This document shows positions 1 to 64,000 of a stretch of 64,000 bases of DNA, piece by piece. The position numbers and the translations under genes are program-made. The notes under the pieces were generated by a model. The model saw nothing but the letters and a program-made list of their open reading frames with translations. It had not been told where the DNA came from and searched no databases. The stretch is from an uncultured delta proteobacterium (lineage in GTDB: Bacteria > Desulfobacterota > Binatia > UBA9968). How positions within the stretch are numbered: the stretch's first letter is position 1; every line of letters starts with the position of its first letter. The stretch spans positions 32,001 to 96,000 of the forward strand of contig CAVTUQ010000040.1 in assembly GCA_963737905.1 (NCBI GenBank), given 5' to 3'.

Positions 1-1774
1 CTGGCGGCAGCTCTGCTCCTGCATCTTCTCCAACACCAACGGTACTGACCCGGGTTTTGCCAAGACAATCCATTGCGAGTTGCACAATTGCAAGGATGAG
101 GCATGGGGTACCGATAACCCACGGGAAGAGCCCCGCCCGATATCCGAAGTTTCTACTTTCCCACAATGCCCACGCTATGATCAAAACCAGGAACCCGCTG
201 AAGAGAATCGCTTTGACCGACCATTCTGCTGTTTTTTCTTCGATGACCGGAACCGGAGCCAAAACTTCTTTGACGGCTTGTCTATCTCTCTTTTGTATTT
301 TCTTCTTGACGAAGGGATAAAAGATCCCCACCAAAGTTAGTACAAACAAGATCAGCACGCCTGGCCGATAGATCCAATGATAGCCATAGTTATCCGTAGA
401 CAAGAACAGCCGATTTTCCATTACGGGTCCCAACACGAGCCCGAGAATGAGCGGGGGTCGTTGCCAGTCGAGTTTCTGCATGACCCAACCCAGCATTCCA
501 AACACCAAAAAAACTCCCAAGTCCTCAAAGGCATTCTTCTCAGCAAAGGTACCCAGATAAACCAAGAGCAAAATAAGCGGCATCAACAAGGTGACCCTAA
601 TTCTAGTGATCTTCGCGAGTTGCTTTAAGAACAGAAAACAGATCGCTACTGTGATCACATTGGATACGATGTTGATCCATACAAGGGAAAACGTGAGCGA
701 GAGATGGCCTTTGGGTTCAGGCACTAGCATGTCCGGTCCTGGAACTATGCCTTGAACGATAAAGGCTCCGAGCAGGATCGCCGTACTAACGCTTCCAGGA
801 ACACCGAAGGCAACCGTGGGTATCAACGCACCACCCAAGGTAGAGTTGTTGGCCGCTCCCGGGCCCAAGACTCCTTCAACGGCGCCCTTTCCGAAACGTT
901 CCTTGTCCGGGGAGCTTTGAACGGCGTGGGCGTAGGCGATCCACTGGCTAACCGCGCCCCCCATGCCTGGTATCAGACCGATGTAGGTTCCTATGGCGCT
1001 GCAGCGGATCACCATCCAAAAATGTGTGAATGTATCTCTCACGCCCTGCATGACTCCGCCAAATTCGCTCACCTCCTGTTTGGAAATGCTTGTTCCCACA
1101 ATCGCGAGATCAATGATTTCCGGTATGGCGAAAAGGCCGATGGTGACCGGAACCAATCCGATGCCGTCCCAGAGGAATAGTTGTCCGAAAGTGTATCGCT
1201 GAATCCCGGAGATCGGATCGAGACCGATGGTGGCGAGCAAGTACCCGAATCCGCCGGAAATTAGACCCTTAAGTAAATTCTCTCCGCTCAGTGATGCGAC
1301 GAACGCCACGCCAAGAAGAGCCAACATAAAGAACTCCGGAGAACCGAACGTGAGCACAAGTGGGCGCACAATCGGCACAGCTAGTGCTAGCGCGAATGCT
1401 CCGACAGCGGCACCGATGAGTGAACTCATGAGAGCCGCGCCAAGCGCCCGTCCAGCTTCCCCTTTTCTTGCCATGGGGTGACCATCAACAATCGTCGCGG
1501 CGGTCGTGGGTTCGCCGGGCACGCCAAAGAGGATAGAAGTAATATCGCCGGTGGTATTGGTGACCGCAGACATTCCGAGAAGAAAAGCAAATGCTTGAAT
1601 GGCGTTCATCTTGAATATGAACGGGAGCATGAGGGCGAGCGTTGTCGGACCGCCAAGACCGGGGAGAATCCCCACCACAAATCCCGCGGCGATTCCAACG
1701 AGCATTAGCAAAAAGGTCGACCCGATGAAGAGTTGGGTGAGGCCTGCCACAAAAGCATTTGCGATATCGAGCAT
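1..1774 (-). CDS. tctA: Tripartite tricarboxylate transporter permease TctA with a C-terminal TctB-like extension (runs off the window start)
   Basis: Manual translation from ATG at 1774 gives MLDIANAFVAGL...GILPGLGG...GVPGEPTTAATIVDGHPMARKGEAGRAL...ERFGKGAVEGVLGPGAANN, typical TctA motifs. The frame stays open to base 1 (about 591 codons) and continues into hydrophobic TctB-like helices (…RAGLFPWVIGTPCLILAIVQL…). It is absent from the ORF track, consistent with no stop in the window. Confidence 0.85.
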   Translation of the reverse strand, partial: MLDIANAFVAGLTQLFIGSTFLLMLVGIAAGFVVGILPGLGGPTTLALMLPFIFKMNAIQAFAFLLGMSAVTNTTGDITSILFGVPGEPTTAATIVDGHPMARKGEAGRALGAALMSSLIGAAVGAFALALAVPIVRPLVLTFGSPEFFMLALLGVAFVASLSGENLLKGLISGGFGYLLATIGLDPISGIQRYTFGQLFLWDGIGLVPVTIGLFAIPEIIDLAIVGTSISKQEVSEFGGVMQGVRDTFTHFWMVIRCSAIGTYIGLIPGMGGAVSQWIAYAHAVQSSPDKERFGKGAVEGVLGPGAANNSTLGGALIPTVAFGVPGSVSTAILLGAFIVQGIVPGPDMLVPEPKGHLSLTFSLVWINIVSNVITVAICFLFLKQLAKITRIRVTLLMPLILLLVYLGTFAEKNAFEDLGVFLVFGMLGWVMQKLDWQRPPLILGLVLGPVMENRLFLSTDNYGYHWIYRPGVLILFVLTLVGIFYPFVKKKIQKRDRQAVKEVLAPVPVIEEKTAEWSVKAILFSGFLVLIIAWALWESRNFGYRAGLFPWVIGTPCLILAIVQLAMDCLGKTRVSTVGVGEDAGAELPP

Positions 1775-2378
1775 CGTACTTCCTTTTTTTAGAGCTACCT
1801 CAAAAGTTGCTTGGCTATTCCTTATCAGGCATCCTTAAACTTCTTCCCAAACTGTAGGAATTGTTTACTGGCTGATAGGGATTGGTTTTGAGATTCAGCC
1901 ACTGTGAATCCAGAAATTGTTCGCGCCGACCGTCAGAAGACCCGCGTCCGATAACCAAAAATCCCAGAGCGGAGACCGAGTCGACCTCGCCCACAAATTG
2001 GAGGGGAGATTATTCGATAAGTTGGTCTTATGTCAACGTGAGAATGACTCTCGGTGGTGCAGACATATATAAAAAGAGGCGACAAGAAGCCCGGCAACAT
2101 CTTTGCCACATGCACCTCCATGTTCCTAAATCTAGATGTTCCTAAATAGATAGGAGCCGCGCTTGAGAAGTTTGATTTTAGCGTGTGCTCTCTCGGTGCA
2201 AGCATTGATGGTACGCTGCGTACAGGGATTGAGCAGGATGGGATTCTATCGGACACGCTACTTCTTCTTGTTGCGATCCTAAGCGCGGCCGTGATAAAGC
2301 GTGTCAATATTGAGAATCGTGTACCGCCAACAGGCCCAAGTGTTCGCGTTTCTTTTTCAGATCCACGAGGTTTTGGCG

Positions 2379-3395
2379 ATGAAGAGGAAGACTGATTCTC
2401 CGTGGCGTTTTATCACCGCCCGGATCGGTACGCCCATGCAGCGTAGCGTACCTATACTCCTCGTTTTGACGCTGGCGATCGTGGCGGCCACCGAGACACA
2501 CGCAGCGGCTCCACGGCCTTTGCGGATTGCATACCTGTTCACGTCAGGGACAATGGCGTCCATGTGGATGGCGAAGGAGACGGGAGGTTTCGCCAAAGAA
2601 GGGTTGGACGTCGAAATGATTTCGATGTCCTCGGTTCTCGCCCTGCCGGCGCTCATCGCCAACGAAGTCGATGTGATCCAAATCTCCGCAGTGCCACTGA
2701 TCAACGCGTCGCTGCGAGGCTCCGATGCGGTTTTCGTCGCGGGATTGCTCAACACAATGATCTGGGATTTATACGCCAGGCCGGAAATAAAGACCGCCGA
2801 GCAACTGAAAGGGAAAATCGTCGGCACGGAACGGCCTGGCAGCCCCGTTGCTTACGGCACACTGGTTGCGCTGCGCAAATTGGGACTCACGCCTAAAGAC
2901 GTTCAGCTTCGCATACTGGGCGGCAGTGCGCAGATCACTGCGGCACTACTGACCGGCCAGATTTCTGCCGGCGCCGCCGCGCCGCCAGTGAGTTTCCAGC
3001 TCGACCGGGCAGGATTTCATTCCTTGACTACTACGCTGGATCAGCCCTATCAAAACGTCGGCATCGTCGTCAGACGCGGTCGCATGGATGAATTGGCGGG
3101 CCGCCTGGTTTCTTTGTTGCGCTCGGTTCGCGCCGGGATCGACCGCTACTACAACGACAAAGCTTTCACGATGAAGGTCATCGCTAAATACACCAAGGAA
3201 AGCGATCCCGAGATTATCGACCGGACCTACGAATTTTATCGCAAAGCGGGTTTCAGGCGTGAACTGATGATTTCCGAGCCGGGAGTTCAGGGTATTTTGG
3301 ATTTTCTGTCGGAAGCCACACCAGAAGCAAAGAAAGCCGTGCCGGGACAATTCTTCGACGATCGCTTCGTCCGCCAGCTAAACAGCGGAAGATAG
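2379..3395 (+). CDS. ABC transporter substrate-binding protein, NMT1/THI5/SsuA-like
   Basis: Signal peptide (ILLVLTLAIVAATETHA); AKETGGFAKEGLDVE and IKTAEQLKGKIVG motifs; start at 2379 or 2436. Confidence 0.85.
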   Translation: MKRKTDSPWRFITARIGTPMQRSVPILLVLTLAIVAATETHAAAPRPLRIAYLFTSGTMASMWMAKETGGFAKEGLDVEMISMSSVLALPALIANEVDVIQISAVPLINASLRGSDAVFVAGLLNTMIWDLYARPEIKTAEQLKGKIVGTERPGSPVAYGTLVALRKLGLTPKDVQLRILGGSAQITAALLTGQISAGAAAPPVSFQLDRAGFHSLTTTLDQPYQNVGIVVRRGRMDELAGRLVSLLRSVRAGIDRYYNDKAFTMKVIAKYTKESDPEIIDRTYEFYRKAGFRRELMISEPGVQGILDFLSEATPEAKKAVPGQFFDDRFVRQLNSGR

Positions 3396-3419
3396 AAGAG
3401 TTGAGGTAAAGATAAGCGC

Positions 3420-3899
3420 GTGAATCGCGAGTTGACGGTTGTCTTGCACCAACTGATCCACGGCAGGATGATCGCCGCGCTCGGGACGCTGCATCAAGGG
3501 ACACCGTTCGTATCTATGGTGCCCTATGCGGTCGCAAGTGATGGCAGTTTTGTCTTGCATGTGAGCCGGCTTGCCGCTCATACCCAGGACATGCTTGATC
3601 GCTCTGATGTGAGCTTGCTCATCACCGAATCGGAAGCATCGGGAAAAATGCCGCAGGAGCTGGCTCGTGTGACCGTGCAGGGACGAGCGGAAAAGCTCGA
3701 CCGTGACTCCCAAAAACACATCGATGCGCGAGAGATCTATCTCTCGCGGTTCCCGGATGCAGCATCGCTATTTGAATTTTCGGATTTCAACATTTTCATC
3801 ATCAAACCGGTTTCAGCCCGTGTCATCGCCGGATTCGGCCGAGCTGTCACTATAACCGGTGATGATTTAGCGATGTCTCCATCAGGCCAATTGAAATAG
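3420..3899 (+). CDS. Pyridoxamine 5'-phosphate oxidase-like / HugZ-HutZ family FMN-binding protein
   Basis: ALGTLHQGTPFVSMVPYA...LHVSRLAAHTQ...VSLLI...RVTVQGRA...YLSRFPDA...FSDF split-barrel pattern. Confidence 0.8.
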   Translation: MNRELTVVLHQLIHGRMIAALGTLHQGTPFVSMVPYAVASDGSFVLHVSRLAAHTQDMLDRSDVSLLITESEASGKMPQELARVTVQGRAEKLDRDSQKHIDAREIYLSRFPDAASLFEFSDFNIFIIKPVSARVIAGFGRAVTITGDDLAMSPSGQLK

Positions 3900-4022
3900 G
3901 TCTCTGAAGCGACTTGGGTCTCCGACCTTGTAAACGTTGCTTAATTTCACCAACGGGGATATTTTTGCATCACTCACCGAGGAAATTGGCATAAGCTTCG
4001 AGTCCAAGAAAAGGAGCGAACC

Positions 4023-4487
4023 ATGGCGCGAATTTCGCTCAAGGTTAACGGTAAAACGCAGATCGTGGATGTCGATCCGGAAACGCCGCTGCTCTATGTA
4101 TTGCGCGACGACTTGCAGCTCAACGGCCCCAAATTCGGCTGCGGCCTCGCCCAGTGCGGCGCTTGCACGGTGATCATGAACGGCAACGCGATTCGCTCCT
4201 GCGTGACTCTGGTTTCGGCCGCACAGAATCAGCCGGTGACGACTCTGGAAGGGTTAGGGTCCACCAAAAAGATGCATAAGATCCAGCAGGCTTTCGTCGA
4301 TGAACAGGCGCTGCAGTGCGGTTACTGCATCAACGGCATGATCATGACGAGTAAGGCGTTACTGGATAAGAATCCCAAGCCCACCGATAGTCAGATCAAG
4401 GAAGCTTTAGCCGGAAACCTTTGTCGCTGCGGCACGCATACGCGCATTTTACGCGCGGTGAAGCGGGCATCGGGACAGCAGGTTTGA
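4023..4487 (+). CDS. (2Fe-2S)-binding small subunit of a xanthine-oxidase-family Mo-hydroxylase (IorA-like)
   Basis: KFGCGLAQCGACTV and QCGYC...NLCRCGT ferredoxin motifs. Confidence 0.95.
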   Translation: MARISLKVNGKTQIVDVDPETPLLYVLRDDLQLNGPKFGCGLAQCGACTVIMNGNAIRSCVTLVSAAQNQPVTTLEGLGSTKKMHKIQQAFVDEQALQCGYCINGMIMTSKALLDKNPKPTDSQIKEALAGNLCRCGTHTRILRAVKRASGQQV

Positions 4488-4501
4488 GAGGAGGAACCGA
4501 G

Positions 4502-6793
4502 ATGAAGACGGCGGAACTTTCGCGTAGGCAGTTTCTCAAGTCCACCGGCGCGCTGGTTGTCAGTTTCAATCTCTTTCCCCCGGCAGCCGATCTCTTTGCG
4601 CAAGCGACGGCGAGCGGAGAGCCCGATCCCACCCAGCTCGATTCCTGGATCGCTATACGCGAGGACGGGACGATAACCGTTTTTACCAGCAAAGTAGAAC
4701 TCGGTACCGGCATTGAAACCGCGCTGGCACAGATCGCGGCCGAAGAATTGGATGTTTCTTGGAGAAAAATCAAAGTCGATATGGGTGATACCGAAAAGAC
4801 CATCGACCAAGCGACAACCTCCGGCAGCCGCACCATCGAGCGCGCCGGACCGCAGATACGTCAGGCGGCCGCAGCAGCGCGCAAAGAGCTTTTGCGCCTG
4901 GCGTCGGAAAAGCTCGGCGCTCCTGCCGAGAAGCTCACCGTTCGAGACGGAGTGGTCGGCGTCACCGGCAATCCGTCTAAACGGATATCCTACGCGCAGT
5001 TGGTCGGCGGCAAGCGCTTCAATGTGACCATCCAAGCTCAGGGGAGGGCCGGTGAGCTCAAATTAGCCCAGGACGTCAAGCCTAAGGACCCGAAGGAATA
5101 CACTATTGTCGGGAAACCTGTGCCGCGCTTTGATCTACCGCCTAAAGTGACCGGTGAGGCAGTCTACGTCCACGACGTTCGCATTCCTGGTATGCTGCAC
5201 GGACGGGTGGTTCGGCCCCCGGTCGTAAACACCGAACCGACCACTATCGATCAAGGCTCCGTCCGCGGTATTCCCGGTGTAGTTATGGTCGTTCGCGAGG
5301 GAAAATTCGTTGGGGTCGTGGCAAAAACCGAAGCGGCCGCAATCAAAGCTTCACAGGCTCTCAAGGTAACGTGGTCAACCCCAAAGACCAAGATCCCCGC
5401 GAACACCGAAGAGCTGTATGCTTACTTGAAGAACACGAAGAGCTTTACCACATTGAGGGCGGCCGACAAAGGGAATCCAACGGCTGCACTGGCGAAGGCC
5501 AAGAAACAATACGAAGCCAGTTTCCGCTGGCCGTTCCAGATGCACGGCATGATCGGCCCGTCATGCGCAGTGGCCGACGTGCGTGGAGATAAAGCCACGA
5601 TTTGGTCGGGTTGCCAGGGACCTTTCCGGACCCGCGCATCCATCGCGACGCTCCTGAATATTCCGGAAAGAAACGTCCGCGTGATCTATCACGAAGCCTC
5701 CGGGTCCTATGGTCGTATGAGCAGCGACGATGGAGCCGAAGATGCCGCGCTTCTATCCCGAGCGGTGAGCGCGCCCGTGCGTGTGCAGTGGTCGCGCCAG
5801 GACGAACACGGCTGGGAACCCAAGGGCCCCGCGCAAACACAGATTTTGAAAGCCGGTGTCGATGATAAAGGTAAAATCATCGCCTGGGAGTTCACCGACT
5901 ACAGTTTTCCTTGGACCGTCTCTTCGATCACAACGCTGCTTGCATCAGAGCAAATCGGGATTAAATCAAAGACGCAAGGGTCGGGTAACGGGAACCAGGG
6001 GGGCGGCGAAATCTACGCTTTCGAAAATTCGAAGATCATCGCAGAAGAGATTCCCTGGCTCCAGCCGGAACCGTTTCCCTTGAGAACCAGCAATCTGCGC
6101 GCGCCGGGACAACTATCACGCTGCTTCGCCAGCGAAACACTCCTGAATGAAATCGCGTCGGACTTGGGCGTCGACCCGGTGGAATTCCGCTTGCGGTACC
6201 TGACCGGAGATCAGCGCGGCAGCGATGTCCTTAAGGCGGTGGCCGCAAAAGTTCAGTGGCAGAGGCGCCCCTCCCCTACTGCTACTTCGACCGAAGCGAT
6301 AGCGATCGGCAGAGGAATCGCAATGACACGGCGCACCGGTGGTTATGCTGCGACGGTGGCCGACGTTGAAGTTAACAAGTCCACGGGCAAGGTCACGGTT
6401 CAACGGGTTACCCTTGCTCATGACTGCGGCTTGATTGTTAACCCGGACGGCGTCAAGAACCAGGTCGAAGGAAACATTGTCCAAGGAGTTAGCCGCGCGC
6501 TATTTGAAGAAGTGGACTTTGACGCCTCAGGGGTCAGGAGCCTGGATTGGAACAGTTATCCGATCCTGAAGTTCCCCGATCTTCCAGAGCTCGATATCGT
6601 GCTGATCAATCGACCAGACGTGGCTTCGTTAGGCGCGGGCGAGCTGTCAACCGTTCCAATTCCGGCGGCCATTGCCAACGCAATCTTCGACGCGACCGGG
6701 ATTCGCCTCCGTGAAGTGCCATTCACGCCCAAACGGATTTTAGCGGGGCTTCAGCAGCAACCCATGACTTGTTTGAGTGGAAGTGGCAGCTAA
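4502..6793 (+). CDS. Molybdopterin-binding large subunit (IorB / nicotinate dehydrogenase B-like), Tat-exported
   Basis: SRRQFLK twin-arginine motif; KVELGTGIETALAQIAAEEL, DCGLIVNPDGVKNQVEG and GAGE motifs; RBS GAGGAGG before ATG 4502. Confidence 0.9.
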   Translation: MKTAELSRRQFLKSTGALVVSFNLFPPAADLFAQATASGEPDPTQLDSWIAIREDGTITVFTSKVELGTGIETALAQIAAEELDVSWRKIKVDMGDTEKTIDQATTSGSRTIERAGPQIRQAAAAARKELLRLASEKLGAPAEKLTVRDGVVGVTGNPSKRISYAQLVGGKRFNVTIQAQGRAGELKLAQDVKPKDPKEYTIVGKPVPRFDLPPKVTGEAVYVHDVRIPGMLHGRVVRPPVVNTEPTTIDQGSVRGIPGVVMVVREGKFVGVVAKTEAAAIKASQALKVTWSTPKTKIPANTEELYAYLKNTKSFTTLRAADKGNPTAALAKAKKQYEASFRWPFQMHGMIGPSCAVADVRGDKATIWSGCQGPFRTRASIATLLNIPERNVRVIYHEASGSYGRMSSDDGAEDAALLSRAVSAPVRVQWSRQDEHGWEPKGPAQTQILKAGVDDKGKIIAWEFTDYSFPWTVSSITTLLASEQIGIKSKTQGSGNGNQGGGEIYAFENSKIIAEEIPWLQPEPFPLRTSNLRAPGQLSRCFASETLLNEIASDLGVDPVEFRLRYLTGDQRGSDVLKAVAAKVQWQRRPSPTATSTEAIAIGRGIAMTRRTGGYAATVADVEVNKSTGKVTVQRVTLAHDCGLIVNPDGVKNQVEGNIVQGVSRALFEEVDFDASGVRSLDWNSYPILKFPDLPELDIVLINRPDVASLGAGELSTVPIPAAIANAIFDATGIRLREVPFTPKRILAGLQQQPMTCLSGSGS

Positions 6794-6813
6794 ATTGCAC
6801 GACCGCGGCGCGC

Positions 6814-7803
6814 TTAAAGATAACCTCTCTCCCGATAGTACCGTTCCGCCCCCGGATGCAGTGGGAAATCGAGCGGCCCCGCTTCGGTGCTCGTGCAGAG
6901 CGATTTCATCGAAGGGATTTCCGCCGCATCGTAAGGAATCTCTTCACGAATCTTCTCCAGCACTCCGGCAATATGATAGGCCAGATCATCGGGAAATTTT
7001 TCGTGCACCACGATGGGCCAGCCGCTAAAGTCCACGACAGTCGTCGGATCGTCGATTCCGGCAACTCTGCCATGATCCAGGCGTGCCCGCTGAAAACCGT
7101 AGTGCTCGAGCTTCTGCAGGACTTTTTCAGAGTACGATAGAAAGACCATTCCGTTTTCCACCGCCACATCGCCCCAGGAATCCATCCCCTCGTCGATAAC
7201 CATGTGAACGTCGCCGGATATGATTCCCTCTCTTCGGTGGGGATTGCTCGGCCGCACGACTTCATCCACGGTTCCGCCCCACTCGATAAAATCCTTCTGC
7301 GAGATGCCATGGGCTTTCAGCAAGAATTTAATGGCGAAATCGACGCAGTCGTTGACCGCGATCGAGACGTTCATCTTCGGGCGTTTCTCGATCAGCTCCT
7401 CCATGGTCCGCACGCCGAGTTTCGGCGAAACCGCGATGACCAGACGATCCCAAGAGGGAAAGACCGCCAGCGCGCGGAGCGGATATTTTCGCCGGAACGG
7501 TCCTTTACCGTTATAAGCCATCGTTGGGATAATCGACGGATTGAGCCATACCAGGTCGAGCTTTCCTGTTCCCACGAGCTTCGCGCCGTTCACTCCGCTG
7601 CACCAGGCGGGGCTCACGCCGATCGTGAACGGATACGGCGGACCCGAATGCGCTGCGCCGCCAGGCAACTCGACCATGAGACGAATGGCACTGGTCAGCA
7701 TAGTGGGGACGTCTTCGTAGAGGCCAGACAGAATCTTCGTTGCAATCCGCGCCCGCATCAAGCTGGCGCTCATCGGCTTCACGCTGCGATCATCGTAGCT
7801 CAC
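6814..7803 (-). CDS. TAXI-family (TRAP solute receptor-like) protein lacking a signal peptide
   Basis: LRALAVFPSWD, DFSGWP and C-terminal PLHPGAERYYRERGYL TAXI signature; paralog of 31468-32430. Confidence 0.75.
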   Translation of the reverse strand: MSYDDRSVKPMSASLMRARIATKILSGLYEDVPTMLTSAIRLMVELPGGAAHSGPPYPFTIGVSPAWCSGVNGAKLVGTGKLDLVWLNPSIIPTMAYNGKGPFRRKYPLRALAVFPSWDRLVIAVSPKLGVRTMEELIEKRPKMNVSIAVNDCVDFAIKFLLKAHGISQKDFIEWGGTVDEVVRPSNPHRREGIISGDVHMVIDEGMDSWGDVAVENGMVFLSYSEKVLQKLEHYGFQRARLDHGRVAGIDDPTTVVDFSGWPIVVHEKFPDDLAYHIAGVLEKIREEIPYDAAEIPSMKSLCTSTEAGPLDFPLHPGAERYYRERGYL

Positions 7804-8031
7804 GTCAGTTTCTTCCCTTCACAAGATTGTGGTGAGCCCAGAGCTAGTCTGAAAAGTTTCTACTGTCAACCTCTGGCGCCATCCGGCTTCGAGGACTGCT
7901 GCCCTATCAATCTTCAAGTTCGACTTCGTCGCTGCTGTTTCTTGTTTCCTTGCCGATTCCTTTTCTATCGGCGGCGGACAGGCTATAAACTGCGATTGTT
8001 TTATGTAAGCCGTCGGAAGGAGAACCAATCA

Positions 8032-9240
8032 ATTCGTATCTTCGACTCCCTGCGCTACCGAGACTACGCGCTTTTCTGGTCCATGGATTTGTTCGGCTCC
8101 ATAGGTCATTTTGTCCAGGAGGTTGCGCTCTATTGGATCGCTTACGAAATCACCGGATCCGCGATGGCATTGGGAATCCTTGGGCTGTGCGGCGCGCTCC
8201 CCCGTTTGATATTCGGCGCGCTCGGAGGCGTGCTGGTGGACCGTTACGACCGCAAGCGACTGCTGGTCCTGATTCAATTTTTCTCCGCCGTTCCGATGTT
8301 CATTTTCATCGCCGTCTACGCTTTTGGAGTCCTCGAGTTTTGGCACCTCCTCGCTCTGGAGATTCTCTCCGGTTCGATCCGCGCCGTAAACCCCTCCGCC
8401 GCCCAATCGATTATCTCTGAGCTGGTACCGCGTGCGGATTTGCTGAATGCTGTTTCGCTCTACACGGTGGGCTTTAATTTAGCCCGCATCATGGGTCCAT
8501 CTCTGGGAGGCGTTCTGGTTCTGTGGATCGGCATCGGTGGTTGTTACGCCGCCTTTGCAGCAAGCCTCGTTGTTTCCGGAATCGGAATGACGCTTATTCG
8601 GTCGAACAGCCAAAGAGGGGTTAATCTGGAACAGAACTTCTTGCGTGAATTCAAGGAAGGCTTCCAATACGTTTGGGCTTCGCCCGTGATCTTGAGCAGC
8701 ATCATCGCGGCTTACACCTTCGCTGTTTTTATCGTCACTTACCAGGGATTTCTGCCGGTCTTCGCCAAAGAGGTTTTGGAGGTCGGACCTGAAGGGCTGG
8801 GATTGCTGATGGCGGCGCCGGGTATCGGGGGCATCGCATCCTTGACTTTCCTAGCCTCGGCGGGAGAGCGATGGAACCGGGCGAAGCTCTTGTGGATCAC
8901 GACGACAGTTACGCCGATTTTTCTCATCCTCTTTTGCGCGTCGCCGGATTTTTCGCTTTCCGTGGTTCTGCTCGCTGTGGTGGGAGCGGGACAGGTCAGT
9001 TTTCGCACCATCAGCCGCGTGATCATTCAGATCGAGGCGCCGCGGGATCTTCTCGGGCGGGCAATGAGCGTATTCAATATGGATCAGGGAATGCGCTCCC
9101 TGGGTTCCATCGTCATGGGCGCCTTCGCAACGATCTTTGGCGCCTCCCTCGGTATCGCACTCACCGCTGGAATCTCGTTGATCGTCACCACGGTGCTTTT
9201 TTACCGCTTGCTGGGGAAGGGGCGCAGAGGAATCGCTTGA
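8032..9240 (+). CDS. MFS transporter (DHA3/EntS-like)
   Basis: 12 TM segments, GVLVDRYDRKRLL motif A. Likely start just after RBS AGGAG (8018) at ATT 8032 ((M)RIFDSLRYRDYALFW). The upstream part of ORF 7204..9240 is antisense to the TAXI gene. Confidence 0.85.
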   Translation: MRIFDSLRYRDYALFWSMDLFGSIGHFVQEVALYWIAYEITGSAMALGILGLCGALPRLIFGALGGVLVDRYDRKRLLVLIQFFSAVPMFIFIAVYAFGVLEFWHLLALEILSGSIRAVNPSAAQSIISELVPRADLLNAVSLYTVGFNLARIMGPSLGGVLVLWIGIGGCYAAFAASLVVSGIGMTLIRSNSQRGVNLEQNFLREFKEGFQYVWASPVILSSIIAAYTFAVFIVTYQGFLPVFAKEVLEVGPEGLGLLMAAPGIGGIASLTFLASAGERWNRAKLLWITTTVTPIFLILFCASPDFSLSVVLLAVVGAGQVSFRTISRVIIQIEAPRDLLGRAMSVFNMDQGMRSLGSIVMGAFATIFGASLGIALTAGISLIVTTVLFYRLLGKGRRGIA

Positions 9241-9463
9241 TTGCATCCAAGGTGCCTCACAAGCTCGTACTGTTCGCCTGAAAAAGCGCCAAGAGATATG
9301 GTCTTCGGAACTTTACCGCAGCAGACCAAGGTCCCTTAGACGGGCCTCTCTCTCAATAGTTTCTCCGCCATTATGTGCGGGGTTGTATCAACTGGTTTCT
9401 CCGGTATCGTTAGCTGTGAGTTGCAAGGCGCGGATGGACGTTTCAACTGGTTCCAATTGATCT

Positions 9464-9679
9464 ATGTCGGCGGCAGTCGATGCACCGAGCTTTCGAGAGA
9501 TTACCGACAAGCGGATTCGCCGCGGCAGTTTCCACCGCGTCCCGGAATTCATTGCGGCGATCGAAGACTACCTGAAATCTCACAACCAAAACCCTCGCGT
9601 TTTCGTTTGGAAAGCTTCAGCCGATAGCATCATGACCAAAATCGCCAAATGTAAAGAAGCGTTGGGGACACGACACTAG
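9464..9679 (+). mobile_element. IS630-family transposase C-terminal remnant with terminal repeat
   Basis: FREITDKRIRRGSF...AAIEDYL..HNQNPRVFVWKASADSI is the IS630 C-terminus; ends in GGGACACGACACTAG (TA end). Confidence 0.8.
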
Positions 9680-9684
9680 GGAGT

Positions 9685-10866
9685 TTAGCGCTGATGCGCC
9701 CACTTAACCCCCCAGACAACCAACAGAAACACAATCGTTGAGCCCAGAGAGCCAATGACAAAGACGCCGCCGATGCTGGTGGCCTGGGCGATCAGCCCGC
9801 CTATGGAGGGACCCAAGATATTACCCAAATCACCGGCCGCGTTGTAAATCCCGGAGGCCAGACCGCGCGAGACCTTATTTTCATCAACGTCCTGCACCAA
9901 TCCGACGGCATTGGCCACGATAACGATGGCGCGCATTAACCCCGACAAAACATAGACCGCGAGGATCGTACCGAACCCGGTAAAAAGCGGGATGAGCATC
10001 AACAACGCTGATTGAAGCGGAATTCCCGCATAAGACAGACCGCGATGGCCGAACCGGTTAACCACGTGGCCGCTGATCGGACGCGTCACGGCATTGCAAC
10101 CGGCGTAAGCGGCGCGCACCACTCCGATCTGCGTCAGCGTCATGCCCACGGCAAGACCGTAGAGCGAAATAAAAACTCCGCTCATCTGGTGCAGCAAGTT
10201 GAGAAACAGTGCGACGATAACCACAGCGGCCAACTCCGGTTCGACAAGCGCTTTGAACGAATCCTTAACCCTGAGTTTTGCCTTTGGCTTCTCCTGTTCG
10301 GGACGACGGCTCCTTGGCTCGTAGGGTCCCCGCAGTAACCACAGGAGTGCCACCGCCACTAACGACAAGACCGCCGCCGCTTGAAACGTCGCACCGTAAC
10401 CAAACTTGTCTGCCAGAAATCCGCCAAAGAGATTTCCCGTCGAATATCCCAGTGCCAAGGTACCGACGTAGTAACCCATGGCATGGTTGCGGTTTTCATC
10501 CGGTGCCAACGAGTCGACGTAAAACGCCATGTAAAGCGTCGTTACGGCACCGTAAGCCAGACCATTGAGCGCATGAACGACGGCAAACACCAAGCTGTTT
10601 TGCGCGAAGCTGTAAAACCAGTTCGTCAACCCCATGGCCAAGACCGCCATTGAAATGAGCAACCGCGCGCGATGGCGCTGATAGGCCATCCCCACCGGTA
10701 ACCGGGAAGTCAAAGCCAGAATCGGACCGAGGGAAATGAGCGTGCCGATGGCGGCCATCGGAATGCTGAGGTCATGAAGAAAGGGCGGGATGATCGTCGA
10801 TGCGGAATTACTTTGCACGGTGATCGCAACGATGGGCACCAAGAGTTTGAGCGTACTCATTTTCAT
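9685..10866 (-). CDS. MFS transporter
   Basis: 393 aa, 12 hydrophobic segments, GGFLADKFGY motif. Confidence 0.85.
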   Translation of the reverse strand: MKMSTLKLLVPIVAITVQSNSASTIIPPFLHDLSIPMAAIGTLISLGPILALTSRLPVGMAYQRHRARLLISMAVLAMGLTNWFYSFAQNSLVFAVVHALNGLAYGAVTTLYMAFYVDSLAPDENRNHAMGYYVGTLALGYSTGNLFGGFLADKFGYGATFQAAAVLSLVAVALLWLLRGPYEPRSRRPEQEKPKAKLRVKDSFKALVEPELAAVVIVALFLNLLHQMSGVFISLYGLAVGMTLTQIGVVRAAYAGCNAVTRPISGHVVNRFGHRGLSYAGIPLQSALLMLIPLFTGFGTILAVYVLSGLMRAIVIVANAVGLVQDVDENKVSRGLASGIYNAAGDLGNILGPSIGGLIAQATSIGGVFVIGSLGSTIVFLLVVWGVKWAHQR

Positions 10867-10971
10867 ATTCGTTCTCTTATTCTCTAAAAATTTTGTACCT
10901 GCAACCGATTCGGCACTGCAATCGTAGACATTTTATCGCGCTTCAGGTAATGAACCAGCGAGGGGAAAAAC

Positions 10972-11859
10972 ATGATGGACTTAAAGCGATCCTGGATGTT
11001 CGTGCCTGGTCACAGGCAAAAAATGATCGATAAGGCTCTGGGGCTCAACTCCGATGCCATCATGCTGGACATCGAGGACGGCGTTGCAGCCAGCGAAAAG
11101 GACACGGCTCGACAGCTGATCGGTAAGGCCTTGGGACGCCCGAAAGCGCCGAACTCGCCGGCGCGCTTTGTGCGCATCAACGCCATCGGCCACGCGCGCA
11201 TGGATGCTGATATTGACGCCGTGGTTCGGCCCGGACTCGAAGGCTTGGTTCTGCCCAAAGTTGAAACGCCAGAGGAAGTTATGAAAGTCGATTCCATTCT
11301 CACCCAGCGTGAACGGCAACAAAGGATGCCGGCGGGCGGGGTCAAGCTACTGATCGCTATCGAAAGCCCCCGAGGCTTGCTGAACGCGCCCGCCATCGCC
11401 GCTCGTTCACAGCGGGTCTGCGGCTTGATGTTTGGCGCGGAAGATTTTGGCCGTGAGCTGGGACTGCCGACTTCCCGCGAGGGCGAAGCGCGCGACATGC
11501 TTTACGCCCGATCCGCCATGGTCATAGCGGCCGCTTCGGCTCACGTTCAGGCGGTGGATGGAGTCTGGGTCGATCTCAAAGACACGGAAGGGCTCGCCGG
11601 TTATGGGCGACAATCGCGCCGTCTCGGCTTCTCGGCCATGTCTTTGATTCATCCGTCGCAGATCGATCCTATCAACCAGATGTTCAGCCCGACATCCGAG
11701 GAAATCGACTACGCGCAGAGTGTCATCCAGGCCTTCGAAGAGGCCAATGCGCGGGGAGATGGTTCCATTGCTTTCGGCGGCCAGCTTATCGATAGACCGA
11801 TCGTCGAGCGCGCGCGGCGCACCCTCGAATTGGCCAAATCCTTGGGTATCACCCCATAA
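10972..11859 (+). CDS. CitE-like CoA ester lyase (HpcH/HpaI aldolase, citrate lyase beta family)
   Basis: RSWMFVPG, LDIEDGVA, FVRIN, LPKVE, IESPRG, FGAEDF and LIHPSQI motifs. Confidence 0.9.
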   Translation: MMDLKRSWMFVPGHRQKMIDKALGLNSDAIMLDIEDGVAASEKDTARQLIGKALGRPKAPNSPARFVRINAIGHARMDADIDAVVRPGLEGLVLPKVETPEEVMKVDSILTQRERQQRMPAGGVKLLIAIESPRGLLNAPAIAARSQRVCGLMFGAEDFGRELGLPTSREGEARDMLYARSAMVIAAASAHVQAVDGVWVDLKDTEGLAGYGRQSRRLGFSAMSLIHPSQIDPINQMFSPTSEEIDYAQSVIQAFEEANARGDGSIAFGGQLIDRPIVERARRTLELAKSLGITP

Positions 11860-11891
11860 ACGCAGATCGACAAGGTTGAAATGTGCCAAAG

Positions 11892-12824
11892 ATGAAATTA
11901 AGATTCGCTTTGCTGCTGGCCCTCGTATGGTGCGTGAGTACCGGCGCTTCCGCGCCGGAAGAAATGAGACCGGTCAAGCTCGCCGACGGCGTGTACATGT
12001 TTGAAAATAGCCGCGGTACAAGCAACGCCACGGTGATCATCACCGAAGAGGGAGTCGTAGTTTTTGATTTCAACATTCTTACCGCAGACCAGGTCTTAGC
12101 CGGCCTGCGCAAGCTCACCGATAAGAAAGTTCGCTATCTGATCTCGTCGCACAGCGCCCTCGACCACGCTTCGGGCGGGTGGTTTTACCGCGATGACAAG
12201 CCCACCTACATTGCTACCAAAAACCAGGTGCACGACCTGCAAATGCAAGAATTGGCTGGCTTTAACGAGCGCAAAGAATCGAAGGATCCGCGCAACGCCG
12301 TATATAAAGGGAAAGAGCTGGTGCAACCCGACATCGGTTTTGACGGGACCATGACCCTCTATTTTGGCGGCCTGACGTTTCAGATCACCGCTGAAGGCAG
12401 GGGCCATAGCACCGGCGATCTCACCGTTTATATTCCGCAGAAGCGTTTGTTTCTGATGGGCGACCTGCTGGATACCGAAGTTCACCCGGGCCAAGGCGAA
12501 TCCGGGGATATTTTCTACTCCAACGTCAAGGGTTGGATCGAGATTCTCGACCGGATTATGGCGCGCCATCTACCCGTGGACACTTACGTTCCAGGCCATG
12601 GGCCCGTCCATGTCGGGCGCGGTGTGAAAGACCTCGAAGAACAAAAGCGCTACTTCATCGTCATGAGAGACGAAGTCGCCAAAATGATCGCCGCCGGCAA
12701 GAGCCTGGAACAAATCGAAAAGGAATTCAAAGTCCCCCAGGAGTTTGCCCATTACAAACGGCCGGAAAGACTGAAACAATTTTACAAACTCTTCTATAAT
12801 CAGCTGCTGGAAACCGGCTACTAA
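11892..12824 (+). CDS. Secreted MBL-fold metallo-hydrolase (cyclase-like)
   Basis: Signal peptide; SHSALDH (variant HxHxDH), GHSTGD, GDL and VPGHG motifs. Confidence 0.8.
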   Translation: MKLRFALLLALVWCVSTGASAPEEMRPVKLADGVYMFENSRGTSNATVIITEEGVVVFDFNILTADQVLAGLRKLTDKKVRYLISSHSALDHASGGWFYRDDKPTYIATKNQVHDLQMQELAGFNERKESKDPRNAVYKGKELVQPDIGFDGTMTLYFGGLTFQITAEGRGHSTGDLTVYIPQKRLFLMGDLLDTEVHPGQGESGDIFYSNVKGWIEILDRIMARHLPVDTYVPGHGPVHVGRGVKDLEEQKRYFIVMRDEVAKMIAAGKSLEQIEKEFKVPQEFAHYKRPERLKQFYKLFYNQLLETGY

Positions 12825-12860
12825 CCAACGATTGCACACCCTAGTCCAAGGAGGAACATA

Positions 12861-13917
12861 ATGAAGTGTCTAACTAAAGCATGGATCATTTTGACCGTCG
12901 GTTTGGTTTCACCGTCATGGGCCCAAAGTGGCAAATCCATGCCCATCGATCAACTCGCGGCCTATAACAAGCCGGACCGGGAACAGGTGCTTTATACCGG
13001 CGCGAAAACGGAGGGTAAAATTACCTGGTACACCTCGCTCGCGGGTGGGTCATACAAAGATCTCGCCGCTGCTTTTGAAGCGAAATATCCCGGCGTCAAA
13101 GTGGAAGCGTATCGCGGGACGCGTCAAGAGCTCGGAGCGAGGATCCTGGCGGAAACCCAAGCCAAGCGGTATATCTTCGATACGCTTGAGAGTACTATTC
13201 CACTCTTGAAACTTTTGCGCGACAACAAATTGATAACGCCTTACTATTTTCCAACTCAGGCAAAGTATCCGGATAATGTCAAAGAAAAAGGACCGAAGGG
13301 ACTGTTCTACTGGTCCATCGACCGCGAGTCCCACATTGGTCTCGCCTACAACAAGAACTCTATTCCGGCTAGTTTGGCGCCCAAGAACTATGAAGGACTG
13401 TTGCGTCCCGGAACTCAAAGACAAGATCGGTTTCGCCGGCAGCGACACCGGTGTCACCGTCGTAGGAACGATGCTGAAGCTGAAGGGTGATGAATATATT
13501 AAGAAACTCAAAACGCAGAATCCCGTTGTGCACAACGTTTCCGGCCGAGCTTTGCTTGACATGGTCATTCCCGGGGAGATTGGCGTGTCACCGACGATTT
13601 TTCGCAATCACGTGGCGGTATCGCTGAAAGCCGGTGCCCCGATTGAATGGATCCCGATGGAATTGGTTCCAACTAACTCGGGATCGACGGCTGTTTCCGC
13701 TCAAGCCCCACATCCTCATGCGGCCTTGCTCATGGCAGACTTCATCTTAGGTGAAGGCGGACAAAAGGTTCTCGAGCAATATGAGTACGGAAGTCCGACG
13801 AAGGATTACGGTTTCAAGCGGTGGTACCCGGAACAGGGACTGACAACAGAGCAGTATGAGAAACTCGATGAGCAATGGAATAAGTTATTGCGTGAGCTGG
13901 GCCGTAGGTCTTCCTAA
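12861..13917 (+). CDS. ABC extracellular solute-binding protein (Fe3+/thiamine-type), frameshifted near 13408
   Basis: ORFs 12861..13490 and 13276..13917 join into one SBP (GAKTEGKITWYTS...APKNYEGLL / PELKDKI...APHPHAALLMADF); +1 indel at CCCGG. Confidence 0.8.
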
Positions 13918-14001
13918 TCCGGATGGTTCACGGGGTGAAACAACCGAGGAGCAAGCCTCGTCCGAACGCGGGCAATGGGCCTCTTACAGCGGAGTGGAGA
14001 C

Positions 14002-14072
14002 CGTTCAATCGTTCAAAAAGTTCCAATCGTTCAACGGTCTTGAAACGAGCTTGAACGTTTTGAACCTGGAAC
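14002..14072. repeat. Imperfect palindrome of tandem GTTCAA/TTGAAC units
   Basis: cgttcaatcgttcaaaaagttccaatcgttcaac ... ttgaacgttttgaacctggaac. Confidence 0.65.
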
Positions 14073-14156
14073 GTATGCACTCCGTTTAACAGTCTGCTCG
14101 TGCTTGGTCCCTCGTACGCTGAATAATCCAGGCTAGTTGTCTCGCCAGGAGGCTTT

Positions 14157-15626
14157 ATGCATACCGGTTCTTATACCCATGGCAAATGGTTTCATCCAAA
14201 GTCTCAGCGGCTTGTCCGCAACATCAATCCAGCAGACCCCGACGACTTGATCGCCGAGTTTCCCGCTGCGACCACGGAAGACGTCCAGCGCGCCATCGAT
14301 GCGGCGCAAGGGTCGTTCAGCGCTTGGAAGAAGACACCGGGCCCGGAACGCGGGCGCGTGCTCTGGCGTGCCGCAGACATCGCGCGCCAGCGGGCCGATG
14401 AGATTGCCCGCATGCTCACGCGCGAGGAGGGCAAAATCCTCAAAGAAGCCAAGGGCGAAGTCATGAAGGGCATCTCTCTTCTGGAGTTTTACGCCGGCGA
14501 GGGTTTTCGGATGCATGGAAAGACGCTCCCTTCCGAGGCTCGCGACACATTTACTTACACGATCCGCCGGCCACTGGGTGTCGTCGGTTTGATCGCGCCG
14601 TGGAATTTTCCCTGGGCCATCCCTGTGTGGAAATCGGCTCCTGCTCTGGTTTCGGGGAATACCGTCATCTTTAAGCCCGCCGAGTTGACCCCGGCGACCG
14701 CGACTTTGCTAACTGAAATCTACGAAGAGGCAGGTTTGCCGCCCGGGGTTTTCAACATGATTGTTGGGTCCGGCTCCGTTGTCGGCGAAGCGCTGGTTAA
14801 CTCCCCGGCGCTCCGGGCCATCTCTTTCACCGGCTCCAACGAAGTCGGCGGCGCGCTCTATGCCAAAGCCGCTCAGCGCGGCGCTAAAGTCACGTGCGAG
14901 ATGGGGGGTAAGAATGCCGTTATTGTTATGGCGGACGCAGATCTCGACAAAGCCGCTATTGCCATTCATGGGGGCGCCTTTGGCTCCACCGGCCAACGAT
15001 GCACGGCAACGTCGCGGGTGATTGCGGCGCCGTCTGTGAAGACTAAGTTATTAGAGCGCTTGGTTGAAGGAGCACAGAAAATCAAGATCGGACCGGGGCT
15101 GGATGAAACCGTCGACATGGGACCGGCGGTGGACGAAAAACAATGGAAGACCGATCTCGATTATCTCAGGATCGGAGGAGAGGAAGGCGCGAGGCTCGTG
15201 ATCGGCGGCAAGAAGCCCGAACATCTCGGAAAAGGCTATTTCGTCGAGCCAACGATTTTTGACAACGTCGGACCCCATATGCGCATCTTCAAAGAAGAGA
15301 TCTTCGGCCCCGTATTATCCGTCACGACGGCCAAGAGTCTTGAGGAAGCGCTTCAATTCGCCAACGGCGTTGAATACGGTCTCACGACGGCCATCTTCAC
15401 TGAGAATGTCGACACGATTATGAATTTCGTCGAAGAGGTCGAGACCGGCATGGTCCACGTTAACGAGCCGACCATCGGCGGCGAAGCACAGCTACCCTTT
15501 GGGGGAACCAAAGCCACAGGCGTCGGCGAGCGCGAAATGGCCGAGGAAGGACTTAACTTCTTCACCGAGCTCAAAACCGTTTTCATCAATTATTCCGGCA
15601 AGGCCGAACGATTGATGATCCGATGA
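14157..15626 (+). CDS. NAD(P)-dependent aldehyde dehydrogenase (alpha-ketoglutaric semialdehyde DH-like)
   Basis: PWNFP, FTGS, EMGGKN, GQRCTA and EEIFGPV motifs. Confidence 0.95.
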
Positions 15627-15632
15627 GAAAAA

Positions 15633-15714
15633 GTTCAAGGTTCAATGTTTAATGTTCAAGGCCGAGTCAAAGTCTACCTGGCCTTCATTGAACTTTGAAC
15701 CTTGAGCATTGAAC
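15633..15714. repeat. Heptamer-periodic inverted repeat between convergent genes (probable bidirectional terminator or REP-like element)
   Basis: 4x GTTCAAK-like units (15633-15660) facing 4x NTTGAAC-like units (15687-15714). Confidence 0.75.
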
Positions 15715-15719
15715 CGAAC

Positions 15720-16103
15720 CTATTTATCTACCGGCGCTGCTCCCTGCCAATGGCCGACATCGATGATGATGTCCTCGGGACCGACGAATTTGTCTTCGTA
15801 ATAAGCAGTGCCCAAATTAATCGCTCCGGCCTTTCTGGCGCCGGCGGCTTCCATCAAACGAAACTGTTCTTGATCGTTGTCCACCGAGAAGCCAATATGG
15901 TCGATGCCCGGCTGCTTGGCCGACTCGCCTTCCCGTGTGCCCGCGCGCAACGGCAGGACGGTAATATTGACCGATCCATCGCTCAGATCGATGGCGTTAT
16001 TCTTGCGTTTCTGGATCATCTTCATACCCATCGCGTCGACGAAAAACTTTGCCATGGCGTCAACATCCGTCGCCCGGTATGCGATATGCCTTATCTTGGC
16101 CAT
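15720..16103 (-). CDS. VOC (glyoxalase/bleomycin resistance) family protein
   Basis: IRHIAY...FFVDAMGM...GIDHIGFSV. Confidence 0.85.
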   Translation of the reverse strand: MAKIRHIAYRATDVDAMAKFFVDAMGMKMIQKRKNNAIDLSDGSVNITVLPLRAGTREGESAKQPGIDHIGFSVDNDQEQFRLMEAAGARKAGAINLGTAYYEDKFVGPEDIIIDVGHWQGAAPVDK

Positions 16104-16193
16104 GTGTTTACTCCCCTTTTTTTCTCAAGAATTCTTTCATCAAGTAATTCGCCTGGCAAATCGGAAAGCGGCCAACATCCAACGATTGGAGTT

Positions 16194-16225
16194 AACTTGA
16201 GACCCGAAACCCGAGACTCGAAACC
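16194..16225. repeat. Heptamer tandem repeat (RACYCGA), single arm
   Basis: AACTTGA GACCCGA AACCCGA GACTCGA AACC. Confidence 0.55.
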
Positions 16226-16241
16226 GCGGCGCATCGCGCCG

Positions 16242-16745
16242 CTATCCGCCGTAGAAAACCTTGTCGCCTAAATCTTTCATCGCCAAAGTCGCGTCGTCAG
16301 GACGGCCCGCGGGTTGCACCGCCACCCCAGCGTCTTTCACTTCACCGACGAAGATCGAATGATCCCCTTTTTCAATCGTATCGACGAGCGCGCACTCGAC
16401 GAAGGCGGGTGTCTTTTCTAAAATCGGCGCCCCCAGGCTGCCCTTACGGAACGCCTCGCCGCCGATACTGTTACCTTCCCGTTCCAAGGGTTTGAAAAAC
16501 GTAAACGCCATCCCCTTCTGATCCTTCCCCAGAATATTTAGCGCAAAGGCTTTGGATTCTTTGATGATTGCGTGGGCACCGGAATCGGCCTTGACGCCGA
16601 CCACAACCAACGGCGGCTGAAAGGCAGTCTGGGTCACCCAGTTGACCGTCGCAGCGGCAACCTTGCCGTCCTTTCCCTCGGCTGTCAGAACGTACAACCC
16701 ATACGGAATCATTCTAAGAGCGGTTTTTTTTGCGTCTGCATCCAT
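16242..16745 (-). CDS. Flavin reductase-like family protein
   Basis: ALRMIPYGLYVLT, FQPPLVVV, FALNIL and GDHSIFVGEV motifs. Confidence 0.9.
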   Translation of the reverse strand: MDADAKKTALRMIPYGLYVLTAEGKDGKVAAATVNWVTQTAFQPPLVVVGVKADSGAHAIIKESKAFALNILGKDQKGMAFTFFKPLEREGNSIGGEAFRKGSLGAPILEKTPAFVECALVDTIEKGDHSIFVGEVKDAGVAVQPAGRPDDATLAMKDLGDKVFYGG

Positions 16746-16897
16746 CTTGAATCATCCTTTCATTGGTAGCCTTCCCCTATTGGGTAACCGATTCTATGGG
16801 AGTGAATTCGAATCTGCAAGCCTTGCGGGATAATCGGGTACCGGCGGGTTAAAAACCCGCCTCGACAACTTAAGAGACACTACACTACCGACCTCGG

Positions 16898-17461
16898 TTA
16901 CGCACATGGCGGCACTCGAAAGGCGAGGATCACATAAATGTTACCCTTCAATTCGAAGTCGCCCACCTCGGTCATCCCTAACCCGGTGATATGAGCATTC
17001 AGAGAATGGGGATTGCTGCGCGACACAAACGCCACGCCGGCCTGAAACTGCCCGGCGAGCTCCTGCCTCTGCGCTTCGTAGAGTCCCCGCAGGAGTCCCC
17101 GCCGGCGGTAAGCGCGATCGATGCAGACCGGACCGTAGATATAACTACGATAAGAGCTAAGCGTTTGACCTTCGAATCTTACCAGATCGTAGGCCTCGAG
17201 CATCTTCGCTACGACAGGTGATCCATGATCGAATTCATTCCGAAACGCGCACAAAAACCCGACCAGTTCGCCATCGACAATAGCGATGGTCGTCCCGAGA
17301 TCTTCCGCCATCCGAGCGACCTGCTCGCGCGAAAACTCCGCCGAGAGAAACCCTTCTTTCCGCTCCTCTTCAGAAAGATTTGCAATGAAGTTTTCGGATT
17401 GCAAGCGAAGGACGGCAGGGTAGTCTCCAGCTTCGGCACGTCTGAATGCCAAGGATGCCAT
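16898..17461 (-). CDS. GNAT-family N-acetyltransferase
   Basis: YGPVCIDRAYRRRGLLRGLY acetyl-CoA motif; NPHSLNAH. Confidence 0.8.
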   Translation of the reverse strand: MASLAFRRAEAGDYPAVLRLQSENFIANLSEEERKEGFLSAEFSREQVARMAEDLGTTIAIVDGELVGFLCAFRNEFDHGSPVVAKMLEAYDLVRFEGQTLSSYRSYIYGPVCIDRAYRRRGLLRGLYEAQRQELAGQFQAGVAFVSRSNPHSLNAHITGLGMTEVGDFELKGNIYVILAFRVPPCA

Positions 17462-17473
17462 TGCTACTGGCGC

Positions 17474-17995
17474 TCAAGTTCCTGGCCAGCCCCCGCCCGG
17501 AGGGTGGTTCCGTCCCCTACCTTTAAATGCTTCCGCCAAAAATCCACCTAACGCCCCCGCCGGAATGATCGCTGCGATGGAGAGAAATCTAAACCATTCG
17601 GGAAGCGGCAGCGACTCTTCCTGCAGCGATTGCTCAATAAAGGACAGGATCAGCGAACAGAATCCCACCAGCGCTCCATGTTTGATTTCCAGTTTGCCGG
17701 CTTTTACAGCGGCAACGAAACCACCCAAAGCTGTGCCCAAAACACCGATGGTGAAACCAACCATCAGCCCTTCAGGAGAAGTCATATAGTCTCTGATTTG
17801 ATCGCCGGTTACCTCGCCCTGTTTCGATAATTCCTTGGCTAAGTAAATGAAAAAATAAGCATATGTGCCGGCGTAAGTCGCAATATAGTCGACCACCACG
17901 CCGACGATAATCGGCCGGACTTGGACGCCAGTGAAAAACCCCGTGGGCGCGATGGGCGATGGAGGCTTTCCAGTTTGTCGTGTGTCGTATTGCAT
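17474..17995 (-). CDS. Hypothetical 4-TM membrane protein
   Basis: Hydrophobic helices, ALGGFVAA...HGALVG pattern; start MQYDTRQ at 17995. Confidence 0.65.
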   Translation of the reverse strand: MQYDTRQTGKPPSPIAPTGFFTGVQVRPIIVGVVVDYIATYAGTYAYFFIYLAKELSKQGEVTGDQIRDYMTSPEGLMVGFTIGVLGTALGGFVAAVKAGKLEIKHGALVGFCSLILSFIEQSLQEESLPLPEWFRFLSIAAIIPAGALGGFLAEAFKGRGRNHPPGGGWPGT

Positions 17996-18167
17996 GCTGC
18001 TCCCTAATTCCCGACTTACTCTCCCCCGGCTATTAAAGTCCCGGCTCCCATGTCCGATTCTACAATTAGGAGCACAGATGTTTGCGTCGCGCAAAATCCT
18101 CAAGCCAGACGTTCCTCCGAAACATTACACCTCAAAGATGCAATTTCTCCGCACCTGGATAGCCCAG

Positions 18168-18575
18168 CTATTTTTTCCAGCGCGGCACCTTCTTCCGGTT
18201 AGGAATGCCATCGCCAAGCAGCGTTCTTCCTCCAAGAGGAAAGCCTTTCGGCGGAATCGCTCCTAGGATCATATAAACGACATCCTTTTTGGAGTCGTTG
18301 CCGAGCGCCCGATCGACCGTCGGCCCGACCCGTATCACCGTCCCCTCGGGCATCGAAATGCGCTTGCCGTCCAAGATAATCGAACCGGTTCCCTTCAACG
18401 TAATAAACACCTCTTCCTGGACTTTGTGGCGGTGCACGTAGGTCGCGCCCTCGCCTGGTTTGTATCGGACGAAGCTGAAGCCCACCGCCTTGCAACCCAT
18501 CGGGCGCGAGAGAAACTCCTTTTCTTTAACCTTGCTGAGGGGCATGAATCCTTTGGTGTATCTTGCTGCGGCCAT
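18168..18575 (-). CDS. Cupin domain protein
   Basis: HRHKVQEEVFITLKGTG cupin motif; RBS GAGGAGG before ATG 18575. Confidence 0.85.
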   Translation of the reverse strand: MAAARYTKGFMPLSKVKEKEFLSRPMGCKAVGFSFVRYKPGEGATYVHRHKVQEEVFITLKGTGSIILDGKRISMPEGTVIRVGPTVDRALGNDSKKDVVYMILGAIPPKGFPLGGRTLLGDGIPNRKKVPRWKK

Positions 18576-18679
18576 AGGGACCTCCTCGGTTCCGCTGCGG
18601 TACTTTTGAATATGACGTACCATCCCTTCGATGTTTAGTGCCAGACATTGTTTGTAGCTTGCCGGGGCCGAGGAGCCAT

Positions 18680-18817
18680 TGCGCGGCATCGGCGGTAAAG
18701 ATCCCCTTTGACCTGGGTGACCTCGCCTGGGGGTTGTTGTTGGGCTGAGATCGCCGGAGAAAACATTTCGAGTAGCGCAACGGGAACTAAAAATGTTAGA
18801 AGCGTCCTTCGAACCAT
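18680..18817 (-). pseudogene. N-terminal remnant of a secreted MBL-like gene
   Basis: Signal peptide followed by EVTQVKGDLYR, typical of an MBL N-terminus, then degenerates. Confidence 0.4.
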
Positions 18818-18901
18818 TGATGCTCTCGAGCTATGGTTGACCTCAAGCGCCACGAATAGGAAAATAACTTTTCACGAGGGCAAAACGCAAACGCCTTATT
18901 T

Positions 18902-19360
18902 ATGTTTCATCGCTATCAGCACGAATCCGACATCTATCCGGCGTTGAGCCGAATTCCTCTCCACGTGCGCATGAAGCTGGACGTGACCGGAATCAAGATA
19001 TCGCTGAGAGACTGGCTGGCGTTCAGCATTGAAGAACGCACTGTTCTTTGCCATCTGCCCGTCGAAACCGAAGAGGAAAAAGAAGCGTTTTCATCCTATC
19101 TCGATTTCCTTTCACGGCGATACCGCGACGCGCCCGTGATGACGACGACCGCGCTGAGGCGCTCCCTCTGGGACAGCGTGCGCCAGGTGCCCGCACCGGT
19201 AACCGGCAAAAGTGCACCACAGATCCCCTCGGTAACCGTCGAAGAGTGGCGGCACTGGAAAACTCATCAGCGCTATGCTTTGTACAAGACGGCACTTTCG
19301 CAAAGTGATCCCGAACAGTTCTTTGCCGTGCTTAAAGAGTTGCGTGCGCCGAAAGACTGA
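18902..19360 (+). CDS. Nitrate reductase-associated protein (NarM-like)
   Basis: LSRIPLHVRMKLDVTGIKISL..W and EEW..W..HQRYALYK motifs of the family. Confidence 0.75.
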   Translation: MFHRYQHESDIYPALSRIPLHVRMKLDVTGIKISLRDWLAFSIEERTVLCHLPVETEEEKEAFSSYLDFLSRRYRDAPVMTTTALRRSLWDSVRQVPAPVTGKSAPQIPSVTVEEWRHWKTHQRYALYKTALSQSDPEQFFAVLKELRAPKD

Positions 19361-19370
19361 ACGTCCTCCT

Positions 19371-21599
19371 ATGAGTAAGTTGAGATCCAACGATAGCTGG
19401 CTTTCCCGCCTCATCCCTTTCGGCTTGGTCGGCCAAACCAAGCCCCGTCACTATCGCGAGATGCTCGGCGTCGTATGGGAAAACAAAACAGAACTTCCCT
19501 ATGCTTGGAATATTCTCAAGCATGGCGTCTGTGACGGCTGCTCCCTCGGTCCCTATGGCCTCCGCGACAATGTGATGGATGGGGTCCATCTGTGCATGAC
19601 CCGGCTCAAGCTCCTCAAACTAAACAGCATGGGCGCCCTCGATATGTCGCTCACAAGAGACATCAACGCACTCCGGGCGCTGGGACCGGAAAAACTACGG
19701 TCCCTCGGACGGCTATCCTATCCTATGATTCGTCACAAGGGCGACCCGGGATTTTCACGCATCTCGTGGGACGATGCTTTTAACCTCATCACCAAAACGA
19801 TACGCAGGACGCTGCCCCACCAGATGGGATTCTTCACGACATCTCGCGGACTCACCAACGAAGTGTATTACGTCTTCCAAAAACTCGCTCGGGTGCTCGG
19901 CACCAACAACGTGGATCTCTGTTCCCGGCTTTGTCATGCTGCCAGTGTCTCCGGGCTCAAAGCGACACTGGGTATCGGTGCGCCGACCTGTTCTCTGTCG
20001 GACTTTATCGGCACCCAGCTACTGGTTATTTTCGGCTCCGATCTCGCCAATAACCAACCGGTGACTACCAAATACATGCACTATGCCAAAAAAAAAGGCA
20101 CCCGCATCGTCGTCGTAAATCCGATGCGTGAATATGGGCTGGAGCGTTACTGGGTCCCGTCCGTCGCTACCAGCGCGTTATTTGGTACCAAGCTGATGGA
20201 TGACTTCTTTCAAGTGCGGGTCGGAGGAGACATCGCGTTTATCAACGGGGTGATCAAAACGCTGCTTGCGTTGAGCCGAGTAGATCAGGAATTCATCGCC
20301 AAACGCACGACCGGCTACGAAGAACTCAAAGCCGCGCTCGGAGCACAATCCTGGGAGATGCTCGAGGAACGTTCCGGGTTGTCGCGCCAGGAAATGGAGC
20401 GGTTTGCGTTGCTTTACGGTCATGCCCGCAGTGCCGTTTTCGTCTACAGCATGGGGCTAACGCAGCACGAGTTTGGCGTGGACAACGTGAAGGCGATCGT
20501 AAACCTCGCTCTATCCCGTGGCATGCTCGGACGCGACAAGTGCGGCATCATGCCGATCCGTGGTCATAGCGGCGTCCAGGGGGGTGGTGAGTGCGGGGCC
20601 GAGCCGGACAAGTTTCCCGGCGGATTCCCGGTCAATGAAGAAAGCGCCCGCCGCTTCTCCAACCTTTGGCGCCACCCGGTTCCTTCCAAGCCAGGACTCA
20701 GGGTACCGGAGATGATCGAGGCGGCAGGTAAAGGCGAACTCAACTTTCTCTATTCCATAGGCGGCAATTTGCTGGAAACCATGCCGGACCGGAATTTCAT
20801 TGCCAGAGCTCTGGAAGGGGTGGCTGTAAGAGTGCATCAAGATATCGTTCTGAACAGCTCCATGCTTCTCGACGCCGAGGAAGCGGTTCTCATCCTTCCC
20901 GGCCAGACCCGTTACGAGCAACGCGGCGGAGGAACGACTACTAGTACCGAAAGACGCATCCGCTTCACCCCGGAGATTCCCGGACATCAAATTGGCCATT
21001 CACTGCCGGAGTGGGAAATACCCGCCATTATCGGCCGCCATGCCATGCCCAACGGCGATCTCTTATTCCCCTATGAGGACACGCAGGGTATCCGTGATGA
21101 GATGAGCCGCGTCATGCCGATTTATCAAGGCATCGAGCAGCTCAAAAAAGAAGGCGACCATCTCCAATGGGGCGGCCCGTTTCTCTACAGGGCTGGACAA
21201 TTTAACAACATGCCCAACGGTCGCGCGCTCTTCAGCGTTCTAAACCCGCCTGACCGTCGGGCGTCCGCAGGAAAATTTTATCTCGCCACACGTCGCGGTA
21301 AACAGTTCAACAGCATGACCTTCGGAGCTGCGGATCGGCTCATGGGCGCCAAGTCAAGAGACATTATTTTTATCTCGCCCGAAGACGCCGAACGACTGGA
21401 GTTGGAGAATGGCACGCGCGTGGTGGTCCGTTCGGACACCGGAGAAATGAGTGGAGTTATCAAAATCGCTCCCGTCAAGTCCGGAACGCTCCAAGCTTAT
21501 TGGCCCGAGGCCAATGTCCTCATAACCCGTCGCACCGATCCCGTTTCGGGAGAACCGGATTACAACGTTGAGGTTTCTATCGAGAAAACCATTGGTTGA
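19371..21599 (+). CDS. FdhF/YdeP-family molybdopterin oxidoreductase
   Basis: CDGCSLG, GTNNVDLCSRLCH, MGLTQH, PIRGHSGVQG and TRRGKQFNSM motifs. Confidence 0.9.
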   Translation: MSKLRSNDSWLSRLIPFGLVGQTKPRHYREMLGVVWENKTELPYAWNILKHGVCDGCSLGPYGLRDNVMDGVHLCMTRLKLLKLNSMGALDMSLTRDINALRALGPEKLRSLGRLSYPMIRHKGDPGFSRISWDDAFNLITKTIRRTLPHQMGFFTTSRGLTNEVYYVFQKLARVLGTNNVDLCSRLCHAASVSGLKATLGIGAPTCSLSDFIGTQLLVIFGSDLANNQPVTTKYMHYAKKKGTRIVVVNPMREYGLERYWVPSVATSALFGTKLMDDFFQVRVGGDIAFINGVIKTLLALSRVDQEFIAKRTTGYEELKAALGAQSWEMLEERSGLSRQEMERFALLYGHARSAVFVYSMGLTQHEFGVDNVKAIVNLALSRGMLGRDKCGIMPIRGHSGVQGGGECGAEPDKFPGGFPVNEESARRFSNLWRHPVPSKPGLRVPEMIEAAGKGELNFLYSIGGNLLETMPDRNFIARALEGVAVRVHQDIVLNSSMLLDAEEAVLILPGQTRYEQRGGGTTTSTERRIRFTPEIPGHQIGHSLPEWEIPAIIGRHAMPNGDLLFPYEDTQGIRDEMSRVMPIYQGIEQLKKEGDHLQWGGPFLYRAGQFNNMPNGRALFSVLNPPDRRASAGKFYLATRRGKQFNSMTFGAADRLMGAKSRDIIFISPEDAERLELENGTRVVVRSDTGEMSGVIKIAPVKSGTLQAYWPEANVLITRRTDPVSGEPDYNVEVSIEKTIG

Positions 21600-21648
21600 T
21601 CGCAAAATTGCAGGCTGGTTATGACAGTCATCCATTGAAGAAGTGTTT

Positions 21649-22818
21649 ATGAATGCGGGAACCGGACTCACCGGCAACGAATTGTATCCTCGTTTCTCGG
21701 ACGCGGAATACGATCGGCGTTATCACGCGGTGCGCGAAGCCATGCGGCAAGACAATCTCGACGCCATTCTCATCTCCGGGGCCCGCGGCTCATCTGAGGT
21801 CCACTATCTGTCAAACTATCTCGCGCAGTCCCCCTGCTGGTTACTCTTCCCGCGGGAGGGCGCGCCTGCGGTGTTCATCCATTTTTTCAACCATCAGCCC
21901 TGCGCCAAAGCTCAGTCAACTATAAAAGATGTTCGCTGGTATGGCCCCGCGCCGATTCCAACTTTGGCCGACGCTATGCGCGAGAGAGACCTGGGTAAGA
22001 GTCGAATCGGTTTGGTCAGCATGCGAGGGATGGCTTACGGTCACGTCACGGAACTGCAGCAATTCTTTCCAGAGGCTGACTTCGTCGAGTTTGGCCCGGC
22101 ATTCGGTCGAATTCGGCGTGTCAGAAGCGAGGAAGAGCTGGGTTATCTCCGAAGGAGTGGGTATCTCACGGATTTGGCTTGCGAGGCCTTGGAGGAGCAC
22201 CTACGACCGGGCCTGACGGAACACGATATCTTGTCGATTATTTACAGCTCGTACATCAAGAACGGCGGCGAGCCGGGAATTCATTTTATTGCTACGACCC
22301 GCATGGAGCAACCCGATCGCTTCGTGCCCTGGCAAAAACCAACGCCTCGTGTAATCGAAGCCGGAAGCGTGGTCATTACCGAGCTGACGGTGAGTTACTG
22401 GGGCTATTCGACACAAATTCACCGACCCTTTGCCATCAAACGGGAGCCGCCGCCACTCTATCGGAAGCTCTTCGACACGGCATTGGAGTGTTACGAAAAC
22501 ATACGCAAAATATGCAAACCCGGGATGACCAGCGAAGAAATTATTGCTGCAAGCTCCGTCATCGAAGACAAAGGTTTTACCACCTACGACAGCGTCTTCC
22601 ACGGCGAAGCGGGAAAATCACCCGAGCTAGGCAGCCGCTCTGCAACGCATCCTGGAGAGCCATGGACGTTGATCGAAAACATGGTCCACGTCATCCAACC
22701 CAATCCGATCACTCCCGATTTCAAAGCCGGCCTGCAACTCGGCGCCGCCGTCATCGTTAAACCGGACGGCGGCGAACCACTGCACAATTATCCGTTCAAG
22801 TTTCCCGTGTGCGGTTAA
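21649..22818 (+). CDS. M24 family (Xaa-Pro peptidase/creatinase-like) protein
   Basis: FSDAEYDRRY..VREAM creatinase N-terminus; RRVRSEEEL; pita-bread fold with altered metal ligands. Confidence 0.8.
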   Translation: MNAGTGLTGNELYPRFSDAEYDRRYHAVREAMRQDNLDAILISGARGSSEVHYLSNYLAQSPCWLLFPREGAPAVFIHFFNHQPCAKAQSTIKDVRWYGPAPIPTLADAMRERDLGKSRIGLVSMRGMAYGHVTELQQFFPEADFVEFGPAFGRIRRVRSEEELGYLRRSGYLTDLACEALEEHLRPGLTEHDILSIIYSSYIKNGGEPGIHFIATTRMEQPDRFVPWQKPTPRVIEAGSVVITELTVSYWGYSTQIHRPFAIKREPPPLYRKLFDTALECYENIRKICKPGMTSEEIIAASSVIEDKGFTTYDSVFHGEAGKSPELGSRSATHPGEPWTLIENMVHVIQPNPITPDFKAGLQLGAAVIVKPDGGEPLHNYPFKFPVCG

Positions 22819-22842
22819 ATCACAAACCAACAAGGAGCGAAA

Positions 22843-23565
22843 ATGAGCAACCCATCCGCAGCCGCTGTCAAAGTCCTCGCCTTCGATGTTTTCGGCACCG
22901 TAGTCGATTGGCGATCCAGTGTCATCGCCGAAGGCGAGCAACTCGGAAAGATGAAAAAACTCAGCGTGGACTGGACCGCCTTCGCAGACGCGTGGCGAGC
23001 CGTCTACCGGCCATCCCTGGACCGCGTCCAGAAAGGCGAACTCCCGTGGACAAAACTCGATGTTCTGCATCGGATGTCGCTGGAAGAGATCCTAAAGAAA
23101 TTTACGATCGAAGCTCTTAGCGAAGAAGAGAAAGCTCACTTCAACCGCGTCTGGCACCGGCTAAAGCCCTGGCCGGATTCAGTGCCGGGACTCAAGCGTT
23201 TGAAGAGTCGCTTCGTGATAACCACCCTGTCCAACGGCAATATCTCTTTGCTCACCAATATGGCGAAGCATGCCGGTCTGCCCTGGGACTGCATTTTGTC
23301 TGCGGAAAATGTCCAACATTACAAGCCGGACCGCGAAGTTTATTTATTGGTTCCCGGTCTTTTCGATCTGAAGCCCGAGGAAGTTATGATGGTCGCCGCC
23401 CACGACCGCGACCTACAGTCAGCGCAGAAATATGGACTGCGCACAGCCTTTGTCCACCGTCCGTTGGAGCACGCCCCGGGAAAGGCGGCGACAATTCCTC
23501 CCGTAGGTCGGTACGATTTTGTCGCGAAAGATTTTTTGGATCTGGCGGCCCAGATGGGTGCGTAG
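22843..23565 (+). CDS. Haloacid dehalogenase type II
   Basis: FDVFGTVVDW, LSNGN, YKPD and MVAAH motifs. Confidence 0.9.
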   Translation: MSNPSAAAVKVLAFDVFGTVVDWRSSVIAEGEQLGKMKKLSVDWTAFADAWRAVYRPSLDRVQKGELPWTKLDVLHRMSLEEILKKFTIEALSEEEKAHFNRVWHRLKPWPDSVPGLKRLKSRFVITTLSNGNISLLTNMAKHAGLPWDCILSAENVQHYKPDREVYLLVPGLFDLKPEEVMMVAAHDRDLQSAQKYGLRTAFVHRPLEHAPGKAATIPPVGRYDFVAKDFLDLAAQMGA

Positions 23566-23701
23566 ACGGCGTCTTTACAACTCATAATCAATGTTATACA
23601 AGCCGCCCCGGTGGATGAGGTTTCACAGTGGAGCTTATAGAAGCTATGCATCCTATGCAAAAGAACATATCACACTGAGGTGAACTCAAATTCCGGTTAC
23701 A

Positions 23702-24117
23702 ATGAATCGCGGAATTTTTCAGCAGATCTCGGACACGCGGAGACGCGAAGCAGCGACTCTCCTCAAAGCTCGTCATTATTCCGGCGCCTATTACATTATG
23801 GGCTACGCGGTTGAGTGCGCGCTAAAGGCCTGCGTGGCCAAACAGGTTCGACGATATGATTTTCCTGACAAGACTCTCGCAAATAAAGCTTTCACCCACC
23901 ATCTCGGAAACCTAATGAGCCTTTGCGGGTTGGATTTCGAACTGAAGAAAGAAATGGAAGCCAACAAACTCTTGAACTCAACTGGGCAGTCGTGAAGGAC
24001 TGGTCCCAATCTTCCCGCTACGAAATGGACATAAGTGAAGCCGAAGCCCGTGACCTTTACTCGGCGTGTACCGCTCGGAGAGATGGTGTGCTAAGCTGGA
24101 TTAAACGAAGATGGTAG
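23702..24117 (+). CDS. HEPN-domain-like protein (frameshift near 23970)
   Basis: GAYYIMGYAVECALKA...THHL..L / LNWAVVKDWSQSSRYE; one A missing in an A-run joins ORFs 23702 and 23923. Confidence 0.7.
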
Positions 24118-24497
24118 AAACAAATCTGACAAAAGAACTCATCGATGCTGGTGCCCAACTGGTCGAAAAACTAGACAAACGTGGCTTGCCGCCTAACGCG
24201 GCATTCTGGCTTTACTTCCCAGAAGAACAAACATGGAAACTCGTCTTGGTGGAGGTCAAACTCGTGAAAAAGGGTCCTAAAGCAGCTTATGCTGAGATTC
24301 AGAAGGTCCTGACAACCGAGAAGGAGCTCGAGAGCCTGAAATTGGATGATTTAGTTCTGGAAAAACCGGACGCTCGCATAGTAGAACTTATTCGAAAAGC
24401 AATGCGAACAGGATCTGGCATCACTGGGATTCGTTTCAAAAATAATGTTATTGACGGGACACTAATCGACGACGCCTATATCTATCGTGCGGCTTGA
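24111..24497 (+). CDS. Hypothetical protein translationally coupled to the HEPN gene (putative antitoxin partner)
   Basis: Start overlaps the HEPN stop; AAFWLYFPEEQTWKLVL; lower GC than flanks. Confidence 0.6.
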   Translation: MVETNLTKELIDAGAQLVEKLDKRGLPPNAAFWLYFPEEQTWKLVLVEVKLVKKGPKAAYAEIQKVLTTEKELESLKLDDLVLEKPDARIVELIRKAMRTGSGITGIRFKNNVIDGTLIDDAYIYRAA

Positions 24498-24648
24498 TTC
24501 CTGGATTACGAATCAACCCCTTTTAAGTACGACGGTTCACTGCGGTGGCTGAGCTGTAGCTATACGAACCGCTTTCGCCTCGTTCATTACATCACTCAAC
24601 ACCGTGATCGAATTTTTCGTTTCCTGTCTAGTCCATGCTAATTAAGTA

Positions 24649-25053
24649 GTGAAACTTTTAGTAAACATCGATGTCGATGATCTCGAGAAGGCCATAGCTT
24701 TCTATCAAAGTGCGTTTGATCTCCGTCTCGGCCGGCGTCTTTTCGGCAGTACCGTGGCTGAGATGACCGGGGCGTCTTCGATTGTATATCTCTTGACCAA
24801 GCCGTCGGGCAGCTCCGCTTCGTCTCATTTTTCTCTGCCGCGCGATTACCGTCGCCACTGGACACCAGTACATCTCGATTTTGAGGTCGAAGATATTGAA
24901 GCTTCAGTCCAACGCGCGTTGGCGGCTGGCGCGAAGCTTGAAGATGAAATTCAAACTTTCCCTTGGGGTCGCATCGCTAAAATGAGCGATCCCTTCGGTA
25001 ACGGGTTCTGCATCTTGCAGTTCACCGGCGGCGGATATGATGAGGTCGTTTGA
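24649..25053 (+). CDS. VOC family protein
   Basis: NIDVDDLEKAIAFY...HLDFEV...DPFGNGFC. Confidence 0.85.
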   Translation: MKLLVNIDVDDLEKAIAFYQSAFDLRLGRRLFGSTVAEMTGASSIVYLLTKPSGSSASSHFSLPRDYRRHWTPVHLDFEVEDIEASVQRALAAGAKLEDEIQTFPWGRIAKMSDPFGNGFCILQFTGGGYDEVV

Positions 25054-25116
25054 CCGCCCAAAATCCATGGGTCGCTCTCTCTGATCAACGCGAAACCCGG
25101 AACCCGTCAGCACTCC

Positions 25117-26895
25117 TCACCGCATCTGACAGACCACATCCACCAGCGCCGGCTTACCCTCCTTTACAACCTTTACCGCCTCGCGCAAGGTCTTGATGAG
25201 GTCTTTCGGTTCCGTGATCGGTCCCGCACCCCAGCAGCCATACGTGCGCGCCATGGCGCCGAAGTCGACGTTCGGGTCTTCGATTCGAATGCCGATGGTC
25301 TTATTTTCCACGGGGCGATTGCGCACGACAGCGATGCGCTCTTGATGCTCTTCATCGTTGAAATAGGAGCGGTTACTGCAAACGACGATCAACAACGGAA
25401 TTTTATGATGCACCGCGGTCCAGAGAGCGCTCACGGTGAACAACAGGCAGCCGTCCGGCTGGATGTCAACGCAAAACTTGCCGGAGCCCTTGAGGGCCAG
25501 CGCCGCGCCGAGAGAAGCAGGCAGGCCATATCCCAGACCTCCACCTTTGTATTTTCCTAGAATCTGGTTGAATTTACTGGCCGGAAGGCAATGATTTTCT
25601 TTACCTTGGGAACTACCATTGGTCAGCACCCAATCTTCACCCTTGAGCGCCTCGGTCATCTCGGAATAGAGCCGTGTCATGGCGATGGGCTTCTCGTCCC
25701 ATTTGGTTTTGGTCTCCTTTTCGAGAGCCGCTCTTTTCTCCTGATAAATATTGCCCCAATCCGCGCGCCGCCTGTCGATGTCACCGCTCAACTGGCTCAA
25801 CTTTTTCTCGGCTTTGAGGCGGCGCACCAACTCAGGCAAGAAGACTGACGTGTCCGCCATTATCATGAGATCCGCTTCTCGCAATTTGTTGAAATCCGTC
25901 GCCCAAGCCCGCAACAACAGGTCGTCGAGAGCGACGTTGATGATTTTAGCATTAGACGGAAGCAACGGCGTGGCTCGACGATTCCCTCGCTCCTGTGCTC
26001 TCCTGGTGGTCGCGCCTTCGAGATCTGGAACGTCTAAGGCCAAGACAAGATCCGCCTGCGGAATGACCTTGTCATTTTGGCCCGTAAGATTAAGCGGATT
26101 CAGCACCGGAAAATTGAACCGCCCGAACTGATCGAGTACCGGCGCGGCGAGCAGTTGCGCCAATTCGCCCACCGCTTTGAATCCAGCTTCCTTTCTTCCC
26201 ACCTGGTCCGCGATTATCACCGGCTTCTTCGATTCGAGGAGCCAACGAATCGTCTTTTCGAATCCCTCTTCCGGCGCTTGCAGCGGCAGCGGCGCCGGGT
26301 AGCGGTCCAGCGACGGAACGGTAATTTCGCCGTCCAGCTGCTTTTCCTGCACATCACCATCGTAGCAAATATAGACCGGCCCCATGGGGTCCGTTGTCGC
26401 CAGCCGATATGCGCGGATGAAAGAGTCCGGCACAGCCTCGACGCTGGCGGGTTGATCGTCCCACTTGACGAAGTCACGCACTAAATTTCCTTGCACCAGT
26501 GCTGTGTGCACCCAGTCGATCCACGGCCGCCGGTTCGCCGTGTCCATCGGGCCTGTGCCGCCCATAACGATGACCGGCAGCCGATCCGCCCACGCGTTGT
26601 AAATCGCCATGGACGCGTGCTGCAGTCCCACCACGTTATGCACGGCAGCGCCCATGGGCTTGCCTTTGGCTCGCGCGTAGCCGTGCGCCAACGCGACGGC
26701 GATCTCCTCGTGCGTGCAAAGAACGATCTCCGGCGCATGATTGCCGCCGTAATTCACCAGTGAGTCATGCAGCCCGCGGAACGTGGCTCCGGGATTGATC
26801 GCCACGTATTCGATTTCAAACGCCTTCAATAGATCGACGACGACGTCCGATCCCCATTCCGCCCGCGGCTTTTCAATTTTTTGTGCTTTTGCCAT
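25117..26895 (-). CDS. Thiamine pyrophosphate-dependent enzyme (acetolactate synthase / benzoylformate decarboxylase-like)
   Basis: NPGATFRGLHDSL, HEEIAVALAHGY, GLGYGLPASLG, and a PDG...N variant of the GDG-x24-NN motif. Confidence 0.9.
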   Translation of the reverse strand: MAKAQKIEKPRAEWGSDVVVDLLKAFEIEYVAINPGATFRGLHDSLVNYGGNHAPEIVLCTHEEIAVALAHGYARAKGKPMGAAVHNVVGLQHASMAIYNAWADRLPVIVMGGTGPMDTANRRPWIDWVHTALVQGNLVRDFVKWDDQPASVEAVPDSFIRAYRLATTDPMGPVYICYDGDVQEKQLDGEITVPSLDRYPAPLPLQAPEEGFEKTIRWLLESKKPVIIADQVGRKEAGFKAVGELAQLLAAPVLDQFGRFNFPVLNPLNLTGQNDKVIPQADLVLALDVPDLEGATTRRAQERGNRRATPLLPSNAKIINVALDDLLLRAWATDFNKLREADLMIMADTSVFLPELVRRLKAEKKLSQLSGDIDRRRADWGNIYQEKRAALEKETKTKWDEKPIAMTRLYSEMTEALKGEDWVLTNGSSQGKENHCLPASKFNQILGKYKGGGLGYGLPASLGAALALKGSGKFCVDIQPDGCLLFTVSALWTAVHHKIPLLIVVCSNRSYFNDEEHQERIAVVRNRPVENKTIGIRIEDPNVDFGAMARTYGCWGAGPITEPKDLIKTLREAVKVVKEGKPALVDVVCQMR

Positions 26896-26944
26896 AAGAG
26901 AATTCCTCTACTCCAATCTTTGCCTCATTGGCGCGCGCCCGAAA

Positions 26945-27040
26945 TGGCCTATAGCTGATATACTAGCCTATAGCATATGGCTTATAGCGCATGGTTCGCA
27001 TATCCCAAACTATATGCCATCAGCTATATGCCATATGCCA
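26945..27040. repeat. Heptamer-periodic inverted repeat (TRGCNTA / CTATATG-CCATCAG)
   Basis: TAGCCTA TAGCATA TGGCTTA TAGCGCA ... CTATATG CCATCAG CTATATG CCATATG. Confidence 0.65.
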
Positions 27041-27056
27041 GCGTTTCAACCACCGC

Positions 27057-27674
27057 CTAGACTTTGGGGATCTGCATCCCGCGCTGGACTGCAGGGCGCG
27101 CCGAGATCGCGTCGTACCAGCGCTTTACGCTCGAAAACTCCTCCAATTTCACCTGATGCATCTCGTGGCGCCAGACCCATGGGTACGTGGCGATGTCGGC
27201 GATGGAGTATTCACCGGCGAGATATTCTTTCTTCCCGAGTTGCTGATCCAAAACTTTGTAAAGCCGTAGTGCTTCTTTGTGGTAACGTTCGATGGCGTAG
27301 GGAACCTTTTCCGCCAGACGGAAGAAAAAATTGGCCTGGCCGAATATCGGCCCCACCCCGCCCATCTGAAACATCAGCCACTGGACAATCTCGTAGCGCT
27401 TGCGCATGTCCTGTGGAAGGAGCTTGGCCGTTTTTTCCGCCAGGTACATGAGAATCGCGCCCGACTCGAACAACGTCAACGGTTGTCCCCCCGGGCCATC
27501 GGTATCGATGATGGAAGGGATCTTATTATTTGGATTGATGGCAAGATATTCTGGGGTGAACTGGTCCCCTTTTTGGAGACTAATCGGATGGACTTCATAA
27601 GGAAGCCCCACCTCTTCCAGCATGACCGAGACTTTTTTTCCGTTGGGCGTCCCCCAAGTATAGAGTTGAATCAT
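27057..27674 (-). CDS. Glutathione S-transferase (YfcG/Nu-class-like)
   Basis: TWGTPNGKK, INPNNKIP, FESGAIL and YSIADIA motifs. Confidence 0.9.
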   Translation of the reverse strand: MIQLYTWGTPNGKKVSVMLEEVGLPYEVHPISLQKGDQFTPEYLAINPNNKIPSIIDTDGPGGQPLTLFESGAILMYLAEKTAKLLPQDMRKRYEIVQWLMFQMGGVGPIFGQANFFFRLAEKVPYAIERYHKEALRLYKVLDQQLGKKEYLAGEYSIADIATYPWVWRHEMHQVKLEEFSSVKRWYDAISARPAVQRGMQIPKV

Positions 27675-27688
27675 GGTTCGATTCCTTT

Positions 27689-28927
27689 CTATTGCTTTTG
27701 CGCCTTGACGATTCGACTGCTCGCCAAAACGATAAACACGGAAACGACTAAACATGCAAGCGACACCCCAAAGGGCACCACATAACTATGGGTGACATCA
27801 AACAGGAACCCGCCGAGCCAAGCTCCGACGGCGCCGCCGAGACCGATACTGAAGGTGAAATATCCGAAGATCGCGCCGAAGTGCTTGCCGTGAAAAATAT
27901 CTGCCGAGATGGCCGACAGCACCAAAGCGCGGGAGCCCTGCCCGAGCCCGTAACAAACCGCGTAAAGATAGAGCAGCCACGGGAGGGAGTTGTCCCGCAT
28001 GACGAGCAAGGCAAAAATGCCCACCGCGGAGATGATTTGTACCCAGGTGAAGACCAGTTCTCGCCTCATAACGTCGGCGAGATAGCCGAATAGGATCCGG
28101 CCACCGATGCTGATCACGCCCATGAGACCGAAGATCGAGGCAGCGAAGACTTTGGCAAAGCCGATATCGACGACATGAGCGATTTGATGGGTAACGATGA
28201 CTTGATTGCCCATACTCGCCAAGGTGCGAGCGATAAAGAGTAACCAGAAAGCCGGATTGGTCAGCGCCCGCTTGACCGTCCAGTCTATCCCTGCGGGTTC
28301 TTCAGCCGGCTTGTGCGCCGGCGCCGCGTCCTTCACGGGCATAGAAGAACGGGCCGGCAAAAAGAAGTGTACCGGAGGGATTACAAGCAAAGCCGTTATA
28401 AACGCAAGACCGATATAAGCGCTGGACCAGCCCCAGTTACTAATCATCAGCTGGGTCACCGGCACCAACATAACAATGCCGACACCGCCGCCTGCCCACG
28501 CAATACCAAGCGCCGTGCCGCGACGCTGAGGAAACTCGCGCGAGATAATCGCCACGTGAGGCACCATACCGATCAAGGCGATGCCCGCCGCGCTGACGAT
28601 CCCGACCCAGAAATAAAACTGCCAGATCGACGAAATCGTCGAGCTCAAGCTCAAGCCGGCTGCCAGGATCAATCCACCCAAGGTCAGCGTCTTGCGCGCG
28701 CCGATGCGATCGATCAAGCCCCCGGCAAAAGGCAAACACGCCCCTTCGAAAATTATTGCCAGCGAGATCGCCCCTGCAGTCGCAGCCCGTGACCAACCGA
28801 AAGCATCGAGCATCGCCACAAAAAACACGCCGAAGGTGCCGTGCAGCCCGCGACCGACGCCGATGTGAAGAAACGCCAGGGCGACAAGCCCGTATCGCCT
28901 TACCGTATCAAGAGAAGCTCTAATCAT
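27689..28927 (-). CDS. MFS transporter (OFA/MCT-like)
   Basis: FGWSRAATAGA, GGLIDRIGAR, FPQRRGTALG and FGYLAD motifs. Confidence 0.85.
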   Translation of the reverse strand: MIRASLDTVRRYGLVALAFLHIGVGRGLHGTFGVFFVAMLDAFGWSRAATAGAISLAIIFEGACLPFAGGLIDRIGARKTLTLGGLILAAGLSLSSTISSIWQFYFWVGIVSAAGIALIGMVPHVAIISREFPQRRGTALGIAWAGGGVGIVMLVPVTQLMISNWGWSSAYIGLAFITALLVIPPVHFFLPARSSMPVKDAAPAHKPAEEPAGIDWTVKRALTNPAFWLLFIARTLASMGNQVIVTHQIAHVVDIGFAKVFAASIFGLMGVISIGGRILFGYLADVMRRELVFTWVQIISAVGIFALLVMRDNSLPWLLYLYAVCYGLGQGSRALVLSAISADIFHGKHFGAIFGYFTFSIGLGGAVGAWLGGFLFDVTHSYVVPFGVSLACLVVSVFIVLASSRIVKAQKQ

Positions 28928-30389
28928 TTTCGCCTTTCGATCCCCTTGTTTGTAATCCAATCGATGAGTCATCCTTCCTGCTTCCCCGCATGGCCGAGCA
29001 CGACATCGCCACCAGCCCCATGATTGCAGCCACAAAGAAGGTGAAATTCATCGCGCTCACAAACACCGCAGGATTCGCCGGGGTCGCTGTCGCTGATGTA
29101 TCGCCGCTGTAGTAGCGAAAGGCCGCGGTGAGTAATAACGTGCCCATCGATATCCCAAATGTGGTCCCAAGACCGAACATGACGTATACAGCCCCCGTGG
29201 CAACGCCGCGATGTTGCGCGGGAACCGAACCGATCATGGCCGCGTGGTTGGGTGGATAGAAAAGCGCGGTTGCCAATCCCCACAGCGCCAAGACAACCAC
29301 CGCAGAGGTCCAATGGGAATCCACGTGCAGGAACCCGCCGAGAAAGGCGGCGAGCACCAGGAAAAGAATGCCCGCGGTCGAAGGAAGTCGTGGTCCGACC
29401 TTGTCCGCAACCCACCCGGCAACAGGAGACAACGTCACCGTGAAAACCGGCGCGCTGATAAACAATAAACCCATAAACGACGGGGACAGATGCAGGATAT
29501 CCTGGAGGTAGAACGGCAGCACAAAACCAACCATCACTTGAGCGACACCCACCAGAAGGAGACTGAGACCGCTCAGAGTAAACATACGAATCCGAAATAG
29601 CGATAGATCGAGAATCGGGCTGGCAGCCGTCCACTCACGATAGAGGAACCCGAGAAATGAGCCGGCGAAAAGCACGACGATAACGATCCGCAACTCAAAG
29701 CCCACGATTTCCATAATCCTGTGGTCGATGATCGCGATCAGCGCAACCGTCGTTAACACGAGCAGCACGGCTCCGAGATAATCGATAGCGGTGTGCGTGC
29801 CCGCAGGCGTGAAAACACTGGACCTATTTCCTCGTTTCAGGTTGAGTAAGGTGAGCGTCATTCCCACCAATGCGATGGGCAGGAGAAAGAAAAAAACCGC
29901 TCTCCAGTGAACGTAGTCGATGATCAATCCGCCGACGCTCGGCCCCACGAGGACTCCCGAGTGAAAAGCCGTCGTCATAAACCCCTGCGCTTTGCCGGCA
30001 GACTCTTTCGGCATCGAATCCATCGCCAGCGCCCGTGCTTGAGATTGGGTCATCGAGGCGCCGATCCCCTGGAAAAATCGAAACCCGATGAGTTGGAAGA
30101 CATTCTGAGAGAGGCCACAGAGACATGCACCGATCGCGGAGACCACGAACCCTAGCCCGAATATCTTCTGCCGGCCATAGATATCCCCGATCCGGCCGAA
30201 CACCAGCGACAAACTGATCGTGGAGATCTGAAACGAGATCACTGCCCAGGAGATGCCGACGATGGTCGTGTCCAGACTACTCGCCACCGTTGGCATCGAT
30301 ACGGCAAAGATTCGGCTCGCCGTTCCCGCTAGAAAACTACCCAGCGCGGCGTTGATCAGGAGCAACCAGTTGGTGCGCGAGTCCAACAT
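28920..30389 (-). CDS. MFS transporter, DHA2 (EmrB/QacA) 14-TM type
   Basis: FGRIGDIYGRQK, WRAVFF and PILDLSLFR motifs. Confidence 0.9.
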   Translation of the reverse strand: MLDSRTNWLLLINAALGSFLAGTASRIFAVSMPTVASSLDTTIVGISWAVISFQISTISLSLVFGRIGDIYGRQKIFGLGFVVSAIGACLCGLSQNVFQLIGFRFFQGIGASMTQSQARALAMDSMPKESAGKAQGFMTTAFHSGVLVGPSVGGLIIDYVHWRAVFFFLLPIALVGMTLTLLNLKRGNRSSVFTPAGTHTAIDYLGAVLLVLTTVALIAIIDHRIMEIVGFELRIVIVVLFAGSFLGFLYREWTAASPILDLSLFRIRMFTLSGLSLLLVGVAQVMVGFVLPFYLQDILHLSPSFMGLLFISAPVFTVTLSPVAGWVADKVGPRLPSTAGILFLVLAAFLGGFLHVDSHWTSAVVVLALWGLATALFYPPNHAAMIGSVPAQHRGVATGAVYVMFGLGTTFGISMGTLLLTAAFRYYSGDTSATATPANPAVFVSAMNFTFFVAAIMGLVAMSCSAMRGSRKDDSSIGLQTRGSKGEND

Positions 30390-30469
30390 TGAGTTTTTGG
30401 GATTTGTACGAGAGGTTAGTTAGCAAACCCAAACAGGAGAGCCCAAACCACCCCACCCCAGCCTTCGTT

Positions 30470-30871
30470 CTACCAATACTTTTCCACGAGCTGGATGCAA
30501 AACTCCAAAGCCGCCTCCACTTCATGCGCGGTGGCAGCACCGCCCTCGCCACGCGCGCCGGACCGAGCGTTGTGAAGCTTTTGTAAACGCACGGCCTCCA
30601 TCCGCGCAATCAATCCCGCACCGAGGGCCTTTTCTAAGAGCGCCGGGAAATCTTGCATTGACCAACCAGACAGCTTCAAACGCGCCTTTAGCCAATCCTC
30701 GAGGGATTGATCGCAAAGCACTAAGACATCGAGGGCGGAGAGATTTCCGGAGGACCATCCGTTCATGGCTCGACTTAGAGTCCGGATCGCTCTTCCCTCC
30801 GCCGAATGGTGACCTTTCAACCGCTCTTTTTCGGCTAAATTCGCAAAGATCGCATGGGGATCAAAAGTCAT
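30470..30871 (-). CDS. Hypothetical protein (helical, possibly HEPN-like)
   Basis: 133-aa ORF with coding-like composition; LEDWLK...LHNARS. Confidence 0.55.
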   Translation of the reverse strand: MTFDPHAIFANLAEKERLKGHHSAEGRAIRTLSRAMNGWSSGNLSALDVLVLCDQSLEDWLKARLKLSGWSMQDFPALLEKALGAGLIARMEAVRLQKLHNARSGARGEGGAATAHEVEAALEFCIQLVEKYW

Positions 30872-31020
30872 TGCGTATGTCGTCCATTCGATGATCTAAC
30901 TTTTATATCATGGATTTGTCACCAGTCGTAACTTGGATGTTCGCACTGACGAAAGATATTCTCGCCACGAAGTGATTCATGATCTTACGCTCGCCCACAA
31001 AGCATGAAAATGGAGAGCCT

Positions 31021-31117
31021 CGTCATGCCGGCATGGATGGCCGGCATCCAGGTGCGCAGGATGCGTCCGGAAACATCCATGTCGGCCTGGATTCCAGCAC
31101 TCCATGCTGGAATGACG
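31021..31117. repeat. REP-like inverted pair (CGTCATGCCGGC...ATCCAG / CTGGATTCC...GGAATGACG)
   Basis: Two hairpins in inverted orientation; a single related unit lies at 32474-32501. Confidence 0.75.
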
Positions 31118-31171
31118 CAATCGAGGAGTCGTACTAAGACTGACCCAGGCCCTCCACCCCGCGTATTTTCA

Positions 31172-31272
31172 AAGGAGCGCACGAAGGATACGAAGGATTC
31201 CGAAATTATCACGTTTCAATTTCTTACTTCGTGCTCCCTTCGGCTTTGCTCAGGGCATGCTTCGCGTCCTTG
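31172..31272. repeat. Short-period palindrome with a nested CCCTTCG..GCTCAGGGCATG element
   Basis: cacgaaggatacgaagg ... cttcgtgct[cccttcggctttgctcagggcatg]cttcgcgtcctt. Confidence 0.6.
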
Positions 31273-31406
31273 ATCGCTAAATCTGTAGCTCAATGCGCTA
31301 TCTCTCCTTGACCTGTTTTTCGCCATCCTCGATCCTCCATTCTCGATCCTCGCTCTCTGTGGTTTTGGCTCCGCCTCGCTGGCTTCTAAATCTCGCTTGT
31401 CAGCTA

Positions 31407-31436
31407 TTGACATGAGCCTGCTCGGATCAATAAATT
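31407..31436 (+). promoter_or_regulatory. Putative sigma70 promoter of the TAXI-like gene
   Basis: TTGACA (31407-12), 18-bp spacer, TAAATT (31431-36); GGAGG RBS before ATG 31468. Confidence 0.5.
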
Positions 31437-31467
31437 AGCCACTAAGACTTGCTACTGGAGGTAACTC

Positions 31468-32430
31468 ATGGAACCCCTTCCCCGCGGCGCAAATTTTCAA
31501 AGAGCGAAACTGCTTTGGGAAATCGGCTTACACATCGCCGGTGATCCCAATACGCCTTACTTCGGTCCTCGCGACATGTGCATCTCCGTCGGGAGCGGCT
31601 CGGCGGAAAACTTCAAACCAAAGCTGCGCATGTCCACCGGTTCACCGATTTTGGCCCATGCGGTCTGCCGCGGCGACTTGGAAATGTCGATGGTCAATCC
31701 CTCGGGCTTCCTCACGCAGGCTTATCGCGGCACGGGGTTATTTCCCCAGCCTTTGCCGGTTCGCATTCTCGCCACTTACCCGTCCTGGGACCGCTATGTT
31801 CATCTGATTCACCCGCGTACTGGACTGAAATCGTTGGCCGAGATCAAAGACAAGAAGTATCCGTTGCGGCTATCCATCCGCGAAGATGCAACCCATTCTA
31901 CCCGAGTATTGCTGGACCAGACGCTGGCGTTATATGGCTTCACCCTTGCCGATCTCGAATCCTGGGGCGGCAGTCTCCAGCTCAACGGCGGACCGGGAGA
32001 TGAGCGGCGCATGAACGCGATCCATTCTGGAACCATCGACGCGATTATCGATGAGGGCCTCGTGCTCTGGTTTGATGCGGCTCTAGCCGCCGGCATGGAG
32101 CCGATCAGCCTCGAGGACTGGGCAATGACGAAGCTCCAAGCGCTGGGCTGGCGGCGCGTCGTAATTCCCAAGGGCCGCTATCCACATCTCAAATCCGATC
32201 ACGAGTGTATCGACTACAGCGGTTGGCCGCTCTATACCCGAGCATCACTCTCGGATGAAGACGCCTACAAAGTCGTTGATGCCATCAACGCGCGCAAAGA
32301 TGAAATTTACTGGGAAGATTCCTACACGGGAGTCGGCCAACTAGGCCAAGACACGGACGCGACGCCGCGGGATGTCCCGCTCCATCCCGGAGCGGAGAAG
32401 TGGTATCGAGAGCACGGGATCAAGGTGTAG
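31468..32430 (+). CDS. TAXI-family protein lacking a signal peptide
   Basis: RILATYPSWD, IDEG, DYSGWP and PLHPGAEKWYREHGI motifs. Confidence 0.75.
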   Translation: MEPLPRGANFQRAKLLWEIGLHIAGDPNTPYFGPRDMCISVGSGSAENFKPKLRMSTGSPILAHAVCRGDLEMSMVNPSGFLTQAYRGTGLFPQPLPVRILATYPSWDRYVHLIHPRTGLKSLAEIKDKKYPLRLSIREDATHSTRVLLDQTLALYGFTLADLESWGGSLQLNGGPGDERRMNAIHSGTIDAIIDEGLVLWFDAALAAGMEPISLEDWAMTKLQALGWRRVVIPKGRYPHLKSDHECIDYSGWPLYTRASLSDEDAYKVVDAINARKDEIYWEDSYTGVGQLGQDTDATPRDVPLHPGAEKWYREHGIKV

Positions 32431-32473
32431 GATCAAAGGGATTTTGATGTGCATGCGGGGAAACGGTCTCCAC

Positions 32474-32501
32474 CGTCATGCCTGCGAAAGCGGGCATCCA
32501 G
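32474..32501 (+). repeat. Single REP-like hairpin
   Basis: CGTCATGCCTGCGAAAGCGGGCATCCAG. Confidence 0.65.
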
Positions 32502-32587
32502 CAGGGGCATGAAGGGAGAATTCAAGGAATGATGTGGACGGGGTTGGCGTTGTAGCGCGGCTTGGCCGACCAACGCATGTCTTCCGT

Positions 32588-32866
32588 TTAAGCCACACGT
32601 TCAATCTTCGTCCCTACGAGACGCGACGGTTGGTCAGGAGCTAGATCTTTGATCCGTACATATATTACCGGTTGCCGCTTTTCTCGCTGCCGCTTAGCAT
32701 TTCTTAGATTGAAGCGCTTCAGCTTCTGGTCGTAGTCGGGCAGCAAAACAACTTGCGCATTCTTCGGTATCTTCTTTTCCATCTCAGGATGGGTCAGAAG
32801 ATAGCGCATGAACTCAAAGCTCAGCTCCAAATTTCTTTCTATCAGTTCGCTTTCTTGCATAGTCAT
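32588..32866 (-). CDS. Small putative antitoxin-like protein (DUF5647-like), paralog of 46658-46930
   Basis: NLELSFEFMRYLLTHPEM..KIPKNAQVVLLP.YD; coupled to the upstream gene. Confidence 0.6.
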   Translation of the reverse strand: MTMQESELIERNLELSFEFMRYLLTHPEMEKKIPKNAQVVLLPDYDQKLKRFNLRNAKRQREKRQPVIYVRIKDLAPDQPSRLVGTKIERVA

Positions 32867-33170
32867 CGTCCTTTCAAAAACCGCTCGCGGTAAATTGTCC
32901 CGTTGGCCTTCAGGTCCGCTTCCGCAAATGTCAGGGCTTGATTGAAGTTAAAGAAAACAACGGTGTCTTGAGCGCCCTACCACGGTTATCGTATTGGTCT
33001 CGGTGGCTGAATCCATGAGCGGTGTCATAGCGCACCACAACCATCCATTTCCCCTTCCAGAAAGTTTCATATTGTACTGTGAAACTAATGATTTTTCCTC
33101 TACTTCGAGCATGATGTTCCCGAAGACGGTCGTCTGGCCCTAGCCGAATCGTGAATTCGGTCCTTTTCAT
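32863..33170 (-). CDS. Small putative toxin-like protein (DUF7718/TumE-like), frameshift in a T-run near 32955; paralog of 46927-47241
   Basis: F.VQYET..KGKW..VVRYDTAHGFSHRD; the alternate frame continues FNQALTFAEADLKAN..IYRERF. Confidence 0.6.
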
Positions 33171-33317
33171 CCAGGAGTTAGCTCAACGAGGGCGGGAAGA
33201 GCATTTTGTCCCTTTACAAATGAGGCCGAGTCGCTTGGACTTCTTGATCGAAATACTATACTCCATGTCTTCCGGCTTTTCACTTAGATGATGTTTCGAC
33301 CTCGATTCCGCGGAAGC

Positions 33318-34661
33318 TTATTCAATTCCCAGGGACTTCATCAGCTTCAAAAAATATTTGGCTTCAAGCCCGAGCAACTTGGCGGCAGCGGACCGATTAC
33401 CGTGGGTTGTGGCAAGCGCCTTCAGGAGTAACTCTTTTCTCGCCGCATTTAATCCCTCGCGATACGGCTGCACTCCCGGAGCAGGCGTCGTCCATCCGGC
33501 GGCGATCCGACCAGGCAAGTCTTCCAACGTAACCGTTGGGCCCGCACCCAGCACCACCGCCCTTTCGATCACGTTCGCCAACTCCCGCACATTGCCGGGC
33601 CAGTCATAGGCCTCAAGTTTTGCCTGCGCTTCTTTGGATATCCCGTTGATATTTCTTCTGATAGCCATGGCATGCTTACGGAGAAAATATTGGCATAGCG
33701 CCGCTATGTCTTCCCTCCGCTCTCTCAGCGGCGGAAGACTAATCGCCACAACGTTAAAGCGGTAATAAAGATCTGCACGGAATAGTCCTTCCTTAACGAA
33801 GCGCTCTAAATTCCGATTGGTGGCGGCTATAATCCGAACATCAACGGAAATCGGCGTAACTCCGCCTACCCGCTCGAATTCTCGCTCTTGAAGAAAGCGC
33901 AATAGCTTCGCTTGGAGTTCCAGAGAGATATCGCCGATCTCGTCGAAAAAGATCGTGCCGCCGTGAGCCAATTCGATCTTGCCGGTCTTACGCCGGTGCG
34001 CGCCGGTAAACGCCCCTTGTTCGTGGCCGAACAGCTCGCTCTCCAGGAGCTCTTTCGACAGACCCACCGAGTTGATAGCGATAAAAGGTCTGTCTTTTCT
34101 TTCACTCCAGTTGTGGATGGAGCGAGCAAAGATCTCTTTGCCGGTGCCGCTTTCGCCGAGGAGTAAGACTGTTGCACTGCTGGCAGCAGATTTCTTGGCC
34201 AAATCAACGGCCTCCTTCATCGCGGCGCTCTCTCCGACCACCAAACGATAGCGGTCTTCGACCTCCTCCGAGAGAATCTCGACGCCGCGTTTGAGCCTTT
34301 GTCGCTCCAGAGCTTTACGCACTACCAGGGCGATATGATCCGGCTCAAAGGGCCTGGTGATGAAATCGTAGGCCCCTTCTTTCATCGCCTCCACGGCCCG
34401 CTCCATCGTTCCGTAGGCGGTGATCATCACCACAGGAGTATCGTTCTCTTTCTTGCGAAGTTCTTTTAAAACTTCCAACCCGCTAAGATCCGGCATCATG
34501 TAATCGAGAATAATGAGATCGGGCCGCGACGACTCGATTTTTTTAAGCGCCTCGCGACCATCGCTCGCGGCAACGACCGAGTAGCCCTCGTGGGTCAACT
34601 CCTGGCTGAGAATATTTCGGTTGGACGGCTCGTCGTCCACGATCAGAATCTTGTCGCTCAT
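33318..34661 (-). CDS. Sigma54-dependent response regulator (NtrC/AtoC family bacterial enhancer-binding protein)
   Basis: Receiver (IVDDE, LDYMMP), AAA+ Walker A GESGTGKE, ESELFGHEQGAFTGA, WPGNVREL and a Fis-type HTH. Confidence 0.95.
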   Translation of the reverse strand: MSDKILIVDDEPSNRNILSQELTHEGYSVVAASDGREALKKIESSRPDLIILDYMMPDLSGLEVLKELRKKENDTPVVMITAYGTMERAVEAMKEGAYDFITRPFEPDHIALVVRKALERQRLKRGVEILSEEVEDRYRLVVGESAAMKEAVDLAKKSAASSATVLLLGESGTGKEIFARSIHNWSERKDRPFIAINSVGLSKELLESELFGHEQGAFTGAHRRKTGKIELAHGGTIFFDEIGDISLELQAKLLRFLQEREFERVGGVTPISVDVRIIAATNRNLERFVKEGLFRADLYYRFNVVAISLPPLRERREDIAALCQYFLRKHAMAIRRNINGISKEAQAKLEAYDWPGNVRELANVIERAVVLGAGPTVTLEDLPGRIAAGWTTPAPGVQPYREGLNAARKELLLKALATTHGNRSAAAKLLGLEAKYFLKLMKSLGIE

Positions 34662-34727
34662 GTCCGCTCTTAGCTCGGCGTTCTTTGCACTTGCAGGTTA
34701 ACGGTTCTGCTCCTCACCCTTTACCCC

Positions 34728-36626
34728 TTACCCCGATTTCAACGGCAGCCTCACCGTGAAAACCGATCCTTTACCCACCTCGCTTTCAACAGCAACCTCT
34801 CCGCCCAGAAGCTCCACGAATCTCTTCACAATGGCCAGTCCCAGACCAGTGCCCCGATATTGCTTCGTGCTCGACGAGTCCCCACGGTGAAACTCCTCGA
34901 AGATCTGATTCAGGTCCTCTTTTCCGATCCCAATACCCGTGTCCGAGACCATTAACTGCAATGATCCGTTTTGTTGCGATGCGGAAATCTTGATTTCACC
35001 TTGCTCAGTATACTTTATTGCATTGTCCAAGAGGTTGAGAATAATTTGTCTTAGCTTTTCTCGATCTGTATTCAAGGGCCCCATGCCTGGATCGATTTCT
35101 CGAACGATGCGAACGCTGCCACCGTTCAAGGTCGGTTCGATGGTTGATAGAGCGCCCTGAATGACTTCGTTTACCCTAACCGGTTCCACATGCATTTCCA
35201 TCTTACCTGCTTCGATCTTGCTAAATTCCAGCAGGCTGTCGATTTGATTGAGCAAACGTTCAGCGTTACGGAGGAGATCTTCGAGATTTTCTCTTTGCAA
35301 TCGCGAGATCTGGCCCTCGGTGGCACGCAGGACCAAATGTGCATAGCCGATGACCGCGCTCATAGGAGTACGGAGTTCATGGTTTACATTTGCGAGAAAT
35401 TGCGACTTGAGTTGGCTCGCCTCTTCCAGTTTCTCGTTGGCGACGGTCAGCGCCTGTGTCCGTTCCGCGACTTTTCGCTCCAGGCTGGTTTGAGCTTCTT
35501 TAAGATGCGCGGTCATCTTGTTGAATTCCTCGGCGAGAGTCTCGATCTCATCCCCGGTCTTGATTTCAAGCCGGGAATTCAGGTCACCACTACTGATACG
35601 TTCCACTCCTTCACGCAAGGCCTGGAGCGGACGCACTACCCGGCGCGCCAGATAGAGGCTCGTCAAGAGTGCCAATCCCAAACCAACCAAAAGCAGGCTG
35701 GAAGTGCGTAAAATTGAAGAGTAGAGAGGCTCACGTGCATCTTCTATCGGTCGTTCAACAAAGACAGCCCAGTCCAGAATCGGGATCAGAGCATTGGAGC
35801 TGAAAACCTTTTGTCCTTGGAGGTTGTAGCTAACGATCGCTCTCGGCTTGAGTCCGCCTTGACTGGGTTGGAAAGCTTCTTTCAATTGATCCAGGACCAC
35901 TTTTTTTTGTTGCAGGACTAATTTGATATTCGGGTGGGCAATGAGATCTCCCGCTCGCGTAACCATGTAGGCATAGCCCGCCTTGCCGACTTTGGTCGCG
36001 GATATGATGTCCCAAATATCTCTGAGGCTGAGTTCAGCTCTAAGGACACCTATGACGTCGCCAGTCGAGTACTCGATGGGGACGGCGATGGTCATGTAAG
36101 GTTCGAACTCTCGGAAGTAGGCCGCGCCGAAATAAGGCTTCCCTTGTTTGGATTGCCGAAAGGCTGCGGATGCGGAGAAATTTCTTCCGGCATCAGACGA
36201 AACAGCGCGGAAGCGCGAGGTCTGCACCCGTATCACACCATTTCCGTCCAGCGCTGCTGCTTCAGTGATCGCAGGCTCTAAAAAAAGAAGTCTCTTCAAT
36301 TCAAACTCGTACGTGGGTGATATGCCATTAGCAGTGATATCTCGACTCTTGGTCGTAGCTTTCATTGAGGTTACAACATCTTGGATGAATCGCTCAATCT
36401 TTAAGGAAGTACCCACCGCGGCATCATGTTGTGCGAGGGCAAGCTGCTCCAGATTTTCCTGATACCGGAAATAGATTTCTACGAGTCCGCTGGAGATGAG
36501 CCCGCCGGCCAACAAGATCACCGAGAAAAAAAAGTAGTCTCGCACCAGCCGTTCACGGCCTGCTCTGCGCGAAAGATGCAGACGTTCTAGTAACTTCCTC
36601 AGTCTCAGTCCGAAATCCACAATCAA
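34728..36626 (-). CDS. Sensor histidine kinase (TM-Cache-TM-HAMP-HisKA-HATPase)
   Basis: Two TMs; Cache motifs (GKPYFG, GYAYMVTRAGDLIAHP); HAMP (TGDEIETLAEEFNKM); H-box NHELRTP; N/G boxes. Confidence 0.95.
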   Translation of the reverse strand: MIVDFGLRLRKLLERLHLSRRAGRERLVRDYFFFSVILLAGGLISSGLVEIYFRYQENLEQLALAQHDAAVGTSLKIERFIQDVVTSMKATTKSRDITANGISPTYEFELKRLLFLEPAITEAAALDGNGVIRVQTSRFRAVSSDAGRNFSASAAFRQSKQGKPYFGAAYFREFEPYMTIAVPIEYSTGDVIGVLRAELSLRDIWDIISATKVGKAGYAYMVTRAGDLIAHPNIKLVLQQKKVVLDQLKEAFQPSQGGLKPRAIVSYNLQGQKVFSSNALIPILDWAVFVERPIEDAREPLYSSILRTSSLLLVGLGLALLTSLYLARRVVRPLQALREGVERISSGDLNSRLEIKTGDEIETLAEEFNKMTAHLKEAQTSLERKVAERTQALTVANEKLEEASQLKSQFLANVNHELRTPMSAVIGYAHLVLRATEGQISRLQRENLEDLLRNAERLLNQIDSLLEFSKIEAGKMEMHVEPVRVNEVIQGALSTIEPTLNGGSVRIVREIDPGMGPLNTDREKLRQIILNLLDNAIKYTEQGEIKISASQQNGSLQLMVSDTGIGIGKEDLNQIFEEFHRGDSSSTKQYRGTGLGLAIVKRFVELLGGEVAVESEVGKGSVFTVRLPLKSG

Positions 36627-36636
36627 GAGTCCTAAC

Positions 36637-37656
36637 TCACTTGATGATCCGGTCTGCCCACGTAAGCATCTTGTCTGGAATCGTCACTCCAATTTCCTTA
36701 GCCGTCTTGAGGTTGATGACCAGCTCAAACTTTTTCGGCAGCTCTATCGGTAGCTCCGCCGGCTTCGCTCCTTTGAGAATCTTGTCCACGACATATGCCG
36801 CCCTCCGGAACTGCTCAATTTCGTTAGCCCCATAAGCCATAAGGCCGCCGACCTCCGCGAAGTCCGCTCGCCAGAAAATTCCGGGAAGACGCCTTTTTAA
36901 GGCCAAGTCGGCAACGTAGCCCAAGTCTTGACCGATGATTGAACTCGGCAGCAAGACAAAGGCTCCGGCTTGCCCTCGCGTCGCCCATGTGAACGCGGCG
37001 CCTACCGAACGTCTCACCAAACCGGATGGGTGCTTTTTAAACAATTTCACCTCCGCCGATTCCAACTCGACTCCTAGTGAACGCGCCGTAACCTCCATAC
37101 CTTTCATTGTTGGTTCCGCTTCAAATCCCTGGCTCCAGAGCACTGCTACCCGGCTGACCCTTGGAACCGTTTCTTTGAGCAGTTCGAGCCATTTTCCACC
37201 TAGCTCCGTTGACATACCGCTTATGCCCGTCACATTTCCTCCCGGTCGCTCACGGCTTGCCACAATCCCAACCGCGACCGGATCACCGAGATATGCCATG
37301 ACGATAGGGATTGTCCTTGTTGCCTGCATGGCGGCACTTAAGGCAGGTGAACGTTGGGGGACGATCACGTTAACGTTGAGCCGGACCAACTCGGCGGCAA
37401 GCCCCGCAAGCCGCCAGTCGTTTCCAAAAGCAAATCGGGGCTCAATAATGATGTTCTGCCCCTCGATGTAGCCAACCTCGCGCAGACCTTGCCGGAACGA
37501 CTGAAAGGCGGGAGACGATGGATCGTCGAGCCCGAGATAACCTATTCGTGGAACTTTCGTAGTCTGCTGAGCTCCGGCGAAGCCTTCAGTTAGAGCCATG
37601 AGCGTGATGATCAGAACGCGCAGAAAGATATTTTTCACGTCGCTTGCCTTCGGCAT
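36637..37656 (-). CDS. ABC_sub_bind (PF04392)-type solute-binding protein, orphan, first gene of the signalling operon
   Basis: Signal peptide; RIGYL, GYIEGQNI, PGGNVTG, GGLMAYG, KILKGAKPAELP and FELVINLKTAK motifs. Confidence 0.9.
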   Translation of the reverse strand: MPKASDVKNIFLRVLIITLMALTEGFAGAQQTTKVPRIGYLGLDDPSSPAFQSFRQGLREVGYIEGQNIIIEPRFAFGNDWRLAGLAAELVRLNVNVIVPQRSPALSAAMQATRTIPIVMAYLGDPVAVGIVASRERPGGNVTGISGMSTELGGKWLELLKETVPRVSRVAVLWSQGFEAEPTMKGMEVTARSLGVELESAEVKLFKKHPSGLVRRSVGAAFTWATRGQAGAFVLLPSSIIGQDLGYVADLALKRRLPGIFWRADFAEVGGLMAYGANEIEQFRRAAYVVDKILKGAKPAELPIELPKKFELVINLKTAKEIGVTIPDKMLTWADRIIK

Positions 37657-37753
37657 CCCTATATCACGGAAAGGCTTTCGGTGCAGTCATTCGGAAATCG
37701 GGATCGTCGCAGCTCTACGTTCAACCGAGTCCAGTGCAACCCCTGGATTAAGG

Positions 37754-37768
37754 GCAAAGGAAGTGCCA
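37754..37768 (-). promoter_or_regulatory. Sigma54 -24/-12 promoter for the SBP-HK-RR operon
   Basis: Minus strand reads TGGCAC-TTCCT-TTGC; about 100 bp from the shared palindromic enhancer at 37865-37903. Confidence 0.8.
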
Positions 37769-37864
37769 ATCGCCCGATGCCTGAGAACCCATCCAAGAAT
37801 GGCTGGGGTTAGTGGATAATTTCCTCCGTGCTGTCGTTGTTCAAATCCACGGGCGTAAAAACAC

Positions 37865-37993
37865 GGTGGCTTTTAAGACACCCAGGGTGGCGAAAAAGCC
37901 ACCTTTTTTAATTGTCTAGCAAGCACTTCTTTATCAGCGCTTCCGTTAACTCAATCACTTAGCCGTCTGTTCTTAGCTGGCACTACGGTTGCT
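37865..37993 (+). promoter_or_regulatory. Sigma54 enhancer-IHF-promoter module, copy 1
   Basis: GGTGGCttttaaGACACC (37865) + GGTGGCgaaaaaGCCACC (37886); AACTCAATCACTTAG (37948); TGGCACtacggTTGCT (37978-93). Confidence 0.85.
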
Positions 37994-38238
37994 GAGTAGT
38001 CGCAAGGATGATTACACACGACTCGTGCTTGAGTAGCGAGAGAGTTACTAAAAACAAATCACAAGGAGGAAGGTCGTCATGGGAAAATTAGTTCTCATGT
38101 CGTTCGGCTGAATCGACTTTTCCGCATTGTCATTTTCCGAATAGGCGTCGCGGTCGTCACTTCGGAAAGGTGCAAATTCTACGTAGCAACCTGCGGGGGA
38201 ATTCACCTCACTTAGATTGAAGATAAAGGGAGGAAAAT

Positions 38239-38700
38239 ATGAAACTAAAAATGAGTTCAGTGGTAATGGTCGCTCTGGCGAGTGGCTTGTTGTTGGTGTC
38301 ATCACATTTCCAGAGAGTCCATGCAGACGATCGGCATGAAAGAGCCTGCTCAAACAAAACTCTGAACGGTTCCTATGGAAGCTACAGGACGGGAACCACC
38401 AGCACGGGCCCACTGGCCGCAGTCGGCATTCTCTTCTTCGACGGCAACGGAACCGTTTTTGGGAGCCAGAACATCAGCAGGAACGGAGTCTTCACTTTTG
38501 ATGTGCCAATCCCCCCCAGTCCGTATGAGGTGGCTGCGGATTGCACTGCCAAGTTCTTAACCGACACCGGTGACGAGGTTGCCCGGGTTCACATCGTAGA
38601 CGGGGGAAATGAGTTTTACGAGCTCAGCGAGACGGCGGGTAATGCGGTCTATGGAGTTGCGAAAAAAATCCACACTGCCGACGACGACCGCGACCGCTGA
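38239..38700 (+). CDS. Secreted hypothetical beta-rich protein
   Basis: Signal peptide; CSNKTLNGSYG...FDGNG...Y.V..DC pattern with two Cys; GGAGG RBS. Confidence 0.8.
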   Translation: MKLKMSSVVMVALASGLLLVSSHFQRVHADDRHERACSNKTLNGSYGSYRTGTTSTGPLAAVGILFFDGNGTVFGSQNISRNGVFTFDVPIPPSPYEVAADCTAKFLTDTGDEVARVHIVDGGNEFYELSETAGNAVYGVAKKIHTADDDRDR

Positions 38701-38918
38701 GTTGGGTCGGAGTCCACAGGGCAAGGAGAGCGAAAGCAAACTGGGAGTCTTTTCCTGATCGTTCTGAATCAATGAGGCCGCGGGGCTTTTCGCCCCGCGG
38801 ACCGTCTGTGAATGAGCTTGGATCGCCGTCTAGCCACCAGGGCTCGCTGGTCATGACGCGACGAAGGGAACAAAAATGGAGCGAGAGTCTTTTTCTTTGA
38901 TCTTTGAATGGAACCGAC

Positions 38919-39260
38919 ATGAGGGTTAGCAAAGCCCATGTTAAGAATTTGTTGGTGGCGCTTCTATGGTTGATGTTGGCTGGCGGCGCTGTTTCAAATT
39001 GTGCCCTCACCGGCATACGGGCCGTAGCGCCATCGAACGCACCGAGTGATTCCCTCTGTAGACAAAAACGGAATCTGCTTGACTTGATCATGCCCGAGAA
39101 CCCAGATGCGGCCACTGTCGAGTGATCTGCGCGAGTTTTATCCACTTACTGAACACGAACAGTGTTAAGTACGTGATCGTCGGCGCCATGGACGCTCGCA
39201 TTCCACGGGCCACCACGTTATACCAGCGATCTCGATATCTTTGTTGCCAGAGACGAAATC
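38919..39260 (+). pseudogene. Chimeric remnant: N-terminus of the M23 lipoprotein gene fused to part of the nucleotidyltransferase pair
   Basis: 38919-39043 is homologous to 48397-48522 and 39075-39256 to 49211-49392. Confidence 0.85.
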
Positions 39261-39389
39261 AGGTGAGCGAGGCTGGTCGGCTCGTCCTTTCTCCTTTCTC
39301 ACCTGTCGCCAAACCCCATGGATTCCCGGGGAAAATTTCCTTAGCGTGGCATTTTCAGACGTGCAACACATCTCAAAATTCTAGAGGAG

Positions 39390-39520
39390 GGTGTCTTTTT
39401 ACACACCCGTGGTGGCGAAATAGCCACCTCCGTTAGCCTTTCAGTAAGCAACGTCCTTCTCAGCTCTTTCATCAACTCAATCACTTAGCGCATCTCTCCT
39501 CCACTGGCACTACTGTTGCT
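39390..39520 (+). promoter_or_regulatory. Sigma54 enhancer-IHF-promoter module, copy 2
   Basis: GGTGTCtttttaCACACC (39390) + GGTGGCgaaataGCCACC (39411); AACTCAATCACTTAG (39474); TGGCACtactgTTGCT (39505-20). Confidence 0.85.
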
Positions 39521-39593
39521 GAACAGCTCGGTGTGCGTCGTTACCGATCAGTTGCAGCTGAGGAAAAGGGTTTTCAAAAACTGGGAGGGAAAT

Positions 39594-40160
39594 ATGAAAC
39601 TAGGGACGATTATAGTAGCGAGCAGAGAACGAGGTCGGACTTTAATATCTCAACTATCTTGGATTTCATGGAGCGAAAAGCACCGTGAAACAAATTCTAA
39701 AGCTAGTCGGAAAACATGGCGCGCAACGTCTATTGTATATTTTCTGTTTTTTATCTTGTGCGCGAGATCATTGGCGGCCGACCCAAAGACAATGGCCTTC
39801 CTCGAAGAGCACACCGTTGCTCCGGGTACGCCACAAACTGTCGGCGCTTTGTACGTGGTGCCGCCTGGACGCAAAGCGTACGTCTCTAACATGGTCTGCG
39901 AGATCCGGTCGTTCAACGGTCCTGGCTACTCGTTCATGTTTCTCGTGGCTTTCGCCAATGCAACAATAGCGGGACCGGCGACAAGTACAGCGGGAATGAA
40001 TCCGCTAGTCTGCGTTAATTCCGACTACATCACCACCAATACATCAAGCCCCGGATTTACGCTTTTACCTGGCAACTACATCTACGCTCTGTACGGCAAT
40101 TTAGGGAATAATATGGATTTTCAAATGCTGTCTGCTTTCATTTTTGAGGATGATCTGTAA
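39594..40160 (+). CDS. Hypothetical exported beta-sandwich-like protein
   Basis: Hydrophobic segment (IVYFLFFILCARSLA) followed by a beta-rich region (LYVVPPGRKAYVSNM); RBS GGAGG. Confidence 0.6.
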   Translation: MKLGTIIVASRERGRTLISQLSWISWSEKHRETNSKASRKTWRATSIVYFLFFILCARSLAADPKTMAFLEEHTVAPGTPQTVGALYVVPPGRKAYVSNMVCEIRSFNGPGYSFMFLVAFANATIAGPATSTAGMNPLVCVNSDYITTNTSSPGFTLLPGNYIYALYGNLGNNMDFQMLSAFIFEDDL

Positions 40161-40227
40161 GTACGATCGAACAGGAAAATTGGGTCAAATTGCCGAAGTG
40201 AACTTACCGGAAATTTGATTAAGCGAC

Positions 40228-40548
40228 ATGTTTGATCGACGGGGGGAGGTAATTAGGGTCAGGTCTTTATATTTATATTTGATTCTGCTGAAAAGGTTTT
40301 CGGCAAAAATTAGGACACAAATTTTCGCTCACAGATGCCGTATAACGAACGATCGCAGCTTGGTTAATCATCCTGAGAACAGTGTGACAACAACGATCCT
40401 TTTTAACGAGACACCGACGTTTGGGGGTTTCGTGGCGGCCGCTGGAGAGGTTTCCTTTATCCCGGAGACGAATCGAATCTTTGTGCGCTTCAAAGACAGC
40501 AGCAATGTTACGCGCGGCTTAACCAGTGTGACCGTAAGAACTCAATGA
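40228..40548 (+). other. Possible gene fragment (3' end of a hypothetical gene) preceded by a RAYT/REP-like end
   Basis: The C-terminal half looks coding; AATTAGGGTCAGGTCTTTATATTTATATTT at 40251. Confidence 0.3.
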
Positions 40549-40821
40549 CATGGAGAGGGAAAGGAGGATATTTTCATCTGATGGATGCATTGTTTCCGAG
40601 GCACTGATGCCTTAGCGGGTCGCAACTCCATAACCATGAACTACCAGCCTTGAGCGAGAAAGGTCCCGAGAGCCGGTCAGCCGATACAAGCAAAAGTCTA
40701 TCTTGCCTTCGGCTCCGGCTCCCGCGACGGTCACAGTTTCTGTGTGCGTGGCACCGGGAGCCCGACGTTCTTAAATTCATTGAGACACATCTCAAAATAG
40801 GAAGGGGCGAAATAGAGCTAG

Positions 40822-41727
40822 ATGATGAAAACGTTGGCGACAATTCTAATGCCGGTCTACTTGCTCCTAATCACCTGGATTCCGATCGAATCAAGCGCGC
40901 AAGTCTTCGGCGGCGGGACGGAAGAAAAAGATACCGTTGTTCTCAAATGGCTAGGCAATACTGGTTGGGAGATTCAGATCGGGCAAACGATCATTCTGAT
41001 CGATCCGTTCTTAACCCGTGGAGAGGTAAATCTCGGCGCTGAATGGAAAACTGATGAAGCGGCTGTGTTGAAGGCGATCAACCGCGCTGATTATATTTTC
41101 GCCGGCCATAGTCACGCGGATCATATCGCCGACATCCCGTTCATCGCGAAAAAGTTCGGCGCCAAAGTAATCGGATCGCAGACAACGACGAACATCGCGC
41201 TCACCGCTGGCGTGGACAAGTCACAACTCATCACCATAAGCGGCGGCGAAAAACTGGATTTTAAGGAGTTTTCGGTTCAAGTGATCGAAAGCGTCCACGG
41301 GGCGGTGATTAGAGGAGGACGTAGTCGCCGTCCGAAGTTTGAGGAAATCACCAGACCGTGGGCTGGTCCTCTAATGGGCAGCAGTTTCGTAGAGGGAGGA
41401 TGCTACCTTTATTACTTCACCTTCGGAAAGCATCGCGTCTTGCACCAGAGCACTGGTGGCTTCATCGAAGAAAATCTCAGCGGTTTGCGACCCGATATCG
41501 CCCTTCTATACCCGATGAACCGCAACGATTCGGCAGAGATTCTCAAGGCGCTGCAACCGAAAATGGTATTCGTCCATCACTTCGATGAGTGGCGGGCGCC
41601 AATCGCGGAAGGCATGCCGGAACGAAATCGTAAACGGGCTCAACGGTTCGCTAACGACGTTCGAGCGCTCAATCCTGAAATTAAAACCGTCATCCCCGAG
41701 TTCTTCGCGTCCTTTACCTTGGAGTGA
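40822..41727 (+). CDS. Secreted MBL-fold metallo-hydrolase (UlaG-like)
   Basis: Signal peptide; LKWLGNTG, LIDPFL, GHSHADH and HHFD motifs. Confidence 0.85.
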   Translation: MMKTLATILMPVYLLLITWIPIESSAQVFGGGTEEKDTVVLKWLGNTGWEIQIGQTIILIDPFLTRGEVNLGAEWKTDEAAVLKAINRADYIFAGHSHADHIADIPFIAKKFGAKVIGSQTTTNIALTAGVDKSQLITISGGEKLDFKEFSVQVIESVHGAVIRGGRSRRPKFEEITRPWAGPLMGSSFVEGGCYLYYFTFGKHRVLHQSTGGFIEENLSGLRPDIALLYPMNRNDSAEILKALQPKMVFVHHFDEWRAPIAEGMPERNRKRAQRFANDVRALNPEIKTVIPEFFASFTLE

Positions 41728-41843
41728 AGTCGAATCTGAATTCTTAGGAGCAGAGGAAAGGCGTCTTTTCACAGCCTATCTAAGTGGAGCTAGCGGGAAA
41801 TTTCTTTAGAGCCTCCATATTTACTGCCAGCCTAGAAAGAAGG

Positions 41844-41973
41844 GGTGTCTTTTTACACACCCATGGTGGCGAAAAAGCCACCATGTTGATCGTCCAGCAA
41901 GCACTTCTCTTTATCCGCTCTCTCATCAACTCAACCACTTAGCCCGATGTTCTGCGCTGGCATTGCGGTTGCT
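41844..41973 (+). promoter_or_regulatory. Sigma54 enhancer-IHF-promoter module, copy 3
   Basis: GGTGTCtttttaCACACC (41844) + GGTGGCgaaaaaGCCACC (41865); AACTCAACCACTTAG (41928); TGGCATtgcggTTGCT (41958-73). Confidence 0.85.
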
Positions 41974-42061
41974 GTGTAGATCGGCGGGAAGTCGCAGCAC
42001 AGGTGGAAATCAAAGTATTTTCCCGTCTCGTCGTCGTAGACGGGAAGAAGGAGTCATTCCT

Positions 42062-42311
42062 ATGAAAAGCACAAGAAGCACCGCTCAACATCCATTCGTT
42101 TTGATCCTGGCACTGCTCGGTTTGGCGGGTCTGGCCACGTTCGCGTTGGAGCCAGTTGCGCTCGCACAGGTTAATCCGAGTTGGACCCCTACCGGCAGCC
42201 TGAACATAGCTCGCGTTGGTCACACAGCGACGCTGCTCCCCAATGGCAAGGTACTGGTCACAGGGGGCAGGGGCTATAACTATGAAGCTCTCAACAGCGC
42301 GGAGGTATATG
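42062..42311 (+). pseudogene. Truncated Kelch-repeat secreted protein (paralog of 49973-51952)
   Basis: Signal peptide plus one blade WTPTGSLNIARVGHTATLLPNGKVLVTGG...SAEVY, then cut by IS200 sequence; 5' leader shared with 49973. Confidence 0.85.
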
Positions 42312-42542
42312 GGACGGGCGAAGAACTTTGTGAGACAGCACTTTTGGGCGAGGGGGTACTACGTGTCGACGGTGGGGCGGGACGAGGCCGAGGTGCGTAA
42401 GTATATCCAGGCGCAAGAGAAAGAAGATCGACGGTTGGATCAGCTGAAAATGTTTGAATAGAAGGAAACGCCGGCGTAGCCGGCCAGACCGCTTTGAGCG
42501 GTTCACAAATCAAGCCTCCGGCTCTGCCGGAGGTACATGACT
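42312..42542 (+). mobile_element. tnpA: IS200/IS605 tnpA 3' remnant with right-end hairpins
   Basis: KNFVRQHFWARGYYVSTVGRDEAEVRKYIQAQEKEDRRLDQL (Y1 transposase C-terminus), followed by ACCGCTTTGAGCGGT and CCTCCGGCTCTGCCGGAGG hairpins. Confidence 0.85.
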
Positions 42543-42629
42543 AATGAGTAAGGCGAAAGCCGGTTTTGGGGTCTCTATGTACATGTCACAAAGACAGACA
42601 CCTTAACAGCGGCGTATCCAGAAGCAAAC

Positions 42630-42760
42630 ATGGACAGCGCCATGCAGAAGCTGAAGGACTTCACCCTCGAAGGTATGGCCGACAAAATCGAATGCCCGAT
42701 ACTCATTGTGCACGGCGAGCACGACACCATCGTGCCGGTCGAAATCGCTCGCGCTCCTCC
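42630..42760 (+). pseudogene. Alpha/beta-hydrolase C-terminal fragment
   Basis: FTLEGMADKIECPILIVHGEHDTIVPVE. Confidence 0.6.
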
Positions 42761-42941
42761 GACCGCTGCGCCGCCCAAACCAGCCGAGGCAACACCGCCA
42801 TTTTCATCAAACATTAAATGGGATTGGCAACTCCCCGGTCCGGGCGATCTTGCTCAGGCCAGAAAAAAGGTGGTTTAAATTTCCTAGACAGATTGCGCGT
42901 ATTGAAATTAGAGCCGCCGAGCGTGGCAAGATTGGGACCTC

Positions 42942-43712
42942 GTGCAGCCATTCTCCGCAACAGAAGGAGAAACCATGTTCATAACATCGAACCATCTAGC
43001 CGCATATATTGCCCTTAAGAGCAGGCCAATGACTCAGGAGGGAGTGACCTACCGGAAGAGCGAAATCAGGGTCATCGCCACCAGAACAGCATATGGAACT
43101 TTGATCACGACGCTAGTAACGATCCTGTTCGGGATCGTTTTCGCTTCCACGGCCAGCGCGGGATGCGCGAACGTCCCAGCAAAGCCGGAGCAGCAGCCGT
43201 CCTGGCTCGTACAGACCGCATATCGGCCTGGGACGTTTGTGCTCGCTTCCGATGACGATGGCCCCTCAATTGTAGGGCTGTGGCAATTTACGTTTGTGGC
43301 CAAAGGCAACGGAAACAATACCCCGCCCTTCAACCCGCCCGACGGAGCGATACTCGATGCGGGATACGTCCAGTGGCACAGCGATGGAACGGAACTCATG
43401 AATTCCGGGCGCGATCCGGCCACCAGCAGCTTCTGCATGGGGGTATGGAAAAGCACCGGAAGATTCAAGTACAAGCTGAATCACGTTGCCCTGAGCTGGG
43501 ATGCCACTGGACAGAGTTGCCCTCCGTCTCAACAGCCGGGAGCGACCGGCTGTTTCCAGGGTCCCGCCAATATTCGCGAGGAGATCACCCTGGACCATTC
43601 CGGCGATCACTACACGGGCAGGTTTACGTTAGATCAATACGATCCCACCAGCACGATGCTGCTATTCGAACTGAAGGGTACCATTGCTGCAGACCGCATC
43701 ACGGCGGATTGA
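42942..43712 (+). CDS. Secreted hypothetical beta-barrel-like protein (start uncertain, probably 43029 or later)
   Basis: Signal-like LVTILFGIVFASTASAGC; SIVGLW.F.F...WHSDGTE.MNS...FC.GVW...YKLNH pattern. Confidence 0.75.
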   Translation: MQPFSATEGETMFITSNHLAAYIALKSRPMTQEGVTYRKSEIRVIATRTAYGTLITTLVTILFGIVFASTASAGCANVPAKPEQQPSWLVQTAYRPGTFVLASDDDGPSIVGLWQFTFVAKGNGNNTPPFNPPDGAILDAGYVQWHSDGTELMNSGRDPATSSFCMGVWKSTGRFKYKLNHVALSWDATGQSCPPSQQPGATGCFQGPANIREEITLDHSGDHYTGRFTLDQYDPTSTMLLFELKGTIAADRITAD

Positions 43713-44115
43713 CGCCGGAGGACGGTGGCGCTCTGCCGCACAACAACAGCAGCGCCGCTTACGGTGTTTGCTTTGAACTCATAAGTCAGCCTCCGCCTTT
43801 CCGGGCGGAGGCTGCGCATACGCCCATTAGGTCTAAGACCCAATGCTGTCCTAGCTGGTTGTCTGCTGATATCGTCAATCTCCGGCCTGCGATTGACGAT
43901 GATTGGCGACTAGACAACCTCTAGCCCAGTTCTGGCTCCTGCATGTACGTGGCTGTAGTGTTGTCGGTCTCCCACAAGGGGAGTTCTGAGGTCGGATCTT
44001 GGACCATGTAATTGGCAAGAAGCGATCATGTATCAACGGTCGCGCGGAGATGGTTGAAAGATAATTCTACCGTCAAGTTTTGGGTTCGCCCGCGAGAGGA
44101 ATCTGCGTCCCCCGT

Positions 44116-44212
44116 GCAGTTGCGCGCTTCGTAGCTCGGTCGGTTCACACGGCAACGCTGCTTCCCAATGGCAAGGTCTTGGCCGCGACGGGATATTATA
44201 CGGGGACGGCGG
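44116..44212 (+). pseudogene. Kelch gene fragment
   Basis: HTATLLPNGKVLAATGYYTGTA; 44146-44212 nearly identical to 50918-50984. Confidence 0.8.
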
Positions 44213-44347
44213 GACGTACCTCGACCTTTAGAGATGGAATTCGACGGCGCTCTACCTCACGCTGGACAATCGCGAAATGATTTCTTCGAAATGATACGGC
44301 CCGCGAATTGTTTCTCGGCACCCTCGCCCAAAAGTCAACGAGCATTG

Positions 44348-44788
44348 TCACGCGATGGCTATTTCGACGTTGAGCGGCTTAAGGTTTTCGGCCTTCGCCG
44401 CTTTAAGTAATCGCCCGTCGGCGGCAGCAAACGTGGTTTCCTCATCGAGAGCGATCTTGAGCGAGAGCGCGGAGGCCAGATGAACGGCATCGAAGCCCTT
44501 CAGTGGGTGGCGTTGGATCAGGTCGCGTGCCAGACCTAGGATATCGTCTCCCAACTCGACTCGAATATAGGCGTGCCAATCGCGGTCAAACTGGCTGCAA
44601 GCGAGGATGTACTCTGCTTTGGACAGATTGCGCTCGCGGAGTTTCCGTGTGAGACCCGCAAAGATTTCCGCATAGGCGATTTTCGCAGTGGCAACGGCTC
44701 TGTCTCGCTGCACCAGGGATCGAACCAGAAGCGATCCCTTTTCGCTAACGAACCGTTTAATCAGAGCGCTGGTATCGAGATAAATCAC
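44348..44788 (-). CDS. vapC: VapC (PIN domain) toxin
   Basis: IYLDTSALIK..E, AYAE, DAVHLASAL and AADGRL PIN motifs. Confidence 0.9.
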   Translation of the reverse strand: MIYLDTSALIKRFVSEKGSLLVRSLVQRDRAVATAKIAYAEIFAGLTRKLRERNLSKAEYILACSQFDRDWHAYIRVELGDDILGLARDLIQRHPLKGFDAVHLASALSLKIALDEETTFAAADGRLLKAAKAENLKPLNVEIAIA

Positions 44789-45066
44789 CTGCGATCTTGC
44801 ACAATGGCCTTCGAGGTGGGTTTACCCGAGACCCTTACTAACCGAACTCGCCTCAGGGGCTTTTGGGTCGGCAACACCAAGAGACCTCGTGCCGCAAGTC
44901 TAGCGAGCCTCGCTTCCAAGCTCACGGCTTTCTCCGCGCTCTTGATCGGCTGAATCAGCGCAATCGGGTTGCCTCTTTCAGTGACGATCACCTCTTCTCC
45001 TTGCTTGGTCCGTCGAAGGTATTGGGTAAGACAATTCTTAAGTTCTTTGACGCCAACCGTGCTCAC
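44785..45066 (-). CDS. Phd/YefM-family antitoxin
   Basis: VGVKELKNCLTQYLRRTKQGEEVIVTERGNPIA; stop overlaps the vapC start. Confidence 0.9.
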   Translation of the reverse strand: MSTVGVKELKNCLTQYLRRTKQGEEVIVTERGNPIALIQPIKSAEKAVSLEARLARLAARGLLVLPTQKPLRRVRLVRVSGKPTSKAIVQDRR

Positions 45067-45263
45067 AAGATGATCCTCCAATGTAGCTATGGTAGCTACT
45101 TTAGGTCTAGAGTACAAACTCTAGCAGGCCGCTGCCTGCAAACAGACTTTTTCATCAACTTTCTGTTGCTGCTTTATTTCAGAACTGGCTACCTTTTTGA
45201 ATATTGCGCCAGTACCATCGGAGTCGCCGCCGAAAAAGTCGCGTGTCCCCTCTCATTTCACAT

Positions 45264-45394
45264 GGTGGCTTTTTACACACCCAGGGTGTTGAAAAAGCCA
45301 CCTTTGTTAAGCTTCCAGTAAGCAACCTCTTTTTCAGCTCTCTCATCAACTCAATCACTTAGCCCGCCTCCTGTCCGGTGGCATTACGGTTGCT
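45264..45394 (+). promoter_or_regulatory. Sigma54 enhancer-IHF-promoter module, copy 4
   Basis: GGTGGCtttttaCACACC (45264) + GGTGTTgaaaaaGCCACC (45285); AACTCAATCACTTAG (45348); TGGCATtacggTTGCT (45379-94). Confidence 0.85.
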
Positions 45395-45472
45395 CACCAG
45401 GACGTGGGTTCGCACAACCCGTAAAGAGACGGGACCCGGATACCATCAGATCCTCTTAAGAGAGTAATGAAC

Positions 45473-46080
45473 ATGTTTGACTTCACTGGCATCATCATCA
45501 AAGGCGGCCGGTCATGGTCCCCCTTTTGGCCTGCTCGATCATCTCCCTCGCCGTGGTCATAGAGCGGATCCTCTTTTGGCGCAAAGCCCGCTCCTGCGGA
45601 CCGGTGGAAGAGCTCCTCCAACTGGTCGAGCGCCGAGAGTTCGCCAAAGCGACCGAACTGGGCCAGAGTGTCGATTTGCCAGCCGCCCGGGTCTTAACCG
45701 CCGGCCTCGAACACCGAAACCCTTCGCTTGCCAAAGCCCTAGAAGTAGCGGCACAGGCGGAGATCCCGGTTCTCAAAAAGCGCCTGACCATTCTCAACAC
45801 CATCATCACTCTGGCACCCCTTCTGGGGTTACTGGGAACCATCACCGGTATGATCAGTTCTTTCGGCATCATGTCGGAGGCGGGCCTCGGCCAGCCCCAC
45901 GCGGTTACCGGCGGCGGCGCCGAGGCCCTGATCGCCACCGCGGCGGGACTCTTGATCGCCATTCTTACCCTCGTCCCATACAACTATTTCTCCAATCGAG
46001 CCGAACGGGAACTGGAAGAGATTGAGTATTACGGCTCGCGCCTGGAGCTGCTATTGGCCGAGCAGGAAGGGAAAAACTAG
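45473..46080 (+). CDS. exbB: MotA/TolQ/ExbB proton channel protein (probable -1 indel near 45510)
   Basis: MFDFTGIIIKGG(P)VMVPLLACS...APLLGLLGTITGMI..F...EALIATAAGL. Confidence 0.85.
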
Positions 46081-46116
46081 CCCAGTGTTCAACAGAACGA
46101 CTTTAAGAAAGTTTAT

Positions 46117-46221
46117 CGCGCCAAGACGCCAAGCACGCAAAGAAAGACATGTACTTATTTTCCGAACCTTGGCACCCCCTTCGACGTCGCTCGGGACATG
46201 CTTTGCGCCTTTGCGCGAGAC
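46117..46221. repeat. 9-mer-periodic palindrome with a nested CCCTTCGAC..GCTCGGGACATG element
   Basis: cgcgccaagacgccaagcacgcaaag ... cttggca[cccttcgacgtcgctcgggacatg]ctttgcgcctttgcgcg. Confidence 0.6.
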
Positions 46222-46272
46222 ATTGTTTTTCCGATCTCTTTCTCAATTCAGAATTTCAAAGGTAAGTGCCTA

Positions 46273-46380
46273 ATGCGGCTTTCGCGCAGAACCATCAAGA
46301 GAGCCCGCATCGAGATCATTCCGATGATTGATACGATCTTTTTCCTGCTGGTCTTTTTCATGATCTCGACCCTTGGCCGA
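46273..46380 (+). pseudogene. exbD: Truncated ExbD/TolR
   Basis: RARIEIIPMIDTIFFLLVFFMISTL, then loses similarity. Confidence 0.8.
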
Positions 46381-46657
46381 GGACACGATGTTCGACTACA
46401 AGTGCACCATATGGGAAACCCGCACTTATCGCCATTCTCTTCAGTACAACATTCGCTGGATCATGGAGGTTCGAACACGAGATAATCGTTTTACAAATAG
46501 ACAAATATAAAGCAACCGGAACCGTCGAGCCATGTAGCTGATTCGAATTCTTCACTTTGGGGACCGGCTACTTTTTCGAATATCCCGGACAGTACGATCC
46601 GACTCGCCGCAGAAAAAAAGTTGCCTGTCCCTTTAGTGCCTTTAGTGCGCCTAAACC

Positions 46658-46930
46658 CTAGAGCGCTACTTTAAGTCGGGGTTGCACTAGACGGGACTTT
46701 GGAGGAGGAGCCAATTTCTTGACCCGTACGTGGACCACCGGCTGATTCTTTTCCCTGTGGCGGCGAGCCAGGGCCAGATTCTTGCGACACAGAGACGGAT
46801 CATCCTCCGGCAGAAGCACCACTAGGGCATTGTTCGGAATTTTATCCGCCACCTCGGGATGCTCGACGAGGTACTTATTAAATTCCGTGTTTAGTAGGAT
46901 ATTTTTATAGGCGAAACTCTTTTTATTCAC
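46658..46930 (-). CDS. Small putative antitoxin-like protein (DUF5647-like)
   Basis: NILLNTEFNKYLVEHPEVADKIPNNALVVLLPEDDP; paralog of 32588-32866. Confidence 0.65.
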   Translation of the reverse strand: MNKKSFAYKNILLNTEFNKYLVEHPEVADKIPNNALVVLLPEDDPSLCRKNLALARRHREKNQPVVHVRVKKLAPPPKSRLVQPRLKVAL

Positions 46931-47241
46931 TTCGTTTCCTCCCGAAAATATCTTTCTCGGTAGAGCTCCCAATTGGCTTTCACATCTTCCTGTGCGTAAG
47001 AGAAAGCGTCGCTAAAATTTGGAAAGTGCAGCAACCTCTTTTCCTTTGTCCCGTCCGGGTTCATGACATCCGTGTGAGGCTGTCCATGCGCTGTGTCATA
47101 ACGGACTATAGCCATCCACTGATCCTTCAGAAGCGTTTCATACTGAACAACAAATGCCGTGATTTTGCCTCGATCCTTTCTGAACCGAACCCGGATACGA
47201 TCCTGGCCGGTGATCATTTGGACATAGGCTTTCTCAACCAC
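46927..47241 (-). CDS. Small putative toxin-like protein (DUF7718/TumE-like)
   Basis: FVVQYET...W..IVRYDTAHGQPHTD; paralog of 32863-33170. Confidence 0.65.
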   Translation of the reverse strand: MVEKAYVQMITGQDRIRVRFRKDRGKITAFVVQYETLLKDQWMAIVRYDTAHGQPHTDVMNPDGTKEKRLLHFPNFSDAFSYAQEDVKANWELYRERYFREETK

Positions 47242-47335
47242 TAACTTGCTATTCTTTACGAACAGCCAAATAAGTCAACTCCTAAAGGCAGGTACGTGGA
47301 AGAACAAAGGCTCGGGAGTCCTTTTCAACCTATTT

Positions 47336-47515
47336 TCAGAGTAAGCGAGAACGCCCCAAAGAATTCTTTGCCACACCATGACGATTGGCGACATCATTCT
47401 GCACAATTAGGGCCGGGCGCGTCTTCCGAATTTCTGCACCTATCGTGGGATCAAAATTGACGAGATAAACCTCACCCCTCCGAGGTCGTACTAACGGCGT
47501 TGGGCTTTGGGCCAT
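47336..47515 (-). pseudogene. mazF: Truncated MazF/PemK toxin (59 aa)
   Basis: Manual translation MAQSPTPLVRPRRGEVYLVNFDPTIGAEIRKTRPALIVQND..N, then premature end. Confidence 0.85.
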
Positions 47516-47739
47516 ACTTCTTCATCGATTAGGAACCATTCTTCCGCAATTGCTCGGTCGCGCTCAAATCTGCGAACGGATCCTTCCTTGATCTTTTTTT
47601 TGAGACTCTTCCTCGCCGCCCCTCGAAAATATTGTTTCAGAGCTTCGTCGACGAGCCGGCTTCGGTCGCCTTTACCCGCCACTCGTTCCATGAGGCGCAC
47701 AGTTGACTCTGGCAAGGTGATATTAATGCGCTTGTACAT
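47491..47739 (-). CDS. Ribbon-helix-helix (CopG/EndoAI-like) antitoxin
   Basis: KRINITLPE...SRLVDEALKQY; overlaps the mazF start. Confidence 0.8.
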   Translation of the reverse strand: MYKRINITLPESTVRLMERVAGKGDRSRLVDEALKQYFRGAARKSLKKKIKEGSVRRFERDRAIAEEWFLIDEEVWPKAQRR

Positions 47740-48047
47740 CGCTTGGATTCCTTTCGGGGATTAACGCAGCATACACACTGTCAATTGCCAGGTGGACGCC
47801 TGGGATCGCGTTTTGAATTCTTATCGTTCTCGCTGAAGAGCAGGGCAAAGCGGGAAGACACCTTACACGTGAATCGGCGACGTTTTGCAGATTCAGCGCC
47901 ATCCGTAGCGGACCTACCTGCTGGCGATTCTTATCGTAGTTCTCATACCCGTCTTCGAATGAGTTAAAAAGCGCCCCGAGAGCTATGCCGGTTAGCGGAA
48001 GAATTTCTTCACCGCGTCTTTTTTGAGCGACTAGGCAGCGGATCGGC

Positions 48048-48175
48048 GGTGGCTTTTAAGACACCCACGGTGGCGAAAAAACCACCTTTTTTAATTGTCT
48101 AGCAAGCACTTCTCTATAGCTCTTCCATCAACTCAATCACTTAGCCGTCTCTTCTCCGCTGGCATTACCGTTGCT
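48048..48175 (+). promoter_or_regulatory. Sigma54 enhancer-IHF-promoter module, copy 5
   Basis: GGTGGCttttaaGACACC (48048) + GGTGGCgaaaaaACCACC (48069); AACTCAATCACTTAG (48130); TGGCATtaccgTTGCT (48160-75); downstream leader shared with copy 1. Confidence 0.85.
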
Positions 48176-48396
48176 GAGTAATCGCACGGATGATTACACA
48201 CGACTCGTGCTTGAGGACAAGCGATTTATCTAAACAAATCACACGGAAGATCGTGACGAGAAAATTGAGTTTTAAGCCCCGCGGATCTCTGGTGAATGAT
48301 CCCGAATCGCGGTGCAGCTTCCTTCCAACGACTAAAAAGACTCATGGTCCATTTGTGTTCCCTTCGTCGCATCATGACCAGCGAGACTTGGTGGCC

Positions 48397-49017
48397 ATGA
48401 GGGTTAGCAAAGTATACACTGAGAACTTTCTGGCATCGCTTCTATGGCTGATGATGGCTGGCTGCGCGGTTTCAAGTTGTGCTCTGACCGGCATACGAGC
48501 CGTAGGTCCAGCGAACGCACCGCCGACTCTTTCCGGTCGGTGGCAGCCAGCAGACGGCGCACTGCCACATCAAGGGATAGCCATAGACGGTCGTGGTTAT
48601 TTTGATTATGAAATTTTAGCTCCTTCAGACGGGATCGTTGTGCGCATTAGGGGTGATCATGTCACAATTCGTCATGGCCTAGGTTCGAACAAACAGGACA
48701 TATACACGGACCATTTCCATGTGGACGGCACATCGCTCACGGAGGGGGATCAGGTAAAAAGAGGACAGAGCATAGGCTTGATTGGTAGGGGCACGTACAC
48801 CCTCGTTCCCCATTATCATTACGTGGTCAGGAAAAGAGAAGGTCGCGGAAAGTTTATCGTGCTAGACCCCATCGATTACTGGTTTGGAATTGACGAGTAC
48901 AAGGAAAAGCTGGGAAAAAAACTCGTTACTGGACCATTTGTAATCCCTTGCTTCGATCCAAATGTGAATTACCCAAAAGAGCCGATAAGATTTACATATC
49001 CAGTCAAATGCAAGTGA
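48397..49017 (+). CDS. M23-family peptidase-like lipoprotein
   Basis: Lipobox-like MAGC; HQGIAI (HxxxD position is Ala), ILAPSDG.V, GDQVKRGQSIG.IG and PHYHY (HxH). Confidence 0.8.
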   Translation: MRVSKVYTENFLASLLWLMMAGCAVSSCALTGIRAVGPANAPPTLSGRWQPADGALPHQGIAIDGRGYFDYEILAPSDGIVVRIRGDHVTIRHGLGSNKQDIYTDHFHVDGTSLTEGDQVKRGQSIGLIGRGTYTLVPHYHYVVRKREGRGKFIVLDPIDYWFGIDEYKEKLGKKLVTGPFVIPCFDPNVNYPKEPIRFTYPVKCK

Positions 49018-49111
49018 TTCCTTCGTTCCAGGCACCAACACGGCATCTAGGGTGTCCTCTTTCCTTTTGACTGTAGATTGCCTTCTGGTTGTGATATTCT
49101 TTTGATTGAGT

Positions 49112-49303
49112 ATGGAAAAGGTAGTTCATAAATTTCGCTCCTTTGAAGATGCCGATAACGCCGACTACGAATATTACCGCGCCCTCTCCGGAAACGAAAA
49201 ACTGCAACTGCTGCTTGACTTGATCATGCCCGAGAACCCCGATGCGGCCACTGTCGCGCGATCTGCGCGAGTTCATCCACTTACTGAACACGAACCGTGT
49301 TAA
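49112..49303 (+). CDS. Small protein upstream of the nucleotidyltransferase (putative TA partner)
   Basis: MEKVVHKFRSFEDADNADYEYYRALSGNEKLQLL; overlaps the downstream gene. Confidence 0.6.
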   Translation: MEKVVHKFRSFEDADNADYEYYRALSGNEKLQLLLDLIMPENPDAATVARSARVHPLTEHEPC

Positions 49304-49706
49304 GTACGTGATCGTCGGCGCCTGGGCGCTCGCGTTCCACGGGCGGCCACGTTATACCGGCGATCTCGATATCTTTGTTGCCCGAGACGATGAGAACGCC
49401 GACAAACTGATGGCGGTCATCGAAGCTTTCGGATTTAAGGATGCCGGTATCAGGCGCGAAGATTTCCTGCAGGTCGATCACGTCATTCAGCTTGGGCGTG
49501 AGCCCAACCGTATCGATATCCTTACCGGAATCAGCGGAGTCTCATTCGACGAAGCATGGGCCAACCGAGAGTCAGGGAAAGTCGCCGATATTGCCGTATT
49601 TGTCATCAGCCGAGACCTTCTGATCAAGAATAAACGGGCGGCTAACCGAGACAAAGATCAGGGAGATATCAAGCTATTGGAAAGAACTCGGCCGCCACGT
49701 CATTAG
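49242..49706 (+). CDS. Nucleotidyltransferase-fold protein (DUF6036/AbiEii-like)
   Basis: YVIVGAWALAFHGRPRYTGDLDI...RIDIL...LIKNKRAANRDKDQGD. Confidence 0.8.
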   Translation: MRPLSRDLREFIHLLNTNRVKYVIVGAWALAFHGRPRYTGDLDIFVARDDENADKLMAVIEAFGFKDAGIRREDFLQVDHVIQLGREPNRIDILTGISGVSFDEAWANRESGKVADIAVFVISRDLLIKNKRAANRDKDQGDIKLLERTRPPRH

Positions 49707-49751
49707 CGAGTCTAACGTCCGCCTCGTTTTGATCCGACCGGCGACATAAGG

Positions 49752-49882
49752 TGTGTCTTTTTACACACCTTATGGTGTCTAAAAAAACACCTTCTTAATC
49801 GTCCAGCCCGCATCGTTTTTAGCAGCTCTCTCATTAACTCAATCACTTAGCTCATCTGTTCTTCCCTGGCACTGCGGTTGCT
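49752..49882 (+). promoter_or_regulatory. Sigma54 enhancer-IHF-promoter module, copy 6
   Basis: TGTGTCtttttaCACACC (49752) + GGTGTCtaaaaaAACACC (49774); AACTCAATCACTTAG (49836); TGGCACtgcggTTGCT (49867-82). Confidence 0.85.
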
Positions 49883-49972
49883 CAGTTGCCGCTTAGAAAT
49901 CATTACGCCGCCAGATTCTATGGTGTCGAAATCACGCTTCGGCATCATCGACAGCGGGAAGGGGTCATTCCT

Positions 49973-51952
49973 ATGAAACAGACAAGAAATATCGCTCGAC
50001 GTTGGTTCGCTTCGATCCTAGTGCTGCTCATGGCCACATTAACGCTGGAGCCAGTTGCACTCGCAGGGGCGGATCCGAGCTGGATCCCTACCGGCAGCCT
50101 CAACATAACCCGCTCGGATCACACAGCGACACTGCTAGCCAACGGGAAAGTACTGGTCGTAGGAGGCTACAACTATGAAGATGGTGGTGATCTCAACAGC
50201 GCAGAGTTGTACGACCCATCCACGGGCACATGGAGCGTCACTGGCAACCTCAATACACCTCGGTCTGGTCAGACCGCGACACTACTGCCAAACGGTAAGG
50301 TACTGGTCGTAGGAGGCTACAACTATGAAGGTGGTGGTGATCTCGACAGCGCAGAGTTGTACGACCCATCCACGGGCACATGGAGCGTCACCGGTAGCCT
50401 CAGCACGGGTCGCCGCGGTCACACAGCGACGCTGTTGCCCAACGGTAAGGTACTGGTCGTTGGGGGCTCCAACTATAACAACTATCCACCAGCGGGTTCT
50501 CTCAACAGTTCAGAGCTCTATGACCCGGCTACAGGAACGTGGGCGGTCGCCAACGGCCTCAACGTAGCTCGCTCAAGTCACACAGCAACGCTGCTGTCCA
50601 ACGGAAAAGTTCTGATCGCGGGAGGATTCACGGGATTCTCCACCAGCGGTCTTTGCCCATGCATAGATTTTGTTACGAACAGTGCGGAGCTCTATGATCC
50701 GATCACGGGGACATGGAGCTCCACGGCCAACCTCAACGCGGAGCGTGGTCTTCACTCAGCGACGTTGCTCCAGAACGGCAAGGTCCTGGTCGCGGGAGGA
50801 ACCAATGGCACCCTTATCGATATTGACGAACTTGTCCCTCTCACTAGCGCAGAATTATACGATCCAGCCACAGGAACATGGACCCTTACCGGCAGTCTCA
50901 ATACAGCCCGCAATTCTCATACAGCAACGCTGCTTCCCAATGGCAAGGTCTTGGCCGCAGCCGGATATTATACGGGTACGGCGGAGTTATACGACCCAGC
51001 CACGGAAACGTGGAGTTTCACCGCCAGTCTCAACACACCTCGCTCAGGTCACACAGCGACGCGACTCCAAAACGGCCAGGTGCTGATTGCGGGAGGCGAT
51101 AATGGCTCCATTCCTAGCAGCGCGGAGCTATATAATTCCCATCGGCCCGCACCAGTGGATTTCGATGGCGACGGCAGAAGTGACATCGCAGTGTACCGCG
51201 ATGGTGCTTGGTTCATCGTGCGATCATCGGACGGAGGAGTGACAGCGACAGATTGGGGAGGTCTGCCACAGGACAAACCGGTACCAGCGGACTATGATGG
51301 AGATGGGAAAGTGGACCTAGCGGTCTACCGAGATGGGACGTGGTTTATTCTTCGATCTTCGGATGGAGTGCAACTATCACTGGCTTGGGGTGGTTTGCCG
51401 CAGGACATACCGCTACCTGCAGATTATGACGGCGACGGGAGGGCAGATCTAGCGGTGTATCGTGATGGAATGTGGTTCATCTTACGTTCTTCAGACGGAG
51501 GCCAGACCACTGTGGGATGGGGCGGAGCGTTAGCGGATGTGCCGGTACCGGCAGACTATGATGGCGACGGGAAAGCAGATATCGCGGTGTACCGTAGTGG
51601 GACGTGGTTTATCATCCGATCATCGGACGGTGCGGTGCAGGTGTCAGCGGGTTGGGGCGGAGCGGCTCAGGACATACCGCTACCGGCAGACTACGACGGT
51701 GATGGAAAGGCAGATATGGCGATTTACCACGACGGGTTGTGGTTCATCTTACGTTCTTCCGATAGCGGCCAGATAGCCGTGGGCTGGGGAGGACTGCCAC
51801 AGGATGTACCGGTGCCGGCAGACTTTGACGGTGACGGCAAGGCAGACGTGGCGCTCTACCGTAATGGAATGTGGTTCATCATTCGATCCTCGGATGGAGG
51901 AGTGACAGCGACAGGATGGGGAGGGGCAGCGGAGGATATTCCGCTGAACTGA
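49973..51952 (+). CDS. Secreted Kelch-repeat (7 blades) plus FG-GAP/VCBS-repeat (6 DxDGDG units) protein
   Basis: Signal peptide; R..HTATLL.NGKVL..GG...AELYDP x7; P..ADYDGDG.AD.AVYR.G.WFI.RSSDG x6. Confidence 0.9.
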   Translation: MKQTRNIARRWFASILVLLMATLTLEPVALAGADPSWIPTGSLNITRSDHTATLLANGKVLVVGGYNYEDGGDLNSAELYDPSTGTWSVTGNLNTPRSGQTATLLPNGKVLVVGGYNYEGGGDLDSAELYDPSTGTWSVTGSLSTGRRGHTATLLPNGKVLVVGGSNYNNYPPAGSLNSSELYDPATGTWAVANGLNVARSSHTATLLSNGKVLIAGGFTGFSTSGLCPCIDFVTNSAELYDPITGTWSSTANLNAERGLHSATLLQNGKVLVAGGTNGTLIDIDELVPLTSAELYDPATGTWTLTGSLNTARNSHTATLLPNGKVLAAAGYYTGTAELYDPATETWSFTASLNTPRSGHTATRLQNGQVLIAGGDNGSIPSSAELYNSHRPAPVDFDGDGRSDIAVYRDGAWFIVRSSDGGVTATDWGGLPQDKPVPADYDGDGKVDLAVYRDGTWFILRSSDGVQLSLAWGGLPQDIPLPADYDGDGRADLAVYRDGMWFILRSSDGGQTTVGWGGALADVPVPADYDGDGKADIAVYRSGTWFIIRSSDGAVQVSAGWGGAAQDIPLPADYDGDGKADMAIYHDGLWFILRSSDSGQIAVGWGGLPQDVPVPADFDGDGKADVALYRNGMWFIIRSSDGGVTATGWGGAAEDIPLN

Positions 51953-52040
51953 ACCACGGAAAGGATTTGGATAGACAACGCCTTACCAAAAAACGGAGAG
52001 TAGAAACGCGCTGGGAGTCTTCTTCTTGAGGCAGCTTAAC

Positions 52041-52091
52041 GATCAGGGAGATATCAAGCTATTGGAGAGAACTCGGCCCCCGCGTCGTTAG
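52041..52091 (+). repeat. 51-bp direct repeat of the nucleotidyltransferase 3' end (49656-49706)
   Basis: gatcagggagatatcaagctattgga(a/g)agaactcggcc...cgtc(a/g)ttag in both places. Confidence 0.85.
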
Positions 52092-52235
52092 GACCGTAGC
52101 ACCACAGGATGTGCTACGCGCGATACACTGATCCAATGCCACCCACTGCCTTAAGGATGCGGAACGATGACTTCCTATTGACAACCAGCACCCGGCTTAA
52201 CTATTCAAGAACCAACAATCCTGGAGGTTAAGCCG

Positions 52236-53264
52236 ATGGCGAACAAACGTGTCGATTGCGACGGTCACGTTATGGAAGTGACCGATGAGCTCATAAGCTT
52301 CGTGGGTGAGCCGTTTAAGACCACTGGCCACATGAATCCTCGTCGCGTCTTGCCAAGTCTGGATCGGTTTCACACGCCGCGCTTGGAGGAGCGCAAGCCC
52401 GGCACTTTTGATCCATCTGTGGGTCCGGAAAAATGGCTCCAATTTCTTGACAAGACCGGATTGGAATCCAGCGTACTGTTCCCTACTGAAGGACTGGCCT
52501 ACGGCCAGGTCGCATTTCCGCCCTGGGCCATCGCCTACGCCAGGGCGTACAATGATTGGCTGCATGCGAAGTATTTGAAATTCAATTCCCGGCTCAAAGG
52601 TATGGCATTGATTCCCATGCAGGACGTACCGGCTGCGGTCACGGAGCTCCGGCGCGCCGTGAAAGAGCTGGGCATGGTGGGCGCAATGCTGCCGTCGAAT
52701 GGCCTAACCCCACATTTGAGTGCAAAACATTTCTGGCCCGTCTATGAAGAAGCGGCCAAGCTCGATTGCGCTCTGGCGGTGCATGGGGGTTGCTACGGCG
52801 ATCTGGGCTTTAATACCTACACGGTTTTTCCCGCCACCCGCGCGCTGGGGATGCCGGTACCTCTGGCCATCGCCGCGACGGGTATGATCGTCGACGGCGT
52901 ATTTGATTCATTTCCGACCTTGCGCGTCGGCTTTTTGGAAGGCGGCACCAGTTGGATTCCCATGGTCATCGATCGTTTGGAAAGGGAATTGGAGTACGGC
53001 GGGCTGCGCATCAAACGCAAACCAGTGGACTACTTCAAGAGCGGCAAGCTCTTCTGTAGCTGCGAAGGCAACGAAAAAGCTTTGGCCTACGCCATCGAAC
53101 GGGTTGGAGTGGAACCTTTCATGTTCGCTTCGGATTTTCCTCACGAGATCTCCCTCGACAACTGCATGGAGGAGATCGACGAAATCATCGAGCGCGACGA
53201 TTTGAAGGAAGAGCATAAAGCAGCGATTCTCGGCGACAACGCGCGGCGTTTTTACAAGATTTGA
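52236..53264 (+). CDS. Amidohydrolase_2 family protein
   Basis: DCDGH, AYNDWL, VHG, FLEGG..W, FASDFPH and ILGDNARRFY motifs. Confidence 0.9.
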   Translation: MANKRVDCDGHVMEVTDELISFVGEPFKTTGHMNPRRVLPSLDRFHTPRLEERKPGTFDPSVGPEKWLQFLDKTGLESSVLFPTEGLAYGQVAFPPWAIAYARAYNDWLHAKYLKFNSRLKGMALIPMQDVPAAVTELRRAVKELGMVGAMLPSNGLTPHLSAKHFWPVYEEAAKLDCALAVHGGCYGDLGFNTYTVFPATRALGMPVPLAIAATGMIVDGVFDSFPTLRVGFLEGGTSWIPMVIDRLERELEYGGLRIKRKPVDYFKSGKLFCSCEGNEKALAYAIERVGVEPFMFASDFPHEISLDNCMEEIDEIIERDDLKEEHKAAILGDNARRFYKI

Positions 53265-53377
53265 AGAGGACATCAGAGACGAAATTGCGTCTGAGAATTG
53301 CGATCATCACCCCGCCGTCGTCGCCGGTCAGAAGGTTCATTGGATCATTTGAATTCCGGCCATAAAGGAGAGATTTG

Positions 53378-54533
53378 ATGTTGCAGGGTTATCAAGTATT
53401 CGATGCTGACGCCCATGGTTCGCTCAGCCCGGCCATGTGGGAAACACTGCCTAAGGAATACGCCGTCCGGCGCCCGCGCCCTGTCGACATCTCCGACGCA
53501 ACCGGCCTGGGTAATTATAGCGCCGGTTGGCTCATCGAAGGCCGGCTCGAACCTCATGCCTTCGGTCCGGGCGCGCAGCAGGCAAATACCCCGCGCCTCA
53601 TCATGCCGGAGTTCGGCGCCGACACGAGCCGCGAGATCTGTTCCCCCGGCAGTGTCAGCCTTACGGATATTCCAGCGCGGATAGGCGACCTGGATCGCAT
53701 GGGCTTCGACAGTCAAGTGCTCTTCCCCAGCACGCTTTACGCGCACATGACCGCCGACCCGGGTTTCGAAGCGGCGTTGTATCGATCCTACAACCGCTAT
53801 GTCGGCAACCAATGCCGGCAAGCGCCCAAACGGCTCAAATGGGCCGGCTTGTTACCGGTGCGTCACCGACGCGAAGCGTTCGCAGCGCTGGAGGAGATGC
53901 AACGGCTCGGCGCTCGCGCCGCCGTCGTTTTCGGCACCGCCGGTGAGCGGCTGCTTTCTGATCCGAGCTTTCCTTCCCGTATGGGATGAGTTTGCCCGCA
54001 CCAGGTTGCCGCTCTGCGTGCACATGGGCATGAGCTATCCGCCGCTTGCCGAACTCGGACGCTCGATTTACGACGGCCACGTCATCGGCATGTCACTGCC
54101 GGCGCAGCTTGCCTTCATGGCCATCGTCGGTCATCGCATGCTCGACCGCTATCCCGATTTGAAAGTCGCATTTCTTGAGTTTGGCGCCGAGTGGATTTTT
54201 TACATGGTCGCCAGAATGGACCATTACCTGCCCCTCGATCGGGGCGCCCATATCTGGGGCATGAGTATGCCCAATGCGGAGAACCTGCCGCGAAAAAGCG
54301 TGGAAGAATACGTGAAGTCTGGAAGAATTTTTATCGCCGCGGAGGCCGATGACAAGTTATTACAAAACCTTTTTGGGCTGCTCGGCGAGGATCAAATTCT
54401 GTTTTCATCGGATTTCCCCACGGCGAAGGCAGGGAAAATGCGCGGCTGGAAATTCTTCAACGCAAGGATCTTTCCCAGGCACAAAAGAAAAAGCTTCTGT
54501 ACGACAACACGGTGCGGCTTTTCGGAGCCGTAG
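53378..54533 (+). CDS. Amidohydrolase_2 family protein, two apparent frameshifts (about 53975 and 54420)
   Basis: DADAH...YNRY / CVHMG...AFLEFGAEW...FSSDFP; ORFs 53375 and 53799 join. Confidence 0.8.
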
Positions 54534-54711
54534 CCCGGATCATTCACTGGCAAGCAACCATCACGGGACGAGCCCTCCGGATCGAAGGCAATGGACCCTA
54601 CCTAGGCGGCCTGCAAACGTAGGCTCTGGAGCAGACACCGGTCAAGTAACGTCAGGCTGTTCTCGCCTTGAACCGTAGTGTTCAGCTCGTCCTGAATACG
54701 GCTAATCGCGG

Positions 54712-55958
54712 CTACATCCCCGTTTCTGCTCTCCGCAATTGCTCGCGCAACGCTTCCAATGTCGGCGCGATCGGCGCGAGCTCCTGCTCATCGAAGCGAA
54801 TCGATTCCGGTTGTTTCAATCCGTGTCCGGTAAGGTTACAGATTACGAGTTCTTCGCGACCGATCACGCCGGTCGCCCGGAGTCTTTTGGCCGCGGCCAC
54901 CGAAGTTGCAGCCGCGGGTTCAGCGAAAATTCCCGCGAGTCTTGCCGTTAGCTTTTGAGCTTCAAGAATTTCCTCGTCGCTCAAGGGCACGGCCGTCCCA
55001 TTAGACTCACGCAGCGCAGCCAGCGCTCGCCAACCCAGCGAGACCGGATTTCCTACCTGAATGCTTTCCGCTACCGTCGGGCCGCGCAACCTCCGGCTCG
55101 ACATCGAGAAGTCCCTTCATAAACGCGGCGAGCGATCGGCGCCGCGGCCTCGCTTTGCGAGGCCACCAACCGCGGTAGATTTTGAATCCAGCCCAGAGAA
55201 CGAAATTCTTGAAACCCCTTCCACATGGCGTAGATTCCCGTGCCGCCCGCGGTGGGATGTATCACCCAGTCGGGAACTTCACCGTCAAGTTGATCGATGA
55301 ACTCGTAGGCGTAGGACTTTTTACCCTCATCGCGGTACGGATTGGACGACAAACAATCGTACCAGCCAAATTCCTCTAACGCAGATTTATAGAGCCTGGC
55401 CACTTCATTATCGAAATCACCATCGATAACGACGACGGTCGCTCCATACGCGCGTGCCTGAACGATCTTCGCTGCTGCCGTCCCCACCGGCACCATCACT
55501 ACGCTTCGCATCCCGGCCGCTGCCGAATACGCCGCGACAGATGCCGCGGCATTCCCGGTTGACATCACGGTTGCGGTCGTGAAGCCGAGTTCTTTCGCTT
55601 TGGAAATGCCGACGCTGTTACTTCGGTCTTTGAGCGAACCGGTCGGCAAGACCGTATCGTTCTTCAAATAGAGCCGGGGAATACTTAGCTCCGCGCCAAG
55701 CCGGGTTGCTTCGATCAATGGCGTGGAGCCCTCGCCCAGGGAAACAATCGATGAGCGGTTCTCGACGGGAAAGAAATCGAACCAGCGCCAAATACTGCGA
55801 TCACGGCTCTCTGACATCGCTCGATGATCGGCGCGTGTGAGATAGTCAATTCCGACCTTTACTTCCAGGATGCTATCGCAGGCACGACATCGGAAAATCG
55901 TCGGCAAGGTGGCTTTGTTGCCACATCTCGGGCAGAGTAGCGCGCTGACAATTCCCAT
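54712..55958 (-). CDS. thrC: Threonine synthase (PLP), apparent indels near 55083 and 55131
   Basis: SLGEGSTPL, PTGSLKDR (PLP Lys), STGNAAAS, EGKKS, FAEPAAA and CNLTGHGLK motifs. Confidence 0.85.
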
Positions 55959-56032
55959 AAAATGCAGACGTCTACGGGTCAGAGTTCATAACTTCAACCC
56001 GATATTCCATCATTCCATTATTCCGATCTTCT

Positions 56033-56542
56033 TTACGACGTTCTCCGCTCGATCTCATTGAGGGATTTCTCGAGTTCTCCCTCCAGATCCGCCACATCAA
56101 AGCCGACCGCACGCGCGCCGTCGAGGGTGGCAATACAAATCATGACTAAGTCCAGCGTCTCCTTCGGTGGCGGCTCATCCGGATGGTCGTAAAGATAGTG
56201 ATCCACCCGGCCGCTGAGAGTAGAAAAATCTTTGAGGCAGACTACCGGCGGGAGGTCACGTAGCGGCCCGGTATTTTCTGTTGATGGGGCGAAAGCGATG
56301 CCTCCGGGATCTACCAGAGCGATTTGATTGCCGTTGTCGAAAAGCAAAACCAGGTAACTGTCTTGGGTCTCCGGATGAACCTTTTCTTCAAAGTCTTTTA
56401 CTTCTTGCCACGGTAAACGGATGGTTTTCCCTGACGCCACGTCCATCAAGGAAGAGCTTTCCTCGTCATAGAGCACGACCTGCCGATGCGTTTCCACCCA
56501 GGCACGTACTTTCGCTTTCGCTTGATCCACCAACTTGGGCAT
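56033..56542 (-). CDS. Hypothetical protein
   Basis: 169-aa acidic ORF, co-oriented within the operon. Confidence 0.65.
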   Translation of the reverse strand: MPKLVDQAKAKVRAWVETHRQVVLYDEESSSLMDVASGKTIRLPWQEVKDFEEKVHPETQDSYLVLLFDNGNQIALVDPGGIAFAPSTENTGPLRDLPPVVCLKDFSTLSGRVDHYLYDHPDEPPPKETLDLVMICIATLDGARAVGFDVADLEGELEKSLNEIERRTS

Positions 56543-56604
56543 TTATTGATTCTATCATGCGCACTAATTTTTACGCACGATAAAGGCCGGAACTGCGAAA
56601 TAGC

Positions 56605-59499
56605 CTAGGACCGGGAATTTATCGATTCCCATAGCACCTCCGCCGGATGCTTCGCTCTCCTGCCTGCCAGGTGTTCGATCTGCTGGCGGCAGGAGATGCC
56701 GGGCGCCACTAGCTCGACGGCAGGGCTCGCGGCCTTGACCGCCGGTGCCAAACGCCGATTGCCTATCGTCAAAGATAAATCGTAGTGCTCTTTTTCGAAG
56801 CCAAAGGAACCGGCCATACCGCAGCAGCCCGAATCGATTTCGCTGACTTCGAAGCCGGCCTGCTTAAGAACCGCGACAGTCGGCCCCGTCCCGACCAAGG
56901 CTTTTTGATGGCAGTGGCCGTGGAGCAGGACTTTGCGATTACCGTTGCTCCGACTCCAAGTTAATCGGCCTGCGTTCACTTCCCTCATCAGGAATTCTTC
57001 TAACAAAAAACTGTTTTCCGCTACTCGCTTGGCGTCGCTGGTTCGAAGAAACTCAGGATATTCGTCTCTGAGCGTAAGCAAACAGGAAGGCTCTAGACCA
57101 ATGACTGGAACGCCCTTCGCAACCTCCGGGGCGAGTTGATCGACGTTCCAAGCCGCGTTGTTCTTCGCTTCTCCCAGCATACCCTTGGAAATCATCGGCC
57201 GGCCGCAGCAGCGTTTATTCACCAAGCGGACCTGATAACCCAGACGTTCCAAAAGACGCGTTGCTGCGATGGCGACGTTCGGGGTATTGAAGTTATTGAA
57301 CGTGTCGTGAAACAGAACCACTTCACCTTTTGCCCCGTCGCCCGACGCCTTGTGCTCCTCAAACCAGTCTTCAAAAGTGACCTCGGCAAAGCGAGGCAAG
57401 GGTCTCCGGCGATCGATCCCCGCGATTTTCTCCATTAGCCAACGGTTCAATCCGGACCCGGCGATCCAGTTCGACAATGGCGCAAACTGCGACCCGATAC
57501 GGTTTAGTCGCTCGATGCCGCCAAACAGCCGATTCCGCAACGGGAGGCCGTTCGCCCGGTGATAGTGGTCGAGAAACTCGTACTTGAGCTTTGCCATATC
57601 CACGTTGGAAGGACACTCCGCCTTGCAGGCCTTGCACTCCAGGCAAAGATCCATTACCTCATAGAGCCGCTTGCCGGTAAATTCTTCTTTCGGGACCTTT
57701 CCCGAAAGCACAGCGCGCAAAGCATTCGCCCTGCCCCGCGTGGAGTGTTCTTCGTCGAGGGTTCCCATGTACGACGGGCACATGGTGCCGTCCAGCTTCT
57801 TACGGCACTCGCCCATGCCGCTGCACATCTCCACGGCACGCGCAAAACCGCCTTGGACGTCGAAGTCCAAGGTCGTATCCGGCTGCCACGTCTTGTACTG
57901 GGGACTGATCTTCAGCGACTCCGTCATGGCAGGCGCATCGACAATCTTTCCCGGATTCATGAGGTTCTTCGGATCAAAGGCGCGCTTCACCTGGCGGAAG
58001 GCTTCATAGAGGACAGGTCCAAAAAGTTTTTTGTTAAAATGGCTCCGCGCCAAGCCATCGCCATGTTCCCCCGACATGGCGCCATTGTACTCGAGGACGA
58101 GATCTGAGATCGCGTTGGCGATGGAGACCATTTTGGTCATTTCGCTGGGTTCCTTGAGGTTGATCAACGGGCGAATATGCATGCAGCCAACGGAACAATG
58201 GCCATAGTAGCCGGCGATGGCGTCGTGGTCTGTGATAATCTCTCTGAAACGCTTGATGAACTCCGGAAGCTTGGCCGGTGCGACGGCGGTGTCTTCGACG
58301 AACGCGATCGGTTTCTTGTCGCCCCTCGTCCCGAGCAGCAATCCGAGGCCGGCCTTTCTTACGCCCCAGATCGCTTTGACCTCCTCTGGCTTGAATGCGA
58401 GGCTGGCGGTATAGCCGATCCGCTCTTTCTTTCGGAGTTCTTCTAGCTTGTAGACCTGCTCCTTGACCTCGTCTTCCGTTTCACCCGCATATTCCACCAT
58501 CAACAGAGAATCAGGGTTCCCCTGCACGAAGCCCAGCTTTCTCGATTGCTCGATATTGCCCCGGGCCAAATTGAGGATCATCTTATCCGTGGATTCCACC
58601 GCATAGGGCGCGGTTTGCAAAACCACCTGAGAGCATTCCAGCGCTTCTTGATCGCTGTAAAAGTGAATGACATCCATCGCCGTCCACTTGGGCTTCGGCA
58701 CCAAGCGCATTTTAGCCTCGACGACGGTGCCCAACGTCCCTTCGGAGCCGACGAGAATGCGCGACAGATTAAAGGGCTGCGGCTTGATAAACTCATCCAG
58801 GTTGTAGCCGGAAACGCGACGCATGATCTTGGGATAACGCGCCAGGATTTCATCCTTGTGCTCTCGCGCCAGCTGCGCGATCTCCCGATGGATGCGTGCC
58901 TCGGAAGTTTCCGCTCTGCTCTTATCCTCCAACGACGCAGGCGATAAATCCTTCAGCATCACTTCGCTGCCATCGGACAGCAAGACGGTGAGTTCCAAGA
59001 CGTGATCCAAGGTCTTGCCGTAGGTGAGTGAATGAGCGCCGGCGGAGTTGTTGCCGATCATGCCGCCGATGGTGGCCCGGTTTGACGTTGAGGTGTCAGG
59101 CCCGAATTGCAGTCCCATCGGCCGGACGTGGGCATTAAGCTCGTCCTGGACGAGCCCCGGTTGAACGCGGCACCAGAGCTCTTCCCGGTTTACATCCATG
59201 ACGTTTTTCATGTACTTCGAAAAATCTAAAACGATGGCATGCCCAACGGTTTGTCCGGCCAGGGACGTACCCCCACCGCGGGGCAATACCGGCACGTTGA
59301 ACTTGTTGGCGATTTCGATGACCGCCTGGACGTCACCCGTATGGCGCGGCACCACGACGCCGATGGGTTCAATCTGATACATGGAAGCATCCGTCGAATA
59401 GAGCAGACGCGAATAGGGGTCGAAGTGAACGTCTCCCTCGATACGCTTTTTCAATTCAGCGGCGATCTCAGAATATTCATTGTTCGTGTTGATCTTCAT
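56605..59499 (-). CDS. FAD-binding / (Fe-S)-binding oxidoreductase (YdiJ/GlcD-GlcF fusion-like 2-hydroxyacid dehydrogenase)
   Basis: PRGGGTSLAGQ, GEHGDG, FDP..LMNPGK, CSGMGEC, CLECKACKAECP and CCG motifs. Confidence 0.9.
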   Translation of the reverse strand: MKINTNNEYSEIAAELKKRIEGDVHFDPYSRLLYSTDASMYQIEPIGVVVPRHTGDVQAVIEIANKFNVPVLPRGGGTSLAGQTVGHAIVLDFSKYMKNVMDVNREELWCRVQPGLVQDELNAHVRPMGLQFGPDTSTSNRATIGGMIGNNSAGAHSLTYGKTLDHVLELTVLLSDGSEVMLKDLSPASLEDKSRAETSEARIHREIAQLAREHKDEILARYPKIMRRVSGYNLDEFIKPQPFNLSRILVGSEGTLGTVVEAKMRLVPKPKWTAMDVIHFYSDQEALECSQVVLQTAPYAVESTDKMILNLARGNIEQSRKLGFVQGNPDSLLMVEYAGETEDEVKEQVYKLEELRKKERIGYTASLAFKPEEVKAIWGVRKAGLGLLLGTRGDKKPIAFVEDTAVAPAKLPEFIKRFREIITDHDAIAGYYGHCSVGCMHIRPLINLKEPSEMTKMVSIANAISDLVLEYNGAMSGEHGDGLARSHFNKKLFGPVLYEAFRQVKRAFDPKNLMNPGKIVDAPAMTESLKISPQYKTWQPDTTLDFDVQGGFARAVEMCSGMGECRKKLDGTMCPSYMGTLDEEHSTRGRANALRAVLSGKVPKEEFTGKRLYEVMDLCLECKACKAECPSNVDMAKLKYEFLDHYHRANGLPLRNRLFGGIERLNRIGSQFAPLSNWIAGSGLNRWLMEKIAGIDRRRPLPRFAEVTFEDWFEEHKASGDGAKGEVVLFHDTFNNFNTPNVAIAATRLLERLGYQVRLVNKRCCGRPMISKGMLGEAKNNAAWNVDQLAPEVAKGVPVIGLEPSCLLTLRDEYPEFLRTSDAKRVAENSFLLEEFLMREVNAGRLTWSRSNGNRKVLLHGHCHQKALVGTGPTVAVLKQAGFEVSEIDSGCCGMAGSFGFEKEHYDLSLTIGNRRLAPAVKAASPAVELVAPGISCRQQIEHLAGRRAKHPAEVLWESINSRS

Positions 59500-59541
59500 G
59501 TGGACCTCTCGCATACAGACTAGAACTCGAGTCGTCTGCTC

Positions 59542-60435
59542 TCAAGCCCAACGCATCACCAGCACCCCGATGACAACCAATGCCGCAGCGATCCCATCTC
59601 TGAATGTCACAATTTCTATCCCTTTCAGGGTAACGCGCGCAAGAAAAAAACTGATGATCGGCTGCGTATTCCAGATGGGCGCGACGACCGAAGCGGGCGC
59701 GTAAAGGAGCGCGTTCAAAGTAAAGACGGAACCGATAGCCTGCAGCACCCCGGCGAAGACAAAACAAAGAAAGCTCGGCAGTGGGACCTTTTGCCATTTC
59801 AACTCTATCTTGAGCAGACTGCCGACGGTAAGCAACAGGAGCAAGCCTGTCGTATGGATGGTCAAAGCACCCAGCATCGGAGAGCCGCCGCTATCCGTGG
59901 CAAACTTCTTCATGACGGGCACCAGCCCATAACAAATCGTCGCCAGAACCGAAGTTACCGTGAGGATTCGTTTGGCGGGACCGCGACTCGGGTGCGGTTC
60001 GGCCTTGGGAATGAAAAATATGCCGGAGACAATAAGGAGGACGCCGACAAGAACCGTCATTGTAAGATGCTCGCCGAGCAGCAACGCCGCCAGGATAACG
60101 GTTACCAAGGGCGAAGTGTTATTCACTAACTGCGCCCGCGTCGCTCCGATCTGATCAACGCTCTTCACGAAGAGGGTCCGCCCCAGATAAGCACCGACGA
60201 TACCGATGGCGATGAAGACGGGCATGGCCGCCGTGGATACGCGGCCCGTGCCAACCGATCCCTCTACAAACGTGAATACAATAAGAGTGAGAAGAATGGC
60301 GGCCTGTTGAATCAAAGTCGCCGTGCTCACGTCTGAGCCGACCAGCCCCCGTTTGACCAGCACAGGGCTCGCCCCCCAGAAAAAGCCGGCGATGAGCGCA
60401 TATAAGATTCCGGTTTCCATGGTCTGGTCCGGCAA
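59542..60435 (-). CDS. EamA/DMT family transporter
   Basis: Two EamA repeats, LLGEHL motif. Confidence 0.85.
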   Translation of the reverse strand: MPDQTMETGILYALIAGFFWGASPVLVKRGLVGSDVSTATLIQQAAILLTLIVFTFVEGSVGTGRVSTAAMPVFIAIGIVGAYLGRTLFVKSVDQIGATRAQLVNNTSPLVTVILAALLLGEHLTMTVLVGVLLIVSGIFFIPKAEPHPSRGPAKRILTVTSVLATICYGLVPVMKKFATDSGGSPMLGALTIHTTGLLLLLTVGSLLKIELKWQKVPLPSFLCFVFAGVLQAIGSVFTLNALLYAPASVVAPIWNTQPIISFFLARVTLKGIEIVTFRDGIAAALVVIGVLVMRWA

Positions 60436-60438
60436 GGA

Positions 60439-61116
60439 TTACAACACCGACCTGGCCCGATTAAAAACGGCGTGAAACATCGGTGGCGTGAGCTTTCCGG
60501 TGAATGTGTTTTGCTGGCTGGGATGATAAGAACATATCAACGTCACACCACTCGACAACACGACTGTTGCGCCGTGGCCAAACCGCGGCCGCGGCTTGGG
60601 CACCGTCCCGCCGTTTTCCTGATGGGCCGCAAGAAACGCGTCAAAGGCGATCTTTCCCAGCGTAACGACCACACGAACGTCTTTGAATAGCCTGACCTCT
60701 TGAACCAAGTAAGGGCGGCAGCGCTCAAATTCTATTCGGCTCGGCTTATTGTCCGGCGGCGCACACCGAACGGCAGCGGTAATGTAACAATCCCTGAGTT
60801 TCAGACCGTCGTCTCGGTGCACCGACTCCTGCTGATTGGCGAATCCGGCAGCGTGCAGCGCGCCATAAAGCCAGTCACCGCTGCGATCGCCGGTAAACAT
60901 TCTGCCGGTTCGATTGCCGCCATGCGCCGCAGGGGCCAAACCCACGATCAGCAGCCGCGCATTGGGATCGCCAAACCCTGGCAAAGGTTTTGCCCAATAC
61001 TTTTGACCTTGGTACCGCCGCGGTGGTTCTTTGGCGACTCCTTCGCGCCAGCGCACCAGCCGCGGGCATTTGCGACAAGAGGTTATCCTATGTTGGAGCT
61101 GTTGAAGATCCTCCAT
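60439..61116 (-). CDS. Uracil-DNA glycosylase, family 5 (UdgB-like)
   Basis: CRKCPRL, VGLAPAAHGGNRTGRMFTGDRSG and YHPSQQNT motifs. Confidence 0.9.
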   Translation of the reverse strand: MEDLQQLQHRITSCRKCPRLVRWREGVAKEPPRRYQGQKYWAKPLPGFGDPNARLLIVGLAPAAHGGNRTGRMFTGDRSGDWLYGALHAAGFANQQESVHRDDGLKLRDCYITAAVRCAPPDNKPSRIEFERCRPYLVQEVRLFKDVRVVVTLGKIAFDAFLAAHQENGGTVPKPRPRFGHGATVVLSSGVTLICSYHPSQQNTFTGKLTPPMFHAVFNRARSVL

Positions 61117-61438
61117 GGCTGTTTGTTAGCACAAAGATCACAAAAAAAGCAGTTCCATCGCCAGCACAGAAAAGTCCTATCGAGTCGGTCCCATGCCTTT
61201 GTCTTCGACTTTTTTCTAACATGATCACTTTGCTACAACAGTCTTCGACTTTTTTCTTGCCATCACGATACTTCTTCGTTAAGATTTAACTGTTCGCTGG
61301 CCGCGAAGCGCAAAGCTTCATTGGCCAGAGATGAGTGCGAGTGAAATCCGACCATCACCCTTCGCCAGACTTTTCCCCCATCCGGCCCGTCGTTGACAAC
61401 AGCTCGCACACCAACGCTTTTAGTGTGAAGGAGACTCT

Positions 61439-62050
61439 ATGTTTGGTTACAATCCGATCATTCTTCGAGGCGCTTTACAAGAACGACAATTGCTGGACAA
61501 GCTCTTTCGCATTCTTCTTAAAGTGATCCATGAAATTCCGACGAGCACCGAGAAAGAAACGAGCGAAGCCCTGATCCGATCTCGTAAGCTGATCTCGGAG
61601 GCCTCCTTCAGGGCCGCTGCAATCTCCGGAGCCCTCGCCCTGCCGTTGGGGGCCTTGGGATGGTTGACGATTCTCCCGGATCTCGCGGCCATCTGGCGGC
61701 TGCAGGCGCAAATGGTGGCCGACATCGGCGCCGTGTTCGGCAAAAAAGGAAAGCTGACGGAAGAATCGATGATCTACTGTTTGTTCCGCCATGCCGCCGC
61801 CCAGGTCGTGCGCGACCTGGTGACGCGCATGGGCGAGAGAGTCGTCGTACAGCGCGGTTCGTTGCGTGTGGCTGAAAACGTGCTGGAAAGTATCGGCATC
61901 AAGCTCGTTCACCGCGTCGCCCGCGGCGGACTCTGGCGACTCCTGCCCGCCATCGGCGCCGTAGCCGTCGCCGGCTACGCTTACTATGACACCGAACAAG
62001 TCGGTCACACTGCCATCGAGTTTTTTAGCAAGGACATCGACTTCGAGTAA
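61439..62050 (+). CDS. EcsC-family protein
   Basis: AAISGALALP.G.LGWLTILPDL..IWRLQAQMVADI...RLLPAIGA. Confidence 0.7.
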   Translation: MFGYNPIILRGALQERQLLDKLFRILLKVIHEIPTSTEKETSEALIRSRKLISEASFRAAAISGALALPLGALGWLTILPDLAAIWRLQAQMVADIGAVFGKKGKLTEESMIYCLFRHAAAQVVRDLVTRMGERVVVQRGSLRVAENVLESIGIKLVHRVARGGLWRLLPAIGAVAVAGYAYYDTEQVGHTAIEFFSKDIDFE

Positions 62051-62073
62051 GAGCCCAAGCCAACGAGCGTCTG

Positions 62074-62685
62074 ATGAAACAATGGCGCCGGGTCTTTTTT
62101 ATCTCCGCAATTCTACTCATGAGGATCGAGCACATGGAATTCGGCTCCCAAGAAGATGCCTCGATCGGGGTCGCTTATGCGGAAGAGCAGGATCGTGATT
62201 CCAGGTATATTGCGCCGTTCGTGCCCACACCGCAAGAAGTGGTCGATCGGATGCTGGAGCTGGCTCGAGTCGGCCCGGGGGACCTGCTTTATGATCTCGG
62301 ATCGGGAGACGGAAGAATCGTGATAACGGCGGCCAAACGATATGGGGCCAGGGCCGTCGGTTTTGAGATCGATCCTGCGCTGGTGACGGATTCTGAGCGC
62401 AATATCAAAGAAGCCGGCGTAGAGCACCTTGCCGAAATTCGTGAGGAGGACATCCGGACCGTGGACCTGTCGCCTGCCACCGTGGTGACGATGTATCTCT
62501 ATCCCGGGGCCAACCTCCGGCTCCGAGCCGCGATCATGCGCCAGTTGAAACCGGGCTCCAGGGTGGTTTCTCACGATTTCAGCATGGGGGATTGGAAACC
62601 TGATCGGGTGGAACAGATGACCGACTCGGGTGGCTTGTCGCGAACGATCTATCTCTGGCGCATTGGAGATCGGAGCACGCCCTGA
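62074..62685 (+). CDS. SAM-dependent methyltransferase (exported-type)
   Basis: PFVPTP..VV.RML, YDLGSGDGRI, ATVVTMYL and RVVSHDF motifs. Confidence 0.9.
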   Translation: MKQWRRVFFISAILLMRIEHMEFGSQEDASIGVAYAEEQDRDSRYIAPFVPTPQEVVDRMLELARVGPGDLLYDLGSGDGRIVITAAKRYGARAVGFEIDPALVTDSERNIKEAGVEHLAEIREEDIRTVDLSPATVVTMYLYPGANLRLRAAIMRQLKPGSRVVSHDFSMGDWKPDRVEQMTDSGGLSRTIYLWRIGDRSTP

Positions 62686-62797
62686 GACGATGGTCTCCCG
62701 TCTTGACATCTGAGAGCCATTGGCAAAACAAACTGGATGTCATATTGACCAGTTCTCATCGATGCGCCACAGTAGGATGAGAAAAGGGGGACTGCCA

Positions 62798-63055
62798 GTG
62801 CCGCAATACGACATTTACGTGCGTTGCGTTGAATGTACCGCCGTGCATCCCATGCGCATTCGCATTCACCTGGACAACGGTCCGGTGGAGAAACAGAGTA
62901 TCGCCGAAACTTACCAAGGAAGAGTGCGGCCTCCACAGCTTCAAGCTATCGAAGGCCACAAAACCCTATGTTTAAAGACAGGGCGGATGTTCGTACAAGA
63001 AAACCACAATCAAATATTTTTAGTCCCTAGCTACAGCTCGGAACGCATTACCTAG
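62798..63055 (+). CDS. Small hypothetical Cys/His (Zn-ribbon-like) protein
   Basis: YVRCVECTAVHPM...CLKTGRMF; RBS GGGGGA before GTG. Confidence 0.5.
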   Translation: MPQYDIYVRCVECTAVHPMRIRIHLDNGPVEKQSIAETYQGRVRPPQLQAIEGHKTLCLKTGRMFVQENHNQIFLVPSYSSERIT

Positions 63056-63184
63056 ATGCGAGTCGCACTACAACAACCATCCACGAAAAGCTGCGGGTCC
63101 AATTCCAAAAGTCCCAGGGAACTTCTAAAGAGACTGGACTAGCGATCGCCGGGCAGAGGAAGAGCATGGCGATTGTGCCATGCG

Positions 63185-63276
63185 CTGACAATTTGACACT
63201 ATGCGCTGTCAAATTGCCAGCCATGAGCTCTAGAGACCCGGTATTTTGGGCTTTTCTTCCTGGCGTGCCCTTTGCT
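63185..63276 (+). promoter_or_regulatory. Independent sigma54 promoter with a different enhancer-like inverted repeat
   Basis: CTGACAATTTGACA-N8-TGTCAAATTGCCAG (63185-63220, 13/14 match) and TGGCGT-GCCCT-TTGCT (63261-76). Confidence 0.65.
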
Positions 63277-63288
63277 CTTTTTTGGTGC

Positions 63289-63771
63289 ATGAACACTGCC
63301 CAAAGATTCCTGCTATCACAACCCAACCCCATTACGAATTCGGAAATAGCCAGCGCCCATCTCGCGCGCGGTGAAGTAGCCGAGGCCGACGAGGAATGGG
63401 GACTAGCCCTGGAGCATTACGGAATCGGCCTATCGCTTTTGCCGAAAGAGACCCCCACGCTATATTTTCTTTTCAACAATGCCGCCCATTGCCTCAATGC
63501 GCTGGAGCTTTACTCCGAGGGAGAGAGCTACTGCCGTCGCGCTATCGAAATAGACCCGACTCGCCCCGAGGCCTATAAGAATTTGGCGGCTGCCCGCCGC
63601 GCCCAAGGTAACTTCAGAGGCTCGGCGTTGTGCTTGGTCGAAGCTATCAAAATTGATCCCTCCGATGAGCGCGCCGTGCGCCTTCTCAACCAGCTGTTAA
63701 TGGATTATCCCACCCTGTCGCTGCAATACCCTCAGATCGCCCGAGAGCTCGAACTGCTAGAACGCAGGTAA
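63289..63771 (+). CDS. Tetratricopeptide repeat protein
   Basis: NNAAHCL..L..Y.EG..YCRRAIEIDP.RPEAYKNLA TPR units; start probably ATG 63289. Confidence 0.8.
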   Translation: MNTAQRFLLSQPNPITNSEIASAHLARGEVAEADEEWGLALEHYGIGLSLLPKETPTLYFLFNNAAHCLNALELYSEGESYCRRAIEIDPTRPEAYKNLAAARRAQGNFRGSALCLVEAIKIDPSDERAVRLLNQLLMDYPTLSLQYPQIARELELLERR

Positions 63772-64000
63772 AGTTTCCCCGCGCACCCCCCTAGTCCAGA
63801 CCCTTTTCGTCAGCCAAGCCGAGCCGCCTGGAAAACCCAAAACAGAACAAGGCAGTTTCACCAAAGGCTCTCATAAGTTAATCGAAAATAACCGGCGGAT
63901 GACCGAACCCGGAATCCCGGAGAAGGGCTGACGATCGAAGATCGAGGATATGGAGGATGGATTTGTAATCGCAACAGGTCCTTTATTCACTGTTTTCGAT

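Follow-up and report, generated by a model that had tools for sequence, protein, structure and literature searches.

How one predicted sigma54 promoter comes to stand before six different genes in a row is the question raised by a locus at 33,318–52,091 of the window analysed here, a stretch of 64,000 nt (contig CAVTUQ010000040.1, positions 32,001–96,000, of assembly GCA_963737905.1; coordinates below follow window numbering). The six co-oriented modules of ~130 bp listed in a preliminary description of this DNA were confirmed, starting at 37865, 39390, 41844, 45264, 48048 and 49752, all on the + strand. As had been described, each carries two 18-bp palindromes, which are imperfect and start 21–22 bp apart, the element AACTCAA(T/C)CACTTAG (at 37948, 39474, 41928, 45348, 48130 and 49836) and TGGCAY-N5-TTGCT, located 113, 115, 114, 115, 112 and 115 bp after the start of the first palindrome in copies 1–6, respectively. 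The −24/−12 box TGGCAC-N5-TTGC is present in all six copies, and the paired palindromes lie ~100–140 bp before the predicted start, as in bEBP-dependent sigma54 promoters. This geometry supports the predicted sigma54 enhancer-promoter anatomy of each module. A further box, AG(C/T)AAGCA, was found in copies 1–5 but is absent from copy 6 and is not conserved in relatives; the stretch that holds it ranks among the module's least conserved across 125 copies. The features of the locus are as follows.

33318..34661, − strand: NtrC-type bEBP response regulator (Pfam, translation: receiver, AAA+ with GAFTGA, Fis HTH ...LGLEAKY...)
34728..36626, − strand: membrane histidine kinase (Pfam: dCache_1, HAMP, HisKA, HATPase_c)
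36637..37656, − strand: substrate-binding protein (SBP) PF04392, first sensor-operon gene (Pfam)
37754..37768, − strand: leftward −24/−12 sigma54 site heading SBP-HK-RR, palindrome pair common with module 1
37865..37993, + strand: module 1 (palindromes 37865–37882 and 37886–37903, IHF-like box 37948, −24/−12 37978–37993)
38239..38700, + strand: cargo 1, 153-aa signal-peptide protein, no Pfam family
38787..39256, + strand: unit-5 homologues in remnant form (M23 leader/5' end; nucleotidyltransferase gene)
39390..39520, + strand: module 2
39594..40160, + strand: cargo 2, 188 aa, hydrophobic signal-like segment, no family
40822..41727, + strand: exported metallo-beta-lactamase-fold protein, trailing gene of unit 2 (Pfam)
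41844..41973, + strand: module 3
42062..42400, + strand: cargo 3, Kelch gene truncated after one repeat (Pfam, translation)
42270..42461, + strand: 3' remnant of an IS200 (Y1) transposase, overlapping the cargo 3 break (PF01797, E 1.8e-7)
42942..43712, + strand: 256-aa ORF, signal-like segment, no family
44348..45117, − strand: Phd/YefM antitoxin and PIN toxin pair (Pfam)
45264..45394, + strand: module 4
45468..46375, + strand: cargo 4, frameshifted exbB and truncated exbD
46658..47241, − strand: DUF7718/DUF5647 small gene pair (Pfam), putatively toxin-antitoxin-like by its layout
47491..47739, − strand: small ribbon-helix-helix-like ORF (weak match, RHH_5, E 0.07)
48048..48175, + strand: module 5, 87% identical to module 1, with a leader common to both
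48397..49017, + strand: cargo 5, M23 peptidase, lipoprotein-type signal
49242..49706, + strand: minimal nucleotidyltransferase, trailing gene of unit 5 (Pfam)
49752..49882, + strand: module 6
49973..51952, + strand: cargo 6, exported Kelch/FG-GAP repeat protein (Pfam)

The window copies are homologous over the whole module, spacers included, and 72–87% identical to each other, supporting the proposal that the promoter was copied as a whole; exact identity runs between them span 15–32 nt, mostly <22 nt. The module is local rather than dispersed: a six-copy profile gave six full-length matches (E ≤ 7e-36) in the 6.7-Mb genome, all at this locus, and the best match outside them had E = 1.1. Genome-wide dispersal in either orientation, as in a MITE or REP, was not found. 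Among 205 loose −24/−12 sites across the genome, the six modules form the largest family with homologous upstream DNA; nine other such families have 2–3 members each. Spacing is tight, the first palindrome lying mostly 112–115 nt and the IHF-like box 29–30 nt from TGGCA. TGGCA-N6-TTGC was kept in all 26 full-length copies from genomes found without the pattern, a figure that is partly circular because full length demands a match at this element. The IHF-like box, at a fixed position, has one mismatch to WATCAR-N4-TTR (consensus taken from PMC3897727). The genome, 87% complete, contains rpoN, recA and two HU/IHF-family genes, which score 78.5 and 113.4, both below the IHF-alpha/IHF-beta cut-off of 120. 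No known RNA family matched over 31000–54000 at E ≤ 1 (Rfam), and sigma70-like promoters were not in excess in the region (11 sites vs 11.2 in shuffles). In copies 1, 5 and 6, the second palindrome is rated terminator-like (region total, 18 sites vs 17.3 in shuffles), and the T count after this palindrome is slightly higher in internal copies (3.9 vs 3.4 of 8, p 0.02).

The gene next to module 1 is, as had been stated, an NtrC-type bEBP with intact GAFTGA and with receiver, sigma54-interaction and Fis-HTH domains. Judged by its sequence, module 1 is one half of a predicted bidirectional promoter; the opposite arm stands in front of the neighbouring SBP-kinase-activator operon. As the right arm, module 1 is the putative ancestral position. 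A leftward sigma54 site was found in 22 of 34 copies facing a sensor-operon gene vs 7 of 83 other copies. Comparison of paralogues showed that activators with LGLE[AST][KR]Y adjoin GTGGC-type palindromes, and that those with LGLH[KR]TH adjoin GTAGC/GTATC/GTAGA-type palindromes. This co-variation and the divergent sigma54 arm on the same palindromes support the earlier suggestion that the adjacent bEBP is the likely cognate activator of the modules. The sensor side occurs in two makeups, PF04392 SBP plus dCache kinase or NMT1-type SBP plus SCO1 plus short kinase.

What the modules head is more mixed than one exported gene each. Each module does head a cargo, but further genes lie between modules (metallo-beta-lactamase-fold, 256-aa ORF, toxin-antitoxin-like pairs, nucleotidyltransferase), and therefore each heads a unit rather than a single gene. 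The cargos are different and mostly secreted, as had been described, but not uniformly exported: ExbB of cargo 4 is an inner-membrane protein, and across relatives the commonest cargo is cytoplasmic TIGR03032/DUF4915 (27 of 100). Signal peptides were found in at least 53 of 100 cargos, a lower bound given by a crude rule that missed several evident signals and took the wrong ORF for copy 4. Part of the predicted output is a TIGR03032-TPR-glycosyltransferase/PAPS operon. Atlas matches of cargo 1 were to unnamed clusters at 0.95–0.97, and those of cargo 2 were all below 0.9. Two of the six window cargos (copies 3 and 4) are broken; therefore, the array also decays. Starting at the ribosome-binding site, the exbB of cargo 4 is 87% identical to a resident copy of this gene on contig C5. 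Units 1/5 and units 3/6 are homologous segments, and the 3' end of the unit-5 nucleotidyltransferase recurs at 52038–52091. None of nine small array proteins matched a defence system (PADLOC).

The expectation that the module accompanies the sensor-activator triad in related genomes and heads changing cargo was borne out in the Ca. Binatia family, where 11 of 12 informative orthologous loci carry 1–6 copies with different cargo, in a syntenic slot adjoining the activator orthologue. Activator/kinase or distal flanking genes are present in 19 of 22 records of at least 8 kb, and modules are co-oriented in all 18 multi-copy records. In one genome (G070), the activator operon occupies the same slot, but there is no module, its place being taken by IS and serine-recombinase genes; one locus (L142/L147) has no activator within the sequence available there; another genome (G047) has one half copy on another contig. 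IS remnants occur in several arrays. A class-wide DNA search, in which two candidates per genome were scored, found modules in 6 of 63 own-family genomes and in none of 337 genomes of other sampled families. Within the family, a DNA search was used in place of a strict palindrome pattern that matched 2 of 90 genomes and was too strict; weak matches in G073, G101 and G049, covering short parts, were left out of the counts. Of 124 pattern loci, 13 had no profile match and were dropped. From 167 profile matches, 21 were set aside as incomplete or boxless, and removal of 21 exact duplicates from the 146 full copies left 125 copies. Viral contigs were rejected as module carriers, the single pattern match there not being a module. 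A literature search, whose coverage lacked most subscription papers and supplements, turned up nothing on this locus, on TIGR03032 or on arrays of sigma54 promoters that serve as exchange sites.

Units were counted by DNA flank families, since protein-level cargo clustering put a few members together in error (Kelch was joined to cargo 1, and three short ORFs were joined to TIGR03032). Some short metagenome pairings of flanks could be assembly chimeras. Among 108 copies, 88 distinct upstream/downstream flank pairings were found, several of which recur in independent records. Nearest-neighbour copies had the same cargo in 43 of 88 cases vs 14.8 in shuffles, a protein-level figure that is indicative only. 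The closest relative lay in the same record for only 2 of 32 copies of multi-copy records; by this comparison, arrays are assembled, as it appears, from promoter-plus-cargo units exchanged between lineages, not by local promoter self-copying each time. Going from the 5' to the 3' part of the module, linkage with the downstream family increases (+0.037, +0.124, +0.107). This contrast exceeded 300 of 300 shuffles, values that overstate it because related sequences are not independent; the corresponding contrast for the upstream family was not significant with families weighted equally (p 0.17). In chimeric pairs, numbered from TGGCA, switches lie near −108, −47, −14 and −10, and one pair switches at ~+88, outside the module. 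Module 4 and a metagenome copy (L126) align across the upstream flank and as far as the IHF-like box; beyond it, the cargo differs. Contigs from other soils that are ~99% identical to cargo 2 begin to match inside module 2, at 39456 and 39469, and one soil contig joins 37964 to 41948. The promoter copy thus appears to be the joint at which units swap between strains. Exchange between copies may be rare, because exact identity of 15–32 nt is short for RecA.

The preliminary description had likened this arrangement to an integron. Integrons are tandem, co-oriented, variable units, toxin-antitoxin genes included, that are exchanged across lineages, and their attC sites carry the motif pair RYYYAAC...GTTRRRY in a full hairpin. 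The window locus shares the tandem co-oriented variable units with toxin-antitoxin genes and the cross-lineage exchange. The likeness does not extend to mechanism: the locus has no adjacent IntI and no attC, each unit has one promoter on its 5' side, and switch points are spread. No integron integrase or other recombinase adjoins the array among the window ORFs scanned (Pfam), and the genome's IntI lies away from it on contig C7. A link to attC was rejected on motif, folding and sequence comparison: the motif pair is absent from 124 of 125 copies, no module was found to fold as one long, full-length hairpin, and comparison of the array with the integrase region gave no similarity.

A plainer account is an ordinary local sigma54 regulon, in which promoter-gene segments were duplicated and cargo was replaced by IS-driven or illegitimate events; the module would be no special joint, and alignments would end there merely because it is the conserved part. 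The homology of units 1/5 and 3/6, the IS remnants, the capture of exbB at its ribosome-binding site, downstream of the module, and the switch at ~+88 all fit such a history. We nevertheless regard it as rather unlikely, given the scarcity of nearest relatives within a record (2 of 32 copies), the mosaic identity inside the module in pairs with a common flank, and the 99%-identical contigs that change partner inside module 2. Several switches cluster between the IHF-like box and −24 (−49, −47, −36, −14, −10), and the genome encodes other tyrosine recombinases besides the integrase on C7, as would suit a module that is the attachment site of a trans-acting site-specific recombinase, perhaps IHF-aided at the near-invariant box, with the promoter role an incidental passenger. 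Yet other switches lie near −108 and −94 and no recombinase is conserved across the scanned arrays; together with the attC pair in 1 of 125 copies, the missing long hairpin and the dissimilar integrase region, this makes site-specific recombination improbable.

Could the reshuffling be largely an assembly artefact, different strains having been joined at similar modules? Metagenome contigs are mostly short, many end at or near a module, and the joints were read at 88% likeness. However, long contigs too, in genomes of several genera, carry differing cargo sets; the exact matches that window copies share are mostly shorter than the words assemblers usually employ; and several pairings recur independently, so that an artefact on this scale would be quite surprising. 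We give hardly any credence to a MITE/REP-type selfish repeat with incidental promoter-like motifs. The palindromic 5' part, the variable DNA around the copies and the half copy on another G047 contig would agree with it, but the genome-wide scan, with no other copies in this genome, contradicts it, as do the constant co-orientation with cargo, the exact −24/−12 geometry and the co-variation with the activator HTH.

We consider it reasonably probable that this is a signal-gated, integrase-free cassette locus, in which the promoter of a local regulon also serves as a joint for homologous recombination. A putative bidirectional sigma54 promoter with one central palindrome pair lies between the SBP-kinase-activator operon and the first cargo, and homologous right-arm copies (palindrome pair, IHF-like box and −24/−12) head every further unit. 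Sigma54 biochemistry and the co-variation suggest a model in which the SBP and dCache kinase would sense a periplasmic ligand and thereby cause phosphorylation of the adjacent activator, which would bind the GTGGC-N6-GCCAC/GACAC pairs and fire all units at once, along with its own operon as positive feedback. Comparison of strains and genera shows that promoter plus cargo, with or without trailing genes, is gained, lost and re-paired, with switches inside the module. The route would be ordinary homologous recombination between direct repeats that are 70–90% identical, so that any incoming unit would be wired to the activator on arrival. More rarely, new cargo may be captured just downstream of the promoter, as with exbB. 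The predicted output is mainly cell-surface and secreted proteins plus the TIGR03032 operon; that it is a surface or matrix programme is a guess.

The closest analogues are published, contrary to the initial impression that no described system has this layout: the promoter-early stem-loop (PeSL) mobile regulatory cassettes of T4-type phages (PMC2839356; PMC4122927) and the PrsK/PrsR regulon (PMC1569441). In the best reading, the locus would work like PeSL cassettes rather than like an integron. PeSLs are repeated promoter elements placed before accessory genes that are unrelated to each other and lie in a hypervariable region; it is at these elements that insertions, deletions and replacements fall, homologous recombination without a dedicated integrase has been proposed, and each gene brings its own promoter (PMC2839356; PMC4122927). 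The window sequences likewise point to a repeated promoter heading variable genes, with exchanges mapping to the promoter. In contrast, PeSLs belong to the strong early phage promoters of sigma70 type and include terminator stem-loops, and mini-circles have been demonstrated for them (PMC2839356; PMC4122927); the window locus is no such early promoter in a T4-type phage genome but a predicted enhancer-dependent sigma54 promoter on a bacterial chromosome, which would be silent without one adjacent two-component activator.

The PrsK/PrsR sigma54 regulon of PEP-CTERM genes, from soil and sediment bacteria, has one NtrC-like activator and kinase and a large set of unrelated genes for exported proteins, every one of them preceded by an activator motif and −24/−12 (PMC1569441). 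There, the motifs alone are shared, the spacer varies (62.8 ± 10.6 nt) and a single array is not described, whereas the window locus has whole homologous promoters at fixed spacing, in one array beside the regulator, apparently swapped as units. Its activator scores 421.9 bits, below the PrsR cut-off (TIGR02915, 502.6), and no PEP-CTERM tail was matched in the cargo and array proteins among 34 proteins scanned, which cover part of all cargo. In Desulfovibrio vulgaris, orp1/orp2 and DVU2106 exemplify divergent sigma54 promoters that have IHF and a neighbouring EBP, with palindromic EBP sites, an IHF site near −43, a −24/−12 box and divergent operons beside the activator gene (PMC3897727). Those are two fixed operons with a sigma70-driven, auto-repressed activator gene (PMC3897727), whereas the activator operon of the present locus has its own predicted sigma54 arm, and the opposite arm recurs in as many as six copies. 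Putative mobile promoters also share homologous promoter regions upstream of non-homologous genes, but mostly as pairs, with no tie to a neighbouring activator or ordered array (PMC3575422).

In a wider proposal, held tentatively and with somewhat less than even confidence, the locus would be a chromosomal, integrase-free gene-capture platform, in which the sigma54 enhancer-promoter is both switch and exchange site. A pool of units would circulate among the genera of one soil family, land only in this slot and be expressed solely with the autoregulated activator on, and sensor inputs and cargo outputs would both be plugged onto a constant activator-enhancer pair. PeSL-type shuffling is known from phages, with no evidence as of 2010 for such plasticity in cellular organisms (PMC2839356), an occurrence that its authors left open; this locus would be a cellular, signal-controlled case, with 125 natural promoter variants and mapped switch points. 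The activator-enhancer code (HTH motif vs palindrome) bears on paralogous sigma54 systems of an abundant uncultured soil lineage. The uncharacterised TIGR03032 family is linked to secreted repeat proteins under one predicted regulator. With the whole enhancer-promoter as the exchange unit, such a regulon could acquire further genes with no need for fresh binding sites to evolve.

Re-measurement bore out the six co-oriented modules of the preliminary description, starting at 37865, 39390, 41844, 45264, 48048 and 49752 in the window, together with their geometry. All six window copies carry two imperfect 18-bp palindromes 21–22 bp apart, the IHF-like box AACTCAA(T/C)CACTTAG 29–30 nt ahead of TGGCA, and a −24/−12 box, TGGCAY-N5-TTGCT, 112–115 bp past the first palindrome. 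Stretches of exact identity between them are only 15–32 nt long and fall mostly in the IHF-like box or in a palindrome. The module is local rather than dispersed: against the 46 contigs of the host genome, a six-copy profile recovered its own six at E ≤ 7e-36, and the next best match had E = 1.1. The genome contains 68 strict −24/−12 sites versus 13 for the reversed pattern; using a search expression fitted to the module itself, we found this IHF-like box 20–45 nt from a strict site only in the six modules. They also form the largest family with homologous upstream DNA among 205 looser −24/−12 sites, and an Rfam search of the array region gave no match. We conclude with high confidence that the module is a sigma54 promoter. 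The sequence AG(C/T)AAGCA, previously taken for a conserved box, did not hold up: background identity in this region among relatives' copies is 0.51, as low as in the adjoining spacer, and its likeness in the host genome appears to reflect descent there rather than a separate site. Elsewhere in this genome, other sigma54 promoters occur as near-identical pairs (93–98%; contigs C5/C7, C14/C31 and C39), which may reflect segmental duplication or redundancy in the assembly (contamination 6.7%).

Beside the array lie three genes, all transcribed away from it; they encode an NtrC-type activator that contains GAFTGA, a histidine kinase with a dCache_1 domain, and a binding protein of family PF04392 (SBP). 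This sensor operon has its own promoter site, overlooked in the preliminary description:

33318–34661, reverse strand, NtrC-type activator gene
37754–37768, reverse strand, leftward −24/−12 site heading the SBP–kinase–activator operon

The leftward site lies 209 nt from the −24/−12 site of module 1 and about 113 nt from the palindrome pair that it shares with this module. Among the matches listed, such a site was found in 22 of 34 copies facing a sensor-operon gene versus 7 of 83 others. Because the leftward site heads the sensor operon from these shared palindromes, module 1 reads as the rightward half of a bidirectional sigma54 promoter; it is likely ancestral to the remaining modules. Activator orthologues with the HTH motif LGLE[AST][KR]Y adjoin GTGGC-N6-GACAC/GCCAC palindromes, and paralogues (63–68% identity) with LGLH[KR]TH adjoin lone sigma54 promoters whose palindromes, at equal distance, are of GTAGC, GTATC or GTAGA type. 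This co-variation, the adjacency and the divergent arm make the neighbouring gene, proposed earlier as the candidate, quite probably the module's activator. The genome encodes rpoN and recA, and two HU/IHF-family genes of which neither passes the IHF cut-offs, so a putative role for IHF is read from the sequence and place of the box, judged against the E. coli consensus and an IHF site at −43 in D. vulgaris orp2 (PMC3897727). The interval from module 1 to cargo 1 contains an ORF of ten codons (38079–38111) whose ribosome-binding site is strong; it may encode a leader peptide or be the leftover of a replaced gene.

The input side varies as well. In five loci (L090, L086, L094, L091 and L084), paralogous activators (63–65% identical) precede a single sigma54 promoter whose palindromes are of the GTAGC type. 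Beyond such promoters, PF04392 binding proteins are encoded in tandem arrays (nine in L090, six in L086), with a kinase following in L084, L086 and L094. These arrays appear to be a second, input-side array system. In G075:C5, G072:C24, L110 and L100, an NMT1-type binding protein, SCO1/SenC and a short kinase replace or join the PF04392 and dCache sensor; with alternative sensor sets before the same activator, the input side is modular too.

In answer to the check proposed earlier for related genomes, modules co-occur with the activator orthologue, sit beside it and head varying cargo. Seven records matched the palindrome pattern, three titled Candidatus Binatia and two uncultured delta proteobacterium. 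When 90 genomes of the family were searched at the DNA level, 14 passed E ≤ 0.01 and ten of these also reached E ≤ 3e-7. A sample of the whole class, with two candidates scored per genome, gave module matches in 6 of the 63 genomes from the own family and in none of the other 337. The module-bearing genomes are those with an orthologue (60–81% identity; frameshift-split in G047 and G075). Eleven of 15 orthologue-bearing genomes have 1–6 copies (that of G103 diverged), the contigs of three (G055, G066 and G068) stop short of the promoter region, and G070 has no module beside its orthologue, IS and serine-recombinase genes occupying the place. The slot order is kept: TAXI-type binding protein, activator–kinase–SBP, array, PALP enzyme, FAD oxidase. 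A metagenome scan found at least 127 stretches; 124 loci were analysed, 111 with a profile match, and the metagenome matches listed plus genome copies gave at least 125 unique full copies. Among the matches listed, 16 of 22 records of at least 8 kb have the activator or kinase, and 19 have these or the distal genes. Of the last three, one is a contig that ends next to an SBP fragment and two show a single locus. In each of the 18 multi-copy records, the modules share one orientation. 

Several loci stand apart. In G047:C40 (L059:4781–6097), a ~1.3-kb integrase-core (rve) element is inserted in the first module, parting its palindromes from its IHF-like box, and the 5′ half of the activator is 93% identical to the window's despite a different genus. 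The array region of G059:C22 (L064:10811–18166) ends with a PIN gene, a second activator C-terminal fragment and cas1/cas6 genes. In L100 and L102, titled Acidobacteria (Blastocatellia, Pyrinomonadaceae), modules adjoin sensor genes, with the full triad in L102; both share 99% identity with metagenome contigs (L110 and L172). Misbinning or transfer across phyla may account for these two records.

Each window module heads a unit, sometimes with trailing genes. Unit 1 encodes an uncharacterised secreted protein of 153 aa; behind it lie remnants of unit 5's M23 and nucleotidyltransferase genes. The Kelch gene of unit 3 is interrupted by an IS200 remnant. In unit 4, exbB is frameshifted and exbD truncated; exbB is 87% identical to a resident copy on contig C5, and the two are homologous from the ribosome-binding site onward, suggesting that a resident gene was captured behind the promoter. 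A REP/MITE-like palindromic repeat (46086–46260) with many genomic matches (14 BLAST rows in one bin) lies between exbB and exbD. A PIN/Phd pair, a DUF7718/DUF5647 pair and a small RHH-like ORF occupy the opposite strand between units. Signal peptides also recur: alpha/beta hydrolases of three genomes carry that of the M23 lipoprotein type, and the Kelch one fronts an unrelated protein in L100.

Window 48397–48480; L021:11401–12378; L071:15225–16100; L023:8280–9200; L100:7117–7959: signal peptides on unrelated bodies

Among the matches listed, the downstream flanks of 118 copies fall into 47 DNA families, and TIGR03032/DUF4915 is the cargo in 27 of 100. Other cargos include PAP2/haloperoxidase-like, Kelch/FG-GAP, DUF3108-like, S9/DLH hydrolase, beta-helix, S8, M23, He_PIG, TSP_3, cupin and serine hydrolase proteins. 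The earlier view of the cargo as exported or envelope-located stands for most of it (a signal-like N-terminus in at least 53 of 100 by a crude rule) but not for all, since TIGR03032 proteins have no signal peptide. TIGR03032 genes adjoin choice-of-anchor Q proteins (next downstream in L136 and L138) and sulfate adenylyltransferase/APS kinase (preceding in L139 and L170, nearby in L115), and the longer forms scanned (L110, L138) carry fused TPR and a weakly matching GT9 domain; a modification operon for secreted proteins is possible.

Among the matches listed, 108 copies with both flanks form 88 distinct upstream/downstream pairings: 19 upstream families precede TIGR03032, and 11 cargo families are found behind the operon-facing flank family that occurs most often. 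Local alignments of upstream-sharing pairs usually stop at the −12 box and those of cargo-sharing pairs usually begin at the first palindrome. Such ends are expected of any conserved element, so we sought switches inside the module. Agreement between window copy 4 and L126 extends across the PIN/Phd flank as far as the IHF-like box and is lost beyond it, the cargo being ExbB and TIGR03032, respectively; further switches lie near −47 (L110/L229), −10 (L117/L193) and −108 (L192/L208) relative to TGGCA. With families weighted equally, identity above background from 5′ to 3′ was +0.037, +0.124 and +0.107 for shared-cargo pairs (contrast beyond all 300 shuffles) and +0.056, +0.110 and +0.036 for shared-upstream pairs (p 0.17), values that the shuffles overstate because relatives are not independent. 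Of the 24 soil, freshwater and bog runs listed, 4 contain contigs ~99% identical to cargo 2 whose match to the window starts within module 2, at 39456 and 39469, and which carry different sequence ahead of that point. One contig, read at 88% likeness and possibly from a related organism, joins 37964 (module 1) to 41948 (module 3). Only 2 of 32 copies of multi-copy records had their nearest relative in the same record (among the matches listed), indicating that arrays were mostly assembled from units of mixed origin. On these comparisons, we consider it likely that modules serve as exchange joints.

Exchange would proceed by homologous recombination between modules, favoured by the spread of switch points. 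Site-specific recombination at the module may be an alternative: several switch points cluster between the IHF-like box and −24, but others are spread along the module, and no recombinase is conserved in the arrays scanned (window and relatives). The integron-like logic once proposed failed its tests also on the attC-like motif pair, present in 1 of 125 copies among the matches listed; the genome's integron integrase (G000:C7:226498–227442, above the TIGR02249 cut-off, short inverted repeats nearby) lies on a different contig and shows no similarity to the array. The whole model, homologous recombination included, is moderately probable.

The array works like the PeSL cassettes of T4-type phages (PMC2839356; PMC4122927) but is not one of them, being chromosomal, of sigma54 type and probably activator-gated. 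A terminator role, for which PeSL elements have stem-loops, may or may not apply to the module: its second palindrome looks terminator-like in copies 1, 5 and 6, yet the region has 18 such sites against 17.3 in shuffles, and internal copies are slightly richer in T after this palindrome (3.9 versus 3.4 of 8, p 0.02). Its regulatory layout resembles the PrsK/PrsR regulon (PMC1569441), although its activator fails TIGR02915 and the PEP-CTERM tail was not found among the proteins scanned. Putative mobile promoters are homologous promoters ahead of unrelated genes (PMC3575422). In the mainly open-access literature searched, we found no account of the locus or of a sigma54 promoter array as an exchange site. 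The array is a real feature and probably a new form of promoter-bounded cassette shuffling.
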